A program made the position numbers and the translations under genes. Shown piece by piece: positions 1-64,000 of a DNA stretch of 64,000 bases. The notes under the pieces were generated by a model. That model saw only the letters and a program-made list of their open reading frames with translations, did not search any database and had not been told where the DNA came from. The stretch is taken from the NCBI GenBank assembly GCA_965219445.1, contig CBDCNQ010000005.1:288001-352000 (forward strand), given 5' to 3'. Position 1 is the first letter of the stretch, and every line of letters begins with the position of its first letter. The stretch comes from Longimicrobiales bacterium. Its GTDB lineage: Bacteria > Gemmatimonadota > Gemmatimonadetes > Longimicrobiales > Gaopeijiaceae.

Positions 1-1
1 A

Positions 2-1732
2 GACACCGGCAGCACGAAATACTCGTCCCTCGACGCCATCGACGAGACCAACGTGCAGAATCTCCAAGTGGTCTGGAGATGGGAGTCGGTGGACTATCAG
101 CGTCAGGCGGAGGATCCCGGGCTCACATTCAACAACGTCCTGTTGGCGACGCCCCTGAAGGTGGGGAACGCGCTGTACACCAGCACGAACCTCGGCCAGG
201 CGGCCGCGATCGATCCCGTCACGGGCGAGACGCTTTGGGTCTACAACTCCATCGCTGAGGGTACGGCTGTAGAGCGAGCGCGGAGGACACGCGGTCTCGC
301 GTATTGGACGGACGGATCCGACGGCCGAGTCATGGGGCCCGAGCTCGAGCCGTTCAACTGGAATGCCGCTCCGGTGGTGTGCGGAGACGTGGTCATTGTC
401 GGAGCAGCGATGTCGGACAACCCGTCCCGGCAGGAGATGACGCCCGGGTACGTGAGGGCCTACGACGTCGTCACCGGGCAGCTACGGTGGCGATTCAACC
501 CGGTTCCTCAGCCCGGGGATGTTGGAAACGAAACGTGGGAGAATGGTTCTTGGGAATACAGTGGACACACCAACGTCTGGTCGCTGATGAGCGCCGACGA
601 AGAACAGGGCTACGTGTACCTGCCGGTGAGCACGCCGACGAACGACTGGTATGGTGGGCACCGGCTAGGCGACAACCTCTTCGCCGAGAGTCTCGTGGCT
701 CTCGAATGCGCCACAGGTGAGCGTGTGTGGCACTTCCAAATGGTCCACCACGGCTTGTGGGACTACGACAACCCTGCAGCGCCAAATTTGGTCGACATCA
801 CTGTAGACGGGCGCCCGATCAAGGCAGTCGCGCAAGTCTCCAAGCAAGGCTTCACTTACGTGTTCGACCGCGTCACCGGGGAACCAGTTTGGCCGATCGA
901 AGAGCGGGCGGTCCCTCCTTCGACGGTTCCGGGGGAGCGCGCCTCACCCACACAGCCGTTTCCGACCAAGCCTGCGCCTTTCGAGCGGCAGGGCATCAGC
1001 GTTGACGACCTGATCGATTTCACACCCGAGCTTCGTGCCGAGGCGATCGAGATCCTCAACGGTTATGTGTACGGGCCGATGTTTACCCCCCCGTCGGTAC
1101 GCTCCGACGACCCGGAGGACACACAAGGGACCGTTCAGCTGCCCGGTTGGGTCGGTGGCGCGGATTGGAACGGCGGGGCCTTCGACCCCGAGACGCAGAT
1201 TCTCTACGTGCCGTCCATTACCGCACCGATCGTGGCGGCGCTCGTCGAGCCAGACCCGGACGTCTCGAACTTCGACTACGTGAGGGGAACACCACGGAGC
1301 GTGGTGGGCCCTCGAGGGCTGCCGCTCGTGAAGCCACCGTGGGGTCGCATTACGGCGATCGACCTCAACAGCGGTGAGCACGTATGGATGGTGCCGAACG
1401 GTGAGGGTCCCCGTGACCATGAGGCACTGCAGGGCCTCGATCTTCCCAGGCTCGGTGTCCCCGGCCGACCCGCTCCGTTGCTGACCAAGACGCTGCTGTT
1501 CATCGGTGAGGGAAGTCCGAACATGGTGGCGATGCCCCAGTTCGGCGGTGGCGAGATGTTCCGGGCCTACCACAAAGAAACTGGGGAGGTACTGTGGGAA
1601 ACGGAGCTACCTGCCGGCACTTCAGGGGCTCCGATGACTTACATGGCGGATGGCAGTCAGTACGTCGTCGTCGCGGTCAGTGATGCGATCCATCATGCGG
1701 AATTCATCGCCTTGAGCGTTCGTTCGAGGTGA
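2..1732 (+). CDS. PQQ-dependent glucose/quinate-type dehydrogenase, 5' partial, apparent internal in-frame deletion
   Basis: Open from the window start (DTGSTKYSSLDAIDETNV). Motifs ATPL, HHGLWDYDNPAAP, PTQPFPTKP, KPPWGRITAIDL and GAPMTY. The segment between AYWTDG and APVV is much shorter than in the paralogs at 27960 and 51696. Confidence 0.85.
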   Translation, partial: DTGSTKYSSLDAIDETNVQNLQVVWRWESVDYQRQAEDPGLTFNNVLLATPLKVGNALYTSTNLGQAAAIDPVTGETLWVYNSIAEGTAVERARRTRGLAYWTDGSDGRVMGPELEPFNWNAAPVVCGDVVIVGAAMSDNPSRQEMTPGYVRAYDVVTGQLRWRFNPVPQPGDVGNETWENGSWEYSGHTNVWSLMSADEEQGYVYLPVSTPTNDWYGGHRLGDNLFAESLVALECATGERVWHFQMVHHGLWDYDNPAAPNLVDITVDGRPIKAVAQVSKQGFTYVFDRVTGEPVWPIEERAVPPSTVPGERASPTQPFPTKPAPFERQGISVDDLIDFTPELRAEAIEILNGYVYGPMFTPPSVRSDDPEDTQGTVQLPGWVGGADWNGGAFDPETQILYVPSITAPIVAALVEPDPDVSNFDYVRGTPRSVVGPRGLPLVKPPWGRITAIDLNSGEHVWMVPNGEGPRDHEALQGLDLPRLGVPGRPAPLLTKTLLFIGEGSPNMVAMPQFGGGEMFRAYHKETGEVLWETELPAGTSGAPMTYMADGSQYVVVAVSDAIHHAEFIALSVRSR

Positions 1733-3291
1733 CCATGGATTCCGCCCGAGCCGGTGTGGCTGCCGTCGCTCTCACGCTCATGGGCATCGCCTGCTCCGGC
1801 TCCTCGAGGCCGATCGACGTGGTCGAAGCAACCATCGCGTCGATTCAAGACGAAATTCGCTCACGGCGGACGAGTTGCCGACTCGTGGTGCAGGCCTATC
1901 TCGATCGGATCGAGGCGTACGACGAGGCCACGGTGAACGCGATCACAGTTGTGAACCCGAACGCGCTCGCGCGTGCCGATGAGATCGACGCCTCGATTGA
2001 GGCAGGCGATGAACTCGGGCCGCTCTTTTGTGCTCCGCTCCTCGTGAAGGACAATTTCGACACACATGATCTGCCGACCACCGGTGGATCGATCGCGCTA
2101 ATGGGGAGCATTCCACCGGACGACGCCTTTATGGTGCGGCGTATTCGCGAGGCGGACGCGATCGTCATCGCGAAGACCAATATGGCGGAATGGGCGTTCA
2201 GCCCGAGACAGACGGTGAGCTCCTCCTACGACACGACTGCGAACGCCTATGCGTTGGACCGCGTGCCGGCCGGGTCCAGCGGAGGTACCGCATCGGGGGT
2301 GGCCGCGAGCTTCGGTGTCGCCGGACTGGGGAGTGACACCGGGAACTCCATCCGCGGACCGTCTTCGCACCTGGCGCTCGTCGGCATCCGGTCCACGATC
2401 GGGCTGACCAGCCGCGATGGGGTCATCCCCCTCTCCTTCGATCGAGACATCGCTGGGCCAATGGCCCGCACCGTCGAGGACGCGGCAAGGATGTTCAATG
2501 TGGTGGCGGGATATGATCCGGCCGACCCGTACACCGAGGCCGGGAGAGGGCGTAAAGAGGCCGATTATACCGCCGCGCTCGACGATGATGGGCTCCGCGG
2601 GGCACGGCTTGCCGTGATGCGGGACCTCGTCGATACCGAGGATGCAGATGCTGCCGTCGTGAGAGTCTTCGAGCAGGCGGTGGCCGACCTGGCGCGGCTC
2701 GGTGCTGAAATCGTGGATCCGTTTGATTTCGACGTGCAGGAGCAGCGCGACCGTCCCAACATGTTCTGCAGACGATTTCGCTACGACATGCACGTCTACC
2801 TGGAGTCGTTGGGAGACGGGGCGCCCATTCGAGACGTCCTGGAAGTCCTGAAAACCGGTCAGTACTCTGAATACGTCGAGGCCTCGCTCCGCAGATCCGA
2901 AGAAACGCCCCTGGACGTCCACCCGGCGAACGGCGACCCCCCGTGTCCGGGCTACCTCGAAAACGAAGGAAGACAGGCCTTTCTCTCGGCTCTCGTCGCG
3001 GCTATGGACGCTGCCCGCGTCGACGCCGTCATCTACCCCACATGGCGTAACCCCCCGGCCCATATCGATCGCGGAGACGAGGAATACCTCGGCGACAACA
3101 GCCAGGTGGTAGCTCCCGCGACCGGAACGCCAGCAATCACTGTCCCCATGGGCTTTACCTATGGCCGTCTACCCGCGGGACTTCAGATCCTGGCTCGCCC
3201 CTACGACGAGCTGCTCCTGTTCCGGCTCGCCTACGCCTACGAGCAGGGAACACATCATCGAGTCGCTCCCGAGGGCTTCCCTGCGCTATGA
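1729..3291 (+). CDS. Amidase-signature family lipoprotein
   Basis: KDN, GSSGG and GSDTGNSIRGP (Ser-cisSer-Lys triad); lipobox-like GIAC. Confidence 0.9.
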   Translation: MTMDSARAGVAAVALTLMGIACSGSSRPIDVVEATIASIQDEIRSRRTSCRLVVQAYLDRIEAYDEATVNAITVVNPNALARADEIDASIEAGDELGPLFCAPLLVKDNFDTHDLPTTGGSIALMGSIPPDDAFMVRRIREADAIVIAKTNMAEWAFSPRQTVSSSYDTTANAYALDRVPAGSSGGTASGVAASFGVAGLGSDTGNSIRGPSSHLALVGIRSTIGLTSRDGVIPLSFDRDIAGPMARTVEDAARMFNVVAGYDPADPYTEAGRGRKEADYTAALDDDGLRGARLAVMRDLVDTEDADAAVVRVFEQAVADLARLGAEIVDPFDFDVQEQRDRPNMFCRRFRYDMHVYLESLGDGAPIRDVLEVLKTGQYSEYVEASLRRSEETPLDVHPANGDPPCPGYLENEGRQAFLSALVAAMDAARVDAVIYPTWRNPPAHIDRGDEEYLGDNSQVVAPATGTPAITVPMGFTYGRLPAGLQILARPYDELLLFRLAYAYEQGTHHRVAPEGFPAL

Positions 3292-3298
3292 GTGAAGC

Positions 3299-4879
3299 AT
3301 GATGGATTCGAAGGCCTTAGCCATGACGCCCCTCTTTTTTGCGCTCGGCCTGGCGGCGTGCGGGGGCCAGACGGTTGGAGGGGAAGGTGAGGGGAGCGGC
3401 ACCTTCTCCCTGGAAGAAGCTACCATCCGAGGGATCCACGACGCCTTCGCGTCGGGTACTCTCACCTGCGTTCAATTGGTGCAGTACTACCTCCGCCGGA
3501 TCGAGGCGTACGACGACCAGGGGCCGGCGCTCAACGCGATTCTGACCGTGAACCCACGTGCCCTCGATTCCGCCCGAGAGATGGACCGCCTCTATACCAC
3601 GGACGAAACCGACGGCCGGCCACTGCACTGCATTCCCGTGATCGTGAAGGACAACTACGACACCGCCGATATGCCTACCACGGGCGCCTCGGTCGCCCTG
3701 GCCCACTCCGTCCCGCCAGACGACGCCTTCGTCGTGCGGCGACTGCGGGAGGCCGGAGCGCTAATTCTGGCCAAGTCGAACCTCACAGAGCTGGCCCGGG
3801 GCGGGACGACTATCAGCTCTTTGGGGGGACAGACTCGAAACCCGTACGACCTCAGCCGCACGCCGGGCGGATCCAGTGGCGGGACGGGCGCCGCGATTGC
3901 GGCCGACTTCGGCGTGCTGGGGACCGGAAGCGACACCGGCCAGTCGATCCGGTCGCCAGCCTCGGCTCAGAGTCTGGTCGGCATACGTGCGAGCCGTGGC
4001 CTCGTGAGCCGAGACGGGGTGATACCGGTCAGCTTCACTCAAGACGAGGTGGGGCCGATCGTGCGGACGGTCGAAGACGCCGCCCGGATGCTCGACGTCA
4101 TCGCCGGTTACGACCCTGCCGATCCGATCACGGCCTTCAGCACGGGGGAGATACCTCCGAGCTACACGGAGTCACTCGACCCGAACGGTCTCGAAGGAGC
4201 TCGCATCGGCCTGGTGCTGGATCTCGTCGGACAAGATGCGATCCACGAGGAGGTGAACGCGGTCGTCGAGGAGGCGATCGCGACCATGACCGAGGCGGGC
4301 GCCACCGTCGTACGCCTCCCTATTCCGAACTTCGCCGACCTCACACGGGACATCGCGCTCGGGGGCTTCGAGTTCAAGATCGCGTTCAATCGCTACCTGG
4401 CGAGCCTGGGCCCTGCCGCTCCGGTCGGTAGCCTCGAGGAGTTCATCGAGCGGGGTGAGTTCCACCCGCCACTCCGGCGTGGACTCGAGGCGGACCAGAG
4501 CGTCCAGAACGGTCTCGCCGACCCTGAGTATCGCCGTCGACTTCTTCGACGCGAGGAGCTGCGGCAAGCGGTGATGACCGTGATCGCGGACAACGAGTTA
4601 GACGCTGTACTTTACCCGCACCAGCGGCGCCTGGTGGCGCCCATCGGGGAGGACCAGCGCGAGCGCAACGGCGTGCTCTCGAACAGCACGGGCTTCCCGG
4701 CGATCACCTTTCCCGGCGGTTTTTCGGCAGCTACAGAATCGGCCCCGCTGGGTGTTACGATCGGCATTGAGCTGCTCGGCCCCGACTGGAGCGAGCCTAC
4801 GTTGATCAGACTCGCGTACGCCTTCGAACAGGCCACGCGCACTCGGCGGCCCCCGGCGAGCACACCGCCTCTGTCCTGA
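3299..4879 (+). CDS. Amidase-signature family lipoprotein (tandem paralog)
   Basis: KDN, GGSSGG and GSDTGQSIRSP; lipobox LAAC. Confidence 0.9.
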   Translation: MMDSKALAMTPLFFALGLAACGGQTVGGEGEGSGTFSLEEATIRGIHDAFASGTLTCVQLVQYYLRRIEAYDDQGPALNAILTVNPRALDSAREMDRLYTTDETDGRPLHCIPVIVKDNYDTADMPTTGASVALAHSVPPDDAFVVRRLREAGALILAKSNLTELARGGTTISSLGGQTRNPYDLSRTPGGSSGGTGAAIAADFGVLGTGSDTGQSIRSPASAQSLVGIRASRGLVSRDGVIPVSFTQDEVGPIVRTVEDAARMLDVIAGYDPADPITAFSTGEIPPSYTESLDPNGLEGARIGLVLDLVGQDAIHEEVNAVVEEAIATMTEAGATVVRLPIPNFADLTRDIALGGFEFKIAFNRYLASLGPAAPVGSLEEFIERGEFHPPLRRGLEADQSVQNGLADPEYRRRLLRREELRQAVMTVIADNELDAVLYPHQRRLVAPIGEDQRERNGVLSNSTGFPAITFPGGFSAATESAPLGVTIGIELLGPDWSEPTLIRLAYAFEQATRTRRPPASTPPLS

Positions 4880-4906
4880 AGGGCTGGCCCCGTCGCGGCC
4901 GGCCCT
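4880..4906. terminator. GC-rich hairpin between convergent genes
   Basis: AGGGCTGGCC-N7-GGCCGGCCCT immediately after the amidase stop; no U-tract. Confidence 0.45.
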
Positions 4907-4933
4907 GAGGGCAACCGCGTCGTCGCATCGGGG

Positions 4934-5878
4934 CTAGTCGCTGATCCGTGCCCACCTCAGCGCGTTTTGCGCCTGACGGCCCTCGTTGTCGGTAAAGACG
5001 GGTGGTCGTAGGGTGAGATGCGTGTCGGTCAGCTCGTAGGCACGTGGGGCATCGGTCCCGGTCTGCGCCGGGCTCAGGTTCCCGATCCGATGATGGACTA
5101 GATAGCCCTCGTCCTCATGCACCGAGAACGGACCGAAATAGCTGCCGTACGTCTGTACGGCCGCGAGCGCCTCCTCCGGGGTCGGCTGCGTGCCCGAGTA
5201 CGGCGCGCGGCCTGGTCGCATCAGATGCACCGCCATGTGCCCGGAGGGAGCGTAGATGATGAACGCAGTCTGGTACTGGGGAACCGGGACCGACTCGCCC
5301 TCCACGATCCGCCGTGAAACCGACTCGACCCGGTAGAAGCCGAACAGCCGCCTGTGCGTATCGGTGAGCTCGGATTCGGGCAGGTCCGGGAGCCTCTCCC
5401 ACGTGAGCTGCGTGTGATTCCCGTTCTCTTGCGCGGGTGGCTGCAGCGTCAGCCGATTTCCCGAAAACGTATAGAAGCGCTTGTAGTCTGATCCGGCGCC
5501 GCGGGTGTTCAGACTGCCCTCGAGGTGGTGCGTCAGAAACCCTTCGGCCTCGTTGACGGTGAACGTGCCGAAGTACGAGGTGTAGGTCGAATAGGAAGCG
5601 AGCCCCTCTTCAGGCGTCCGCTGGTTGCCGGCATATGGCCGGCGGTCTGGCCGCATGATCGCGACACCCATGTATCCGGCCGGGTCGTAGATGATGTAGC
5701 CGAGGCGGTCCTCAATAGGGGGCGCCAGCAGCTCACCGTCGGCATCAAACTGCTCGATCTTGACCAGCGTCCACGCGCCGGCAAATTGGCTCGTTGGATT
5801 CGCTCGGGCGCCACCACCGCAGGCGGACAGCGCGACCAGCGCGACGGGACCGAGTAGCGTGATCAGCTTCGTGGGCAT
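4934..5878 (-). CDS. Lipoprotein with two tandem lipocalin-like domains
   Basis: Lipobox LSAC; two internal repeats of GxWxL / IIYxPxGxMxV / YxSYFGxF. Confidence 0.8.
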   Translation of the reverse strand: MPTKLITLLGPVALVALSACGGGARANPTSQFAGAWTLVKIEQFDADGELLAPPIEDRLGYIIYDPAGYMGVAIMRPDRRPYAGNQRTPEEGLASYSTYTSYFGTFTVNEAEGFLTHHLEGSLNTRGAGSDYKRFYTFSGNRLTLQPPAQENGNHTQLTWERLPDLPESELTDTHRRLFGFYRVESVSRRIVEGESVPVPQYQTAFIIYAPSGHMAVHLMRPGRAPYSGTQPTPEEALAAVQTYGSYFGPFSVHEDEGYLVHHRIGNLSPAQTGTDAPRAYELTDTHLTLRPPVFTDNEGRQAQNALRWARISD

Positions 5879-6063
5879 CCTCTCCTCCTCTGGTGACCGG
5901 CGCGCCTCGACATCACGAGTGCCGGGCCGCCACGACGTTCTACCGCGCGGTGCAACCCTGGTAATACGCGCTCACCGTTCGCTCATGCAAGGACGAGACG
6001 AACGGATGCGAATACATCCATTGGGATGCGGAGGCGTTTGCCGAGTTTCGTAGGCGCTCTCAC

Positions 6064-7062
6064 TCAGATCGCGAGCCAGCGACGGGCCTGGAGTCGTGGG
6101 TCGGGATTGCGCTCGTCGAGCCTGGTCAGGCCGAGCTCCCGAGCGATCGCCTGTGCTTCGGTGAATTCATGCCCCTGAAGGCGTCGATCGATCTCCGGAT
6201 AGGTGGTCGCCGAGACTTTGCCGGCCGGGTAGTACTGATCCATGAGGTTCACGTATGTGCCCGGTCCCAGCTCCCCCGCGATCCACTCGAGAATCGCCCG
6301 CGTCTCGTCGAGCATCCCAGGCATGACCAGGTGGCGGACGAGGAGCCCGCGCGCGACGAGCCCGTCCTGGTCGAGCTCCAGCGGCCCCACCTGCCGGTGC
6401 ATCTCCGTGATGGCGACCCGGGCGGCCTCGGGGTAGTCCCCGGCCTTGAGATACCGCTTGGCCGTCGACCGGCTCCATACCTTGAAGTCCGGCATGTAGA
6501 TGTCGACCACGCCGTCGAGCCACGCCAGGCTCTCCAGCGCGTCGTACGCGCTGGTATTGTAGACGAGGGGAAGACGCAGTCCCTGCTCCACCGCGGGTAC
6601 CAGTGCCTCGAGAACCTGGGGCACGACGTGCTCGGGAGTGACGAAGTTGATGTTGTGGCAGCCCCTCCTCTGGAGCGAGAGCATGAGGTCCGCGATCTCG
6701 TCGGGAAGCATCCCCTCGTCCGTCTCACCCGGCGGGACGGCCTGCGAGATGTCATAGTTCTGGCAGAAGACGCAGCGCAGATTGCAGTGTGAGAAGAAGA
6801 TCGTACCGGACCCTTGCCACCCCCGGAGGCAGTCCTCTTCGCCGAAGTGCGGGAAGGCGCTGCTCACGCGCGCATACCGCCCGGTTTTACACGCCGACCA
6901 CTTTCCGTGTAAGCGATCGACTCCACAGTCGCGCGGGCAGAGGCGACAATCGGCCAGCGCGCCAACGGCTTCCTCAGCTCGGCGTCGAAGCTCGTCGACG
7001 CCGAGAGCCAGGTAGCCGGGAACGGACGGGCGGGGACCCCTCGTCGGGGTGATGTCGGTCAT
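6064..7062 (-). CDS. Radical SAM protein, PflX-like
   Basis: CRLCPRDC, HFGEEDCL, CNLRCVFCQN and DIYMPDFK. Start chosen at ATG 7062. Confidence 0.85.
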   Translation of the reverse strand: MTDITPTRGPRPSVPGYLALGVDELRRRAEEAVGALADCRLCPRDCGVDRLHGKWSACKTGRYARVSSAFPHFGEEDCLRGWQGSGTIFFSHCNLRCVFCQNYDISQAVPPGETDEGMLPDEIADLMLSLQRRGCHNINFVTPEHVVPQVLEALVPAVEQGLRLPLVYNTSAYDALESLAWLDGVVDIYMPDFKVWSRSTAKRYLKAGDYPEAARVAITEMHRQVGPLELDQDGLVARGLLVRHLVMPGMLDETRAILEWIAGELGPGTYVNLMDQYYPAGKVSATTYPEIDRRLQGHEFTEAQAIARELGLTRLDERNPDPRLQARRWLAI

Positions 7063-7178
7063 AGGACTCTTCTCCTCGGGTAGGGACGCTTCCCCGCCAC
7101 CCGAGTCAGTACCACGTGCACGAAGATGGTTCCGCAAGCCCGGTGGTGGCTCTTCGAAAGTGGAAGGCTAGGTGCGCC

Positions 7179-8687
7179 TCAACGAAGCCGTATTCGGGTG
7201 AATCCAGTTTCGTCCGAGCGGAGGCGGTAGGTCCGGACCGACACGATGTCCCCCTCATCAGCGTCGCGCAGTGCGTCCTCGAAATCACGCTCGGAGCGGA
7301 CGCGCACGTCGTTCACGTGGGTGATGATGTCGTAGTCGGCGAAGATCTTGCCGTAGGACGGGCCGGCGGGTTGAACGCCCGTGACCACGAGTCCGGCGTC
7401 CTTCGGGTCGATGAGACCCCTCGGCAGGCCGAACGCCTTCTCGAACGCCACCAGGCAGACACCCAGTGGGTTGTTCGCGCACGGCACCTCCACATCACGC
7501 TCGCGGTGCTCCGCCCGAGCGGAAGCCGTACGATCGTTGGTCTCCTCCGCGCCCAGATACACCGTCACGGTCCGGGGGGTGTCGGCTTCCCGGTGCACCT
7601 TCAGGACCACGCTCTCTCCCGGCGCCTTGAACCAGACCCTCCGTTGCAACTGGGCCACGGACATCACGCGGCGGCCGTCGACTTCGACGATCACGTCGCC
7701 CGGTCGGAGTCCGGCGCGATACGCCGGGCTGTCCTCGTCCCCCACGTCCTGCACCACGACGCCACCGACCGTGTCGAGGCCGACGGCGAGAGCGTCCTCC
7801 ACGGTCGCTAGCAAGGTGACGGCACCCAGGACACCACGAGTGACATGTCCCCGCTCGATCAGCTCCGATATCACCGGGAGGATCAGATTGGCCGGGATCG
7901 CCAGGGTGTACCCCTGGTAGTATCCGGATCGGGTCGCGATGGCCGAGTTCATGCCGATGATGCGGCCGTGGAGGTCCACCAACGGCCCCCCCGAGTTGCC
8001 GCTGTTGGCCACGGCGTCGGTCTGGATGAACTCCACCACCGAGCCCAGGCCCATGGAGCGGTCGGTCGCGCTGACGATCCCTGCCGTCACGCTGAACGCC
8101 AGGGTGTTGCCCATGGGGTTGCCGATGGCCAGAACCCACTCGCCCACCCGAATCTGGTCGGAGTCGCCCAGGGACGCCGTCGGCAAATTCGTCTCGTCGA
8201 TCCGCACGACCGCGATGTCGCTCAGGGCGTCCTCGCCGACGATCTCGGCTTCATACTCACGACCGTCGAAGAGACGGACGAGAACGCGACGTGCGCCGTC
8301 GATGACGTGATGATTCGTGACGATGTAGCCGTTGGAAAGGACGATGAATCCGGTTCCACTGGACGTTGTGGCGTGTGGAAAGTCGCCGGCGAAGGCACCG
8401 TGCAGACTTGTCGGCATGCCCGGCGGCATGCGGAGGCCTGTGGTCACCCTCTCGACCATGATGAAGACCACGGCGGGCCGAACGACGTTAGCCACCGCCG
8501 CGAAGGCGTTGCCGAGCTGTAGCGCCGAGGCGGTGCCCTCGATCTCGACCTGGTGCTCGTCGACGACGATGGCAGAGGGTGATGGGCCCACGGCTGCCGA
8601 CGCACCGGTGAAAGGGAGGATCGACGCTGCGGCCAGCGTGAGGGCGAGGCGTCGCCCCCTGTTTTCCGTAAGCCGTATCTGTCTCAT
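7179..8687 (-). CDS. DegP/HtrA family serine protease with two PDZ domains
   Basis: TNHHV, SDIAV and GNSGGP catalytic triad; N-terminal signal; PDZ segments. Confidence 0.92.
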   Translation of the reverse strand: MRQIRLTENRGRRLALTLAAASILPFTGASAAVGPSPSAIVVDEHQVEIEGTASALQLGNAFAAVANVVRPAVVFIMVERVTTGLRMPPGMPTSLHGAFAGDFPHATTSSGTGFIVLSNGYIVTNHHVIDGARRVLVRLFDGREYEAEIVGEDALSDIAVVRIDETNLPTASLGDSDQIRVGEWVLAIGNPMGNTLAFSVTAGIVSATDRSMGLGSVVEFIQTDAVANSGNSGGPLVDLHGRIIGMNSAIATRSGYYQGYTLAIPANLILPVISELIERGHVTRGVLGAVTLLATVEDALAVGLDTVGGVVVQDVGDEDSPAYRAGLRPGDVIVEVDGRRVMSVAQLQRRVWFKAPGESVVLKVHREADTPRTVTVYLGAEETNDRTASARAEHRERDVEVPCANNPLGVCLVAFEKAFGLPRGLIDPKDAGLVVTGVQPAGPSYGKIFADYDIITHVNDVRVRSERDFEDALRDADEGDIVSVRTYRLRSDETGFTRIRLR

Positions 8688-9126
8688 GTCGATCTCCGTG
8701 CATTTTTCGCGAAACGCCGGAGATCACTGCTTTTTGCCTACCGCTCCACTCGTGTTCCGGCGCGTACGCCCCGATGCGCCATGGCCCGAATCCTCAGAGG
8801 AGACCTCATGCCCATCTCCGCCCACGGACCGTTTCCATAACAGAACCGTTGCAATGGGCATGCCAGGAGTGAGGATCGAGTTTCGGCCGGGAAAGCCTCC
8901 GGAAGCCAACCGGCATTCACCGGAAATGTTTTCCGCATCCCGGGCATTGTTTTCCACCACTCGTCCTCGGCGCGAGTCCAGCACCAACACGTGTGCGTTC
9001 CGTTGCCTACGCTAGCGAAACGGTGTAAGTCTGATCCGATCTGGCCAGACCTTCCACATCAACGGCGGTGCGCTCCGAGGCTAGGCTGGAACAGACAGGT
9101 ATCTTGCTCGCAAAGGAGTTAGGAGC

Positions 9127-10239
9127 ATGAAGGATTCTGGTAGGGCCCGATTGAGCCGGCGGCAGGCGATCAGTGTCCTCGGTGCGGGCGCAGGGTCCGG
9201 TCTCTTCTTGGCGGCAAACCCCGTCTCGAGCCTACTTGCTGCGACATGGCGGAGCGCGGGATCGACTGCGACCGAGCGGGCTATTCCTAAGAGTGCCATC
9301 CCTCCCGATGGCGCCATCATTAGGGCTATTTTCTCGGACCTTGCTCCGGAGGATTTGGCGAAGGGGATGACCCTGTTCCACGAGCACTTGTCGGCCGCCT
9401 ATTCTCGTACGGAGCTACAGCCGACGCTGCCACCCCCCTCTTCGGCTGACACCGGTCCGGTGATCGAAGATGTCAAAGCGGCGGTCCGGGAGGGCGTGAC
9501 GTGCATCGTGGACGGTGGGCATCCGGATATGGGTCGCAACCTGGAGCACTTGCGGCAGATTTCCACGGAGACGGGCGTGCACGTGGTCGCGAGCGGGGGC
9601 TATTATCGACAGAGCACGTATCCCTTGGAGATCTCGGGTCAGAGCGAGGATCAGATCGCCGCCGACCTCGCGGCTGAGGCAGCCGCCTTTCGATACGGGG
9701 CCCTCGGAGAGATAGGCCAGATGCCGGATATGGTGGACTTTACGCCCGACGAGCGGAAGATGTTTCGGGCAGTCGGCAAGGCCCACGTTCTGACTGGCCT
9801 GCCAATCTTCACCCACACTCCATACGGGACGGGACCGAACGTGCCGCGAGACATTGGTCTGCGCCAGCTCGACCTCTTCGAGTCAGTTGGGGTCGACCCG
9901 CAGCACGTGACCATCGGCCATGCCTGCTGCCTCGACGATCCGAGTGCGGAGATCATCAAACAGGTGGCGATGCGGGGCGCGTTCGTCGGATTCGACCGGT
10001 TGACCGGAGGGCGAGTCGACGACCCGCAGAAGGTCGAGACGATCCTGGCCTTTCTGGACGCCGGGTATGAGGACAAACTGCTGCTTTCAACCGATCTGCG
10101 GCGCGAATTCTACCGCACCACCAGGGTGTTTGTCCCGAAACTGCTCGCGGCGGGCGTAGACGCGGAGACGGTCCGGACCATTCTCGTCGACAATCCGGCT
10201 CGCTTCCTCGCCTTCTTGCCGAAAGAGGCTGCTGGGTGA
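9127..10239 (+). CDS. Tat-exported phosphotriesterase-family (PTE/PHP) amidohydrolase
   Basis: Tat motif SRRQAI; HEH, GEIG, FTHT, IGH and STD motifs; ends DNPARF. Confidence 0.85.
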   Translation: MKDSGRARLSRRQAISVLGAGAGSGLFLAANPVSSLLAATWRSAGSTATERAIPKSAIPPDGAIIRAIFSDLAPEDLAKGMTLFHEHLSAAYSRTELQPTLPPPSSADTGPVIEDVKAAVREGVTCIVDGGHPDMGRNLEHLRQISTETGVHVVASGGYYRQSTYPLEISGQSEDQIAADLAAEAAAFRYGALGEIGQMPDMVDFTPDERKMFRAVGKAHVLTGLPIFTHTPYGTGPNVPRDIGLRQLDLFESVGVDPQHVTIGHACCLDDPSAEIIKQVAMRGAFVGFDRLTGGRVDDPQKVETILAFLDAGYEDKLLLSTDLRREFYRTTRVFVPKLLAAGVDAETVRTILVDNPARFLAFLPKEAAG

Positions 10240-11708
10240 ATACCTTCACCCTTACTAGGCGCAGTTTATTGAAGCGCGCGGTCGCCGCCGGGGGCATCGT
10301 CGCGATGCCGGGGGCATCGCCTCCCCTCGCCCGGGCGCGGAAGCTACAGCAGGTAGAAGGAACACCAGCGCAGGAGGCCAATGCTGCGCTGGCACTGGCT
10401 CGAATTCTCAACCCGACGAGATTCGAAGATCTACCGCCGGTAGCGGTCGAGCACGCCAAGATGATCATCGCCAGCACCCTGGCCAGCGCCGCACCCGGAT
10501 CACTCATCGGGTCGGCTCGTATGGTCCGCGAGCTGGCGGAGGAGCACGGCGGTAGGCCGGAGGCCACAGTCTGGTTCGATGGCGCGAGGTTGCCAGCGCA
10601 TGAGGTCGCGCGAGTCAACGCGATACTCAGCGATGCCGCCGCGTCGGATGACAGTGACATGCGCAACACGGCCCACTGCGGTACGACCCTTGCCTCGGTG
10701 GGGCTGTCCGTCGCCGAGCGCACGGGCGCCACGGGGCAGGATCTGCTTCTGGCTATGGTAACTGGCTACGAGGCGGCGGGTCGGATCGGCGAGGCGCGGG
10801 TGGGGGGGAGAGGCGGTGTCCACGCCTCCCAGCTCGTCGCCTTCGGCGGGGCCGTCGCGGCAGCGAAGCTCTTGAAACTGACGGACGAGCAGATGGCCCA
10901 CGCGATCGGGATCACTGCGATCACACAGGGCGGCCTCTCGATAGGGACCAACAGCTGGGCGCGGGAGTACATGGCGGCGAATGCAGCGCTCTGCGCCGTC
11001 AACGCCGCGCTGGCGGCGGACCGCGGTTTTACGGTCAACGAGAATATTCTCGATCCGCCGCGTGGCTTTGTGGGGGTCTATGGCGGTGGCAATGTCGAAA
11101 GCCTGACGCGCGATCTCCAGGAGTGGGACATCGTCAGGTATCTGGCGATCAAGCTCTGGCCCGGCGCCCATCCGTTTTCGGGTACCGTGGAAGCGGCGGT
11201 CGATGCTGCCCGGCAGGCGGACGTGCAGCCGGAAGACGTGGCTCAGATCCTGGTTTCTGGTCGGAACCGGACGACAGTGAGTGGCAGCCGGCGCCCCCAG
11301 GACCTGATCGAGGCAATCCACAGCCTGCCGTACTTCGTCGCCTCCGCCGTGGCCGACAAGGACTTTTCCTGGGTCCATGCGACGTCGGCGAAGATCCACG
11401 ACCCGGTGATCGGTATGCTCATGGACCTGGTCGACGTCGACCCATCCCCGCCACCGGTCAATTACGAGTGGAATTGGGGTGGCACGGTCACGATAGTAAC
11501 GAACTCCGGAGACAGGCACACCAGCACGGTCGATGCGCCGCGAGGGTCCGGGCCACGCGGCATCGAGTGGAGCGATGTCGACGCCAAGTACCGGGCTCTC
11601 ATGCCGGACTCCGGTCTGCCCACTAGCCGTATCGAGGAAGTCTTGAATGTGATCCACGAGTTCGAAGGCGTGGAAGATGTCTCAGAGCTGACGACCCTGC
11701 TCAGCTGA
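10236..11708 (+). CDS. MmgE/PrpD family protein with Tat signal
   Basis: TRRSLLK; FEDLP; GYEAAGRI; IKLWP; VDAPRGS. Confidence 0.85.
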   Translation: MNTFTLTRRSLLKRAVAAGGIVAMPGASPPLARARKLQQVEGTPAQEANAALALARILNPTRFEDLPPVAVEHAKMIIASTLASAAPGSLIGSARMVRELAEEHGGRPEATVWFDGARLPAHEVARVNAILSDAAASDDSDMRNTAHCGTTLASVGLSVAERTGATGQDLLLAMVTGYEAAGRIGEARVGGRGGVHASQLVAFGGAVAAAKLLKLTDEQMAHAIGITAITQGGLSIGTNSWAREYMAANAALCAVNAALAADRGFTVNENILDPPRGFVGVYGGGNVESLTRDLQEWDIVRYLAIKLWPGAHPFSGTVEAAVDAARQADVQPEDVAQILVSGRNRTTVSGSRRPQDLIEAIHSLPYFVASAVADKDFSWVHATSAKIHDPVIGMLMDLVDVDPSPPPVNYEWNWGGTVTIVTNSGDRHTSTVDAPRGSGPRGIEWSDVDAKYRALMPDSGLPTSRIEEVLNVIHEFEGVEDVSELTTLLS

Positions 11709-11745
11709 TCCACCTATGTCAATTCTCTGTCGATGGAGGAGTACG

Positions 11746-13344
11746 ATGGGACAAGATCGAGATCTAGACCCTGACCTGGCAGCGGGATTAACCCCCAGCC
11801 TCACCCGGCGCAGCCTATTGCGGACGGCGCTTGCGAGCGGGGTCACCGTGAGTATGGCAGGCGCCTGGCCCGTTGACGCGTTCGGTCGAGAGCTTGAGCG
11901 GCGTGAGGGCGTCCCAGAAAGCTACCCCGAGCCACAGAGCGGACAGCTGGACTCTCTGGCGTCTCTCCAGCAGCAGGCGTCGTTGAGCCGAGAGCTCGCG
12001 CGTTGGGTCGCTGATCTGCGCTACGAGGATCTGCCTGCTGCCGTGGTCGACCGCGCCAAGGGGGTCACCCTCCAGGCACTCGCGTCTGTGCTGCTCGGAT
12101 CCGAGTCAGGCCGGGGCCAACAGTCCGTCGATCTCATCACGGAGGAGGAAACCGGCGTGCGCAACGGTGCCACCATCATGGTGCACGGTACCAAGGTGAC
12201 GAAGGCTGGTGCCGCCTACGCCAATGCAGCGATGCTGGGCGCCGGGGGCAAGTGGGACACATTCCGCATGCTCACGCACCCGGGCACGAGCATCATTCCG
12301 TGCGCATTTGTGGCGGCGGAGAGCGCCGGCGCTTCGGGACGGGACTTCATGACCGGCATCGTAGCCGGCTACGAGGTCATGAACCGGATGTCGGCTGATT
12401 ACGTGCCGACGATGATTGCGCGCGGCTTCCACCCCAGCATGGTCTTCGGCACCTTCGGCGCCGCGGTGGCCGCCGCAAAAATCCTGGGCCTCACGGAGGG
12501 TCAGGTGCACGACGCGATCTCCCTGTGCGTGGCCCTGACCATCGGGGGCCGTGGGATCCGAGAGCACGGATCCGCGCGCAACGCCATGCTGGCGGTCGCG
12601 CTGGCACGGCAGCGTTCTGGCGGGGGCGGTGATTCTAGGGTCCTCGAAGGCGACGGAGGCTTCTACTGGGCCTACGCCGGCAACAATGAGGGACAGCTCA
12701 CCTATAGCTTCGTCGGTGACACGCAGACCAGCCTGGACAAGATCACCGCCAATCTCGGGGAAGACTGGCTCTTCCTGGAGACGCTCTACCGCATCTACTC
12801 GACCGCGGGATACAACATCGCGCACGTCGACGTCACGGCGCAGCTCTGCGAGGAGTACGATATCCGTTATGAGGACGTCGACCGGGTCGAGGCAGTCGTG
12901 AACTGGCTCGAGACGCAGTATCCGACCCCGGCGTTTCCAACTTCAAGACAAGACCTGGATGTGGAGCCCACACCGGGCAGCACCCGATACTATACCGCGT
13001 ATGGTGTCGTGCAGCGCGGTTTCCCACTCCTCGGTCTGCGTGGTGCCGCCGACCCGCCCGAGGTCCTGGACCTCATGAGGCGGGTGAAGATCATCCCGTC
13101 GAACCGGATGGGGCTCTTCGCACCGCGGATCACCATCTTCACCAAGGATGGAAGGAGCTACACGAAGCAGGGCACGGGACAGGAGTTCATATGGGACTTC
13201 GAGGAAGAGGTGCGACGCATTCGCGGCGTAGTCGACGGAATCCCCATTCCAGCTGCGCAGTTTGAAGAGATGATCTCGACGTGCCGCGATCTGGACCGGC
13301 AAGCCCGGGCCGACCGGCTCGTTCAGCTGACACTAAAAGTGTAG
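11746..13344 (+). CDS. MmgE/PrpD family protein with Tat signal
   Basis: GGAGGAG RBS; TRRSLLR; YEDLP; THPG; GYEV; GFHPS. Confidence 0.85.
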   Translation: MGQDRDLDPDLAAGLTPSLTRRSLLRTALASGVTVSMAGAWPVDAFGRELERREGVPESYPEPQSGQLDSLASLQQQASLSRELARWVADLRYEDLPAAVVDRAKGVTLQALASVLLGSESGRGQQSVDLITEEETGVRNGATIMVHGTKVTKAGAAYANAAMLGAGGKWDTFRMLTHPGTSIIPCAFVAAESAGASGRDFMTGIVAGYEVMNRMSADYVPTMIARGFHPSMVFGTFGAAVAAAKILGLTEGQVHDAISLCVALTIGGRGIREHGSARNAMLAVALARQRSGGGGDSRVLEGDGGFYWAYAGNNEGQLTYSFVGDTQTSLDKITANLGEDWLFLETLYRIYSTAGYNIAHVDVTAQLCEEYDIRYEDVDRVEAVVNWLETQYPTPAFPTSRQDLDVEPTPGSTRYYTAYGVVQRGFPLLGLRGAADPPEVLDLMRRVKIIPSNRMGLFAPRITIFTKDGRSYTKQGTGQEFIWDFEEEVRRIRGVVDGIPIPAAQFEEMISTCRDLDRQARADRLVQLTLKV

Positions 13345-13370
13345 TGCGTCCGTCCCTGAGGGTCGGAGCT

Positions 13371-14735
13371 TCAGCGGACGAGGCGCGTTTCAGGATACTG
13401 TGCGTACCATCCGAACCAGAACGCACGGTGGGAAGGTAGCCGTCGTAGGGATGTCTGACCGGGGCTGGTGAGGGCCACTTCGGTCAGCGTCCAACGCTCG
13501 CCGCTCTCGTCCCGGACTCCGTCTTGACCGTCCCAACGGGAGAACCGCCGGCCATGTGTTTCGTACACGCGGCTCGCACCGCTCTGGTCGGTCAACACGA
13601 CGAAATCAACGTCACCGAGCGAATCGTGATACACGGTCCGGCCTGCAAGGAATGCGACGGCGATGGCCAGCTGCTCCATAGGAACTTCGGAGAACCGCAG
13701 CGCGAGAACCTCGTCCTTGTTCTTGAGGCGCGTGTCTAGTTCGGGCACGGCGAACATGAGTTCGTCGGTATTGAAGTAGTCGCGGTACGCCGCCCCCTCG
13801 CTGTAGTCACGCTCATGCCCGGTATCGATCGACAGCACTTTCGTGCCTGGATGGCGCCGCCGCCACTCCCCCCATGTCGTGGTAACGACGAAGAGAGGCT
13901 CCAACTCGAGGTCGCGCTCCGCGAGAGGGCCCACGACTGGCCCGCCGGACAGTGTGGACCAAAGCGACCGAGTGGCATGGTCGTACATCAATTTGTTGGA
14001 ACGGTAGAGGAATCCGCTGGTGCCGAGTTCATGGTGTTCCCCGTCAATCGTCGATCGGTAGAGGATCATCGAACCGCAGAGGGTGCAGTACACACCTGTG
14101 AAGTGCTCGCCACCGATGGTGTCCTTGAACATCTCGTGCCAGGCCATGATGCGCTTGGGATATGCACGTTCATCCCCGTTGATCGCAATGCCGAACACGA
14201 TGTTGTCATCGTCCAAGTACCGGGCCCGACGGGCGTTGGTGAAAGCAGGCAGGTCAAGCGGCGGAATCCCGTCGCGCAACACGCCTCCCCATCGGATTTC
14301 GTCGAGACGGATCTTCGCCTCGAGACCGTCGTCGAAGTAGTCGCGGAAGCTCGGATCGGTAAGCCCGTACAGCGCCGCCTTGAACATCGAGTAATCGGGA
14401 TGCGTACCGGGATTCGCTGCCCAGATCCAATTCCACCACCCATCCATGTCTTGTCGGAAGGACTGTCCGGTGGCGCGCTCGAGCAACGCCAAGAGGCGAG
14501 GCTGATCGGTCCACCGGGCGAACCGGTGGAGCTCGACAAGTATGGCGGCATGGGAATCGTCCCACCCGTCCAGAATCATTCGCTCTGCGACCGCCGCTCG
14601 CTCGGGATCCGCGCGAAGGAGGTCGAAGAACGTCTGGATATCCGTCGCCTGTCCTCGAAGGGACGCGGGTATCAGGACGGGTATCAGGAGTAGGAGTAGG
14701 AGCACGGGTCTGGCTACCATGGTTGGACCCCTCAT
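13371..14735 (-). CDS. DUF3179-family secreted protein
   Basis: WGGVLRDGIP, AYPKRIMAWHEM, YCTLC, LMYDHATRSLW and FWFGW. Confidence 0.8.
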   Translation of the reverse strand: MRGPTMVARPVLLLLLLIPVLIPASLRGQATDIQTFFDLLRADPERAAVAERMILDGWDDSHAAILVELHRFARWTDQPRLLALLERATGQSFRQDMDGWWNWIWAANPGTHPDYSMFKAALYGLTDPSFRDYFDDGLEAKIRLDEIRWGGVLRDGIPPLDLPAFTNARRARYLDDDNIVFGIAINGDERAYPKRIMAWHEMFKDTIGGEHFTGVYCTLCGSMILYRSTIDGEHHELGTSGFLYRSNKLMYDHATRSLWSTLSGGPVVGPLAERDLELEPLFVVTTTWGEWRRRHPGTKVLSIDTGHERDYSEGAAYRDYFNTDELMFAVPELDTRLKNKDEVLALRFSEVPMEQLAIAVAFLAGRTVYHDSLGDVDFVVLTDQSGASRVYETHGRRFSRWDGQDGVRDESGERWTLTEVALTSPGQTSLRRLPSHRAFWFGWYAQYPETRLVR

Positions 14736-15100
14736 GGCCCAAGCGCCCGTTCGACCGCGCCGACGAGTTGCCTGAACTCGAAGGGCTTCATGATGATCTC
14801 GGCTGCGCCAAGAGCTGAGGCCTTCAAGAGGAGCTCGTCTTTCGCAATCGCACCGCCGCCCGAGACCGCAATGATCGGGACCTCTGGGTGCAGCACCCGG
14901 ATGGCCTCGATCACGTCGTGCCCATCCAAACCGGGCATGTTGATGTCGGTGAGAACCAAATCGGGTTGGCGTTTCCCGAAGAGCCGCAGGCCCTCTGCGC
15001 CGTCGAGCGCCTCCTCGACCTGGTGGCCTTCCCCGACGAGCATGTGTTTTACGAGCGTGCGGATTTCCTCGTCATCATCGATCACGAGAACGCGGGCCAT
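14732..15100 (-). CDS. Single-domain response regulator (receiver)
   Basis: VIDDD, LTDINMPGLDG, SG and KPF; ATGA overlap with the DUF3179 gene. Confidence 0.92.
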   Translation of the reverse strand: MARVLVIDDDEEIRTLVKHMLVGEGHQVEEALDGAEGLRLFGKRQPDLVLTDINMPGLDGHDVIEAIRVLHPEVPIIAVSGGGAIAKDELLLKASALGAAEIIMKPFEFRQLVGAVERALGP

Positions 15101-15160
15101 CGGTGGTCTCCTCGGCGGCTAGGGTGGAACTCGTTCGGGACAGGCTTCAGTCCCCGAATC

Positions 15161-16153
15161 TCAAAACACGGCGAGAGGGTTCAGCGGAGAACCCGTGCCG
15201 CCAGGGATCGCGAGCGGCGCGAGCATCAGCAGGAACTCCGACCGGTCTCTCTCGGCCGCCGCTGCGCCGAGCGCCTCGAGGTCACAGTTATCGAGCATGT
15301 GGATCCCAAGATGCAGGATGGCGAAATCGTGCACAGCCCCGGGCAGGTTCGAAGGCGCCACATACGCCGGATGGTCACTTCCCAGTAGCGCCACATCCCG
15401 ATCTTTCAACCACGGAATCACGGATGGGTGGAGACCGGCCGACCGACCACCCTCGCGTCGGCCGCGAAGCCATGGTCCTTCGGCCTCGCGTCGAGCCCAG
15501 ACGCCTGTGCGAATGAACAGCGCGTCACCCGAGGAGATTCGCACCCCGGTTTGCTCTTCCCAAGCCTCCAGATCCTCCACGTAGATCGGAGTGCCCGGTT
15601 CGAGATACGGTAGGCCCCTGAACCTTGGAATGTCGATCAGGACGCCACGGGTGAGGACGCCGTCTTTGAGGTTGTGGATCGAGCTCTTCTCGTGACCACT
15701 TTCGAGAGTCACGTCGGCGTCGGGCGTGTACCCATTGAAGAAAGTCCCGCCGTCGTTCACATGAGCCAGGGCGTCCACATGAGTGTGGGAGATGCCGTGA
15801 TAACGCAAGCGAAGCTGGTCCGAGCTGATAGAGAGCATCTCGTGCTCATACGGGTAGGGATTGTCGACGGCCTGGACCGTATTTGCGTCCAGCGCTAGCG
15901 ACACTGAAACCCCCTCCCGCGCCAGTGCCAGTGCCTCCAAGCGCTTCTCTGGCGTGATCAGGTTCAGGGCCCCGATCTCATCGTCCACCCCCCATCGCCC
16001 CCAGTTGGACAGGTCCACCTTCCACTGTTCATACTCGGCGGGGCTGACATCCCTATTGGAACCAACATCCGGCAGTTGCCCGGAGGCGGGTCGGGATAAG
16101 GCGATGACCGAAATCAGTGGTACCAGGGAAAATCTGGTGAGCAGCCTCATCAT
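15161..16153 (-). CDS. Cyclase / kynurenine formamidase-like metal hydrolase, secreted
   Basis: NWGRWG..DEIGALN; HTHVDALAH; GTGSPLNPLAVF. Confidence 0.85.
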   Translation of the reverse strand: MMRLLTRFSLVPLISVIALSRPASGQLPDVGSNRDVSPAEYEQWKVDLSNWGRWGVDDEIGALNLITPEKRLEALALAREGVSVSLALDANTVQAVDNPYPYEHEMLSISSDQLRLRYHGISHTHVDALAHVNDGGTFFNGYTPDADVTLESGHEKSSIHNLKDGVLTRGVLIDIPRFRGLPYLEPGTPIYVEDLEAWEEQTGVRISSGDALFIRTGVWARREAEGPWLRGRREGGRSAGLHPSVIPWLKDRDVALLGSDHPAYVAPSNLPGAVHDFAILHLGIHMLDNCDLEALGAAAAERDRSEFLLMLAPLAIPGGTGSPLNPLAVF

Positions 16154-16276
16154 TGGTCCTCCGCTAGTGTGGCGCGATTCTGGAAGAGACTAGCGCCGAA
16201 TCGTGAAGTGAGAAAGTATGGATGGTGACGGCGCTCAGGTTGCGTCTCGTGTTGTGGACCTTTGCTGGAGGATCTC

Positions 16277-16555
16277 GTGAAGCTCAACCTCAAAGCACTC
16301 ACCATTGCGTCGGCGATCGCGTGGGGCGGTTGCTTCCTGCTCGTCGGAGTGGCCAACGTCATTTGGCCCCCGTACGGCGAATCATGGCTGCAGTTGGGGC
16401 AGTCGATCTATCCTGGCTACAACGGGCCCGCCGGTTTCGGGTCGGTGATCATCGTGACCATCTACGCCGTGCTGGACGGAGCAGTGGCGGGGGCAGTGGT
16501 CGCGTGGCTGTACAACATGTTCGCCGGAGCGAAAGAAGGAACACCGGCGGTGTAG
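16277..16555 (+). CDS. Small two-TM membrane protein
   Basis: GGAGG RBS before GTG; two hydrophobic helices; SIYPGY and AWLYN. Confidence 0.7.
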   Translation: MKLNLKALTIASAIAWGGCFLLVGVANVIWPPYGESWLQLGQSIYPGYNGPAGFGSVIIVTIYAVLDGAVAGAVVAWLYNMFAGAKEGTPAV

Positions 16556-16677
16556 TGCGCGTCTACGGTATCCGCGGAGGCACGCAGGCTTCAAAGGGTG
16601 CATGACAACGGCTCACCACCTATGATCCGGTGAACCAGGTTTGATGCGTAGAATCGGCCTGAACAGGGGAGGGGTCT

Positions 16678-17187
16678 ATGCCGAATATCCTTGGAGCCTT
16701 GCTCGTGCTTGCGCAGGTGAGCTCGACTCCCATCCCGGCGCTCGATGTGACGGCCGCCGACATTCAAGCCACCTTGGAGAACGCGATCGAGAACGGCGAG
16801 ACGGACACGCCGATGAGCACCATCGATGCGGGCGGGCACCATGTCGGCGTCGCTCTCGTTTATCGGGGCCCGACGGCGAACGTCGTCGCCGGCACCATCC
16901 ACAGCGAAGTCACCGAGGTCTACAGCGTCCTCGAGGGCTCAGGCACATTGGTCACCGGTGGCGGCCTGATCGATCCGCGGCCGCGTGAGAACACGGCTCG
17001 CCGGCGCAGGGTGTCGGGGCCTGGGTGGACGGGTAGGGGCATGGAAGGTGCGGTGACCCGTCAGGTCGCCAAGGGCGACGTCATCATCATCCCAGCGGGC
17101 ACGCCACACTATTTCTCCGACATTCCTGAGTCGATTACGTATACGGTCGTGCGGATCGACCCGGGCCAGGGACTGACCCTCCACTAA
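16678..17187 (+). CDS. Secreted cupin-domain protein
   Basis: HSEVTEVY..LEGSG and GDVIIIPAGTPH; paralog of 55670. Confidence 0.8.
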   Translation: MPNILGALLVLAQVSSTPIPALDVTAADIQATLENAIENGETDTPMSTIDAGGHHVGVALVYRGPTANVVAGTIHSEVTEVYSVLEGSGTLVTGGGLIDPRPRENTARRRRVSGPGWTGRGMEGAVTRQVAKGDVIIIPAGTPHYFSDIPESITYTVVRIDPGQGLTLH

Positions 17188-17229
17188 CGTGCGAGCGGCT
17201 CGGGTCATCCCTGAGCACGGTGTAGTGTC

Positions 17230-17265
17230 TTGACACGATGTTCGTGTAACACGATATTCGTGTCA
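17230..17265 (+). promoter_or_regulatory. TA promoter with two palindromic operators; probable leaderless mRNA
   Basis: TTGACA(17230)-17 bp-GATATT(17253); ACACGA-N3-TCGTGT at 17233-17247 and 17249-17263; ATG at 17265 with no RBS. Confidence 0.75.
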
Positions 17266-17519
17266 TGCCTAGGCGACTCAAGAATGTCACGGTAACGCTG
17301 GACGAAGAGACCGCACATTGGGCCCGAGTCGAAGCGGCCAGGCGGGACACCTCCGTCTCGAAGCTCCTCGGCGAGATTCTGCAGACCGAGATGCGCCAAG
17401 AGGCCCAGTACGAGGCGGCAAAGCAGACCTATCTGGCCCAAGAGCCCGGGATTCATCGTGGTCAGGGCCAGTGCCTGCCCTCCAGGGACGAGCTACACGA
17501 TAGAAGTGCTGGGAGCTAG
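17265..17519 (+). CDS. RHH/CopG-type antitoxin
   Basis: KNVTVTLDEE..WAR..AA...SVS; ends SRDELHDR; directly upstream of a PIN gene. Confidence 0.8.
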   Translation: MPRRLKNVTVTLDEETAHWARVEAARRDTSVSKLLGEILQTEMRQEAQYEAAKQTYLAQEPGIHRGQGQCLPSRDELHDRSAGS

Positions 17520-17532
17520 AGGCGCTACGATC

Positions 17533-17976
17533 GTGACCGTCTTCGTCGATACCAACGTGCTCGTCTACGCCCGCGACCGGAGCGAGGGCGACAAGCAGCG
17601 GCGTGCGGCACAGTGGATGGCGCACCTCTGGGATACGGGCCTCGGACGGCTGAGCTATCAGGTCATCCAGGAGTATTACGTCACCCTGACGAGCAAGCTC
17701 GATCCACCTCGATCGACCGAGGACGCGCGAGAGGACGTCACGGCTCTGGGCGCCTGGAATCCAGTGGGCATCGATCAGCGCACCATCGAGGCCGCCTGGG
17801 AGGTCCAGGATCGTTACGGCAACTCGTGGTGGGATTCGCTCATCGTGGCGGCGGCCCTCCAATCGGGCTGCCGGTACCTACTGAGCGAAGACCTCCGGAG
17901 CGGCCAGGTGATCGATACGATGACGATCATCAGCCCGTTCGTTCAGGAGCCTGAGAAGATTCTTCCGGGTCTCTGA
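17533..17976 (+). CDS. vapC: PIN-domain (VapC-like) toxin
   Basis: VFVDTNVLVYA, QVIQEY, WWDSLI and LLSEDL. Confidence 0.88.
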   Translation: MTVFVDTNVLVYARDRSEGDKQRRAAQWMAHLWDTGLGRLSYQVIQEYYVTLTSKLDPPRSTEDAREDVTALGAWNPVGIDQRTIEAAWEVQDRYGNSWWDSLIVAAALQSGCRYLLSEDLRSGQVIDTMTIISPFVQEPEKILPGL

Positions 17977-18059
17977 CCAAGCGTTCGGGCGGCACCGTGG
18001 AGCTCATGCTTCGCGAGATGTTTGCCGCCCTCCGAACCCCCACCCGTCGCCGACCCGAT

Positions 18060-19013
18060 TCAATATCGTTCAGAACTCGGCGTGTACACTTCCACGACGT
18101 CGGTCTGTGCGAGACCCGCCTCCGGACCGCCCGCGATGACGTAGATCCGGTCGCCGATGGCGGCGGCGGCGAGGCCGTGTCGCGCCGTGGGCAGCTCAGG
18201 CAGCGATGTCCAGCGGTCTGTGATCGGATCGTAAACCTCGTGGTTGTCGAACACGCCCCTGGAGGTTTCACCTCCGTAGGTATGGATCCTCCCTCCCAGA
18301 GCAACCACCGCCAGGCCCCCTCGGCGGCTGGGCATGGGCGCTCGGGTCGTCCACGTGTTGCTGGCCAGATCGTAGGCCTCCACCAGGTCGAAATTGCGGT
18401 CGGCATTCAGCGGCCGTCCTCCCACGGCGTAGAGAAGGCCGTTCACAACGGCGGCGCCGAGATGGTCCCGCGGGGTGGGAATCGGCGCGCCGGATCGCCA
18501 CGTATCGGCGCTCGGATCGTAGATGGCGATGGCCTCGATGAGCATGCCGTTGTCATCGACACCTCCCACCACGATGAGCCGGCCATCCACGACCCCGACC
18601 GCGCTGGCGCCACGGGCCTGCGGGAGGGGCGCACGTTCCAGCCATCGATCGGCCGCTGCGTCGTACCGCCACAGGGTTGCCATTGCGCCGAATCCCGTCG
18701 GGCCGAAACCGCCCACGGCATAGAAGGAGCCGTTTACGACGGCCAGCGGCATATGGTGCCGGGGCTCCGGCACCGGTGAGATGGCCTCCCAGGCATCGGT
18801 GTCCGGATCATATCGATATGCTGCAGCAGTGGCGCTGTTGCTGGTGTCGAACCCACCGGCCACATAGATCTTCCCGTCCACGACGGCACCGTGCAGCTCC
18901 TGGAGCGGCTCGGATAGGGGTCGTGCCGTCGACCAGCTCAGGGCGTCGTCGGGATCGGTCGTGCAGCTAACCGAGAGTATCGCGACACCCAGCACCACGC
19001 GAAGGCGACTCAT
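18060..19013 (-). CDS. Kelch-repeat beta-propeller lipoprotein
   Basis: Six repeats of IYVxGG...YDPxxDxW; signal ending SVSC. Confidence 0.85.
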   Translation of the reverse strand: MSRLRVVLGVAILSVSCTTDPDDALSWSTARPLSEPLQELHGAVVDGKIYVAGGFDTSNSATAAAYRYDPDTDAWEAISPVPEPRHHMPLAVVNGSFYAVGGFGPTGFGAMATLWRYDAAADRWLERAPLPQARGASAVGVVDGRLIVVGGVDDNGMLIEAIAIYDPSADTWRSGAPIPTPRDHLGAAVVNGLLYAVGGRPLNADRNFDLVEAYDLASNTWTTRAPMPSRRGGLAVVALGGRIHTYGGETSRGVFDNHEVYDPITDRWTSLPELPTARHGLAAAAIGDRIYVIAGGPEAGLAQTDVVEVYTPSSERY

Positions 19014-19258
19014 GAGCTCAGTCATCCGAGCCGCCAAGCTCTGCAGGAATCGGGTTCTCAGGACTCTCGACGTCCCAGACGATGTTCGTGATCCACCATC
19101 GTCCACCGGCGACGCGACATCGGCAGGGTCAGCCGCCCCTATCGTCGAATTCTTGAAGTCCTCCGTTCTATCTAGCATGGGATTCCGCCTCGGTCTTGGT
19201 CGTCGCAAAGTAGCTCGATCCTTGCAGCCCGACACGCCTGAGACGCATGTTGTCTGTC

Positions 19259-19690
19259 ATGTCGGATCGCATCACCCAGGACCTTCCTCAGGCGCTCCAC
19301 GGCTTTCTTGAGCTGTTCAATGCGGGAGAGTACTGGGAGAGCCACGAGGTGCTCGAGGGCCCATGGCGCGAGGGGGGGAGCGACTTCTACCAGGGCTTGA
19401 TCCTCTACGCCAGTGCGTTCGTACACGCCCAGCGGGGCAACGCACGCGGCATCGGCGCGCAGCTCGAGAAGGCAGAGCGGAAGCTGGCCGGGTACCGGCC
19501 ATGCTACCTGGGTGTCGACGTCGATGCCGTGCTTGCCCACGCGGCCCGCTGCCGCGAGCTCGTCGAACGTCGTCGGGACGAGGACCCGCGTTCGTGGCTG
19601 GAAGTCGCCGACGTGCCTCACCTCGAGCTCGACAGACGGCTCGTGCGCGGGGACGAGCCAGAGCTCCGGCCACTACCGGATACTCGATGA
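19259..19690 (+). CDS. DUF309 family protein
   Basis: FNAGEYWESHEVLE..W and YQGLI. Confidence 0.8.
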   Translation: MSDRITQDLPQALHGFLELFNAGEYWESHEVLEGPWREGGSDFYQGLILYASAFVHAQRGNARGIGAQLEKAERKLAGYRPCYLGVDVDAVLAHAARCRELVERRRDEDPRSWLEVADVPHLELDRRLVRGDEPELRPLPDTR

Positions 19691-19735
19691 ACGGAGTGGC
19701 GTCCGACCTCTTCCTCTGGGCGCTACACTGAACGC

Positions 19736-20062
19736 ATGGGATTCCTGGACACGAGCGCCTTCCGTCGCTTCGCGGCGGATAAGATGCAGAAGATGAACCT
19801 GTTCGAGACGCCGCAGATGTTTTGCGATGTGTACTGTCTCGAGCCGGGCCAGGCGCAGAAGGTGCACGCACACCCCGGGGCCACGAAGTTCTACTACGTG
19901 ATCGAGGGCGAGGGCACCTTCACCATAGGGGATGCCACGCGCACCCTCGGGCCCGGCCGCCTCGCTTGGTCCGCGCCCGATGAAGCGCACGGAGTGGAAA
20001 ACCGCGGCACCCTGCAGCTCGTGGTGCTCGTCTCGATGGCGCCCAACCCGAACATCCCCTAG
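19736..20062 (+). CDS. Cupin domain protein
   Basis: PGQAQKVHAH, YYVIEG and HGVEN. Confidence 0.85.
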   Translation: MGFLDTSAFRRFAADKMQKMNLFETPQMFCDVYCLEPGQAQKVHAHPGATKFYYVIEGEGTFTIGDATRTLGPGRLAWSAPDEAHGVENRGTLQLVVLVSMAPNPNIP

Positions 20063-20144
20063 CCTGTTGACGGGCCGGGGCTCTGCGCACAGCATGTCTC
20101 AAACACCCAGCCAATAGGCTACAGACCCACGAGGCTTCAGAACG

Positions 20145-21356
20145 ATGATGAACCGGCGCCAGTTCGTCTACGCAACCGCCGCAGGCGTCGTGACATTCGC
20201 CCGTGGCTCAGGGCAGCTCGCCGCTTATGACCTGATCGTCAAAGGCGGGCGCGTCATTGATCCCTCACTGAGGGTCAACGCAATCCGCGACGTGGCGATC
20301 ACGGGCGGCCGGATCGCGGCGATCGAGGCCGACATCGAGGCCGATGCCGCGGAGGTCATCGATGCGACGGGGAAGGTCGTCGTCCCCGGACTGCTCGATA
20401 TCCATACGCACTATGCCCGAGAAGAAGAAGGCCCCTTGGTGGGCCTGGCCGGCGGTGTGACCGGATGGGTCGATGCCGGATCGGCGGGCGCGGATCAGAT
20501 CGACGAAATGGCGGCCATTGCGGAGTCGGCACCGCAGCCGGGGCGCATGCTTATCAACATCGGGCGCGCCGGTATCCTGCCCGATGGCGACACGATGGAC
20601 CTGCGCCTCGCTGATGTCAGTGCGGCGACGGCGGCCATTGCGCGCAACCGCGATGTCGTCGTGGGCGTCAAGGCGCGACTGACGAGGGGGGTCGCCGCAG
20701 ACGACGTCGAGGTGTTGCGCCGCGCGCAGGATGTGGCCACGTCCTTCGATTTGCCAGTGATGATCCACATGGGCCAAACGGCCTCGCCACTGCCCAACCT
20801 GCTCAGCCAGCTCAAGCGCGGAGATATCGTCACCCACATGTTTGCACCGCCGCCGAACAGCATCATCGATGACGACGATCACATCTTGCCGGAGGTGCTC
20901 GCCGCGCGCCGCCGCGGCGTGTGGTTCGACGTCGCCAACGGACGGACGGGGCATCTGCGATGGGACACCTTCGATGGGATCATCCAGGCGGGTTTCTGGC
21001 CAGATACGATCTCCACTGACGGGAGCACGACGAGCCCGACCGCGGAAAGCGTCATCGATTTCCCCAACGTTTTGTCCAAGTTCCTGAACTTCGGGATGAC
21101 GTTGGATCAGGTCGTTGCCCGCGCGACCTTCAATCCTTCGCGCATCTTCCCGCTGTTCCATGATCGTGGCACGCTCAACGTGGGCGCGCCGGCCGACGTG
21201 GCGGTGCTCGAACTGCGAGAAGGCAGATTCGAATTCGTGGACAACTACGGGAACACGCGGACCGGCCGCCAGAGACTCTTCCCGAGCGAGACCGTGCTCG
21301 GCGGCACACGGGTGTCCCCGCGCATGACACTCGCCCTCGCCAGGCTTCGCCTCTGA
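20145..21356 (+). CDS. Tat-exported amidohydrolase/deacetylase (dihydroorotase-like)
   Basis: NRRQFV; PGLLDIHTH; VKARL; MIH; TH; ISTD; GAPADV. Confidence 0.85.
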   Translation: MMNRRQFVYATAAGVVTFARGSGQLAAYDLIVKGGRVIDPSLRVNAIRDVAITGGRIAAIEADIEADAAEVIDATGKVVVPGLLDIHTHYAREEEGPLVGLAGGVTGWVDAGSAGADQIDEMAAIAESAPQPGRMLINIGRAGILPDGDTMDLRLADVSAATAAIARNRDVVVGVKARLTRGVAADDVEVLRRAQDVATSFDLPVMIHMGQTASPLPNLLSQLKRGDIVTHMFAPPPNSIIDDDDHILPEVLAARRRGVWFDVANGRTGHLRWDTFDGIIQAGFWPDTISTDGSTTSPTAESVIDFPNVLSKFLNFGMTLDQVVARATFNPSRIFPLFHDRGTLNVGAPADVAVLELREGRFEFVDNYGNTRTGRQRLFPSETVLGGTRVSPRMTLALARLRL

Positions 21357-21369
21357 CGCGCAGGCCTCA

Positions 21370-22341
21370 TCACATCCAGAGCCGCTCCTCATCTTCATCC
21401 ACGACGTGCCTCGGCTCGGCGACGACTTCGACCATGGCGTCCCCCGTCACCTCCAGCTCCGTAGACACGGGCTCGATATCGATCCTCCAAGCGCTCAACT
21501 CGTACGTGCCTTTGGGCACCCCCACGCTTGCCAGTCCTCGCTCGTCGGTCTCCGCCCGATAAGCACCCAGTCTCACCTCGATATTGTCCAGGGGAGCGTC
21601 GATGCCCTTGGGAACGATCTGCACGGTGACGGTGTGCTCGGGCGGCTCGAGGGAGCGGAACGTAAAGTCCCCCGAAGCCTCTCGATGCGGCAAGTCCAAC
21701 TCTGTGGGCGCAAAGCTGACGGAACGGGCAAACACCCCCGCTTGGCTCGGTGCGACTAAACTCACCTCTGCCTCGTAGAGGGCGGTGGTCCCCGGCCGCG
21801 GGTCGTCGCCGAGTCTTCCGTCACCCAGCTTGACCCCCGCCTTGTCCCGGACCTCAACGAGCTGCCCCGCCAAACTGCACTGGGCGGTGCATTTGATCCC
21901 CACACTGACCCCAAAACGACTGCCCCTCAACGGAGACGGGACATCCCATACAGCCACGCTGGTGGTATGTGGCACAATGGTGGAGGTGACGGTGAGAACG
22001 TATTCCTCGTGGACGACCCCCCCGACCTCCTGCCCGGGGAACGTAATCGACCATACCCTTTCGCCGACCTGAGCCGGTGCGTTCAGAACGAGGTCCCCGG
22101 TCTCTGCCGTCTCAGCGCTTTCAGATCCCCCGAGCTCCTCCGTGAGGACGACTTCCTCCGAGCTTTCAATGTTGACGAGCCCGCCTCGCAGGTCGCACCC
22201 CTCCGCGCAGGATACTCGCGCCCTCACCACAATATCAGCTCCGGCCTCCACCTCCGGCGGGAAGGCCTCGGCGAGCTCCACGGTCGGCTGGTGTCCCGCC
22301 GCTGCTGTTCGGCCCTCCCCTCCAGGGGCCGATCTAGCCAC
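21370..22341 (-). CDS. Uncharacterised beta-rich Cys-motif protein (flavoprotein partner 1)
   Basis: CAEGCDLRG and KCTAQC; VWDVP; TDERG.A in a C-terminal CarboxypepD_reg-like segment; homolog of 48404-49339. Confidence 0.7.
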   Translation of the reverse strand: MARSAPGGEGRTAAAGHQPTVELAEAFPPEVEAGADIVVRARVSCAEGCDLRGGLVNIESSEEVVLTEELGGSESAETAETGDLVLNAPAQVGERVWSITFPGQEVGGVVHEEYVLTVTSTIVPHTTSVAVWDVPSPLRGSRFGVSVGIKCTAQCSLAGQLVEVRDKAGVKLGDGRLGDDPRPGTTALYEAEVSLVAPSQAGVFARSVSFAPTELDLPHREASGDFTFRSLEPPEHTVTVQIVPKGIDAPLDNIEVRLGAYRAETDERGLASVGVPKGTYELSAWRIDIEPVSTELEVTGDAMVEVVAEPRHVVDEDEERLWM

Positions 22342-22376
22342 GGCCCTTCACCCGTCCATGCTGCTGAAGATCGGCC

Positions 22377-24011
22377 TCACCCGTTTACGGCTGCATCCCT
22401 GCCGGCGACGCGGCCAAACAGCGAGGATCTACCCAGGCCATGCTGAGGAAATCCGCCCATGGATTCGCCGCAGGTATATAGACCGGTGATCACCTCTCCG
22501 TGGACGTCGATCACCCGACACCTGGTGTCTACTCTCAGTCCACACAAGGAGTCGTGCAGGACGGGCGTGGACCACGCAGCGTAGAACGGCGGTGTCTGGA
22601 TCTTGTAGCGAGGAGTCGGCTTGCCGAAGTCCTCGTCCGTTCCTGCGTCTACGAAGGAGTTGTAACGGGACACCGTTTCCTGCAACACGGCGCCTCGCAT
22701 GGGCAGAGTCTGATAGGGATTCTCAATCTTCCCCGCCAATTCCGCGAGCGTATCGGCACTGTAGAAATACCCGTTCGGATCCACGTTCGGTGGGGTGGGA
22801 TCCCACCTCTGGCGCGTTACCGCCTCTGCGTCGAAGATCGCCCAGATCGGTCCTCCACCGTTCTTCTCGTTCGGATCCCCACTGTACGACATGCAGGCTG
22901 CGAAGAAGTCGTGCCCTCCGTCCGTCTCATCGTGAAACCGCACACCCGTCTGCTTCACGAGGATGGCGTTCTGCCAATTCACGCCCGTCAAGCCGGAGGC
23001 GCGCACCTTGTCGAAGATGGGACTGTCGGGCTGCCAATGCAGGCTCGAATAGCCGTATTGACACCCGATATGAGCCGTCTTCGAGATCGCGGCCCCAGCC
23101 TCCATGGTCTGGCTGGCGGTCCCCCAGAGCGCCGCTCCGAGCGCCATGGCCGCGAGCTCTCCATCCGCGGTTTGCTTGGAGTAAGGCTCGCCTGCGACCT
23201 GATATTCCTCGGTCAGCCGGGGGTCGAACGTGCGCCGAAAGTTCACGTTGCTCGTATGTCCCCCCGTCGCGAGAACCAATCCCTTGGTCCCCCGGATCCG
23301 CACCGTCTGACCTTCATGGACCGCCTCCAATCCCACGACCCTTCCCGTGGACGGGTCCTGAACGAGCTCTGTCATCTTATGGAGCAGCAGGATCTGGGCG
23401 CCTTTGGCCCGGGCGCTCTTCTCCAGCGCTCTGACGAGCCCCGACCCGCGCCGGGTCTCAACCGACGTGATCAGCTCCTCGTAAACGGGCCACTGAAGAG
23501 TCCGCCCATTTCTCGAATCGCCTCCTGCCACCTCGTCTTGAAACTGCACGCCGTTTTCAACCATCCACTCGAAGGTCTCGGTGCTCAGGTCTGCGTACAC
23601 CCGGGTGAGATCCCGGTCCGTGTATCGCGTTTGATAGGGTTGCGGGCGTATCCAATCCGCGAACACGGCGTCCGCTGAGTCCTCCACGCCGTGCCTCCGC
23701 TGGCGAGTCGTTCCTCCGCCCAGGTTCACACGTCCGCCGCTCACCATTCCATGGCCACCGCAGTCGTTGTTCTCCTCCACCATGATCACGGAGGCGCCAC
23801 GATCAAGGGCCTCAATCGCGGCAGAGAGCCCCGACACGCCGGCTCCGGCGATCACGACATCCGCGGTCATGCCCCACTCTTGCGCGGGACTCTGTCCCTC
23901 GAGGTCGTCCCCGACCACCCCGCCCAGGGCTGTCGCACCGAGGCCGGCGGCTGTGCCTTTCTTGACGAAACCGCGTCTGCTGATCGAACCGTTGGGCCTG
24001 TCCTTGCTCAT
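22377..24011 (-). CDS. Tat-exported FAD-binding oxidoreductase (FAD_binding_2 / flavocytochrome c / KstD-like)
   Basis: SRRGFVK; GAGVSG; LATGG; PPFYA; GLYTCGE. Confidence 0.88.
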   Translation of the reverse strand: MSKDRPNGSISRRGFVKKGTAAGLGATALGGVVGDDLEGQSPAQEWGMTADVVIAGAGVSGLSAAIEALDRGASVIMVEENNDCGGHGMVSGGRVNLGGGTTRQRRHGVEDSADAVFADWIRPQPYQTRYTDRDLTRVYADLSTETFEWMVENGVQFQDEVAGGDSRNGRTLQWPVYEELITSVETRRGSGLVRALEKSARAKGAQILLLHKMTELVQDPSTGRVVGLEAVHEGQTVRIRGTKGLVLATGGHTSNVNFRRTFDPRLTEEYQVAGEPYSKQTADGELAAMALGAALWGTASQTMEAGAAISKTAHIGCQYGYSSLHWQPDSPIFDKVRASGLTGVNWQNAILVKQTGVRFHDETDGGHDFFAACMSYSGDPNEKNGGGPIWAIFDAEAVTRQRWDPTPPNVDPNGYFYSADTLAELAGKIENPYQTLPMRGAVLQETVSRYNSFVDAGTDEDFGKPTPRYKIQTPPFYAAWSTPVLHDSLCGLRVDTRCRVIDVHGEVITGLYTCGESMGGFPQHGLGRSSLFGRVAGRDAAVNG

Positions 24012-24292
24012 GATCGGTCTCCGCTTCTCATGTGATCGAGACTCCCCCCGCTCTTCTCAAAGCGATGGGGCTCCCGCGCCCGGTGCACCGCCTTCCGCCA
24101 CTACCTCTTCTGTCCTACGAAGCTGCCGAGATCAGGATGGGAAAGTTCACAGGCCCTGTCCAGTACGGGGGGTCGGTCTGGGGTGGCTGCTCGCTGCAAG
24201 GAGCGAGACGGTCACTTGATCCCGACCCTTCGGACAGCTATTTGATAGGAGTGTCTGGCCGTGTCGTGGATCCCGCTGGAATGGAGGTCGAA

Positions 24293-25393
24293 ATGAGCAA
24301 TCGTATGGCGGTGGGTGGTCGAGGCCATGCAGTGATGTCGCGTTACTCCGCTCTATTTCTAGCCGTTCTCTGTACAGCCGCAGCGCCCGGCGCCGTTTCG
24401 AGCGCGGCGGCGCAGGCTCGAGCCTCCGACACCGGAAATTGGGAAGTCCCCAGGACACCCGACGGCCATCCGGACTTTCAGGGGATCTGGACGAACTCGA
24501 CGCTCACTCCGTTCGAGCGGGAAGAGGGTAGGGGAGCGGTGTTCACTCGGGAGGAAGTCGAGGAGATCGAGCGGCCAGACGGAGTCTGCCCCCCCAACCC
24601 GGGGACGGTCGAGTGCGGAAGGGTCCTCGCCGAGTCCGGGACGAATGAGGTTCGACTGCGCGGCCAGGAGTACAACGAGGTCTATTGGGATCGGGGCACG
24701 CGGGTTGCAGTCGTCGACGGCGAGCCCAGATCCTCTCTGGTCACCCATCCGGCGAACGGGCGCCGTCCGGCCCTCACGCCGGAGGGCGAGCGGCGGATCC
24801 AGGAGTCCCGGGACTTCAGGGGCCAATTCGGCCTCTACGACCACCCGGAGCTGAGACCACTCGGCGAGCGCTGCATCATTTTAGGTTCCCCTGCGGGACC
24901 CCCCATGGTCCCTGTCGGGGCGTACAACTCCAACTACATAATCGTACAGACGGCCGATCACGTGATGATCATGACGGAAATGGTCCACGATGCGCGGATT
25001 ATCCGGATCGGTGACGGCCCGCGGCTGCACCGAAACGTCCGTCCGTGGTTCGGCGACTCTTGGGGTCGGTGGGAAGGTGACGCACTCGTGGTCGAGACCA
25101 CGAACCTCAATCCACAACAGTCTGTCCAGCGAGTCCCCCCCTCGGAGCACATGAAGGTGACCGAACGCTTCACTCGGGTCGACGAAGAGACGATCCTCTA
25201 CGAGTTCACCGTCGATGACCCGACGATGTACACTCAAGCCTGGGGAGGAGAGATTCCGATCAAGAAGTTGAACAACAGGGTCTACGAATACGCTTGCCAC
25301 GAGGGCAACTACGGTCTGACCGGCGTTCTGAGCGGCGCGCGTTATGAGGAGAGAATGGAGGCGCAGGGATCGAGCGGTGCTAGCCGTGACTGA
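24293..25393 (+). CDS. Conserved hypothetical secreted protein
   Basis: GGAGG RBS; signal peptide; PRTPDGHPDFQGIW, GDSWGRWEGD and YEYACHEGN. Confidence 0.75.
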   Translation: MSNRMAVGGRGHAVMSRYSALFLAVLCTAAAPGAVSSAAAQARASDTGNWEVPRTPDGHPDFQGIWTNSTLTPFEREEGRGAVFTREEVEEIERPDGVCPPNPGTVECGRVLAESGTNEVRLRGQEYNEVYWDRGTRVAVVDGEPRSSLVTHPANGRRPALTPEGERRIQESRDFRGQFGLYDHPELRPLGERCIILGSPAGPPMVPVGAYNSNYIIVQTADHVMIMTEMVHDARIIRIGDGPRLHRNVRPWFGDSWGRWEGDALVVETTNLNPQQSVQRVPPSEHMKVTERFTRVDEETILYEFTVDDPTMYTQAWGGEIPIKKLNNRVYEYACHEGNYGLTGVLSGARYEERMEAQGSSGASRD

Positions 25394-25619
25394 GAGCCGT
25401 GAGTGTCTCTTCCATGGGTCAGTCGTGCGGCCCAAAAGGGCCAGATTGTCCCCGGCACCCGCTCCCTCCTCCGGGACTTTTCGCTCGCAGGCGCATGATT
25501 CGCACGGATTCGTGAAACATGGCATGGTCCATGCGAATTAGGACGTACGACGCCCGAGCATAGGGTGTCGGGAGAAAGGCCCGAATGGGGCCTCCCGAGC
25601 ATCAACACCTGGAGGACGC

Positions 25620-26039
25620 ATGAATACCATTGGAAAGGTGATGAGCATGGTGATCCTGGCGGGTGCCCTGACCGCCATGAGCCCTGGGCCTCTCTGGGCC
25701 CAAGCGACGGATAATGCCCCCACTGAGGACGCGCTCGCCGAGCGGAAGCCTCACGCGGAGCTGGTTGTGCAGAACAACAATTGGTTGGATGCGCACGTAT
25801 ACGTGGTGCGGGGGGGTAGGAGGACCTCATTGGGCCTCATGACCGCGCTCGGGAAGAGTAAGTTCGAGCTTCCGTCGTGGGCCACCCTACCCGGCGATGA
25901 CTTCCAGATCCTGGTCCACCTGATCGGCGGGGCGTCCTATCTGACACCGCTGGTCCACGTGTACCGCGGAGACGTAGTGGAGTTGGTGGTTCAGAACAAC
26001 CTTGGCCTGAGCAGCGCGGTGGTCTTCCGCGCTGGGTGA
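25620..26039 (+). CDS. Hypothetical secreted protein
   Basis: GGAGG RBS; signal ending WAQA; coding-like composition. Confidence 0.7.
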   Translation: MNTIGKVMSMVILAGALTAMSPGPLWAQATDNAPTEDALAERKPHAELVVQNNNWLDAHVYVVRGGRRTSLGLMTALGKSKFELPSWATLPGDDFQILVHLIGGASYLTPLVHVYRGDVVELVVQNNLGLSSAVVFRAG

Positions 26040-26096
26040 CAGTGATCTGAGGGAAGGCCGGGGCGATCGGTCTTAGGACCCTCGACTGCGATCATC

Positions 26097-26126
26097 ACGG
26101 GAGAGTCCATTCATGGACTCTCCCGT
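26097..26126. terminator. Perfect 14-bp inverted repeat (terminator-like)
   Basis: ACGGGAGAGTCCAT-TC-ATGGACTCTCCCGT. Confidence 0.7.
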
Positions 26127-26158
26127 TCTTGCAAATCCTTACTACCGAACCACTTCTC

Positions 26159-26176
26159 CAGTCGGGACGGCCGGAT
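26159..26176 (-). other. Possible tRNA-Pro 3'-end fragment (att-like scar)
   Basis: Minus strand reads ATCCGGCCGTCCCGACTG, like a tRNA-Pro T-arm 3' strand plus acceptor stem, followed by the hairpin. Recognised from memory of tRNA-Pro, not by search. Confidence 0.45.
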
Positions 26177-26260
26177 CGCGGACCCGTTGGGAGCCAATTG
26201 TGCGCGCAAGCCCACTATGTCGTATCATGACAGGCACGCTCCCGTGGCCCTGAGGCGCTC

Positions 26261-26329
26261 ATGCCTGATCCCGTCACCCGCCTGAACGCGGCCCTAGAAG
26301 GGTGCTACGCCACATTGAACGAGGGTTGA
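26261..26329 (+). pseudogene. Ser/Thr kinase 5' stub (MPDPVTRLNAALEGCYA...*)
   Basis: Matches the N-terminus of the kinase at 38297; stop codon lies 3 nt before the tannase start. Confidence 0.85.
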
Positions 26330-26332
26330 ACG

Positions 26333-27919
26333 GTGAAACGCTTTCTGATGATCGCGATCGCTATCATGGCCACGACACTCGCCGACGCCACTGCAGCCTC
26401 AGCGCGGGCCGGTGGGGAGGGGGGGGCGCTCGCGGGCGCCGACAACGTGTGGTGCGGAGATCTGACCTCGTCCTCGATTATGGAGGGGACCGTCACGAGC
26501 GCCGAAGTGGTCGAGACCGGGGCGTTCACGCCTCCGGTCGCATCAGGCGGTCGCGCCCCCTCGAGGGCTTCGGTGACCCGCACTTACGGTGCTTTGCCCG
26601 CGTTCTGCCGGGTGATCGCCACACTCCGACCCACGAACGATTCGAACATCACCGTCGAGGTGTGGATGCCGCTCTCGGGATGGAACGGAAAATACCAGGC
26701 GGTCGGGAACGGTGCGTTCAGGGGATCGATCAGTCATAGCGCCATGGCTGCCGCGCTGGCCAACGGCTACGCGACCAGCTCGACCGATACCGGGCATATC
26801 GGCAACACGGCAGAGTTTGGTCTCGATCATCCCGAGAAGGTCGTCGACTTCGGCTGGCGCTCGCTGCACCTGATGGCTGTCCTCACCAAGGAGGTCATCG
26901 CGGCTCATTACGATGAGGCTCTCCGCTACTCCTATTGGAACGGGTGTTCCGCCGGCGGCCGCCAGGCGATGAAGATGGCGCAGGCCTTTCCCGAAGACTT
27001 CGACGGCATCGTGGCCGGAGCACCGGGCCAGGATTGGAGCGGACGTGCAGCCGGAGCACTCCGAGTCGCCACGTATCTGGAATCCAACCCAGCCGCCCGT
27101 CTCTCCGAAGATGACAGATTGCTTGTGCATGCGGCGGCAATCAGCGCGTGCGACGCGGCTGATGGTGTCGTGGACGGCGTTATCGACAGCCCTCAGCGTT
27201 GTGATTTCGACCCCGCCGTCCTCCGATGTGAGGGTGCCAAGAACGGCTCCTGCCTGACGGCCGCACAGGTCGGGACCGTGCGGATGCTGTACACGTCCCC
27301 GGTGAATCCCAGCACCAACCGGGAGATTACCGGTCTGGTTCCGGGGAGCGAGCTCAACTGGACCGACCTCGGGTGGACCAACTCCGCACGCGCCACCGGC
27401 CTCGAACTTTATCGTTATCTGGTATACGGCGACCCCAACTGGACCATCGACCGATTCGATTTCGACACCGATATCGTGAAGGCGGAGGAGACCGACGACG
27501 AGACGCTGAATGCCCTCGATCCTGACCTCGAGCCGTTCTTCGCCCGGGGCGGCAAGTTGCTCGCGTATCACGGCTGGAGCGACGCGCAGATTTCACCCTT
27601 GAACGCCACCCAGTATTACGAGCGTGTGGTGGAATCCGTCGGGAGTGCCGAGGAAGTTCACGACTCGTATCGTCTGTTCATGGCGCCGGGCATGGGGCAT
27701 TGCGGCGGTGGTGAGGGACCCAGCGCTTTTGACAAGATGGCGCTAATTGAAGCGTGGGTCGAAGAGGGTCGAGCGCCAGACCGGGTGCTTGCGACCAAGT
27801 TCGGTCCGGAGGGCGAAGTGGAGATGCGCCGCCCGCTGTGCGCTTACCCGGCGAGGGCTGTTTACGACGGGAACGGAGACCCGAAAAGGGAGGATAGCTT
27901 CTCGTGCGCCACACGCTGA
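26333..27919 (+). CDS. Tannase/feruloyl esterase family hydrolase
   Basis: WNGCSAGG, YHGWSD and PGMGHCGGG (CS-D-HC motif); signal peptide. Confidence 0.92.
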   Translation: MKRFLMIAIAIMATTLADATAASARAGGEGGALAGADNVWCGDLTSSSIMEGTVTSAEVVETGAFTPPVASGGRAPSRASVTRTYGALPAFCRVIATLRPTNDSNITVEVWMPLSGWNGKYQAVGNGAFRGSISHSAMAAALANGYATSSTDTGHIGNTAEFGLDHPEKVVDFGWRSLHLMAVLTKEVIAAHYDEALRYSYWNGCSAGGRQAMKMAQAFPEDFDGIVAGAPGQDWSGRAAGALRVATYLESNPAARLSEDDRLLVHAAAISACDAADGVVDGVIDSPQRCDFDPAVLRCEGAKNGSCLTAAQVGTVRMLYTSPVNPSTNREITGLVPGSELNWTDLGWTNSARATGLELYRYLVYGDPNWTIDRFDFDTDIVKAEETDDETLNALDPDLEPFFARGGKLLAYHGWSDAQISPLNATQYYERVVESVGSAEEVHDSYRLFMAPGMGHCGGGEGPSAFDKMALIEAWVEEGRAPDRVLATKFGPEGEVEMRRPLCAYPARAVYDGNGDPKREDSFSCATR

Positions 27920-27959
27920 CGAGGCCGGGATAGAGAGGTCCGCCTGCGAGGCCGGAGCC

Positions 27960-30026
27960 TCAAGGAATGCTGAGCGCCACCAGCGCGCCGGGCACCGGCA
28001 GGATGATGCGCTGCCGCCCCTCGTGCATATAGGACATCATCCCGTACATCCCAAGGCCCGGCATCTCCAGGCTTCCCAGACGCTCGCCGGTCGCCTTGTC
28101 CACAGCGTAGAGGAACGGGGTATTCCCGTCCTCACCGCGAGCGGTATGAAGGAGCAAGCTCGGCGTCACCATCATGGCGGAGTGGGTCAGATTCCCCGTG
28201 GGAGGGATGTCCAACCCCCGCAACGCCGGGTGGTCCTGAATGAACTGCGGTGTACCCCCGTTCGGAATCCACCACAGACGCTCGCCGCTGTTCAGGTCGA
28301 TCGCGCTGATTCGGCTGTATGGCGGCTTTGTGAGCGGTAAGCCCTGGGGACCGGGAATACCGGCCGCACTGCCCCTCCACAGGGCATAATCCGGGACGGT
28401 CCTCCCTGTCGGTTGCCAGCTCGTCAGCTCGCCGTCCACCTCCTCTCCCGGTCCAACGATCCGCATCGCACAGTTCGTCCGTGAGACGACGTAAATGACT
28501 CCCGTTTGGGGGTCGGCTGCCGGTGGGCCGCTGATGTTGGTGCCGCCCAGTTCGCCGGGACACCAGATCGAGCCGACCAGCCCGTCGGGATTGTCCCGGT
28601 TCAGGGGCGGATTGAAGAGAGGCCCTAGCCGATAATCCGCCGTCATCTCCAGTGCCTCTCGCCGCAGCTCGGGCGTGAAGTCGATGAGGTCGTCCTCGGT
28701 AAGCCCTTGCAAATCGTACGGCGCCGGCTTGGTGGGGAACGGTTGGGTGCTCGATAACCGGTCGCCAGGAATCTCCGAGGGGGGCACGGGCCGCTCCTCA
28801 ATGGGCCAGATGGGCTCGCCCGTCTCGCGGTTGAAGGCGTAGATCATCGACTGTTTCGTGGCCTGGAACACCCCCGGAATCCTCTGCCCGTCCACCGTGA
28901 CATCCAGCAGAACCGGCGCCGTCGGGGTGTCGTAGTTCCAGATGTCGTGATGGACCAACTGGTAGTGCCAGATGCGTTGACCCGTCTGCACGTCCAGCGC
29001 GATGACGCTGGTGCCGAACAGGAGGTCCCCGGGACGCCAGCCCGCAGAGTAGTCTATCGTCCCTCCCTTCGTCGGGATGTAGACGATCCCGCGCTCCGGA
29101 TCGGCGGACATTGGCGCCCACGAGCCGATGTTGCCCGACCAGGCCCACGCATCGCTCTCCCAGGTGTCGTGGCCGAACTCGCCGGGCCGCGGGATCACGT
29201 GGAACTTCCAGAGGTGCTCGCCGGTCCGGGCGTCGTAGGCCACGATGTCGCCGGGGATGTTCTCGATCCGGGTCTGGTTCTGACCGTTTTCATGTGAGGT
29301 CCCCACGATCACTACACCGTTGACCACGATCGGAGGGGAGGACGCGGTGGCGTAGCCGATCTCGAGCGGGATCCCCTGGTACGGATCCCACGGCTGGTTG
29401 AGGCTCTCCCAGGGATCCCAGCCCCGGGCCTGATCTTCCAGGGCGTCCACCACTCCGGTCTGAGGGAAGCCCTCGATCGCCACCGGCCTCCCCCAGTTCT
29501 GTAGCGGCCGGCCCGTCTTGGCGTCCAGCGCCCAGAGGAAGCGAGCTGGGCTGATGCTGAAGATCACTCCCCGGCCGTCCACCTCGGCGTAAGCAACACC
29601 CTTTCCGTTGTTGGCCCGCATGGAATGCTCCCACCGGAAGGTGTCCGGCTCCCGGAAGCTCCAGATAATGACACCCGTGCCGGCATCGATGGCCACCACG
29701 CTCCGGCGATCCCCGGCCACGGTGTAGAGCACCCCGTCCACGTAGATGGGCGTGGAGCGGGCCAGGAGGACCCCAAAGCTGTCCCCTCTCCAGATCCACT
29801 CGACCTCGAGATTCTCGAAATTCGAGGCGTTGACCTGGTTTAGCGGCGAGTATCTGGTGTGCGAGGCGTCCCCGCCGATGTAGCGCCACTCCCCCCGCTC
29901 GGCCCCCTGCATGGATTGGGAAGTCTGGGCAGCACACGGCGCCGGCAGGGGAACCAAGATTCCGAGAGCCGCGGTGAGCCAGGCTCCGAGCAAGGGGAGT
30001 CTGAAGCCGTGCGTCTCTCTTCTCAT
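27960..30026 (-). CDS. PQQ-dependent dehydrogenase (glucose/quinate-type)
   Basis: TRYSPLNQ, HHDIWNYD, TQPFPTKP, KPPYSRISAIDL and MSYMHEGRQ. Confidence 0.9.
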   Translation of the reverse strand: MRRETHGFRLPLLGAWLTAALGILVPLPAPCAAQTSQSMQGAERGEWRYIGGDASHTRYSPLNQVNASNFENLEVEWIWRGDSFGVLLARSTPIYVDGVLYTVAGDRRSVVAIDAGTGVIIWSFREPDTFRWEHSMRANNGKGVAYAEVDGRGVIFSISPARFLWALDAKTGRPLQNWGRPVAIEGFPQTGVVDALEDQARGWDPWESLNQPWDPYQGIPLEIGYATASSPPIVVNGVVIVGTSHENGQNQTRIENIPGDIVAYDARTGEHLWKFHVIPRPGEFGHDTWESDAWAWSGNIGSWAPMSADPERGIVYIPTKGGTIDYSAGWRPGDLLFGTSVIALDVQTGQRIWHYQLVHHDIWNYDTPTAPVLLDVTVDGQRIPGVFQATKQSMIYAFNRETGEPIWPIEERPVPPSEIPGDRLSSTQPFPTKPAPYDLQGLTEDDLIDFTPELRREALEMTADYRLGPLFNPPLNRDNPDGLVGSIWCPGELGGTNISGPPAADPQTGVIYVVSRTNCAMRIVGPGEEVDGELTSWQPTGRTVPDYALWRGSAAGIPGPQGLPLTKPPYSRISAIDLNSGERLWWIPNGGTPQFIQDHPALRGLDIPPTGNLTHSAMMVTPSLLLHTARGEDGNTPFLYAVDKATGERLGSLEMPGLGMYGMMSYMHEGRQRIILPVPGALVALSIP

Positions 30027-30094
30027 CTCTCTTCTCCTCCTTCGCTTATTCGGCTCTGACGTCACCGCCAATCCCGGGTGGTGAAGGGCCGAAC

Positions 30095-31600
30095 TCACAT
30101 TATAGGCCCAACGATCTCCCTCGCCTCTCCCGTTAGCTCGACGATGTGCATGCCCGTATTCGCCCGATCCACGAGATAGATGTAACCACGATCATCGACC
30201 TCCACGTTATTTGTCTGGATAGCGACTTTACACCGGTCCTGGCCGGCTACAGTGATGCATCGCTCGGCGGTGTTTTCGTTGATGGCGGGGACGTAATAGC
30301 CAACCTCGACGGGGTTGTAGGGGTCGCGAATATCCACGACCCGCACGCCGGCATTGAACCACGTGACAAACAGGAGCTTACCGTAGTAGATGGGCGTGGA
30401 ATTCTCATGGGACCCATGGGCGCCGAAGCGCCCGCCGCGCTGGCAAAAGTCGCCGCTGGCTTCAGGAACGTTGAAGCTGGAGACGGGCCACGGGTGCGCT
30501 TCGTCCGTAATTTCCACCATGAACACCATCTGCCGCGCCTGGCCCGTGCATTCGTTTAGGGTTTGCTCGTTAACGACTGCGACGAAATCCTGCCGATCCA
30601 TAGCCTGATCGTTGGCAAACTCTTCGAGCTGCATATCGAGGATCGGCAAGGTCGTGTGGGCCCCCATGTAGTCCGGTAGCCTGAGCTGTCCGACCACGGG
30701 TGCGCTCAGCTCCTCTGCGGTCGGCTTGGCAGGATCCACGAGCGAATCATTGATGAGGATGTCGCGACCCAAGATCGTAAGCACGCCGCGCGCCGCCGTA
30801 CCGTGGCCGCAGTAGACGCAGTTTTTTTCCACCACCGAAACGCAGCCATGCAGCTCCATGCCATTGACATCTTGGCCCGAGGGGGCATCACTGGTCCCGC
30901 CGGGCTGCTGTCCGACCAGGCCGAAGTTGCGGATGAATTTCGGCTCCGAGGGATCGCGGAAGTCATAGATCTGCATCATACGATCTGTACTCCAGCCAGG
31001 GACGCCCGATACGACATAGGCGACGCCCGTCTCGCATTCCCACCAGGTTTTGTGGGTATCCGTGAGGCCGTCGACAACAAGACTCAGCAGTTCCGGCGCA
31101 GCAGGATCGGTCACATCGAAAACCTGATGGTAGGAGGCACCCGCTCGCAGTAGGTAGGCTCGGCCGGCTCGACCGTTCGGTAGCTCGTCGCCTGTGCAGA
31201 TTCGTACCATCTGGGCCCCTGAGCTGCCCTCGATGGGTGGGATGTGGTGAAGATAGACCGGATTCCCCGGGTCTGTGACGTCGACGAGCGACGTCCCGTT
31301 CTGTTCGACGTCACCTGTCAACGTATTCAGAGATTCCCCGGCATGATGTCCGACATAAGCGATCCATCGTTCTTCCCCGGCGACGATCTGTCGCTTGATC
31401 TCAGGTTGATAGGCCGTCCGGGCCTGAAGCGCGTCGTGACCGAGCAGGCGCACGTTATCGCTCTGGGCTCCATTCGGGCCGTCAGGCCAGACCGGACTGG
31501 CCCAGAGATTCTGTTGGCTGACCGCCGCTAGGCTCCAGGCGCCTAACGCGATCATCAGGAAGAGAGGACGGAGAAGTCTCGGGTGGTGTGATGGCTGCAT
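30095..31600 (-). CDS. LVIVD-repeat-like secreted beta-propeller protein
   Basis: LVDVTDPGNP, FDVTDP, GRFGAH, VVDIRDPYNPVEVGYY and NNVEVDDRGYIY. Confidence 0.75.
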   Translation of the reverse strand: MQPSHHPRLLRPLFLMIALGAWSLAAVSQQNLWASPVWPDGPNGAQSDNVRLLGHDALQARTAYQPEIKRQIVAGEERWIAYVGHHAGESLNTLTGDVEQNGTSLVDVTDPGNPVYLHHIPPIEGSSGAQMVRICTGDELPNGRAGRAYLLRAGASYHQVFDVTDPAAPELLSLVVDGLTDTHKTWWECETGVAYVVSGVPGWSTDRMMQIYDFRDPSEPKFIRNFGLVGQQPGGTSDAPSGQDVNGMELHGCVSVVEKNCVYCGHGTAARGVLTILGRDILINDSLVDPAKPTAEELSAPVVGQLRLPDYMGAHTTLPILDMQLEEFANDQAMDRQDFVAVVNEQTLNECTGQARQMVFMVEITDEAHPWPVSSFNVPEASGDFCQRGGRFGAHGSHENSTPIYYGKLLFVTWFNAGVRVVDIRDPYNPVEVGYYVPAINENTAERCITVAGQDRCKVAIQTNNVEVDDRGYIYLVDRANTGMHIVELTGEAREIVGPIM

Positions 31601-31772
31601 GGGCTCCCTCCTGGAAGGGGCGCACAGGCTCGGAATCGTTGACCCGAATAAGGATAGGCGATTCAGGAACTAGCGCAAAAGGGCTGAGCTCGCACCGCAC
31701 CGCCGTCGCGGTTACAGAGCTTGTCGCGGAGTACCGGTTGGCGAAACGCCGAACCGCGGTCCCGACTCCACC

Positions 31773-32135
31773 CTAGCGAGCTACCACGCGGAACGACCAC
31801 CAATGATCCGGACGTGGTGTGCCTACAGGTACTGCCGGGTTTATGGGTGAACTGTGAACCTGCAGCTTGTCTACCCTCGCTTCCCAGGCACGATCTAGTT
31901 CGTTTGGATTCAGTACCCGGATAGCAGTTACAGGGTATACAGTCCCGTCCAGTCGCATTCTAGCACTGCTATTGTCAAGCACTGCACTGGCCCACCGCTT
32001 GGCATCGCACTGGCCACAGCTGAGATAGAGTTCTCCGGTGCTCGTTGCCATACAGTTAAGGTTGATCGAGTAAGGCAGCAGGCCGGCGCTGACTTGAATC
32101 TGACATAGAGGGACATCTGGAGAATCGCACCACGA
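31773..32135 (-). pseudogene. 5'-truncated hypothetical gene fragment (lower GC)
   Basis: Frame DVPLCQIQVSAGLLPYSINLNCMAT...WWSFRVVAR is open, but has an upstream in-frame TAG and no clear start. Confidence 0.45.
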
Positions 32136-32329
32136 TACCTACTTGTCAGCGATTTGCCTTGTTGTTCAGTCATGTCATGTCCCCAAGCAATATTGGAGGG
32201 GTCTCGGCCTCCGGGCCGGAGGCGCCCTGTGCGGCCTAACGTCTCACGATTCTGATCTTATAGATGCTGCGCGTAGATGCTGCGCGGCTAACATGCCCTC
32301 CGGGCGCGCAACGCGCGACCCTCACGGAT

Positions 32330-32454
32330 TGTCGGTAGAGGTTTCGGACGACGGACGGCAGGTCGCCGATCCAGGTGCGACCTGCCGCTCCCTCGCGGGC
32401 TATGGTAGAGGCTACGAATTCTGACGGGATGTTGAGTTCCGGCACGGATAGCAT
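32330..32454 (-). pseudogene. N-terminal fragment resembling APH(6)/hydroxyurea-resistance kinase family
   Basis: IPSEFVASTIAREGAAGRTWIGDLP, then unrelated sequence. Confidence 0.4.
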
Positions 32455-32594
32455 CAGGATGGTGTTTTGGTAGATCGGAGTCCGGAGCGGTGACTTCGTC
32501 TGAGATGCGAGCGTCGACGGTCAGGCGATCAGCTTGATTATCGTGGCGCTGTGCCGCTACACGAGCGCCAGTAGTCAAGCTTTGGGCCGCCGAC

Positions 32595-34214
32595 TCAGGA
32601 GCTCCGTAGCGTGTGAATTGCCCACCCCAGGTCGAGGCTCTCTCCGTTCCAATGCGGGGTGGTGGTCGCAGGACCCACGCGGATCCCCAGTGTGGCGTGC
32701 TTGGACTGGAGGGCAGCCACGGGGTCGGCAGGGAGGCGCGACGCCGCGGGCACATTTGGGAACAGCCGTCCGTCGGGCCAGGAGAAGCGGATCCCTCCGC
32801 GGGCAGCTCCGTCGTCCCCATTCTCAACCATCTCGACCGCGAATCCCTCTTCATGCACCGCCCGGTGATGGCGCCTACAAAGCAAGACGAGGTTGTCGAG
32901 CCGGGTCTCTCCGCCATCCGCCCAGTGCTTGATGTGATGCGCGTCACAGAAGCGCAGCCCGCAGCCTGGGAAGCGACAGCCTCCGTCCCTATGGTCGAGC
33001 GCCCTCCGGATGGCGGGGGGGACGGTCCGGGTCTTTCTGCCCACGTCGAGCACGGAACCGCTCTGTGTGCGTGTTATCTCGGTACGCGTCATCTCGGCTG
33101 TCATGTTGTGTGTCATAATGACGCGACTCGCGTCACAAGCGAGGCGCCTCGACGTTCCCGCGGGAACGCGTACGCCGTCCTCGAGCAGGGCACTGCCCAA
33201 CGTTGGCGGTGACGACGAGGGCAGCGGCGGCGGCCACGACTCCGACGACTCCGGCAACTCCGATGATCCCGATGGTCCCGATGACTCCGATGATCCCGCG
33301 AGTGCTTCGGCGTCCACGTGCACGACGACTTGAAAGCGATCAGCGCGGCCGATACTCTCGCCGTCGCATTCCAGCCCACCACTCTGTAGCGCTCGCTCGG
33401 CGAGGAGTCCGATGGCATCGGCCCGCATCTGCTCGGCGGTGAGTTCCGGATCCTTGCGAGATTCCGGATCCTCGCGAGCCTCCGGACGCCGGAACTTCCC
33501 GGACCGTCGGTAGAGGGCACCCCTCGCGGCCTCGAGCGCCCGCATCAATATGGCGCCCACCTCGGGATCCAACCGGCCCCGGAGCTCATACATCCCGTCC
33601 TCGTCCGGCCATAACGTGAGCGAGCGGGTTCGGTGACGCTCCCGCTCCTGCCATTGCTCCTCCAGCCGGTCCACCCGCCGCCACGCACGCACGAGCTTCT
33701 CAACGTGCGACGCTGTACCGTGGCGGGCGAAGTCCATCAACTCCTCTTCGTTCTCCGGTGTGGCCACGCGCGTGAGGGCTCGTGCCTTGGAGTATGACAG
33801 TTCTCCGCTCCGCATCCTCGCGCTCAAACCGGGTAGATGCTCGAGAGCGTGGGCCACGCGGACCTTCTCGCGTGCCGGTCCCATGGCGATGCCGGTGCGC
33901 CAGCTCAGCCAGTGGGCGCAGGTCTTGAAGCTGGCGTCCCAGCCCCCTCGCTGGTCGAACTCACGGATCAGCACCAGCAGACGGTACGTGGCGGCATGGA
34001 TGTGGGCGGCGAGTTCGGCGATCTCATCGCCCAGCCGCTCGAGTTCGGCACGTGGGAAGGGGGTGGGGGCGGGCAGTGGGGTGGGGGATTCGACCGTTGC
34101 GGCAGTAGCAACGACGGGCCACGTCTCGGTCCGCGACCGAGCTCGGTGTGTCGTCGTCGAAGTTGTCGCCAGCGCGGTGTGATCTCCAAGTACCGGTTGA
34201 GCGAAGTCGATCAT
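32595..34214 (-). CDS. DUF222 (13E12-repeat-like) protein with C-terminal HNH endonuclease
   Basis: LAAHIHAATYRLL..FD..GGW; RRLACDA; CRFPGC...DAHHIKHWADGG...NLVLLCRRHH...H; GGAGG RBS. Confidence 0.88.
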   Translation of the reverse strand: MIDFAQPVLGDHTALATTSTTTHRARSRTETWPVVATAATVESPTPLPAPTPFPRAELERLGDEIAELAAHIHAATYRLLVLIREFDQRGGWDASFKTCAHWLSWRTGIAMGPAREKVRVAHALEHLPGLSARMRSGELSYSKARALTRVATPENEEELMDFARHGTASHVEKLVRAWRRVDRLEEQWQERERHRTRSLTLWPDEDGMYELRGRLDPEVGAILMRALEAARGALYRRSGKFRRPEAREDPESRKDPELTAEQMRADAIGLLAERALQSGGLECDGESIGRADRFQVVVHVDAEALAGSSESSGPSGSSELPESSESWPPPLPSSSPPTLGSALLEDGVRVPAGTSRRLACDASRVIMTHNMTAEMTRTEITRTQSGSVLDVGRKTRTVPPAIRRALDHRDGGCRFPGCGLRFCDAHHIKHWADGGETRLDNLVLLCRRHHRAVHEEGFAVEMVENGDDGAARGGIRFSWPDGRLFPNVPAASRLPADPVAALQSKHATLGIRVGPATTTPHWNGESLDLGWAIHTLRSS

Positions 34215-34582
34215 GCGGGGAGCCTCCAGGAGGGGGGAGCGGGTTATAGGGAATAGCTACCTTCCAGACGAATGACTCCCATAAATCTAACGGCGGTTTT
34301 TCGAGGCTCTGGCTGGCTTCTGGGCGGGCGTGGACGGGATTCGAGGCTTTCCGAAGGGTCCGGGGTTCGCCCTCGGCGGTCACGTCACAAGCCAGGTGTG
34401 CTCAGGGGGGGGGCCGGGGCAGGATCCCGGATCTCGGGAAAGGTGCCTGCTCGAACCTGTCAATGTCTGGATGGGACAGATTTCCCGATTGCTTGCAGCG
34501 GCGGACCATACGGGCGCATGTTGTCCGCTATATCGGATATATCGGACCCTGTCACCCGTTCACAGGCAGTGGAGCCGTACCA

Positions 34583-37228
34583 ATGACCGACGCCACCGTG
34601 GATCGCCTCAACACAGCCCTAGAAGGCCGCTACGCCATCGAGCGAAAACTGGGTGAAGGCGGCATGGCCGCGGTCTACCTGGCCGACGATCTCAAGCACG
34701 AGCGCAAAGTCGCGCTGAAGGTCTTGAAGCCCGATCTGGCTGCGGTCGTTGGGGCCGAGCGGTTCCTGGCTGAGATCAAGGTCACGGCGAACCTCCAGCA
34801 TCCACACATCCTGCCGCTCCACGATTCAGGCGAAGCGGATGGCTTCCTGTTCTACGTGATGCCCTACGTAGAAGGCGAGACCCTCCGCGACCGCATCGAC
34901 CGAGAGAAGCAGCTTCCTGTTGACGAAGCTGTCCGCATAGCGACGGCGGTGGCGGGTGCCCTCCAGACTGCTCACGAGCACGGCATCATCCATCGTGACA
35001 TCAAACCGGCCAACATCCTGTTGAGCCGAGGTGAGCCGTTGATCGCCGACTTCGGGATCGCTCTGGCTGTCGGTGCGGCAGGAGGTAGTCGGCTCACGGA
35101 GACGGGCCTGAGTATGGGCACTCCGTATTACATGAGCCCTGAACAGGCGACCGGTGACCAACACGTCGGCCCTTCGACCGATACGTACGCACTGGGCGCA
35201 GTGTTGTACGAGATGCTGACGGGCGACCCACCGTATATGGGGAGCACAGCGCAGGCGGTGCTGGGTCAGATCATCGCGGGCGAGGCTGTGTCCGCCACGA
35301 AGAAGCGTGGCTCGGTACCTGCGAACGTGGATGCGGCTCTCCGTTGTGCCCTGGAGAAGCTACCCGCTGACCGATTCCGGAGCGCGAGCGGCTTCGCTGA
35401 AGCGCTGACGAATCCGGGCTTTAGGACGAGCTCCGCTACGCGACCGGATACAGCTCGGTCGGGCACTCCGCGCCGCGTGGCCTCAGTCGGAGCTGCACTC
35501 CTCACGCTCGGAGTCGGATTCGTCGTGGGTCGGACATTCGGTGAGAGCGACAACTCGGTGACTAAGCTGATGATTCCTACCTCCCCGCAGCTGCGCGTCG
35601 GTTTTGGTCCGGCGGTGGCGGTCTCGCCCGACGGCTCAGAGTTCGTGTATGTCGGAGTCGAGGGGGGTGGCATCGCCGCGGACATGAACCGTGCCAACCC
35701 CGATAGGAGGCTCTTTCGTCGTCGGCTCGCCGATCTCGAGATTTCGGCGATTCCGGGTACGGAACGAGCGTACGAACCGACCTTCTCGCCCGATGGCGAC
35801 TGGGTCGCGTTCGTGGCTGATGGCAGGCTCTGGAGGGTAAGCCTCGACGGGAATCGTCGTATTGAGATCGCTGATGTCTCTGCCGCCGAGATGCGGGGGA
35901 TCAGCTGGAGCAGCACGGACGAAATCTTCTACGTCCCGGCCGGCACGGCCGGGCTCATGAAAGTCTCAGCAGCGGGGGGTACGCCGGAGGTGGTGATTCC
36001 GTTGGATACCGTGGGCCTGAGGTGGCCCAACGTCCTCCCGAGTGGGGACGCAGTCATGGTGACCATCTGGAACGGGAGCGTGGAGAACGCCGAGCTAGGA
36101 GTGGTCGATGTGGCCTCGCAGCGTCTCATACCGTTGGGTGAGCGAGGGATGGGGTCCGTCTACGCCGAGTCGGGGCATGTCGTCTACGTGCGTGCGGACC
36201 GAACGTTGCTCGCCGCCCCCTTCGACCTTCGAACCCGTACCATCACCGGGGCACCCGAGCCCCTCGAGGATAGCGTCTCCATTTACCCCGGTGGTGCGTC
36301 GCACTTCGCGCTCTCCCGCCAGGGAACGCTCGTGTATTGGCGGCTTCATCTGCCGCTACGATCCCTCTTGCTCGTCGACCGGGGAGGCTTGGTGGTGCGA
36401 ACGATCGGCACGGACACGCGCTTTGACACAGGTCGACCAGCGATTTCCCCGGATGGAGCCCGGTACCTGGTTCCCCTCGTGGGCGCGGTCAGCAACGCAG
36501 ACATCTGGGTGGGCGATCTGACCCAGGAGAATCTACGCCCCTTCGAGGAACAGGGAGATGTCAACTCCGGCATTTGGCTGGGAAACGATTCGATCGCGTT
36601 CCTTTCCGATAGGGCCGGTTCACCAGACTGGTTCGTTGGTGCCGTTGACGACCGGAGTCCCGCCACTCAGCTCTTTGCAGACGATATCGACCAGTGGGGT
36701 GGCACCTGGGTGCCCTCAGCCCGAACTCTGGTTTTCGGCGAAACACGAATAAGCTCCGGTTACGACATTTCGGGATTCCAGCTCGGGTCGGACTCTCCAT
36801 TCACCCTGCTTGACGGGGCAGGAATCGACGAGTGGCAACCTCGTGTTTCGGCCGACGGCGCATGGCTGGTCTATGCGTCGGATGAAATCAACGGCCGGAG
36901 CGAGATCTTCGTCCAGCGGTTCCCCGATCTCACTGGCAAACGGCGCGTTTCGACCGGCGGGGGAGACGCGCCGACATGGTGTCCGCAGCGGAAGGAGTTG
37001 TTCTACGTAATCGCTGACAGCCTAGTCTCTGTGACATACGACGACGCCGAGGAATTCGACATCTTGGACCGGACGGTCCTGTTCACTTCTGACCTCGTGA
37101 GAAACACCTACGACGTTCATCCCGACTGTGAGACCTTCATCATGTTGAGAGATGACGAGGAGGAGCGGCGCGACATTGTAGTCGTCCAGAACTTCTTCGA
37201 GGAGCTTCGCCAGCGGGTGGGGAATTAA
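34583..37228 (+). CDS. Hanks-type Ser/Thr kinase with TM helix and TolB/PD40-like beta-propeller
   Basis: GEGGM, VALK, HRDIKPAN, DFG and GTPYYMSPE; SPDG repeats; ends QNFFEELR. Start at ATG 34583 after GGAG. Confidence 0.93.
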   Translation: MTDATVDRLNTALEGRYAIERKLGEGGMAAVYLADDLKHERKVALKVLKPDLAAVVGAERFLAEIKVTANLQHPHILPLHDSGEADGFLFYVMPYVEGETLRDRIDREKQLPVDEAVRIATAVAGALQTAHEHGIIHRDIKPANILLSRGEPLIADFGIALAVGAAGGSRLTETGLSMGTPYYMSPEQATGDQHVGPSTDTYALGAVLYEMLTGDPPYMGSTAQAVLGQIIAGEAVSATKKRGSVPANVDAALRCALEKLPADRFRSASGFAEALTNPGFRTSSATRPDTARSGTPRRVASVGAALLTLGVGFVVGRTFGESDNSVTKLMIPTSPQLRVGFGPAVAVSPDGSEFVYVGVEGGGIAADMNRANPDRRLFRRRLADLEISAIPGTERAYEPTFSPDGDWVAFVADGRLWRVSLDGNRRIEIADVSAAEMRGISWSSTDEIFYVPAGTAGLMKVSAAGGTPEVVIPLDTVGLRWPNVLPSGDAVMVTIWNGSVENAELGVVDVASQRLIPLGERGMGSVYAESGHVVYVRADRTLLAAPFDLRTRTITGAPEPLEDSVSIYPGGASHFALSRQGTLVYWRLHLPLRSLLLVDRGGLVVRTIGTDTRFDTGRPAISPDGARYLVPLVGAVSNADIWVGDLTQENLRPFEEQGDVNSGIWLGNDSIAFLSDRAGSPDWFVGAVDDRSPATQLFADDIDQWGGTWVPSARTLVFGETRISSGYDISGFQLGSDSPFTLLDGAGIDEWQPRVSADGAWLVYASDEINGRSEIFVQRFPDLTGKRRVSTGGGDAPTWCPQRKELFYVIADSLVSVTYDDAEEFDILDRTVLFTSDLVRNTYDVHPDCETFIMLRDDEEERRDIVVVQNFFEELRQRVGN

Positions 37229-37273
37229 TGCGGCTCAAGAGGGGAAACCGCCACAAGAGGGTGGATCTCAGGG

Positions 37274-38173
37274 ATGGATGACGAAAAAACAATCATCACC
37301 CGGAAATCGGTGCTCGAGGACGAGGGGCTCGACAAAAGTCATGCCTCCTTGATCGTCCTAAAGGGCGCGGAGATCGGCCGGGACTTTCGTCTGCGAAAGA
37401 ACACTATGGTCATCGGGCGCAGTACGACGGCCGATATCTGTCTACCGGATGACAAAGCATCCAGAGAGCATGCTCGCATCGATTATCAAGGGACGGGTAA
37501 AGACCAGCGAGCGATCTTCACCCTCACCGATATGGGGAGCACGAATCACACCTTCGTTGATTCAAAACAGGTGGAATCCGTCCAGCTTCAAGATGGAGAC
37601 AAGATTCAGATCGGTGACTCGGTATTGAAATTCGTTGTCCTCGACAACATCGAAGCCAGATTTCACGCAGATGTCCGCGACCTGATTTCCTACGATCAGC
37701 TCACAGGCTTGTTGACGAAGGAATCCCTCTACTTGGCCTTTGATAGAGAGCTGAAACGGTGCCTGCGCTACGGCCTTCCCCTTGGGGTTTTGATGATGGA
37801 CCTGGATTTCTTCAAATCAGTAAACGACGGGCATGGCCATCTGATGGGGAGCCATGTGCTGGCTGAAGTCGGGCGTCTCATCCAACAATCCATCCGTATC
37901 GCCGATGTTTCCGCACGCTACGGGGGAGAGGAATTCCTCAGTTATTTGGCGGAGACCGATACTGCGGGAGTCGAACTCGCCGGAGAACGCATTCGAAGCG
38001 AAATCGAGGCCTTCCCCTTCGTCTTGGATGACGTAAGCATTCACGTCACCATCAGCATCGGCATTGCTGTGGCCCCGAGGCACGGGGAGAATATCAAAAC
38101 CCTCGTGGCTGCGGCCGATCAAGCACTCTATCGTGCAAAGGAAACCGGACGGAACCGGGTGTGCATCGCATAA
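37274..38173 (+). CDS. FHA-domain diguanylate cyclase
   Basis: FHA motifs IGR, SREH and STN; DLDFFK..ND..GH; RIAD I-site; RYGGEEF. Confidence 0.9.
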   Translation: MDDEKTIITRKSVLEDEGLDKSHASLIVLKGAEIGRDFRLRKNTMVIGRSTTADICLPDDKASREHARIDYQGTGKDQRAIFTLTDMGSTNHTFVDSKQVESVQLQDGDKIQIGDSVLKFVVLDNIEARFHADVRDLISYDQLTGLLTKESLYLAFDRELKRCLRYGLPLGVLMMDLDFFKSVNDGHGHLMGSHVLAEVGRLIQQSIRIADVSARYGGEEFLSYLAETDTAGVELAGERIRSEIEAFPFVLDDVSIHVTISIGIAVAPRHGENIKTLVAAADQALYRAKETGRNRVCIA

Positions 38174-38296
38174 CCCGAGAAGTTCGCGGGCACGCCATTC
38201 CTCTCGATGGGGATGCGAAGACGCTTGCAGCCTCACACGTCTTGGACGAATGTTTCAGCTGGTATCTAGAAGAGAAATCGCACCCGCCGACAGCCT

Positions 38297-41020
38297 ATGA
38301 CTGATCCAGTCACCCGCCTAAACGCAGCCCTCGAAGGCCGCTACTCCATCGAGCGTGAGATAGGCGAAGGCGGCATGGCCACGGTATACCTGGCCAAGGA
38401 CCTGAAGCACAACCGCAACGTCGCGCTCAAGGTTCTCAAGCCCGACCTGGCGGCTGTGGTCGGCGCCGAACGCTTTCTCGCTGAAATCGAGACCACCGCG
38501 AACCTGACTCACCCGCATATCCTGCCGCTGCACGATTCGGGCGAAGCGGATGGCTTCCTGTTCTATGTGATGCCCCACATCGAAGGGGAATCGCTCCGGG
38601 AGCGGATCGACCGCGAGAAGCAACTCGGTGTGGATGACGCACTGGCGATCACGCAGAAGGTTGCGGGCGCACTCGACTACGCGCACGAGAACGGCGTCGT
38701 GCACCGCGACATCAAGCCGGGCAACATCCTACTGAGTGAGCGGGGAGAGCCCCTCATCGCAGACTTCGGTATCGCGCTGGCCGTGGCTCAGGCGGGCGCT
38801 GGGCGCATCACCGAAACCGGCCTCAGCCTCGGGACGCCCCACTACATGTCGCCCGAGCAAGCAACGGGCGACCGAGATGTCGATCCCCGCTCGGATGTCT
38901 ACGCGCTCGGCTGTGTGCTGTACGAGATGCTCGCCGGGCAGCCGCCCTTCTCGGCCACTACAGCCCAAGCGGTGCTGGTGAAGATTCTCACGGTGGATGC
39001 ACCGTCGATCACGAATGAGCGCAGGTCCGTGCCGCTCAACGTCGGCCATGCACTCGCGAGGGCTCTGGAAAAGCTGCCCGCCGACCGCTTCGCGAGCGCG
39101 GCTGAGTTCGCGGCGGCGCTCGGGGATGAGAGCTTCACGTACAGAGTGCGAGCTCAGACATCCGTAATGGCCTCGACCCCGGGGTCGGTGGGCACGCAGG
39201 CGCTGGCCGCGACGCAGGGCACCTGGAATCGGCTGACGGTCGCCTTCGCGACCACCGCCATCCTCCTTGCAGGGTTGGCCGCCTGGGACTGGCTCCGTCC
39301 CGCACCGCAAGCTCCGGCGGTCTACGCCACTCGCCTCCCCATCGACGTTGGTGAGATTGAAATTGGCCGGTTTGAGGAAATCGTCGTGTCGCCGGACGGC
39401 TCACGCTTCGCCGTGACAGGGACGGTTGAAGGCGAGCGGGCTCTATACTGGCGGAGCGCCGATGAGGAGAGCTTCCGAGTGGTCCCTGGAACGGGGGGCG
39501 CTCGCGGAGCGACGTTCTCTCCTGACGGAGATTGGATCGCATATGGCACCGTAGACGGTGCCCTCTTGAAGGTGTCGCTGTCGGGAGGTGCACCGGCTCT
39601 TCTAGTCCGAGCGGGGCGTGTGAGTCAGCTGGTGTATTTCCCCCATTGGGGCGATGACGAGACGATAGTATTTGGCAATCCGATCGGCTCGTTCCAGGTA
39701 CCCGAGACGGGTGGTGAGCTCACGCCTCTCAGCGCGCCAGAGCCGATTCTATTTCCCCATCAGCTTCCGGGTGGCTGGGCGGTGCTCGGAAGCCGGGTCG
39801 CTGGCGGAGTCGTCCTGCTGGATCTCCAGTCAGACACCATGCGCGAGTTGCATCCAATCGGCTTCAAACCGAAATACGTAGAAACGGGCCATATCCTGTA
39901 TCTCGATGGCTCCGGTGGCCTGTGGGCGCTCCCCTTCGATGGAGCGAATGGCGACGTGCTAGGGGATGCCGTCCCGATCTTGGACGGAGTGAGTGTCATA
40001 CCGTTCGGACAATACCGTTTCCCTCGCTATTCGGTCTCGCGAAACGGAACGCTGACGTATGCTGCGGGAGGTGGTGCTGGTGGCGGAGGAGCGGAGTGGC
40101 CGCTCGTGGTAGTGGATCTGGAGGGTAATGAAGAGACTCTCACCCTGAGCCCACGAAGCTTCGGCGAAGTGGCTTGGTCTCCGGATGGACGGTCGGTCGT
40201 TTACCAGAGCACCGCCGAGGGCGATCAGGACCCCGACATCTATACCTACAACGTTGAGACGGGGACGACGCCGAGGCAGCTCACGTTCGAGGGAATCAAC
40301 GTCCGCCCAGTGTTTTCGTCTGACGGGACCCGCGTCGCCTTCGCCTCACAACGGGAATGGACCGACGGATTCGATCTGTTCGTGAAGACCCTGGGCGACG
40401 ACGCGCCGGCTAGATCCCTCATCTCGCGCCCCGGGGATGAATACCCGACCCAATGGCCGTCCGAGACGCTGATCGTGTTCGAGCAGGGGCCGAATCCCTC
40501 GGATCTCTGGATGCTCGATCTCTCAAACCCGGACAGCGTGAGAGCCGAAGTGTACCTACCCCTGGAAGCTGACCTCGACGACATCGTGGTCTCCCCAGAC
40601 GGTGCCCTCGCGGCGTATGCGTCCAACGAGTCGGGAAGTGATGAGATCTACATCCGGAGCTTTCCTGAACCCGGTGAACGGACACTCGTGTCGCAGGGTG
40701 GAGGGCAATACCCCCTCTGGTCACCGGACGGCAACACCGTCTACTACTGGGGCCTATCGGAAATTCCGGGAGCCCAGGACACCTTCATGGCTGCCCGCAT
40801 TCAACGAGATCCGACGCCGGTGGTGCTGACCAGGGACTCCTTGTTCACGGGGGAATACTACCGACCCGGCTCAGACCTCCATCCCGACGGGGACCGTGTG
40901 GTAGTCCCGCGAACTCCAGACCAAGCAGCCACCGACCTGGAAGGCGTGGCTTCAGGGTCAGAGCGATTCCTGGTCGTCACGAACTGGTTCGAGGAGCTTC
41001 GCGGGCGGGTGGGCAATTGA
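38297..41020 (+). CDS. Hanks-type Ser/Thr kinase with TM helix and TolB/PD40-like beta-propeller
   Basis: GEGGMATVY, HRDIKPGN, DFG and GTPHYMSPE; ends NWFEELR. Confidence 0.93.
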   Translation: MTDPVTRLNAALEGRYSIEREIGEGGMATVYLAKDLKHNRNVALKVLKPDLAAVVGAERFLAEIETTANLTHPHILPLHDSGEADGFLFYVMPHIEGESLRERIDREKQLGVDDALAITQKVAGALDYAHENGVVHRDIKPGNILLSERGEPLIADFGIALAVAQAGAGRITETGLSLGTPHYMSPEQATGDRDVDPRSDVYALGCVLYEMLAGQPPFSATTAQAVLVKILTVDAPSITNERRSVPLNVGHALARALEKLPADRFASAAEFAAALGDESFTYRVRAQTSVMASTPGSVGTQALAATQGTWNRLTVAFATTAILLAGLAAWDWLRPAPQAPAVYATRLPIDVGEIEIGRFEEIVVSPDGSRFAVTGTVEGERALYWRSADEESFRVVPGTGGARGATFSPDGDWIAYGTVDGALLKVSLSGGAPALLVRAGRVSQLVYFPHWGDDETIVFGNPIGSFQVPETGGELTPLSAPEPILFPHQLPGGWAVLGSRVAGGVVLLDLQSDTMRELHPIGFKPKYVETGHILYLDGSGGLWALPFDGANGDVLGDAVPILDGVSVIPFGQYRFPRYSVSRNGTLTYAAGGGAGGGGAEWPLVVVDLEGNEETLTLSPRSFGEVAWSPDGRSVVYQSTAEGDQDPDIYTYNVETGTTPRQLTFEGINVRPVFSSDGTRVAFASQREWTDGFDLFVKTLGDDAPARSLISRPGDEYPTQWPSETLIVFEQGPNPSDLWMLDLSNPDSVRAEVYLPLEADLDDIVVSPDGALAAYASNESGSDEIYIRSFPEPGERTLVSQGGGQYPLWSPDGNTVYYWGLSEIPGAQDTFMAARIQRDPTPVVLTRDSLFTGEYYRPGSDLHPDGDRVVVPRTPDQAATDLEGVASGSERFLVVTNWFEELRGRVGN

Positions 41021-41036
41021 AGGCTAGGGACGCGCC

Positions 41037-41747
41037 GTGCAAACGATAATCGAGTGGCTGGGCACATGGATCAACAGCGGGTTCGGCCTGGCTCTTCGGC
41101 TTGACCTCCTCGTTCGACTGGCGCTGGCCGTCGTCCTCGGTGGAGCGATTGGATGGGAGCGCGAGGCCAGTGGCAAACCGGCGGGGTTGCGGACCAACAT
41201 CTTGATTTGTGTGGGTGCGACTCTGCTCACCGATTTGTCCATCCGCTTCGGCGGACTCGCGATAGGCCGTGGAATCGGAGATCCAGCGCGCATCGCCGCT
41301 CAGATCGTAACGGGCATCGGGTTTCTCGGAGCGGGTACGATCATTCAGGCGCGTGGCACCGTTACCGGACTCACGACAGCGGCAACCCTCTGGGTCGTCG
41401 CGGGGATCGGCATGGCGGTAGGGAGCGACTCCTACGTCGAAGCCGTGGGAGCAACGCTGCTCGTGCTCGTCGTTTTGATTCTGCTGACACCGATGGAGAA
41501 GGCCATCGCCCTCCGTCGTCCGGCACATTTCCGGATAGTTCTCGAACCCGTTGCCGGTGCCGGTGAGATCGTGGAAGAGGACGTCCTGGAGGTGGGCCTG
41601 CGGATCATTCGCCGGCGAATCGAAAAGGACGCCAAGCTTCGGTCTGTCATTCTGCATCTTTGGGTCAGGGGTCGGCCGAAGGACATACGGGTGGCGCAGG
41701 AGCGATTGGTGGTGAGAGAGGACGTCGCGGGCTTCTACATAGACTAA
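41037..41747 (+). CDS. MgtC/SapB family membrane protein
   Basis: IGWERE...AGLRT; DPARIAAQIVTGIGFLGAG; GLTTAATLW. Confidence 0.9.
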   Translation: MQTIIEWLGTWINSGFGLALRLDLLVRLALAVVLGGAIGWEREASGKPAGLRTNILICVGATLLTDLSIRFGGLAIGRGIGDPARIAAQIVTGIGFLGAGTIIQARGTVTGLTTAATLWVVAGIGMAVGSDSYVEAVGATLLVLVVLILLTPMEKAIALRRPAHFRIVLEPVAGAGEIVEEDVLEVGLRIIRRRIEKDAKLRSVILHLWVRGRPKDIRVAQERLVVREDVAGFYID

Positions 41748-41768
41748 CCCGCGATACCGGACAAACAG

Positions 41769-41900
41769 TTGCGCCTAGCGGCCCACACTCGGATGTTGAG
41801 CGCAGTCTGATCCCGGAGTGCGTGCATGTCCGATCCAGTCGCTCGCCTGAACACCGCCCTCGAAGGCCGCTACGCCGTCGAGCGTGAGCACGACCGATGA
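41769..41900 (+). pseudogene. Kinase promoter plus 5' stub (MSDPVARLNTALEGRYAVERE...*)
   Basis: 119-bp near-copy of 55498-55616; ATG at 41826; its TGA overlaps ATG 41897. Confidence 0.85.
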
Positions 41901-42704
41901 GTCGCAGACTCTCAGCTGGTCTCATGCTCGCGGTAGCAGTGCTTGTCCATCTGGAACCATGTCACCTTGGATGACCCCCGCCGTCGATACCCAACGCGGG
42001 CTGTTCATCTTCGGGATCGGCTCCAGCGCGCCTCAGCAGCCCGAGTTGGCCGGAACCGACGGGGAGTGGCCCGATCGACTCTACCACGGATCGACCGTGG
42101 CCCTCGAAGCCCGTACGGGTGAGCTCGTGTGGTGGGCGCAGCACCACACGGACATGTGGAACAACGATGCCGTATACGACAGGATTCTCGTCGATTCTCC
42201 GGTGACGCCCGATCCCCCCGACGCCCTCGGTGTGAACCCGGACATCACACCTGGGGAGACCCGGGAGCTCGTCGTGGGCTCCTTCTCGAAGGACGCCATC
42301 TTCTACGCCTATGACAGGAGCGATGGCACATTCCTGTATGCGAGGCCCACCGCCTACCAGAACGTCATCCAGGGTTATGACGGTAGGACCGGCGCTTTCA
42401 TCACGAATCCCGACGCGGTCATGATCGCCGACGAGGACCGTGAGACTACGATTTGTAGGGAGAATAGACAGATTCCCCAGGGAGCCTACAGCCCGCTGAG
42501 GCCCTGTGGGAGACGATCCTCAACGGGGTGAGCGACATGGCGCCCATCACCTACTCCGTAGACGGTCGGCAATACATCGCGGTGATCTCGCCCGGGGGTA
42601 CGGCCGGATCGGCCCGCCACGTTGGCCAGCTGCGCGCTCGGGTGCCGATCGGGCAGAGAAACGTAGGGCATGCGTTGTTCGTCTTCGCGTTGCCCGAGGA
42701 GTGA
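41897..42704 (+). pseudogene. PQQ-dependent alcohol-dehydrogenase-type pseudogene with two internal deletions/frameshifts
   Basis: Signal MSRRLSAGLMLAVAVL, middle WMTPAVD...WNNDA...AYSPL and C-terminus APITYSVDGRQYIAV...FVFALPEE* are joined by frame changes. Confidence 0.75.
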
Positions 42705-42733
42705 TTTGGGGCGGGCCGTCCATGGACGGCCTG

Positions 42734-44137
42734 TCAGCTATCCGTCAGCGCGGCTCGCATCTCGGCCCGTGAGGTGAACTTCACGCGAGGCCGCCCACCA
42801 GCCTCGCCTCGCGACTGCTCCAGCGCATCCAATCGGCTCCAGTCGTCATAGTTCACCAGGTGGGGTTGGCGCACCCGAACTAGTGCGTCGAGGGCCGATG
42901 GATCGGGATTCGCTGGATCGAGGACGCAGGACGACCCGGCGTCTTCCAGCATGGCGCCGGCGGTCTCCGTCCCGTCTTTTTTGTTCGTTCCGATCACTCC
43001 GGTCGGCCCGCGCTTGATCCAGCCGCTGACGTACATCCCCCGCATCGGTTGCCCGTTCTCTGGCTCGGTCACTCGGCCGCCCTCATTCGGGATCACTCCC
43101 CAACTCTCGTGGAATGGAAGACCCTCCATGGGGAGGCCCCGGTATCCGACCGATCGAAAGACCAGGTCCACGGGAAGCTCTTCGGTCTGCTCAGTGGCGC
43201 GAGGGCGCAGTTTCCCCCCGTCCGAGATGAGCTCGTTCTTCACGATTTTCATGGCCCGGAGCCTACCGTCGTCGCCGGCAATCAGCTCGGTGGGTGAGAC
43301 CAAGAACCGCAGGCTCAGCAAGCGCTCCTTACCCTCACGGGACCGCTGGGCGAAGTCTTCGAGAATCGCAAACTTCTTCTGCAGAGTGTCGTCATCCGTG
43401 TTCTCGAGTTCGGCCTGGCTGCGGGGATCGAGGCGCACGTCTTCCGGAGGGACGTGGATATCCGCTCCCTCGAGCTCGCCCAGTTCCCGCACTTCCGGAT
43501 TCGTGAAGGCGGCTTGGAGGGGCCCGCGCCGGCCGAGCATGGTCACCTCGCGCACTTTGCTCTGGCTCAACGCTTCGAGCGCGTGGTCGGCGATGTCGGT
43601 CTCCGCCAACTCATCGGGTGTGCGGCATAAGATCCGTGCGACGTCAACCGCGACGTTTCCGACGCCCACCACGGCGACACGCTCGGCGGAGAAATCGAAC
43701 TGATGGTCCCGGTAGTCCGGGTGGCCGTTGAACCACGCCACGAATTCGGTGGCGGTGTGGCTTCCGGTGAGATCCTCGCCGGGGATCCCCATCCGCCGAT
43801 CTGTCTCTGCGCCGGTGGCAAAGCAGATCTGGTGAAAGTGCTGGCTGAGGTCGGTCAGGCTGATGTCCTTTCCCACCTGCACATCGCCGAAGAACCGGAA
43901 CGTCTCTTGCTGGGCGATGCGGTCGAACACCCGCGTGACGTTCTTGATCTTCTGGTGATCCGGGGCGACACCAAAACGCACGAGGCCGAAAGGAGTCGGG
44001 AGACGATCGAACATGTCGACCTGGACGTGAACATCGCTCTGCTTGAGAAGGTGGTCGGCGGTATAAAACCCGGCCGGCCCCGACCCGATGATAGCCACCC
44101 TGAGCGGGTAGTCCACTGTCCCCAATTCCGACGTCAT
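42734..44137 (-). CDS. fprA: NADPH-ferredoxin reductase (adrenodoxin reductase-like)
   Basis: IIGSGPAG, GVAPDH, GVGNVAVDVAR, GRRG and GWIKRGPTGVIGTN. Confidence 0.88.
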   Translation of the reverse strand: MTSELGTVDYPLRVAIIGSGPAGFYTADHLLKQSDVHVQVDMFDRLPTPFGLVRFGVAPDHQKIKNVTRVFDRIAQQETFRFFGDVQVGKDISLTDLSQHFHQICFATGAETDRRMGIPGEDLTGSHTATEFVAWFNGHPDYRDHQFDFSAERVAVVGVGNVAVDVARILCRTPDELAETDIADHALEALSQSKVREVTMLGRRGPLQAAFTNPEVRELGELEGADIHVPPEDVRLDPRSQAELENTDDDTLQKKFAILEDFAQRSREGKERLLSLRFLVSPTELIAGDDGRLRAMKIVKNELISDGGKLRPRATEQTEELPVDLVFRSVGYRGLPMEGLPFHESWGVIPNEGGRVTEPENGQPMRGMYVSGWIKRGPTGVIGTNKKDGTETAGAMLEDAGSSCVLDPANPDPSALDALVRVRQPHLVNYDDWSRLDALEQSRGEAGGRPRVKFTSRAEMRAALTDS

Positions 44138-44288
44138 GAACGCTCCTTGCCAGTCGACCAAACGGCCCGAATGATAGCCACTTTGGCGCCTCACCGGCAC
44201 CCGAATACCGGGTGCTCGCCATGCTGTGTCGTCGTGGAGGAGCTGGTCCGGGTCTACCGCTAGGTTGTGGGTGCCCCTAGAGCCGCAC

Positions 44289-44356
44289 GCGGCCCTAGAA
44301 GGCCGCTACTCCATCGAGCGAGAGCCCGGCGAAAGCGGAATGGCGACGGTCTACCG
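44289..44356 (+). pseudogene. Kinase 5' stub lacking its start (AALEGRYSIEREPGESGMATVY)
   Basis: Near-identical in translation to the start of the 38297 kinase. Confidence 0.85.
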
Positions 44357-44373
44357 TCGAGAGGTCCGTCCGA

Positions 44374-45042
44374 TCAACGCTGCGCTGGCCACCCCGTGTC
44401 GAGCGGCAGTGCCGGGTCCGGGGTAATCTGCAGATGCGCGCATTTGTGATACGAGTATCCACCCGGATTGTTGAACGCGTGCTCGTCCATATGCTGCACG
44501 ACTTGCAGGATGCACTTCTCGCAGCTGATGTTCGGCAGTCTTATGTCCGCCTCCCAGGGATCCAACCGACCCTGCGGCCGCGTGGGTTGGCCCTCAGAAT
44601 CAAAACTCGAATGGACGAACAGGCCATCGGCGAGCACGGGAATCTGCGGCGGATCCTGAATTTCAGCCGACACGGACCAAGGCCCCCTTTCGCTATCTCT
44701 CGTCGTAGTTACCGGGTCAAGCGGCAACTCGGCGGGCGAGTTCACCGCCAACGCTACCCGGTAATGGCCCGGGTGGTACACGGTTTCCTGAATCTTTAGA
44801 TGCAGATTCTGGCCCCCTACGACTTGGGTGATGGCCCAGCTCGGCGTGCCCCAATCGGTATTGGTACCCCCGCAGGGGCCTGCTTTCTGCGGGTCCCCGC
44901 GGTCGTTTGTGACGAGCGAAGGGGCGGGCTCCAAAAGCTTGAAGTGGGTGGAGGTGCTGGGAAGCTTGTAGTGGGCGGAGGCACTCGGCGCGGCGATCGC
45001 CAGCCCGACAACCAGGAGTGGAAATCGAATAGAGTTTCTCAT
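44374..45042 (-). CDS. Secreted LPMO-like (SCE4755-family) putative copper protein
   Basis: Signal ends ASA|H; DPQKAGPCGG, ETVYHPGHYRVA, CEKCILQVVQ and YHKCA. Confidence 0.7.
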   Translation of the reverse strand: MRNSIRFPLLVVGLAIAAPSASAHYKLPSTSTHFKLLEPAPSLVTNDRGDPQKAGPCGGTNTDWGTPSWAITQVVGGQNLHLKIQETVYHPGHYRVALAVNSPAELPLDPVTTTRDSERGPWSVSAEIQDPPQIPVLADGLFVHSSFDSEGQPTRPQGRLDPWEADIRLPNISCEKCILQVVQHMDEHAFNNPGGYSYHKCAHLQITPDPALPLDTGWPAQR

Positions 45043-45193
45043 CGAAACACTTCCTTTGAAGGTGAAATGGTGCGGTGCAAGGGCTCGCGTGATACTATCG
45101 CTGCGACGGCAGTGGTTCAAGAGCCGCCAACGGAGAAGGAACAGCGCGCCTAACGCGGCGAAATCAATAAGAATAATGAGCTTATGAGATATC

Positions 45194-47584
45194 ATGATTG
45201 ATCACGACCTCGAAATTGCCCCTTATGGGAGTGGCCCTTGGGAAGGGAGGCTTAGCTGGCTCTCATGCTTGTCGGTCATTGCTGTGATCTGTGCCGTGGC
45301 GGCCGAGCCCGTTTCTGCGCAAAGCGAGGCGGCTGGAGCGCCGAGGCCGACCGTTGGCGGGGCTGTGCGGATGTCGGCGGGCCGCATTTCGGAGGGTCCG
45401 AGTGCAGAGAACTGGCGGGATCCGTTGGTCTGGGGGGAAGCTGAGGTCATCAGCAACTTCATCCAGAACGAGCCGATCGAAGGGTCACCCGCCTCGGAGC
45501 GGACCGAAGTGAGGGTCGCTTTCGACGAGGAAGCGATCTACGTCGGGGCGTGGCTCTACGACTCGGAGCCGAGTCAGATCATCCTTGGGGAGCAGCGTCG
45601 GGACGCGAGTCTCACTCGCTTCGACGCGTTCCTCCTCGTTTTAGACACGTATAACGACCGCGAGAACGGTTTCGTTTTCGCAACGAATCCGGGAGGGATC
45701 GAGCACGACGGACAGGTGATCGACGAAGGTCGGCAAACCGGAAGGGGTAGCGGCGGCGCTCGCGGGAACAGAGGACGCCAGCAGGGCGGCGCTCAGGGGG
45801 GTTTCAACGTCAACTGGGATGGCAGCTGGACGGTATCGACGGACCGCGACGAGCGGGGTTGGTACGCCTTTTTCCGAATACCATTCTCCACCCTTCGGTA
45901 CGGGGCGGGAACGGAGCAGGAGTGGGGAGTCAACTTCGGCCGATATATCGGCCGAAAGAACGAGCAGGTGTACTGGGCTCCACTCGCTCGTCAGGACAAC
46001 CTCTACCGGGTGTCGTACGCGGGGGTGCTGGAGGGGCTAAGCGTGCCTGCCCAGCGGTTGATCACCATGACCCCCTATGCCCTCAGCTCAGCGCAGAAAG
46101 TCCCGGCCACCGGCCCGGCGGTCGACTATCCATTCGAGGTGGGCGCCGACGCGAAGGTTGGAATTACTCCAGCCCTTTCGCTCGATCTGACGGTGAACAC
46201 CGACTTCGCACAGGTCGAGGTGGACAACGAGCAGGTGGATCTGACCCGATTCAGCCTGTTCTTCCCGGAGAAACGTCCCTTCTTCCTCGAGAATGCCGGA
46301 CGATTCGCGGTTGGCAATAACCAGTCGGCTCAGATGTTTTTCAGTCGAAGGATCGGGATCGGAGAGGGTGGGGCGCCCGTCCCGATCGAGTGGGGGAGCC
46401 GCTTGAGCGGGCGGGTGGCGGGCCTCGACGTGGGGCTGATTCACATGCGCACAGAGGCAGTCGAGGGCGGGACGCCGGGGAATGGCTACTCGGTAGCTCG
46501 TCTGGCCCGTGAGCTTCCGAACCGCTCCGGAGTAGGCGTGATGTTCACTGAGCGCTCCTCTATCGGCGTCGGGAACGACCATGGACGTACCTTCGCGGCA
46601 GATACCAACATCGGCATCGGCGAATTCTTCAACTTCACTGGTGTGGTGGGAGCGACGACGTCGAGCGTTCCGGGTGAGGCAACCCCGACCGACGGTCGTG
46701 AAGCGATTATCCTCACGGCCAACTACCGGGACTCGGACTGGCAGTTCAGAAGCTCCTACGATCGGATCGGTGCGAACTTCAATCCCGAGGTCGGTTTCCT
46801 CCGCCGCTCGGACTTCCAACAGGTGTCGGGGACGATTTGGCGCGACATCCGGGTGCCCTCATCGGACTGGATTCGGCAGTTTAGTCCCCACACGAGCTAC
46901 ACCGTTGCGTACGGAATAGAAAGTGGAGTCAAGGAGACCGCCACATGGCACATGCATACGATGATGAACCTCGAGAACGGCGGCCAGTTTAGTTTCGCGG
47001 GCGACTGGATCTTCGATGGACTCACCGAGCCACTGAATCTTACAACGGGCGTCGATGACGCGGGCGACCAAACCTTCGTTGAAGTGCCAACTGGGGAGTA
47101 CTCCGGTTGGCTGTTCAATCCCACGGTCAACACGAGCAGTCAGGTGCCCGTCGTGTGGCGTACGAATCTCCTGCTCGGACAGTTCTTCTCTGGGACTCGC
47201 AAAGGCGGGAGCACGTCGCTGTCGTTTCAGTTCGGGGGTGCGCTGACCGGAGCGATCGCTCTGGAGTACAACAGGATCGAACTTCCGGGGCCGGGAGGGA
47301 AATTCGATGCCACCTTGCTCAGCAACCGGATTGGCTACTCGTTCAGCCCCACCCTCTACGTTCAGTCCCTCGTCCAATACAATACGCAGACGGCGGTTTG
47401 GTCGGGAAACCTCCGGTTCGGCTGGGTTGATACGGCGGGGACGGGTCTATTCATCGTCTTCAATGAGCGGCAGAGTGAGAGGCTTGCGGGCCTCACCAGT
47501 AGCCTACTCGAGCGGACAGTCTCGATAAAGTTCAGTCGACAGCTGAATTTGGCTCGAATCGGGCGCGATTTGTTCGGCTCGTAG
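45194..47584 (+). CDS. CBM9-like plus DUF5916 outer-membrane/secreted protein
   Basis: TEVRV, LDTYND..NGF.F..NP.G and TVNTDFAQVEVD..LTRFSLFFPEKRPFFLE. Confidence 0.8.
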   Translation: MIDHDLEIAPYGSGPWEGRLSWLSCLSVIAVICAVAAEPVSAQSEAAGAPRPTVGGAVRMSAGRISEGPSAENWRDPLVWGEAEVISNFIQNEPIEGSPASERTEVRVAFDEEAIYVGAWLYDSEPSQIILGEQRRDASLTRFDAFLLVLDTYNDRENGFVFATNPGGIEHDGQVIDEGRQTGRGSGGARGNRGRQQGGAQGGFNVNWDGSWTVSTDRDERGWYAFFRIPFSTLRYGAGTEQEWGVNFGRYIGRKNEQVYWAPLARQDNLYRVSYAGVLEGLSVPAQRLITMTPYALSSAQKVPATGPAVDYPFEVGADAKVGITPALSLDLTVNTDFAQVEVDNEQVDLTRFSLFFPEKRPFFLENAGRFAVGNNQSAQMFFSRRIGIGEGGAPVPIEWGSRLSGRVAGLDVGLIHMRTEAVEGGTPGNGYSVARLARELPNRSGVGVMFTERSSIGVGNDHGRTFAADTNIGIGEFFNFTGVVGATTSSVPGEATPTDGREAIILTANYRDSDWQFRSSYDRIGANFNPEVGFLRRSDFQQVSGTIWRDIRVPSSDWIRQFSPHTSYTVAYGIESGVKETATWHMHTMMNLENGGQFSFAGDWIFDGLTEPLNLTTGVDDAGDQTFVEVPTGEYSGWLFNPTVNTSSQVPVVWRTNLLLGQFFSGTRKGGSTSLSFQFGGALTGAIALEYNRIELPGPGGKFDATLLSNRIGYSFSPTLYVQSLVQYNTQTAVWSGNLRFGWVDTAGTGLFIVFNERQSERLAGLTSSLLERTVSIKFSRQLNLARIGRDLFGS

Positions 47585-47614
47585 TCAGCAGGTTCAGACT
47601 CTTGGCTGCATCTC

Positions 47615-48367
47615 CTACGGCTGCGGTTGTATGAAGACGCGGGCGAGACTTTGCGGGTCGGGTTGGAGTTCGTCATCTCCCGCCGGTATCCTGCCGACAT
47701 TGAGCATGTAGGCGATGACATCGACATACTCCTGGTCAGTCAGAGAGTTCGGATTGTCTTCAGGCATCGTCGCCCGCGTGTATTCGAACAGGGTGGCGAG
47801 CGATCTTCCCTCCCAGACGCGCACGAACCGCGCCCGCGCCAGAGGGGGCGTTGACCGCATATCCGGATCGTCCGGAGCGCCATTCAATCTGCGGCCATGA
47901 CACGCACCACAGGCACCCGGGTACACCGCCTGGCCCCGTTCCGCCTGTGCCTCAGTGAATACGCCATCCCAGACCGATGCCATTTGGCCGGTTTCCTCGA
48001 GGCCCTCTAGCACCGCTGCTACTTCTTCGGTGCTCACACTGCTAAAGTCGTTGGCCCACGCGTTGCGAATGTAATTTGCCAAAGAGGAGATTTCCTCCGC
48101 GCCCAGATCAGGGAATGGAGGCATGCGGCTCGTGCCCTGATGGATAGTGCTGACAATCCGGACGGGGTCCCCGAGTTGATCATTGCCGCTCAAGGCTGGG
48201 AACGTCGGCGGATCCCCGACGCCTGAGTCCTGATGGCAAAGCGCGCAGTTCTCCTGGTAGAGTTGCTGCCCTTGCTCGAATAGGACCGTGTCGATCCCTT
48301 GTTGTGCAACGGCAACCGGGGCGATGACGAACACCAGACCCAGAACACCAACCACGAGCTTCAACAT
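47615..48367 (-). CDS. Diheme cytochrome c
   Basis: Signal peptide; CALCH and CGACH, each followed by a distal MP. Confidence 0.88.
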   Translation of the reverse strand: MLKLVVGVLGLVFVIAPVAVAQQGIDTVLFEQGQQLYQENCALCHQDSGVGDPPTFPALSGNDQLGDPVRIVSTIHQGTSRMPPFPDLGAEEISSLANYIRNAWANDFSSVSTEEVAAVLEGLEETGQMASVWDGVFTEAQAERGQAVYPGACGACHGRRLNGAPDDPDMRSTPPLARARFVRVWEGRSLATLFEYTRATMPEDNPNSLTDQEYVDVIAYMLNVGRIPAGDDELQPDPQSLARVFIQPQP

Positions 48368-48403
48368 CAGAGGTACTCTCCCATTTCGTGGCGGGGTCTG
48401 GAA

Positions 48404-49339
48404 TCAGGACCAGATATCGGCATCGGAGAGTTCCACGTCCAAAGCAAGTTCCGCCCTTATCGTAACGTCCGTCTTCATTTCGCCGTCGCTGCGGAAGGGG
48501 AAATAGTTCTTTCCAGAAACAAAGAGTCTGTACTCGCCTTCCGGAAGCCTCACCTCCGCCACGCCGCGCTCGTCTGTGAAGGCTTTGTAGGGGTGAACGA
48601 CGACCTTGGCACCTTTGACGGGGGTTTGACTTTCCATGTCTATGGCGACGACGGTCAAGAGACACTCGGGTGTGGGAACGACTCTCACGCCAAAAGGGGC
48701 GATACATTCGGCGTGAGGGATATCCGGATCGTCCACCAGACCGTGCACCCGAGCCTTGACTTCCCATGTATGAAGCCCCTCCGTGTCAGGGGCGCTCAAG
48801 TCCATCTCCGTATAGTAAAGCGCGGCGGTGCCGGGCCATGGCTCGCCGCTGAGTGTGGCCGTCGCCCGCTTTTTCCCATCCTGGTCGCGGACCTCAACCG
48901 TCCAACCGTCGGGTCGGCACTCGGAGGAGCACTTGACCCCTAGCTTGACGCTGAACTTCTCGCCGCATTCGATGGTCGCCGGCGCGTCCCATACGACGAC
49001 ACGTGTGCTGTGCGGTTTGACGGTGAATGAAAACCGCGCCGACGTTTCCTCACGCGAAATGCCTTCCGTCGCGTACGCCGGGCACACGGCCAGCCAAGTG
49101 TAGGCCCCTGGCCTGACCGGCGCCTTCACCACGAACTCACTCGTCTCGTTGGTCTCACCGTCGAATTCGGTAAGCTCAACGCTCCTTGCCAAAGCGCCGT
49201 CCTGGTCCATGATCAGGAGGGTCTCTCCCCGCAGGTCTCTGGCCGGGGAGCACGCAACCTTGCCCTTCAGAGTCATGTCGGCGCCGGCATCGACCTCACT
49301 GGGCGACGCCTCTACGCTCGGACCCCCACCGGAAATCAA
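48404..49339 (-). CDS. Uncharacterised beta-rich Cys-motif protein (flavoprotein partner 2)
   Basis: CSPARDLRG and KCSSEC; VWDAP; TDERGVA; homolog of 21370-22341. Confidence 0.7.
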   Translation of the reverse strand: MISGGGPSVEASPSEVDAGADMTLKGKVACSPARDLRGETLLIMDQDGALARSVELTEFDGETNETSEFVVKAPVRPGAYTWLAVCPAYATEGISREETSARFSFTVKPHSTRVVVWDAPATIECGEKFSVKLGVKCSSECRPDGWTVEVRDQDGKKRATATLSGEPWPGTAALYYTEMDLSAPDTEGLHTWEVKARVHGLVDDPDIPHAECIAPFGVRVVPTPECLLTVVAIDMESQTPVKGAKVVVHPYKAFTDERGVAEVRLPEGEYRLFVSGKNYFPFRSDGEMKTDVTIRAELALDVELSDADIWS

Positions 49340-49347
49340 CGTGACGA

Positions 49348-51432
49348 CTAGCTGGACGGCTCTTCCACGGCATGCGTGCCGGCGATGTAGCCATGGACGT
49401 GACCCTTGCCCAGGCCATGCTTGTTGAACCCCCCCACGGCCTCGCCTCCTGCATACAGACCGGGAATGACCTGGCCCTGCATGTCCACGACCTGCTGCCG
49501 TCCGTTGACCCGCAGGCCGCCATAGGAATCGTGCCAGATCACCATGATCGAGAGCGCATAGAAGGGCGGCGTCGCGATGCGATTCATGGGGGCATCCGCG
49601 TCGCGCTCGAATTCGGGATCGGCGCCGGCGTCCACGTAGCTGTTCCAGGTGGCCACCGTCTCGGCCAGGTACCTCAGTGGCACCCGCTGGAACTCATGGC
49701 CCGCCTCAATCTTCTCGGCCAAGTCCTCGATGGTATCGGCTTTGAAGAAGTAGCCGTTGTCGGACACATACGGGTAGCGTAGTTCCCATCCCGTACGCTC
49801 GACCGCATCCTGATCGAAGACCGCCCAAAGCGGCCCTGAGTAGTAGTCCGGAGGCTGCGACCCCTCGTTCAGTGCCAGAGCGGCATCGAGGCCGTGGTCA
49901 TAGTTGTACATCTCCCGGACCCACTCCTTCTGGCAATTGCGCCAGTCGAGCGGCGTGTGCGCAAGCCCCTGGCCCGGGGCTGCACCGTCGCCCGGGTACC
50001 GGCTTAAACCAGGCCTGGCGGGAAGACGGACCTCGCTGAAGAAACGCTTCCCAACTTGGTTCACGGCGATGAACTCTTCGAAGCCGGCGTTGCCGACATT
50101 GATCCCAGCCGAGGCGCGGAAACCGAAAGTCGGGTGACCGGGCATCATGGTTGTATACGCATCCCGGGTGCCCAGGCGCGTCGAAATGTGGAACGTCGTT
50201 TGATACGAGACGTTCTGTTGCATCCCTGCCAGGTTGGCGCCAACCCTCAATCCAGCAGTGAGCGCGGTGGCGTCCTGACCATGGGGGCCTTGCAGGGCAA
50301 GGCCGCTTGTCGGGAAGGCCGGTTCCCGCAAGGCGGGGTAGAACATGCTGCGGACCTCAGGATTGCCCGCGTGACCGCCGCTGGCGAGGATGACGGCCTG
50401 GCGGGCCCTGATATTCACCGTCTCCTGCCGCTCATCGATATTGCCGTTCTGCCAATAGCTCTGCAGAAGCTGGCCGGTCTCAGGGTGCTGCCGCGGCGAA
50501 TAGTGGGCCCTGATCCCCAGAACTTTGCCCGTGAAAGGTTGCTCACGTACGAGCTCGTCAAAACGGCGATGAAGCATGAACTCGACGCCCTTCTCCCGGG
50601 CCGAGAACTCCAGCGGCCGGGCGAGGGCTACACCGTTGCCTACGGCGTTGGGTCCGACAGAGCGGCTCGCATCAGTCATTTGCACCGGCGCGAATGAACT
50701 CGTGCGCTCAGGATCGGCGACGCCCGCATCCTCCGCTGTGATAGTTCCCGCCTTCATGTCCGTCTTATTGCCCAGCATGAGGAAGCAGCGCGCCGCCCTT
50801 GCGCGCGACAGGCCTCCGCCGCCATGCGTGCCGCCGACCCGCGCGAACCGGACATAGTTGTCGATCAGGAATTGCCGGGTGGCCGGACAGTTCTCGGCCC
50901 AAGCACGCGCCGGCTCCCGCTCGTTATACCTGTACGGGCTCTGAGCCTTGGGGTCGACGACCGACCAGTCCGTGAGGTCCGTGAACAGGAGGTCGACACT
51001 GTCATCGAGTTCTTCCGGGTCCTCGGCCGGAGCTACCGTGATGAGCCCCTCATGGTCGCTCTCGCCCTTCATATCTCTGAGCTGTACTGGGTCGCCACCG
51101 CCGAGCGACACCAACGACCCGCTGTGCAGCATCCTGCCGCCAAGGTCGAAATTCTGATCGACCACCAGCACACTGGCCCCGAGATCCCTCGCTCGAATGG
51201 CTGCCGTCAGGCCTGCGCACCCGCCTCCCGCGATAACGACATCTGCTTCATAGTCCCACACGGTGTCTTGGGCGCCAGTCGCTGGGACTTGCGCCTGCGC
51301 TTTGTCTGACTCCAACAGAGCGCCCGCACCCAGCCCGGTGGCAACTCCCGTCTTAACGAAATCCCGCCTGTTTAGACCCCTCTCGTTGTTAAGCTTTGGG
51401 TCGTTCCCCGGATTGTCGTCTTTCGTTGCCAT
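49348..51432 (-). CDS. Tat-exported FAD-binding oxidoreductase
   Basis: NRRDFVK; GGGCAG; LASGG; PPFYA; HDSYGGL; GLYAGGE. Confidence 0.88.
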   Translation of the reverse strand: MATKDDNPGNDPKLNNERGLNRRDFVKTGVATGLGAGALLESDKAQAQVPATGAQDTVWDYEADVVIAGGGCAGLTAAIRARDLGASVLVVDQNFDLGGRMLHSGSLVSLGGGDPVQLRDMKGESDHEGLITVAPAEDPEELDDSVDLLFTDLTDWSVVDPKAQSPYRYNEREPARAWAENCPATRQFLIDNYVRFARVGGTHGGGGLSRARAARCFLMLGNKTDMKAGTITAEDAGVADPERTSSFAPVQMTDASRSVGPNAVGNGVALARPLEFSAREKGVEFMLHRRFDELVREQPFTGKVLGIRAHYSPRQHPETGQLLQSYWQNGNIDERQETVNIRARQAVILASGGHAGNPEVRSMFYPALREPAFPTSGLALQGPHGQDATALTAGLRVGANLAGMQQNVSYQTTFHISTRLGTRDAYTTMMPGHPTFGFRASAGINVGNAGFEEFIAVNQVGKRFFSEVRLPARPGLSRYPGDGAAPGQGLAHTPLDWRNCQKEWVREMYNYDHGLDAALALNEGSQPPDYYSGPLWAVFDQDAVERTGWELRYPYVSDNGYFFKADTIEDLAEKIEAGHEFQRVPLRYLAETVATWNSYVDAGADPEFERDADAPMNRIATPPFYALSIMVIWHDSYGGLRVNGRQQVVDMQGQVIPGLYAGGEAVGGFNKHGLGKGHVHGYIAGTHAVEEPSS

Positions 51433-51695
51433 GTCTAGTCCTCCCCCAATGGCTGCCACAGGTAACCGTGCTCGCTGGTCGGTGGCCAAGAGCCACCTGG
51501 CGCTTGGCCACGGTAGCAGGGAAGGCAGTACTCCTGCAAGCGGTCCGCAGCGGCAGCCTCGCTATCGAGGGCACTGCCGACGCTCGGTTCGAACTGGCGA
51601 CCTCCTGAACACTCGCGAACCCTCGACACCGGGACTATGATTGCGAGAGCATCACTCATGCCGTGATTGATCTACTGGACAAGGGAGACAGTGCA

Positions 51696-53765
51696 ATGCG
51701 AAGCCCCCTATGGTTCCTGAATCCTTCCAAGCTCCCATACCTCTTGGCAATGGTGTTCTCGATTGCGCTGGTCAGCTCGATCCCGATCTCCGCCCAGCAG
51801 CCGGGGACACCGTACGGGGAGTGGCACTATCAGAGCGGGGACGCGTCGGGTACGAGGTACTCGCCGCTGAACCAGATCCACGCGGGCAACTTCGAGGACC
51901 TCGAGGCGGCGTGGACTTTCCGTGGGGGCAATTACGGAGAGACGCCGACGCCGCAGTCCCGGTCGACACCAACCTATATCGACGGAATCCTTTACACGGT
52001 GGCGGGCGAGCGGCGCACGGTGGTCGCGATGGATCCGGCGACGGGGGAGATCCTGTGGACCTTCCGCGAGCCGCATACACGGCGGTGGGAGCGGTCGATG
52101 CGGAGGAATTACGGGAAAGGAGTTTCGTACGGGGAGCTGGACGGCCGGGGGGTGATCTACATTCAGACTCCGGCGCTGTTCCTGTGGGCGCTGGACGCGA
52201 AGACGGGGCTTCCCCTGGAGAACTGGGGGACGCCCGTGGATCTTCCGGGCTTCGAGACGGGTGTGATCGACCTCATCCCCGACATCGCGAGAGGGCAGAT
52301 CCCATGGGAGGAGTGGCTGCGGGGAGGGAACACCTTCGATCCCGACCAAGGGACTCCGCGGGAGATCGGATACGTGACGAGCTCGTCGCCCCCGATCTTC
52401 GTGAACGGTGTGGTGGTGGTGGGGAGCAGCGCGGAGCAGGGCTACAACCAGACCCGCGTTGAGAACCTGGCCAACGACATCGTGGCGTACGACGCCCGGT
52501 CGGGCGAGCACCTCTGGAAGTTCCACGTGATCCCGAGGCCGGGGCAGGTGGGCCACGAGACGTGGGAGAACGAGGCTTGGATGTGGACGGGAGACATCTC
52601 CTCCTGGGCACCGATGACGGCGGACCTGGAGCGGGGGATCGTCTACATCCCGACGAACCCTCCCACGATCGATTACTTTGGCGGTTTCCGGCCGGGTTGC
52701 AACCTCTTCTCCATGAGCGTGATCGCCCTGGACGTGCAGACGGGCGAGCGGGTTTGGCACTACCAGACCGTCTGCAACGATCAGTGGAACTACGATCTCC
52801 CGCACCCCCCGATCCTGGCGGATTTGACGGTGGACGGGCGGGAAATCCCGGCGGTGATCCAGATCCCGAAGAACGGGCTCATCTTCACTCTGAACCGGGT
52901 GACGGGGGAGCCGGTTTGGCCGATTGTGGACGTGCCGCAGCCCCAGACGCAGGTTCCGGGGAACTGGACGTCGCCGACGCAGCCGATCCCGACGCGGCCG
53001 GAGCCGTTGGACCTCCTCGCGCGGGACGGGCTGACTGAAGAGCACCTCATCGACTTCACGCCCGAGCTCAAGGAGGAAGCGCTCGAGATCCTGAGCCAGT
53101 ACCGGGTGGGTGGCCCCTACATGCCGCGGCTCCAGATAGACCACGGCCTGGACATCATTGGGGCCATCGGTTGCTCAGGCGGGCTGAACATCACCAATCC
53201 CCCCATCTTCGACCCGACCACGAACGTCATGTACGCATCGCACGGGCCGGCATGCCCTAACAGGGCCAGCGCGTTTCTGAGGCCCGGCTGGGAGTTGGAC
53301 ACCCCCGATGATCCGGCGACGACGGGTGTGACGATCTCGGACTGGGTGAATGGTCCAAGCATGGTCCTGCGGGGGCCGCGGGGGCTACCGATCTTCAAGC
53401 CGCCGTACAACCTGCTGTCCGCCTATGACATGAACGCGGGCGAGCGGCTCTGGTCGGTGCCGATCGGAGAGACAGCGGAGAACGTCAGGAACCACCCGGC
53501 GCTCGAGGGCGTGGATACCTCGGCGTTCGGAGGCGGCGCCAAATCGATCCAGATGGTGATGGGCGACCTTATCCTCACCACTGGGTACGCCCCGGTTCTC
53601 CACGCCCGCGACAAGCGGACGGGCGAGATCCTGGGTGAGGTGGAACTTCCGGTGCGCGGACAGTACGGGATGATGAGCTACATGCACGAAGGGAGGCAGT
53701 ACATCGTCGTGCAGATCGGAGGGGCCGAGTACCCCGGCTCCCTGGTGGCGCTCAGGCTACCGTGA
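51696..53765 (+). CDS. PQQ-dependent dehydrogenase (paralog of 27960-30026)
   Basis: TRYSPLNQ, WKFHVIPRPG, WNYD, KPPY and MMSYMHEGRQY. Confidence 0.9.
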   Translation: MRSPLWFLNPSKLPYLLAMVFSIALVSSIPISAQQPGTPYGEWHYQSGDASGTRYSPLNQIHAGNFEDLEAAWTFRGGNYGETPTPQSRSTPTYIDGILYTVAGERRTVVAMDPATGEILWTFREPHTRRWERSMRRNYGKGVSYGELDGRGVIYIQTPALFLWALDAKTGLPLENWGTPVDLPGFETGVIDLIPDIARGQIPWEEWLRGGNTFDPDQGTPREIGYVTSSSPPIFVNGVVVVGSSAEQGYNQTRVENLANDIVAYDARSGEHLWKFHVIPRPGQVGHETWENEAWMWTGDISSWAPMTADLERGIVYIPTNPPTIDYFGGFRPGCNLFSMSVIALDVQTGERVWHYQTVCNDQWNYDLPHPPILADLTVDGREIPAVIQIPKNGLIFTLNRVTGEPVWPIVDVPQPQTQVPGNWTSPTQPIPTRPEPLDLLARDGLTEEHLIDFTPELKEEALEILSQYRVGGPYMPRLQIDHGLDIIGAIGCSGGLNITNPPIFDPTTNVMYASHGPACPNRASAFLRPGWELDTPDDPATTGVTISDWVNGPSMVLRGPRGLPIFKPPYNLLSAYDMNAGERLWSVPIGETAENVRNHPALEGVDTSAFGGGAKSIQMVMGDLILTTGYAPVLHARDKRTGEILGEVELPVRGQYGMMSYMHEGRQYIVVQIGGAEYPGSLVALRLP

Positions 53766-53892
53766 GCACCGGAAGAGGAGGCTTCGGGCTCCATGGCTTG
53801 GCGTCTCCGTGGAAGGCGTGGTGATCGTCGGGTCGGTCCACAATTAGGAGGACCCGCTCGCGGTTTGCGGGTCCGGGGCGCATGGTGAGCGC

Positions 53893-54111
53893 ATGAGCGA
53901 CCTCGACCCAGTCACGCGTCTGAACGCCGCCCTGGAGGGCCGCTTCGCCTCGGCGGAGGGGTTCGCCGATTCGAACGTCTCCCAACAATTCGACCCCTCA
54001 CCCGACGATCAGCGTCTCCTCGCGATCCGCATCAGTACCGCTGGCACGCAAGTTCGAGACGTCATCATCCAGAACTTCTTCGAGGAGTTGAGGGAAGTGG
54101 TACCGGAGTGA
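53893..54111 (+). pseudogene. Collapsed Ser/Thr kinase (72 aa: N-terminus, end of kinase domain and C-terminus in frame)
   Basis: DPVTRLNAALEGR | FASAEGFA | ...FDPSPDDQR...IIQNFFEELREVVPE. Confidence 0.85.
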
Positions 54112-54159
54112 ACGACGATTCCATCAGCCGCCTGAACGCCGCCCTCTGAACGCCGCACT
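54108..54159 (+). pseudogene. Kinase 5' stub (VNDDSISRLNAAL*) ending in a 14-bp tandem duplication
   Basis: GTG overlaps the previous stop; CTGAACGCCGCCCT followed by CTGAACGCCGCACT. Confidence 0.7.
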
Positions 54160-54871
54160 TCAAGCTTTGGGCCGCCGCCTCAGGGCCTCCAGAGCGTGTG
54201 AATCGCATAACCCAAGTCGAGGGGCTCTCCGTTCCAACGCGGGGTGGTGGTCTCAGGACCCACGTCGATCCCCAGTCTGCCGTGCTTGGACTCCAGGGCG
54301 GCCACCGGGTCGGCGGGGAGGTGCGACGCCGGCGGCGCATCGGGGAAGAGCCGTCCGTCGGGCCAGTAGAAGAGGACATTTCCGCGGGCATCCCCGCCCT
54401 CACCCCTGTCTCTTCCTCCTCCCGGGTCCCGCACGATCTCGACCCTGAACCCCTCTTCGTGCACTGCCCGGTGATGGCGCCGACAGAGCAGGACGAGGTT
54501 GTCGAGCCGGGTCTCTCCGCCATCCGCCCAGTGCTTGATGTGATGCGCGTCACAGAAGCGCAGCCCGCAGCCTGGGAAGCGACAGCCTCCGTCCCTATGG
54601 TCGAGCGCTCTGGGGATGGCGGGGGGTACGGTCCTGGTCTTTCTGCCCACATTGAGCACCGAGCGGTCCGAACCGTGCGTTATGATCACGCGACTCGCGT
54701 CACAAGCGATGCGCCTCGACGTTCCCGCGGGAACGCGTACGCCGTCCTCTAGCATGGCACCGCCCAACGTTGGCGGTGACGACGAGGGCGACTCCGGCGA
54801 CGATATCGGATTCGGACCCTGTCACCCGTTCGCAGGCAGTGGAGCCGTACCAATGACCGACGCCACAGTGG
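54160..54871 (-). mobile_element. Second, internally deleted DUF222-HNH unit (HNH half, 54180-54790) plus the same divergent kinase leader
   Basis: Shares left end TCAAGCTTTGGGCCGCCG with 32575; HNH region near-identical to copy 1; 54803-54871 matches 34530-34601. Confidence 0.7.
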
Positions 54872-54909
54872 CAACGGGAATCGCTAATGAACTGGGATAC
54901 CATCGTTGA
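54853..54909 (+). pseudogene. Kinase 5' stub (MTDATV...NELG...*)
   Basis: Same leader and first 6 residues as the kinase at 34583. Confidence 0.75.
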
Positions 54910-55013
54910 CATCCGGGGGAGCAAATCGAGTATTGAAGAGGGTCATATAGTTCAGCCAATCAACACGCCTCGCCTCGGGGGCGGGTTCGAGAGAGAACCC
55001 GGAGGTGGTAGTC

Positions 55014-55415
55014 ATGTCCCTGTCTCGTATCTTCTCTTCCGTCGTGGTGTGCCTGTCTCTCAGTGCGTGTACGACCGTCTTGGCGGCCCCCTCTTCCGGG
55101 TCCCGCCCCGTTGCCCGCAGTACGGCGAGGGCACTCGGCATTCCGCCGGGTCATCTGCCGCCACCGGGTGAGTGCCGAGTCTGGATTCCAGGGAGGCCCC
55201 CGGGCAGGCAGGCAAGGCCCCGAAGCTGTGATGGCATCATGGCCGTGGCTCCGGGCGGCTCGTGGGTGCTGTACCGCCCCGGACGAAGCCGCAAGGAGGT
55301 TGGCGTCCGCCACATACATTCGGACCGGGCGGGCGTGGTGGTCCAAGTCCGTATCTTCCAAGCGGATACCGGAGAGTTCCTTCGCGAGGAGCGACCCGGA
55401 CGAAGCCACCGCTGA
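55014..55415 (+). CDS. Hypothetical lipoprotein
   Basis: GGAGG RBS; lipobox LSAC; GIPPGHLPPPGECRVW..GRPPG.Q. Confidence 0.7.
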   Translation: MSLSRIFSSVVVCLSLSACTTVLAAPSSGSRPVARSTARALGIPPGHLPPPGECRVWIPGRPPGRQARPRSCDGIMAVAPGGSWVLYRPGRSRKEVGVRHIHSDRAGVVVQVRIFQADTGEFLREERPGRSHR

Positions 55416-55497
55416 CGTAACACGCGGCCTAGTCTCGATACCGAATCAACACCGAATCGCTTAGAAGGCGATTCTGTGGCGTCTGACGGGTTTCTGC

Positions 55498-55665
55498 TTG
55501 CGCCTACCGGCCCACTCTCGGATGTTGAGCGCAGTCTGAACTCGGAGTGCGCTCATGTCCGATCCCGTCGCCCGTCTCAACGCGGCCCTCGAAGGCCGCT
55601 ACGCCATCGAGCGTGAACTTGGCGAGGGCGGCATTCAGAATCCAGTAAGCCTCCCAAGGAGTTAG
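55498..55665 (+). pseudogene. Kinase promoter plus 5' stub (MSDPVARLNAALEGRYAIERELGEGG...*)
   Basis: ATG at 55555 and TAG at 55663-55665, 4 nt before the cupin ATG. Confidence 0.88.
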
Positions 55666-55669
55666 TGAA

Positions 55670-56221
55670 ATGCGCCTCAAGCTTCCAGTTCTCATCGTAA
55701 CGCTCCTCCTCCCCCATCCCGTGGTGACCGAGGCACAGCAGCGTCCCGATGCGGCAACCGATATCTACGCGGAGCAGATCCAGTCCGTGTTGGAGAACAT
55801 GATCGGTGTGACGATCGACCGTCAGCTCAAGGTGGCGGATATCGGGGGCGATGTGAACGTGGCGGTGGGAATCTTGCACCGAACCGGAGAACATGACACC
55901 GACGGGGCTCACAGAGGGCTCATCCACGCCTACATCACCGAGGTCTACATCGTGCTCTCGGGGGGTGGGACCCTGTTGACGGGCGGTGAGCTCTTCAACG
56001 AGGGCGAGTTATCCGAGGGCAGCATAGCCATCGGACCCAGCTTCAATGCGGAGTCGAGAGGCGGAGTCGTACGTGAGATCGAGGAGGGCGACATCGTCAC
56101 CATCCCCGCCGGCTTGATGCACGCTTGGACCTCGATCCCCGACCACGTCACGTACCTGAGCGTGCGGGTCGATCCGGATCAAGTCCTACCGGCGGGTTAC
56201 GTGAATCCAGAGATCAACTAA
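55670..56221 (+). CDS. Secreted cupin-domain protein
   Basis: AAGGAG RBS; H..ITEVY..SGGG; GDIVTIPAG.MH. Confidence 0.8.
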   Translation: MRLKLPVLIVTLLLPHPVVTEAQQRPDAATDIYAEQIQSVLENMIGVTIDRQLKVADIGGDVNVAVGILHRTGEHDTDGAHRGLIHAYITEVYIVLSGGGTLLTGGELFNEGELSEGSIAIGPSFNAESRGGVVREIEEGDIVTIPAGLMHAWTSIPDHVTYLSVRVDPDQVLPAGYVNPEIN

Positions 56222-56249
56222 GATGCCGTTCTAGGATCTGTCCCGTCCA

Positions 56250-57212
56250 TTGAGCTGGATGTTCGGCATGCCGGGCCGGTCCTTTCACGGCCCTTTACCG
56301 GAACTGACCGAGAACGAGATCGAGCTGCGAGGCCGGCTCGAGTCCCATGTCCGGGCTCTCGCGGGCGACATCGGAGAGCGAAACGTGCTGGCGCCGAACG
56401 CTCTGGCAAGGGCGGAGGAGTACATCCGCCGCGCGTTCGATGCATCCGGATACGCTGTAGCCGAGCAGACCTACGACATCCCTCTCGATCCTTCTCAGAC
56501 CGTCCGCAATATCGAGGTGGAGGTCTCCGGGACCGCCACACCCGATGATATTGTGATCGTTGGCGCACACTACGACACGGTGCCCGGTTGTGCCGGTGCC
56601 AACGACAACACGACCGGAGTGGCCGGCGTCCTTGAACTGGCCCGGCTGCTGTCCGCTCGGACCACGGACCGGACAGTCCGGCTCGTGGCCTTCGTGAACG
56701 AAGAACCTCCCTTCTTCCGAACGGACCTGATGGGGAGTCGCGTGTACGCAAGAAGGTGCAGGGAGCGTGACGAGAACGTCGCAGCGATGCTCTCCCTGGA
56801 GACGATCGGCTTCTATGCGGACGAACCGGGAAGCCAGAAATACCCGTTCCCGTTCAGCTTCTTCTATCCGGACACAGGCGACTTCGTCGGGTTCGTCGGG
56901 AACCTGTGGTCACGCAGCCTGACCCGCCGAGCCATTCGCGCGTTCCGTGAGTCGACGGAGTTTCCTTCGGAAGGCCTAGCCGCCCCGGCCTGGATTCCCG
57001 GGATCGGCTGGTCCGACCAGTGGTCCTTCTGGCAGGAGGGATACCCGGGCGTCATGATCACCGATACCGCGCCCTTCCGGTACCCGCACTACCACACGCC
57101 TCAGGACACGCCGGACCGGATCGACTATGACCGATTTGCACGGGTCGTCATGGGCGTCTCCCGCGTCGTGGAGGTCCTCGCCCAAGCGCAGAACGGGGGG
57201 AAGTCGCGCTAG
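56250..57212 (+). CDS. M28 family metallopeptidase (start uncertain)
   Basis: GAHYD, GANDNTTG, NEEPP, SDQ and YHTPQD. Confidence 0.88.
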   Translation: MSWMFGMPGRSFHGPLPELTENEIELRGRLESHVRALAGDIGERNVLAPNALARAEEYIRRAFDASGYAVAEQTYDIPLDPSQTVRNIEVEVSGTATPDDIVIVGAHYDTVPGCAGANDNTTGVAGVLELARLLSARTTDRTVRLVAFVNEEPPFFRTDLMGSRVYARRCRERDENVAAMLSLETIGFYADEPGSQKYPFPFSFFYPDTGDFVGFVGNLWSRSLTRRAIRAFRESTEFPSEGLAAPAWIPGIGWSDQWSFWQEGYPGVMITDTAPFRYPHYHTPQDTPDRIDYDRFARVVMGVSRVVEVLAQAQNGGKSR

Positions 57213-57275
57213 TTTAGCCGGCGATGTGGATCACCACCGTCGATCTTCCCCAATGGATTAATCGAGTTGTCATAG

Positions 57276-57545
57276 CTACCGCTGATTGGCCCGGATCCAG
57301 CGACGCCGATCAAGGGCGTCCCTACGCGCCTTTGCTCTTCGACGATGGTTCACTTGATCCCGCCTGGTCTCAATGGCGTCCCTACGCGCCTGCGCCCTTC
57401 GTCGATCGTTCACCTGATCCCGCCTGGTCTGAACGGCTTCCCTACGCGCCTGCGCGGCACGCCGATCGGGGTGGACCTGTGCCTGCAAATCGGACGTACC
57501 GAGGATTAGGAAAGCTCCCAACCCGAGAATCGTCATGCGAAGCAT
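57276..57545 (-). CDS. Small secreted Arg-rich protein with 20-aa tandem repeats
   Basis: GAGGAG RBS; signal ends QA|Q; repeat unit AQARRDAxxTRRDQVNxRRR. Confidence 0.65.
   Translation of the reverse strand: MLRMTILGLGAFLILGTSDLQAQVHPDRRAAQARREAVQTRRDQVNDRRRAQARRDAIETRRDQVNHRRRAKARRDALDRRRWIRANQR
57316..57455. repeat. About 2.3 copies of a 60-bp tandem repeat
   Basis: TCCCTACGCGCCT...GTTCAC.TGATCCCGCCTGGTCT recurs with period 60. Confidence 0.85.
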
Positions 57546-57759
57546 CTGAAGCTCCTCAATGAGGGTTCCTGCCTGGGACGATTTCCCAAGCTTGCCCTCA
57601 AGACGAGTCAATCGGCGAAAGGTCACACCTAGTCGCTGGCGGCTGCGCCCCCGTCCGACCCCACGGGGGACCACCGACGATCGCGTTGACTGCCGCCTCC
57701 CGGTATGATAGGCACACCATGCGATCGATGCCCCTTGCTCTTGCTGCCGTGTGTACCGC

Positions 57760-57928
57760 CCCCCGCGTCGACGCGCTCGTGCATCAGATCCTCGAGGCGT
57801 GCCTCGAGAGGAACATCCCGTGTGGCTATCCGATCGTGGCGCGCACGCCCGAAGACGCCGAGCGCGAGACGGCACGACGGCTTCGCGAAGGCTTTACGGT
57901 CCTGGCGGTCATGACCACCGCGCGATAG
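57760..57928 (+). pseudogene. C-terminal fragment resembling HpcH/HpaI aldolase family
   Basis: VHQILEACLERNIPCG...RRLREGF; no credible 5' part. Confidence 0.35.
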
Positions 57929-57958
57929 GCGATAGCTCGATAGGCGATAGAAGGAGGA

Positions 57959-58947
57959 ATGGAATTGAAAAACATCACAAGAGGGCAGCTGATCGGCGGT
58001 GCGATACTTGCCTTCGCCGCGTTCAGGCTCACGGCAGCCGCGCCCGAAGGCGTCTCCCAAGCGGAGTTTGTCGCTCTCGAGGCAGACAAGAAGGTGCTTC
58101 AGCAGCAGCTCGCGACCATGGGCCCCTCCACGGTGGTCCAGGCGGGCCAGCTTTACCCAGTGCAGGAAGCGCCGCAAGCGGCGGGATGGGACACGGAAGA
58201 GTCCAGGAGGGGCGGTCTCCGGCTCTTCGCTACATACGACTCGAGTGGACCAGACGCGTGGGATGTGGCCGCTCACCCCATGGTGTACTTCACCAGCGAG
58301 GGCAGGGGTTACGACCACCGCCCCTCGGAAAGCAACGAGCTCCCAGGCGTGCAGGTTCTGGACGCCTACACGAAGGAGGTCCCATCGATCACGCGATCCT
58401 CCACCCGGACCCGGACGTGAACGAGCTCTGGGTGAGCAGCGCCGGGACTTGGGAGACCATCGTCATCGACCTCAGCACATACCAGGTGAAGGCCCGCATC
58501 CCCTCACCCAACGGTGGAGACACCCACTCAGGCGCGTTCGTCCGGTACACCAGCCCGAACTTCCAGGGGGAACTACTGGCTGACATGGGAGGCTTCAAGT
58601 CTCAAACACTGAGGGACTTACAGCTAGGAATGATCAGGGCGCTCGATACGACGACCGGAGGAGCCGCCCCGGGGCCGGCGATGCCTCCTGCGCCCGAGGA
58701 CATTCTCGCACAGGGACGACTCCTTTTCGAGGCGGGCGCAGGGGGGGTGGGCTGTGCGTACTGTCACGGGCTGGATGGCAGAGGAGAGGGAACCTCAGGG
58801 TCGGGAGCCGTCCCGATCCTCGGGATGGGGGAGTCCCAGATTCGCTCCGCGCTCATGGACGTCTCCGCGATGACCTTCATGGAGCTGACGGACGCCGAGA
58901 TCAGCGCAGTAGTCGCGTATGTCGAATACCTCAGCGAGCAGCGATAG
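57959..58947 (+). pseudogene. Beta-propeller (YVTN-like) plus cytochrome c fusion, internally deleted and frameshifted
   Basis: GGAGG RBS and N-terminus to ...DAYTKEV; frame change near 58380 to DHAILH...ELWVS...PNGGDTHSGAFV...CAYCH. Confidence 0.7.
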
Positions 58948-58951
58948 GGCG

Positions 58952-60937
58952 ATGAGGAAAGACCTGATACTGACGTTGGCCGCGCTCGGTCCTTTCGCTC
59001 TCTTCGGGGGTGAGGTATGGGCTGAGCGCGCACCACGTGGACCGCCGGGGTACGCGCACCCCGGCCTCCAGGGTCGGGCGCCGCAGGTCCACGCCGCGGC
59101 CGATGACGAGGCACCTGGTGCGTCCACTGACGGGGCAGTTCACTACCTCACTATCAACGTGGACATAACGGACTCCGGCATCGAGCCTGCCTCCGTGTTC
59201 ATCCCCATGGGACAGCGAGTGCAGCTCGTGCTCAGGAATCGAGGGACTCTGGAGCACCACTACAGGGTTGTGGGTCTAGTGCCCGGGGAGCTCCGTTGGG
59301 CCTCTGGACCCAACGAGGTCGCGCAAGGTGCCGTTTCGGATGAGGGCGATCACTCCCACCATGCCGCCGACTTCACGGCATGGAGGGCCACGTCCCCCGC
59401 AGGAATAGGGCTCACCGGTGACGAGGTCCATGCCTACGCTCCGCCGGGGAGTGGGATGGACGTCGTCCACTTCACTGCGACGAATGCCGGGACCTTCGTG
59501 GTCCAGTGCCCGGGGCACGGAAAGACGCTCGGGAAGGTTACGGTATTCGACAGCTCGGGTGAGGCGCCCACGCCCGACTCCGCGACTGGAGCTGGGCCTC
59601 AGGCCCACGCCCTGACCAGAAGCCTCGGCGTCCTGGACTACCCGACCGTTTCGGGTGTGAAGGCGGAGGCCATATACGCTACTCCGGAGTACGTGAGGCA
59701 GGCGTTCGGGCCGGCCGGAGTCCACGAGTTGGAGCCCGACCGGTATCTGACAATCCTGATGACGGAACGTCTCCACATTGGCGAGCTGCCGGCCGATGTG
59801 GCGCCTCCCGAGCTGCAGATCAGCGATAGGCCCTTGCCCCTCGTGGACCGACGGATCATTGCCGACTCTCCCCACCACCGGGTGACCGCATACCGATTCA
59901 CTCGTAAGGCAGGTCCAGCACAGGGCCACCAGGTGATGTCCTTCAGCCTCGCCTCAGGACAGCGGGCCATTTGGCACCTCCCCATACTCGGGTTGGATGG
60001 TGGGGCCGCGGCCGCGGCCGGGGCGCGCCTTGGGCTCGGCGGCCAGTGGGGATTAATCCTGGCTCTCCTGGGCGGGATGCTTGCCGCCATGTGGCCCTGT
60101 CTATTCCAGCTCACCGTCTACTTCATTCCGGCGCTGGCCGGCGTGGCCACGCAGGATGGCGGCGGTCCCACGACCTTGGGGCACAGGTCACGAGTGCTGC
60201 GCGCGGCCTCCTTCTTCATCCTTGGCTTCACCGTGGTCTATACGATGGCCGGAGCCATCATAGGCTTCGGGGCGCAGCAGTTTGGCGATACTGCCGGGTT
60301 CGAGGTATGGCAGCGGTACCTTGGCATTGGCGCCGGTGCCATCGTCATCGTCCTCGCGCTTCGGATCGCCGCCAGGATGCGGGCACCGCTCGTCTGCAGG
60401 ATGCCAGTGCTGTCCGGAATGGCCCGGGCCGACAAGCCCGCGAATCCTATGGAGATGATGTTGGCCGGACTGGCGTTCGCCACGGGATGCATGACTTGTT
60501 TCGGGTCCGCGCTTGTGGTGGCCATGGTGGTTTACGTGGGAATGGGCCAGTCGGCCCTCTATGGAGCCCTGGTACTCTTCATCTTCTCGCTGGGCATGGC
60601 CGTTCCCCTGGTAATTGCGGCCATAGCCATGGCCCGGGTGCTCCCGCTCCTGTTCAGGCTGGAAAGGCTGGTTCCCTGGATGGGACTGGTCAGCGCTATT
60701 GTGATGATGAGCTTTGGTGCGCTCCTGATGACCGGCAATTACATGGTCATCTCGGAGTGGACGCAGCGCTTGGTCGCAGGCTCGGCATCCCTGACCGGCG
60801 TGACCGATGCCTACATTCCGCTTGGTGCCATCGTTGGGACCATGGCTCTCGTCGGAGCGCTGGGTTGGCTCGGCTGGGAAGGAAGAAGGGAAGCTGCCGA
60901 TGAACGCGTCTCCGGCACCGGTGGTGTCGACGGCTAG
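58952..60937 (+). CDS. Cupredoxin-like domain plus CcdA/DsbD-type membrane domain fusion
   Basis: Signal peptide; LVLRN...EHH and GTFVVQCPGH; multi-TM part with WPC and CMTC. Confidence 0.75.
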   Translation: MRKDLILTLAALGPFALFGGEVWAERAPRGPPGYAHPGLQGRAPQVHAAADDEAPGASTDGAVHYLTINVDITDSGIEPASVFIPMGQRVQLVLRNRGTLEHHYRVVGLVPGELRWASGPNEVAQGAVSDEGDHSHHAADFTAWRATSPAGIGLTGDEVHAYAPPGSGMDVVHFTATNAGTFVVQCPGHGKTLGKVTVFDSSGEAPTPDSATGAGPQAHALTRSLGVLDYPTVSGVKAEAIYATPEYVRQAFGPAGVHELEPDRYLTILMTERLHIGELPADVAPPELQISDRPLPLVDRRIIADSPHHRVTAYRFTRKAGPAQGHQVMSFSLASGQRAIWHLPILGLDGGAAAAAGARLGLGGQWGLILALLGGMLAAMWPCLFQLTVYFIPALAGVATQDGGGPTTLGHRSRVLRAASFFILGFTVVYTMAGAIIGFGAQQFGDTAGFEVWQRYLGIGAGAIVIVLALRIAARMRAPLVCRMPVLSGMARADKPANPMEMMLAGLAFATGCMTCFGSALVVAMVVYVGMGQSALYGALVLFIFSLGMAVPLVIAAIAMARVLPLLFRLERLVPWMGLVSAIVMMSFGALLMTGNYMVISEWTQRLVAGSASLTGVTDAYIPLGAIVGTMALVGALGWLGWEGRREAADERVSGTGGVDG

Positions 60938-61707
60938 ATTTTCCGCCAGCTTTGCGTTGGGGACTTCTGTGGTCGCCAGCCGTAATAGGGATGCCGCGCC
61001 AATAGACGGGGGTTGCGGAAGGGGGCGATCAGGATCGCGCCCGCGGCAAAACCCCCGATGTGCGCCCAAAAAGCGACGCCGCCGCCCTGCGCACCCAATG
61101 TGCCCAGCCCGCTCAAGAACTGCACCAAGAACCAATAGCCGAGCATCAGTGCCGCAGGAACGGCAATCGTAGTGATGTAGAATCCGATGAAGATGAGCAT
61201 GTGCACGTGTACCCTCGGATACAGAAGCACGTATGCGCCCATCACACCGCCAATCGCCCCTGAGGCCCCGACCATCGGTACGGCCGATTCGGGATTCGTG
61301 GCGATCTGGAGGCCCGCCGCGGCCAAGCCGCACAGCAGGTAGAACCCGACGAAGCGAAGGTGCCCCATCGCGTCCTCCACGTTGTTACCGAAGATCCAGA
61401 GGAACCACATGTTACCGATGAGATGGAACCAGCCTCCGTGCAAAAACATCGACGTGATCGCCGTCGGCCAGGTCGAAGTGTCGCCCGTGACGCAGGCCAC
61501 GCCCGGCCCGACGGGGAACTGAGTGCCTGCCGGAACCGTCTGCAGCAACTCCCCTGGAATGAGGCCAAGACGACAAACCGACGTGAAGAGCGCTGGCTCC
61601 ATGCCCGCACCCTGCAAGTAGAACCAGGCCAACGCGTTGCAGGCCACAATAGCGTACGTGGTATACGGCCGCAGAATCTGTGGATTGTCGTCTCGTATCG
61701 GGAACAT
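60934..61707 (-). CDS. Rhomboid family intramembrane serine protease
   Basis: MFLHGGWFHLIGNM, GASG and AHIGGF. Confidence 0.93.
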   Translation of the reverse strand: MFPIRDDNPQILRPYTTYAIVACNALAWFYLQGAGMEPALFTSVCRLGLIPGELLQTVPAGTQFPVGPGVACVTGDTSTWPTAITSMFLHGGWFHLIGNMWFLWIFGNNVEDAMGHLRFVGFYLLCGLAAAGLQIATNPESAVPMVGASGAIGGVMGAYVLLYPRVHVHMLIFIGFYITTIAVPAALMLGYWFLVQFLSGLGTLGAQGGGVAFWAHIGGFAAGAILIAPFRNPRLLARHPYYGWRPQKSPTQSWRKI

Positions 61708-62328
61708 TCAATCTTGCCTGAGCGCCAAGCCTAAGCTGCTTCTTCGATGTCGTTTTCTTCGGCGCGGCCTTCTTCCGAGAATCCACGCTTGGTAAGATCA
61801 AGCGATTGCTCCTGTCGCGATAGCTTGCGCCTGTGCGCGTGCTGAGTTTCTGAGGTCACGGGCATCGATTACGTTGTGCGCTATGGTTGGTCAAAACAAA
61901 CCGGCGCTCGTGGCGCTACGCACTCGGCGCCAAATAGTGATCGACGCACTGTCGACGCACGGGAGCTAGATGTGACAAATGAAGAAGAGGACGGACCCGA
62001 AGTCGTTGCTCTTCCACCGCTCATTTATCTGGCATTTCTGCTCATGGGACTTGCCATGGATTACTTTCGTCCGGTGACGGTTTTGCCGGACAGTGTTCAG
62101 TACATCGCCGGATTTGCCATCATCGCGCTGAGCGGAGTGATCGTCGTTTCGGCGGTTCTTCAGTTTCGGAAAGTCAGCACCAGTTTTAGCACCTTCGAGC
62201 CCGCCACTCACCTTGTGACAAGAGGTCCGTACCGGTTGTCGCGCAATCCCGGCTACCTAGCCTTGAGCTTGCTCTATGTCGCGCTAAAGGGAACCGGTCC
62301 CGGTTTCCTGGACAAGTGGGCGGCGTAA

Positions 62329-63210
62329 TCAGGCCGCCATGCGGGTGAGCTGCTCGCGGACCTCGGCCGGGGTCTTGTGGCCGTGCCGCTCGATGAGCCA
62401 ACCGCGGTTGTAACGCTCGATGAAACCTCCGATCACCGTCCTCGCCTCCTCCAGGCTCTCAAAGTCGTGCAGGTAGAGGCACTCTTCCTTCAACGTCCTG
62501 ATGAACCGCTCGATCACGCCGTTGCACTCGGGCTCGCCGACGTAGGAGGCCGTCGAGCGGATGCCGAGCCAGGCGAGTTCGCCCTGGAACTGGTGTGCGG
62601 TGTACTGGGGACCCCAGTCGTGTCGTAGCCCGAGGCCGAGCGCGATCTTCGGAGCGTAGCCGTCCATGTAGGTCCTCACACCCTGACGGATCGGCTCGAG
62701 CGCCGCCCACCGGTCACCCTTCTTCGCGACGTGCCAGCCGACGACATCGCTCACGCAGTGGTCGACGGCCCCGAAGAACCAGCACCAGCCGTCGGCCTTC
62801 GTATAGAATCTGGTCGCATCCGTGCCCCACAGCTCGTTGGGCGTGTCCGTCGTGATTCGGCCGCTGTGGCTGCGGTCGCCCCGGGGATGCCTTCCCTTAC
62901 GCACCGGCGCCAGGAGTCGGTTCTCTCGCATGAGCCTCAGCACCCTGTTCTTGCCCACCCAGATCCCCTTGGGCCGCAGCCGTACCCTCACCTTCCGGTG
63001 CCCCTCGCCGAGGAAGTCGCTCTCCTCGAGTACCTGCCGGATCTCTTCCACCAAGGCCTCGTCGCTCAGCTCCGTTTTGGGGCCCCGCTTCTTCGGCTCC
63101 CTCGACTCATCGTTGCCTCGCTCCTCAGCCTGGTAGACCGTCGAGCGAGCGATGCTCCAGACCTCGCAGATCATCGTCAGCGGGTAGCGCCGTCCCGTCG
63201 CCGGACTCAT
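62329..63210 (-). CDS. DDE transposase OrfB (rve core)
   Basis: WGTD, RHD.G.QY and ERFIRTLKEE. Confidence 0.92.
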   Translation of the reverse strand: MSPATGRRYPLTMICEVWSIARSTVYQAEERGNDESREPKKRGPKTELSDEALVEEIRQVLEESDFLGEGHRKVRVRLRPKGIWVGKNRVLRLMRENRLLAPVRKGRHPRGDRSHSGRITTDTPNELWGTDATRFYTKADGWCWFFGAVDHCVSDVVGWHVAKKGDRWAALEPIRQGVRTYMDGYAPKIALGLGLRHDWGPQYTAHQFQGELAWLGIRSTASYVGEPECNGVIERFIRTLKEECLYLHDFESLEEARTVIGGFIERYNRGWLIERHGHKTPAEVREQLTRMAA

Positions 63211-63578
63211 TCGCTGCCGCGCTTCAAGAGCTTCTTCAGGTCGTCCCCGTAGCCCCTTTTTTCGAGGAGCTCGCTCGCGAGCTCCATCCGCATCGTCACC
63301 TCGCCCAGCTTCGCCCGGGTCCGGATCAGCTCACGTTCCCCGGGATCGCGGCTACGGCGTTTCAGACCTTGCTGACCTCCCTCCAGGAACACGCGCCGCC
63401 ATTCCTCGAGCTCCGCAGGCGAGACCTGGACCTCACGGCTCACTTCGCCCAGGTCCTCCCCGCGTAGCAGTCGCAGCACCACCTCCGTCTTCTGCCCCGC
63501 GCTCCAACGCTTGGGCAGCTCCGCCCTTCCTTCACGACCTTCGGTCGCTTTCGACTCCCCAGGCTTGGGAGACATCAA
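63207..63578 (-). CDS. Transposase OrfA (HTH)
   Basis: RWSA..KTEVVLRLLRGEDL..VSRE; ATGA overlap with orfB. Confidence 0.88.
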   Translation of the reverse strand: MMSPKPGESKATEGREGRAELPKRWSAGQKTEVVLRLLRGEDLGEVSREVQVSPAELEEWRRVFLEGGQQGLKRRSRDPGERELIRTRAKLGEVTMRMELASELLEKRGYGDDLKKLLKRGSE

Positions 63579-64000
63579 AACACCCCCTCTCTCTGGACCC
63601 CATCGTCGCTGCCAATCTACTGTCCAGAGAAATCGGGGGCGCTAAAGTGATAGGAGTGGCGGCGGACAACTTGTGGATCGTCGCCGGTCTTGTTCCGATC
63701 CTGATTGTCATGCATTACGGAGTGATATTCCGCGAAGAGCAGTACTTGGAGAGAGCGTTCGGCGAAGAGTACGTTCGGTATAAAGCCTCGGTGCGCCGCT
63801 GGCTTTGATCCGGCCACCATCGCGCGACTGAGCGCGAACGCATCCTACCGAGTCAGCGCGCCGTCTCCGATCCAAAAGCGTGGCCCCGGACCGTAACGAG
63901 CTGCGCGGTCGGCAGGGTTCGCGAGGCGGCAGCGTTCAAGTGAGAGACAGCCGCACCCGATGCATTCGGTAAGGCCAACTTTGAGGCGCTCGAGCTCGGC

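Follow-up and report, generated by a model that had tools for sequence, protein, structure and literature searches.

Promoter-and-stub modules derived from a receptor kinase family as probable recombination handles in a Longimicrobiales genome and its congeners

Kinase genes and kinase stubs in the window

The window (the whole 64,000-nt stretch analysed, to which coordinates refer unless a contig is named) belongs to the genome designated G000; G004-G008 are congeners, C2, C4 and C5 are contigs, and L-numbers are loci in relatives. Features are on the plus strand unless otherwise stated. Two intact receptor kinases are encoded: kinase 1 (34583..37228, 881 aa), which consists of a PknB-like kinase domain, a hydrophobic stretch and a PD40 propeller, and kinase 2 (38297..41020, 907 aa; best solved relative PknB, E 4e-54). 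Both are preceded by promoter-plus-stub pieces: a nested decayed stub with a short-type promoter motif ahead of kinase 1 (34492..34560, nested piece at 34542), and a short-type promoter motif ahead of kinase 2 (38224..38254). A DUF222-HNH gene (32595..34214, minus strand) diverges from kinase 1, an FHA-GGDEF gene (37274..38173) lies 3' of it, and an MgtC-family gene (41037..41747) lies 3' of kinase 2.

Truncated copies of the kinase 5' end stand at several other junctions. A third-type promoter motif with a 17-codon stub (26216..26312, ATG 26261) precedes a tannase/feruloyl esterase cargo gene (26333..27919), copies of which in G006 and G007 are 95-97% identical and have other promoter types in front. 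A long-type promoter motif with a 21-codon stub (41769..41889, ATG 41826) ends in a stop codon that overlaps the ATG (41897) of a PQQ-propeller pseudogene carrying a deletion. Another long-type motif with a 27-codon stub (55498..55634, ATG 55555) precedes a cupin-like cargo gene (55670..56221), of which an 89% identical copy without a kinase stub is found in G008. Between the 41769 and 55498 copies there are 13 differences in 119 nt, as had been counted before, with 4 synonymous and 2 non-synonymous codon changes.

Other copies are more decayed. A kinase piece comprising codons 9-31 (44287..44355) has a divergent oxidoreductase gene on one side and the 3' end of a minus-strand gene on the other, where an LPMO-like gene is located (44374-45195, minus strand; Pfam LPMO_10, E 0.009, below cut-off). 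A collapsed kinase of 72 aa (53893..54111), in which the first codons run in frame, via a shared word of 5 nt, into the end of the kinase domain and from there into the C-terminus, lies 3' of a degenerate copy of E3, the 5' stub of the partner gene that follows the kinase (53790..53845). A 12-codon stub (54108..54147) has a start that overlaps with the stop of this collapsed kinase, and the two form the remnant of a tandem pair. Next is a partial duplicate of the DUF222-HNH gene and the start of kinase 1 (54160..54871, no strand assigned), comprising an HNH piece (54180-54767, minus strand) and a stub at 54853, 3' of which the translation predicts a lipoprotein gene (55014..55415; overlapping frames have no Pfam match). 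A profile of the module gave nine matches in the window, all on the plus strand, and none in 30 simulated windows matched to it in dinucleotide composition. A short-type promoter motif with a 7-codon stub (19221..19277; motif seen directly, weak profile match, E 0.06) lies beyond the range covered by an earlier note on this DNA.

That note had listed copies at 26261, 34583, 38297, 41826, 53893, 54108, 54853 and 55555 with a nested piece at 34542, all on the plus strand, and stubs that break off early; all of these are confirmed, with stubs ending at codons ~6-31, and the copy that it placed near 44289 is present at 44287, on the plus strand, but without a promoter or codons 1-8. Its statement that each copy heads an unrelated block is true of some copies. 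The FHA-GGDEF (37274) and MgtC (41037) genes, however, follow the 3' ends of intact kinases, stubs meet the 3' ends of the LPMO-like gene and the HNH piece because both are on the minus strand, and the supposed PQQ enzyme gene at 41897 exists but is the deleted pseudogene. The promoter role, the kinase 3' end, E3, the 19221 stub and, apart from the nested piece at 34542, the promoter-plus-stub pieces before the full kinases were not part of the note.

The repeats are not an artefact of assembly. The genome is metagenome-assembled, the repeat is 80-90% alike between copies, and no single outside contig spans the whole stretch, as would be expected if the junctions were chimeras formed at a repeat, an outcome that the earlier note had set against its own idea. 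Contigs from other studies nevertheless bridge 54837-55354, 55591-56277 and 41366-41948 with 0-21 differences, and the same junctions are found in congeners whose genomes were assembled separately, one of them a single closed contig, so that the probability of chimerism is negligible.

Genome-wide distribution and promoter types

The search of the whole genome and of related genomes that the earlier note proposed found about 64-72 copies of the module in G000, on all five contigs and both strands, which rules out an array specific to the window, and found the module in 10 of 11 congeners. The module joins a promoter-like motif to the opening 10-45 codons of a PknB-like receptor kinase, a family that is expanded to 15-20 or more paralogs per genome. 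Profiles of 25 codons matched 55 places with codons 1-24, 30 with codons 25-49, 22 with codons 75-99 and 18 with codons 175-199, whereas paralog identity is similar across these tiles (0.73-0.85). Detection bias as the sole cause of this 5' polarity is ruled out within the kinase domain only, because equally conserved internal tiles find far fewer orphans; it may lie behind the polarity with respect to the poorly conserved propeller. Likeness at four-fold sites is 0.61 in codons 1-30, 0.40-0.57 in the rest of the kinase domain and mostly 0.3-0.4 in the propeller, versus 0.32 at random.

There are at least four promoter types, each also found on intact kinases; the short, long and third types occur on kinases and stubs alike. 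Four genomes each have a different promoter type 3' of one oxidoreductase gene, some cargo is fused to what remains of a promoter alone, and one promoter type recurs along the arrays of G004, as might be expected if the promoter and first codons were a small mobile or self-duplicating element that lands before genes. Such an element is highly improbable in view of the presence of all promoter types on intact kinases, the nested series of lengths up to full genes, and the lack of a fixed right end or terminal repeats; the fixed ends of MITEs or other small transposons were likewise absent, the modules having ragged 3' ends and several unrelated left ends, and no empty site was found that could have shown a target duplication.

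Stubs are coupled or fused to cargo in 28 of 42 cases, compared to 43 of 84 wrong-frame controls (p 0.07); for 28 of 70 stubs, no cargo gene in the same orientation lies within 250 nt. Selection for translational coupling is thus suggested by no more than a trend. Kinase stubs replace signal-peptide fronts in frame, and the amidase at window position 3299, which has its own start in G000, has a kinase-derived start in G006 and G007. New protein starts can thus be made from kinase stubs, as in these relatives of the amidase, and stubs and fusions would be at risk of misannotation as small kinases or novel N-termini.

Orientation, breakpoints and the kinase 3' end

Random orientation, which the earlier note had also set against its idea, was not seen: neighbouring modules within 15 kb are co-oriented in 20 of 20 cases in G000 (gene background 0.55), and in 20 of 24 neighbour pairs in G005-G007. 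GC skew in G000 is weak and patchy, without a clear pattern, and replication strand may be a cause of the co-orientation. Random breakpoints, a further outcome named there, were seen in part, being motif-free and scattered over codons 8-140: the 85 stub ends lie anywhere between 23 and 425 nt and show no base preference.

A second type of remnant consists of the last ~16-17 codons of the kinase and the start of the downstream partner gene (E3); full-length relatives of this protein gene exist. Among E3 pattern matches in nine genomes, 35 of 74 are without mismatch. Non-kinase DNA lies between both kinase ends in 16 of 88 scored cases, at loci that were hand-picked as carrying modules or E3; in G004, for example, a sulfatase gene and an FG-GAP gene are each flanked by a stub and by the last ~17 kinase codons with E3. 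Orthologous loci can differ in their fill, as at an xerD flank in G005 and G007 and in a kinase-E3-core arrangement in G000 versus cargo-E3-core in G007. No cassette with both junctions identical was found at two loci with different flanks; the nearest case is a pair of G004 paralogs that is divided between contigs and whose 3' joins differ. The right end of the tannase block in G000 and G006 has no kinase element.

Some of these data are accounted for by decay alone, whereby tandem kinases would lose their bodies by deletion, stubs would survive as a needed promoter and non-polar leader, and units would be moved by general illegitimate recombination or transposons with the stub as a passenger. 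Tandem ancestry by itself yields co-orientation, breakpoints are scattered with short shared words at some joins, 7 of the 88 scored cases are kinases collapsed by plain deletion, and a single orthologous locus holds a broken full-length kinase with E3 in G006 and a collapsed kinase in G000. Decay alone is a rather unlikely explanation: it does not account for single foreign genes between both retained kinase ends, nor for one junction kept in register with different promoter types or with the coding sequence of another paralog.

Recombinases, tRNA genes and RNA structure

Alternatively, cassettes could be inserted at the 5' end of the kinase or at E3 by a trans-acting site-specific recombinase (the integron integrase of C2 or another tyrosine recombinase), with later erosion blurring the sites. 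The earlier note had reported no integrase in the window, and indeed no tyrosine recombinase matched there, but G000 has 66 tyrosine-recombinase matches and an integron integrase on a different contig (C2:398571-399551, its only IntI); G000 has an integrase above the TIGR02249 cut-off, as do 6 of 12 genomes of the genus. The DNA of E3 is nearly invariant and can form a 9-bp hairpin. Against these points, a fixed G/TT crossover is absent from the 85 stub ends (GTT or AAC at 12 of 85), modules are no closer to recombinase genes than random positions (4 of 55 within 5 kb versus 11.7%), and a crude custom scan for attC gave 22 raw matches, 7 with fair folding energy, none of them arrayed or at a module. 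E3, moreover, is the start of a protein gene, and three of its four copies fold no better than shuffles. A recombinase in trans is therefore very unlikely, and the earlier description of the locus as integron-like was overstated, there being no fixed crossover, no single array and no attC array in the crude scan, and some stubs being simple deletion scars.

E3 as a structured RNA was rejected on the same folding result and on the lack of an Rfam match; the window as a whole has no Rfam match at the gathering score. Strong folding is predicted for the long-type promoter at 55498 (z -4.1), but the arms vary in other copies. With 7 of 64 modules lying within 5 kb of a tRNA gene, versus 7.9% at random, there is no enrichment at such genes, and no tRNA gene lies within 100 kb of the window.

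Shared junctions and linkage of cargo to stub

An identical junction of stub and cargo can be found in related genomes under different promoter types, in different paralogs and beside different neighbours. This favours recombination inside the stub and bears out the anchor part of the earlier note's proposal. Five such cases involve a different promoter or paralog, two of them individually significant. The tannase genes of G006 and G007 have a long and a short promoter, respectively, with start codons in register and with 6 differences in the first 38 nt of the stub and none in the last 21, although the divergence of stub versus cargo is not significant (6/59 versus 26/399, p 0.22), nor is that of L127 (p 0.24). 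Between L155 and C2:413363 of G000, the kinase part has 31/200 differences and the cargo 8/400, and intact kinase 2 matches the G000 piece better (184/200) than the junction partner does (169/200). L153 and C4:283485 differ at 13/94 positions of the kinase part versus 17/400 of the cargo. Junctions are also shared by the amidase loci L138 and L168, and by L152 and C5:542002. In pairs with a common upstream flank, only 1/45 and 0/85 stub bases differ, and thus stubs are not simply fast-drifting. A kinase split by a 37-kb insertion (stub at C2:376227 and piece at C2:413363, meeting at codon 76) was considered and rejected because C2:413363 shares its junction with L155 of G007 and has its own flanks.

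Of 21 stub cargos of relatives that were located in G000, 10 are behind a module there (gene background 26/3824), compared to only 4 of 20 upstream flanks, which indicates a tighter link of stub to cargo than of stub to upstream neighbour. In one group of four genomes the promoter travels with the unit and the break is upstream of the module. Several cargos occur elsewhere without a module or with a different junction, and genes without any module are equally scattered between genomes. Shuffling is thus general in the genus and does not require the module, as decay alone would also have it.

Kinase genes as probable slots

A kinase family rich in paralogs whose 5' and 3' ends are conserved, the deletion collapses and the single-strand clusters, all of which are observed, are best explained by kinase genes that serve as slots: the body is often lost or replaced by unrelated genes, and the ends are kept, probably as a promoter for the new gene and as short handles for RecA-type recombination by which units of stub plus cargo are moved. 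The first capture of a cargo gene would occur by illegitimate joining, either a deletion or a one-sided anchored insertion; later spread would occur by homologous crossover in the 35-140-nt stub and, where present, in the 3' end; cargo would be transcribed from the retained predicted promoter; and DNA may enter by natural transformation. G000 and three congeners encode RecA and ComEC; the DprA gene of G000 is broken into two frames, and the ComEC gene of G007 contains a stop. MutS is intact, and intact MutS is expected to impede exchange at 80-90% identity.

A broader reading, offered tentatively and doubtful as it stands, is that both kinase ends constitute a genus-wide, integrase-free cassette system, in which a gene once caught becomes portable, ready-expressed and swappable or addable at any slot in any congener, the family being kept large partly to provide landing pads. 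Kinase slots offer a testable route to an organised flexible genome without dedicated recombination sites, in which the genes of a signalling family would also serve as landing sites, ready for expression, for enzymes and surface proteins unrelated to them.

Comparison with known systems

Homology-anchored exchange at decayed kinase genes, together with promoter reuse, is a variant of known processes. No description of such arrays in Gemmatimonadota was found in the literature searched, which included few subscription papers, and the excerpted text of PMC10581226 and PMC2884548 contains nothing on this PknB-like kinase family or its stubs. The kinases resemble mycobacterial PknB-type receptor Ser/Thr kinases in having a kinase domain, a hydrophobic stretch and an outer domain, but the outer domain is a PD40 propeller and the paralogs number 15-20 or more per genome. 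Integrons carry promoter-proximal, co-oriented, mostly single-gene cargo units, and so do the kinase arrays, which differ in having no attI or attC that could be found, no fixed crossover, no linked integrase, and many promoters instead of one.

Putative mobile promoters and promoter capture (PMC3575422, in part) similarly place one promoter family before unrelated genes, but that survey left out cases with paralogous coding sequence, whereas here the donor family is known, coding stubs are carried along and the 3' end is kept. In the lpl tandem paralog cluster of Staphylococcus aureus, a conserved stretch in each paralog is the crossover site and the mobile unit crosses gene borders, as here; unlike here, parts are shuffled among paralogs of one cluster, with no unrelated genes or stubs in the account excerpted from PMC2568036. 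The additive flexible genomic islands of Alteromonas, as far as the excerpts of PMC4898812 describe them, share with the kinase modules near-identical cassettes in different backgrounds within a genus and additions marked by partial repeats of the target gene, but their targets are mostly tRNA or tmRNA genes and insertion is site-directed, whereas kinase modules are not enriched at tRNA genes and have ragged ends.

The effector-immunity arrays of the Vibrio cholerae T6SS and the orphan modules of Rhs/CDI systems are attributed to homology-facilitated illegitimate recombination, with a conserved upstream stretch proposed as a one-sided anchor; the excerpted text of PMC5361080 gives no evidence of an integrase, draws the parallel with integrons, and refers to anchored illegitimate recombination in Streptococcus. 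T6SS/Rhs arrays and kinase slots have in common a conserved anchor with crossovers inside it, co-oriented arrays, and remnants of displaced genes. The T6SS/Rhs modules, as described there, are homologous in function, their orphans are 3' parts, and they occupy three fixed clusters, whereas the kinase slots, which number dozens and are dispersed, hold cargo with no relation to the anchor gene and have promoter-bearing 5' parts as their orphans.

Anatomy and distribution of the kinase 5' module

Both intact kinase genes of the window (34583..37228 and 38297..41020, + strand; kinases 1 and 2) encode a PknB-like kinase domain followed by a hydrophobic segment and then a PD40 propeller, and their best titled relatives belong to Longimicrobiales and other Gemmatimonadota. 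A DNA profile of the 5' module (built from 17 long kinases of the source genome, G000, and covering 150 coding nt and the 60 nt before them) matches nine places in the window, all on the + strand, and none in 30 simulated windows. An earlier note, made from the sequence alone, had proposed a co-oriented, integron-like array (26198..55665) in which leftover kinase starts, or stubs, head unrelated cargo genes. Every copy that it named lies where it was placed, on the + strand, and its count of differences between the copies at 41769 and 55498 is exact, but several cargo assignments were wrong, and the element was described without its conserved promoter-like motifs and without a second, 3' remnant. 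The window is C5:288001-352000 of a 4.56-Mb genome in five contigs. Mapped over this genome, the module, confined to the + strand in the window, occurs on all contigs and both strands. A profile of the kinase 5' part gives 72 matches in G000 (E up to 1; below 0.1 for 64 of them), and the catalytic motif is present in 19 frames. The first 60 kinase residues are matched in 10 of 11 congeners (48 matches in one single-contig genome), and two other genera of the same family have 15-17 matches.

Upstream conservation of the module starts about 40-60 nt before the ATG. Three promoter-like motif types each recur on both intact kinases and stubs: a short type, with -35-like and -10-like hexamers and an ATG 7 nt after them, for which a leaderless message would be expected from the sigma-70 spacing; a long type carrying a short leader and a word that resembles a ribosome site; and a third. 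A long-type copy at 55515-55560 contains a strong inverted repeat from the -10 motif through the start codon (z -4.1), and other copies vary in this respect. The remnants are polar, successive 25-codon tiles from the gene start matching 55, 30, 26, 22, 23, 22, 19 and 18 places at paralog identities of 0.71-0.85. In four genomes, 85 stubs were scored; 75 of them reach no further than 140 nt, and the stub ends are scattered, with neither a base preference nor a crossover motif. The four-fold sites of the kinase show their greatest similarity at the 5' end, which fits repeated exchange; selection on the first codons could also give this pattern. By gene calls made in this analysis, 24 of 36 G000 stubs are followed by a gene in the same orientation (control 0.58), and for 13 of the 36 the following gene starts less than 100 nt away (control 0.19). 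Stub-cargo fusion or stop-start coupling was found in 28/42 cases versus 43/84 in wrong-frame controls (p 0.07).

The 3' remnant

Contigs from other studies joined kinase ends to window position 53794, and a 3' element, E3 (window copy 53790-53845), was thereby recognised. It comprises about 50 nt behind the stop of many kinases and covers ~18 codons from the start of the gene for a partner membrane protein; this gene start overlaps the kinase stop. G000 has 18 matches. Of 12 genus genomes, 9 contain the E3 pattern, with 74 matches in all; 35 of these are free of mismatches, and the reversed control gave none. None of the 30 E3 contexts inspected contains a full-length partner gene (in two, E3 continues in frame into other genes), and the related genomes G008 and G024 have full-length but diverged relatives, about 260 codons long; thus, the partner too persists as a 5' stub.

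Arrays, slots and the origin of stubs

The 5' modules, kinase ends and E3 cluster on single strands. The co-orientation claimed for neighbouring modules holds in 20 of 20 G000 pairs less than 15 kb apart (0.55 for genes at 10 kb) and, by hand count, in 20 of 24 pairs in the related genomes G005-G007, pairs inside one cluster not being independent. In G000 and 46 stretches selected because they hold these elements, 88 modules have another of these elements in the same orientation no more than 7 kb away: 38 are intact or near-intact kinases, 27 are followed by another 5' module, 7 are collapsed genes, and in 16 a kinase end or E3 comes only after non-kinase DNA. Two genes of G004, a sulfatase gene and an FG-GAP gene, are each the only one between a stub on one side and, on the other, E3 preceded by the final ~17 codons of a kinase; in a 16-kb stretch of G006, stubs or E3 occupy most gene borders. 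Such two-ended slots, kinase gene places with both ends kept, show replacement of the kinase body as a state, not as an event.

Deletion is one source of stubs. In the gene at 53893, a 5-nt word common to both sides marks the join of the first codons to the kinase-domain end, and a further join leads on to the C-terminus. At one locus whose two flanks G006 and G000 have in common, the kinase is full-length but broken in G006 and collapsed in G000. Decay with retention of the promoter surely contributes, and accounts for part of the data. Some stub cargos are found in other genomes without the module or with another junction, and capture therefore recurs. A DUF222-HNH gene (32595-34214) has a broken second copy (54160-54871) that brings the start of kinase 1 along.

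Probable movement of stub-cargo units

Genes of the window have 85-97% identity to genes that lie at unrelated places in five congeners, and no gene order is shared. Upstream flanks differ in 13 of 15 stub pairs with common cargo (8 cargo groups; 16 pairs minus one overlapping self-pair). When stub cargos of relatives are found in G000, 10 of 21 follow a module there too, and only 4 of 20 upstream flanks found there precede one. In the key shared-junction cases, the junction is constant and the left side is swapped in register. In both G006 and G007, the tannase gene is joined to its stub at the same point, nt 59, behind a long promoter in one genome and a short one in the other, and in the window it follows a shortened stub with a third-type promoter. 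Locus L155 and G000 C2:413363 have a common junction and 98% cargo identity, whereas their kinase parts differ at 31/200 positions, that of C2:413363 being closer to intact kinase 2 than to L155. Locus L153 and C4:283485 have 13/94 differences in the stub versus 17/400 in the cargo, and the promoter type is switched in an amidase pair and between L152 and C5:542002. Only two shared-junction cases are individually significant, and in one four-genome group the break lies upstream of the promoter instead.

An amidase-family lipoprotein (3299-4879) has its own start in the window, but in G006 (L138) and G007 (L168) a kinase stub takes the place, in frame, of its signal-peptide front. A short inverted repeat upstream of an oxidoreductase gene (44200-44230) is the homology edge in four genomes, behind which each has a different kinase promoter type or remnant. 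A 393-aa exported protein with no Pfam match (24212-25393) is multi-copy in five congeners, each of which has many versions at 70-85%. PQQ-dehydrogenase paralogs (53-1732, 27960-30098 and 51663-53765) belong to a large multi-copy family in the genus that could be another recombination handle.

Recombination machinery and assembly

The junctions were checked for assembly chimeras: contigs from two other studies bridge 54871, 55635, 41769-41889 and the left edge of 44287, and the tannase junction (left of 37000) is supported by two other genomes rather than by bridging contigs. G000 and three congeners have one copy each of RecA, MutS and ComEC. In G000, DprA (C4:555522-556144) falls into two reading frames, through either a real break or an assembly error. 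The 66 tyrosine-recombinase matches in G000 include many near-identical copies of about 400-450 aa. No tyrosine recombinase lies in the window, where the earlier note had seen no integrase, but the genome has one integron integrase over the TIGR02249 cut-off (C2:398571-399551), and all six high-quality genus genomes searched encode one (with two stops in the G006 copy). A crude scan found no attC array, including near the C2 integrase, and modules in G000 are no closer to recombinase genes than chance and are not enriched at tRNA genes. A row of about 17 tRNA genes lies on one strand at G000:C3:31920-34215, and a pair of IS3-type transposase genes, with HTH and integrase core domains, at 62329-63578 of the window.

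Proposed mechanism and comparison with known systems

We infer that a donor piece starting with a stub could pair with the start of any kinase gene or stub already in the genome, and that its far end would join illegitimately or by way of E3, the end of a kinase or a kinase further on. The promoter already in place would be retained and the orientation forced, and repeated events would produce rows. Such stub-anchored exchange would account for the polarity, co-orientation, promoter switches and two-ended slots.

The kinase-stub arrays show neither the linked integrase and fixed crossover of integrons nor the defining features of small transposons or of tRNA-targeted additive islands (PMC4898812). 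The closest likenesses in mode of action are the anchored module exchange proposed for T6SS and Rhs (PMC5361080) and lpl (PMC2568036) arrays, combined with promoter reuse (PMC3575422). Unlike these cases, the kinase-stub arrays carry unrelated cargo, keep a second end, are spread over dozens of separate slots and have 5' orphans that bring expression signals with them.
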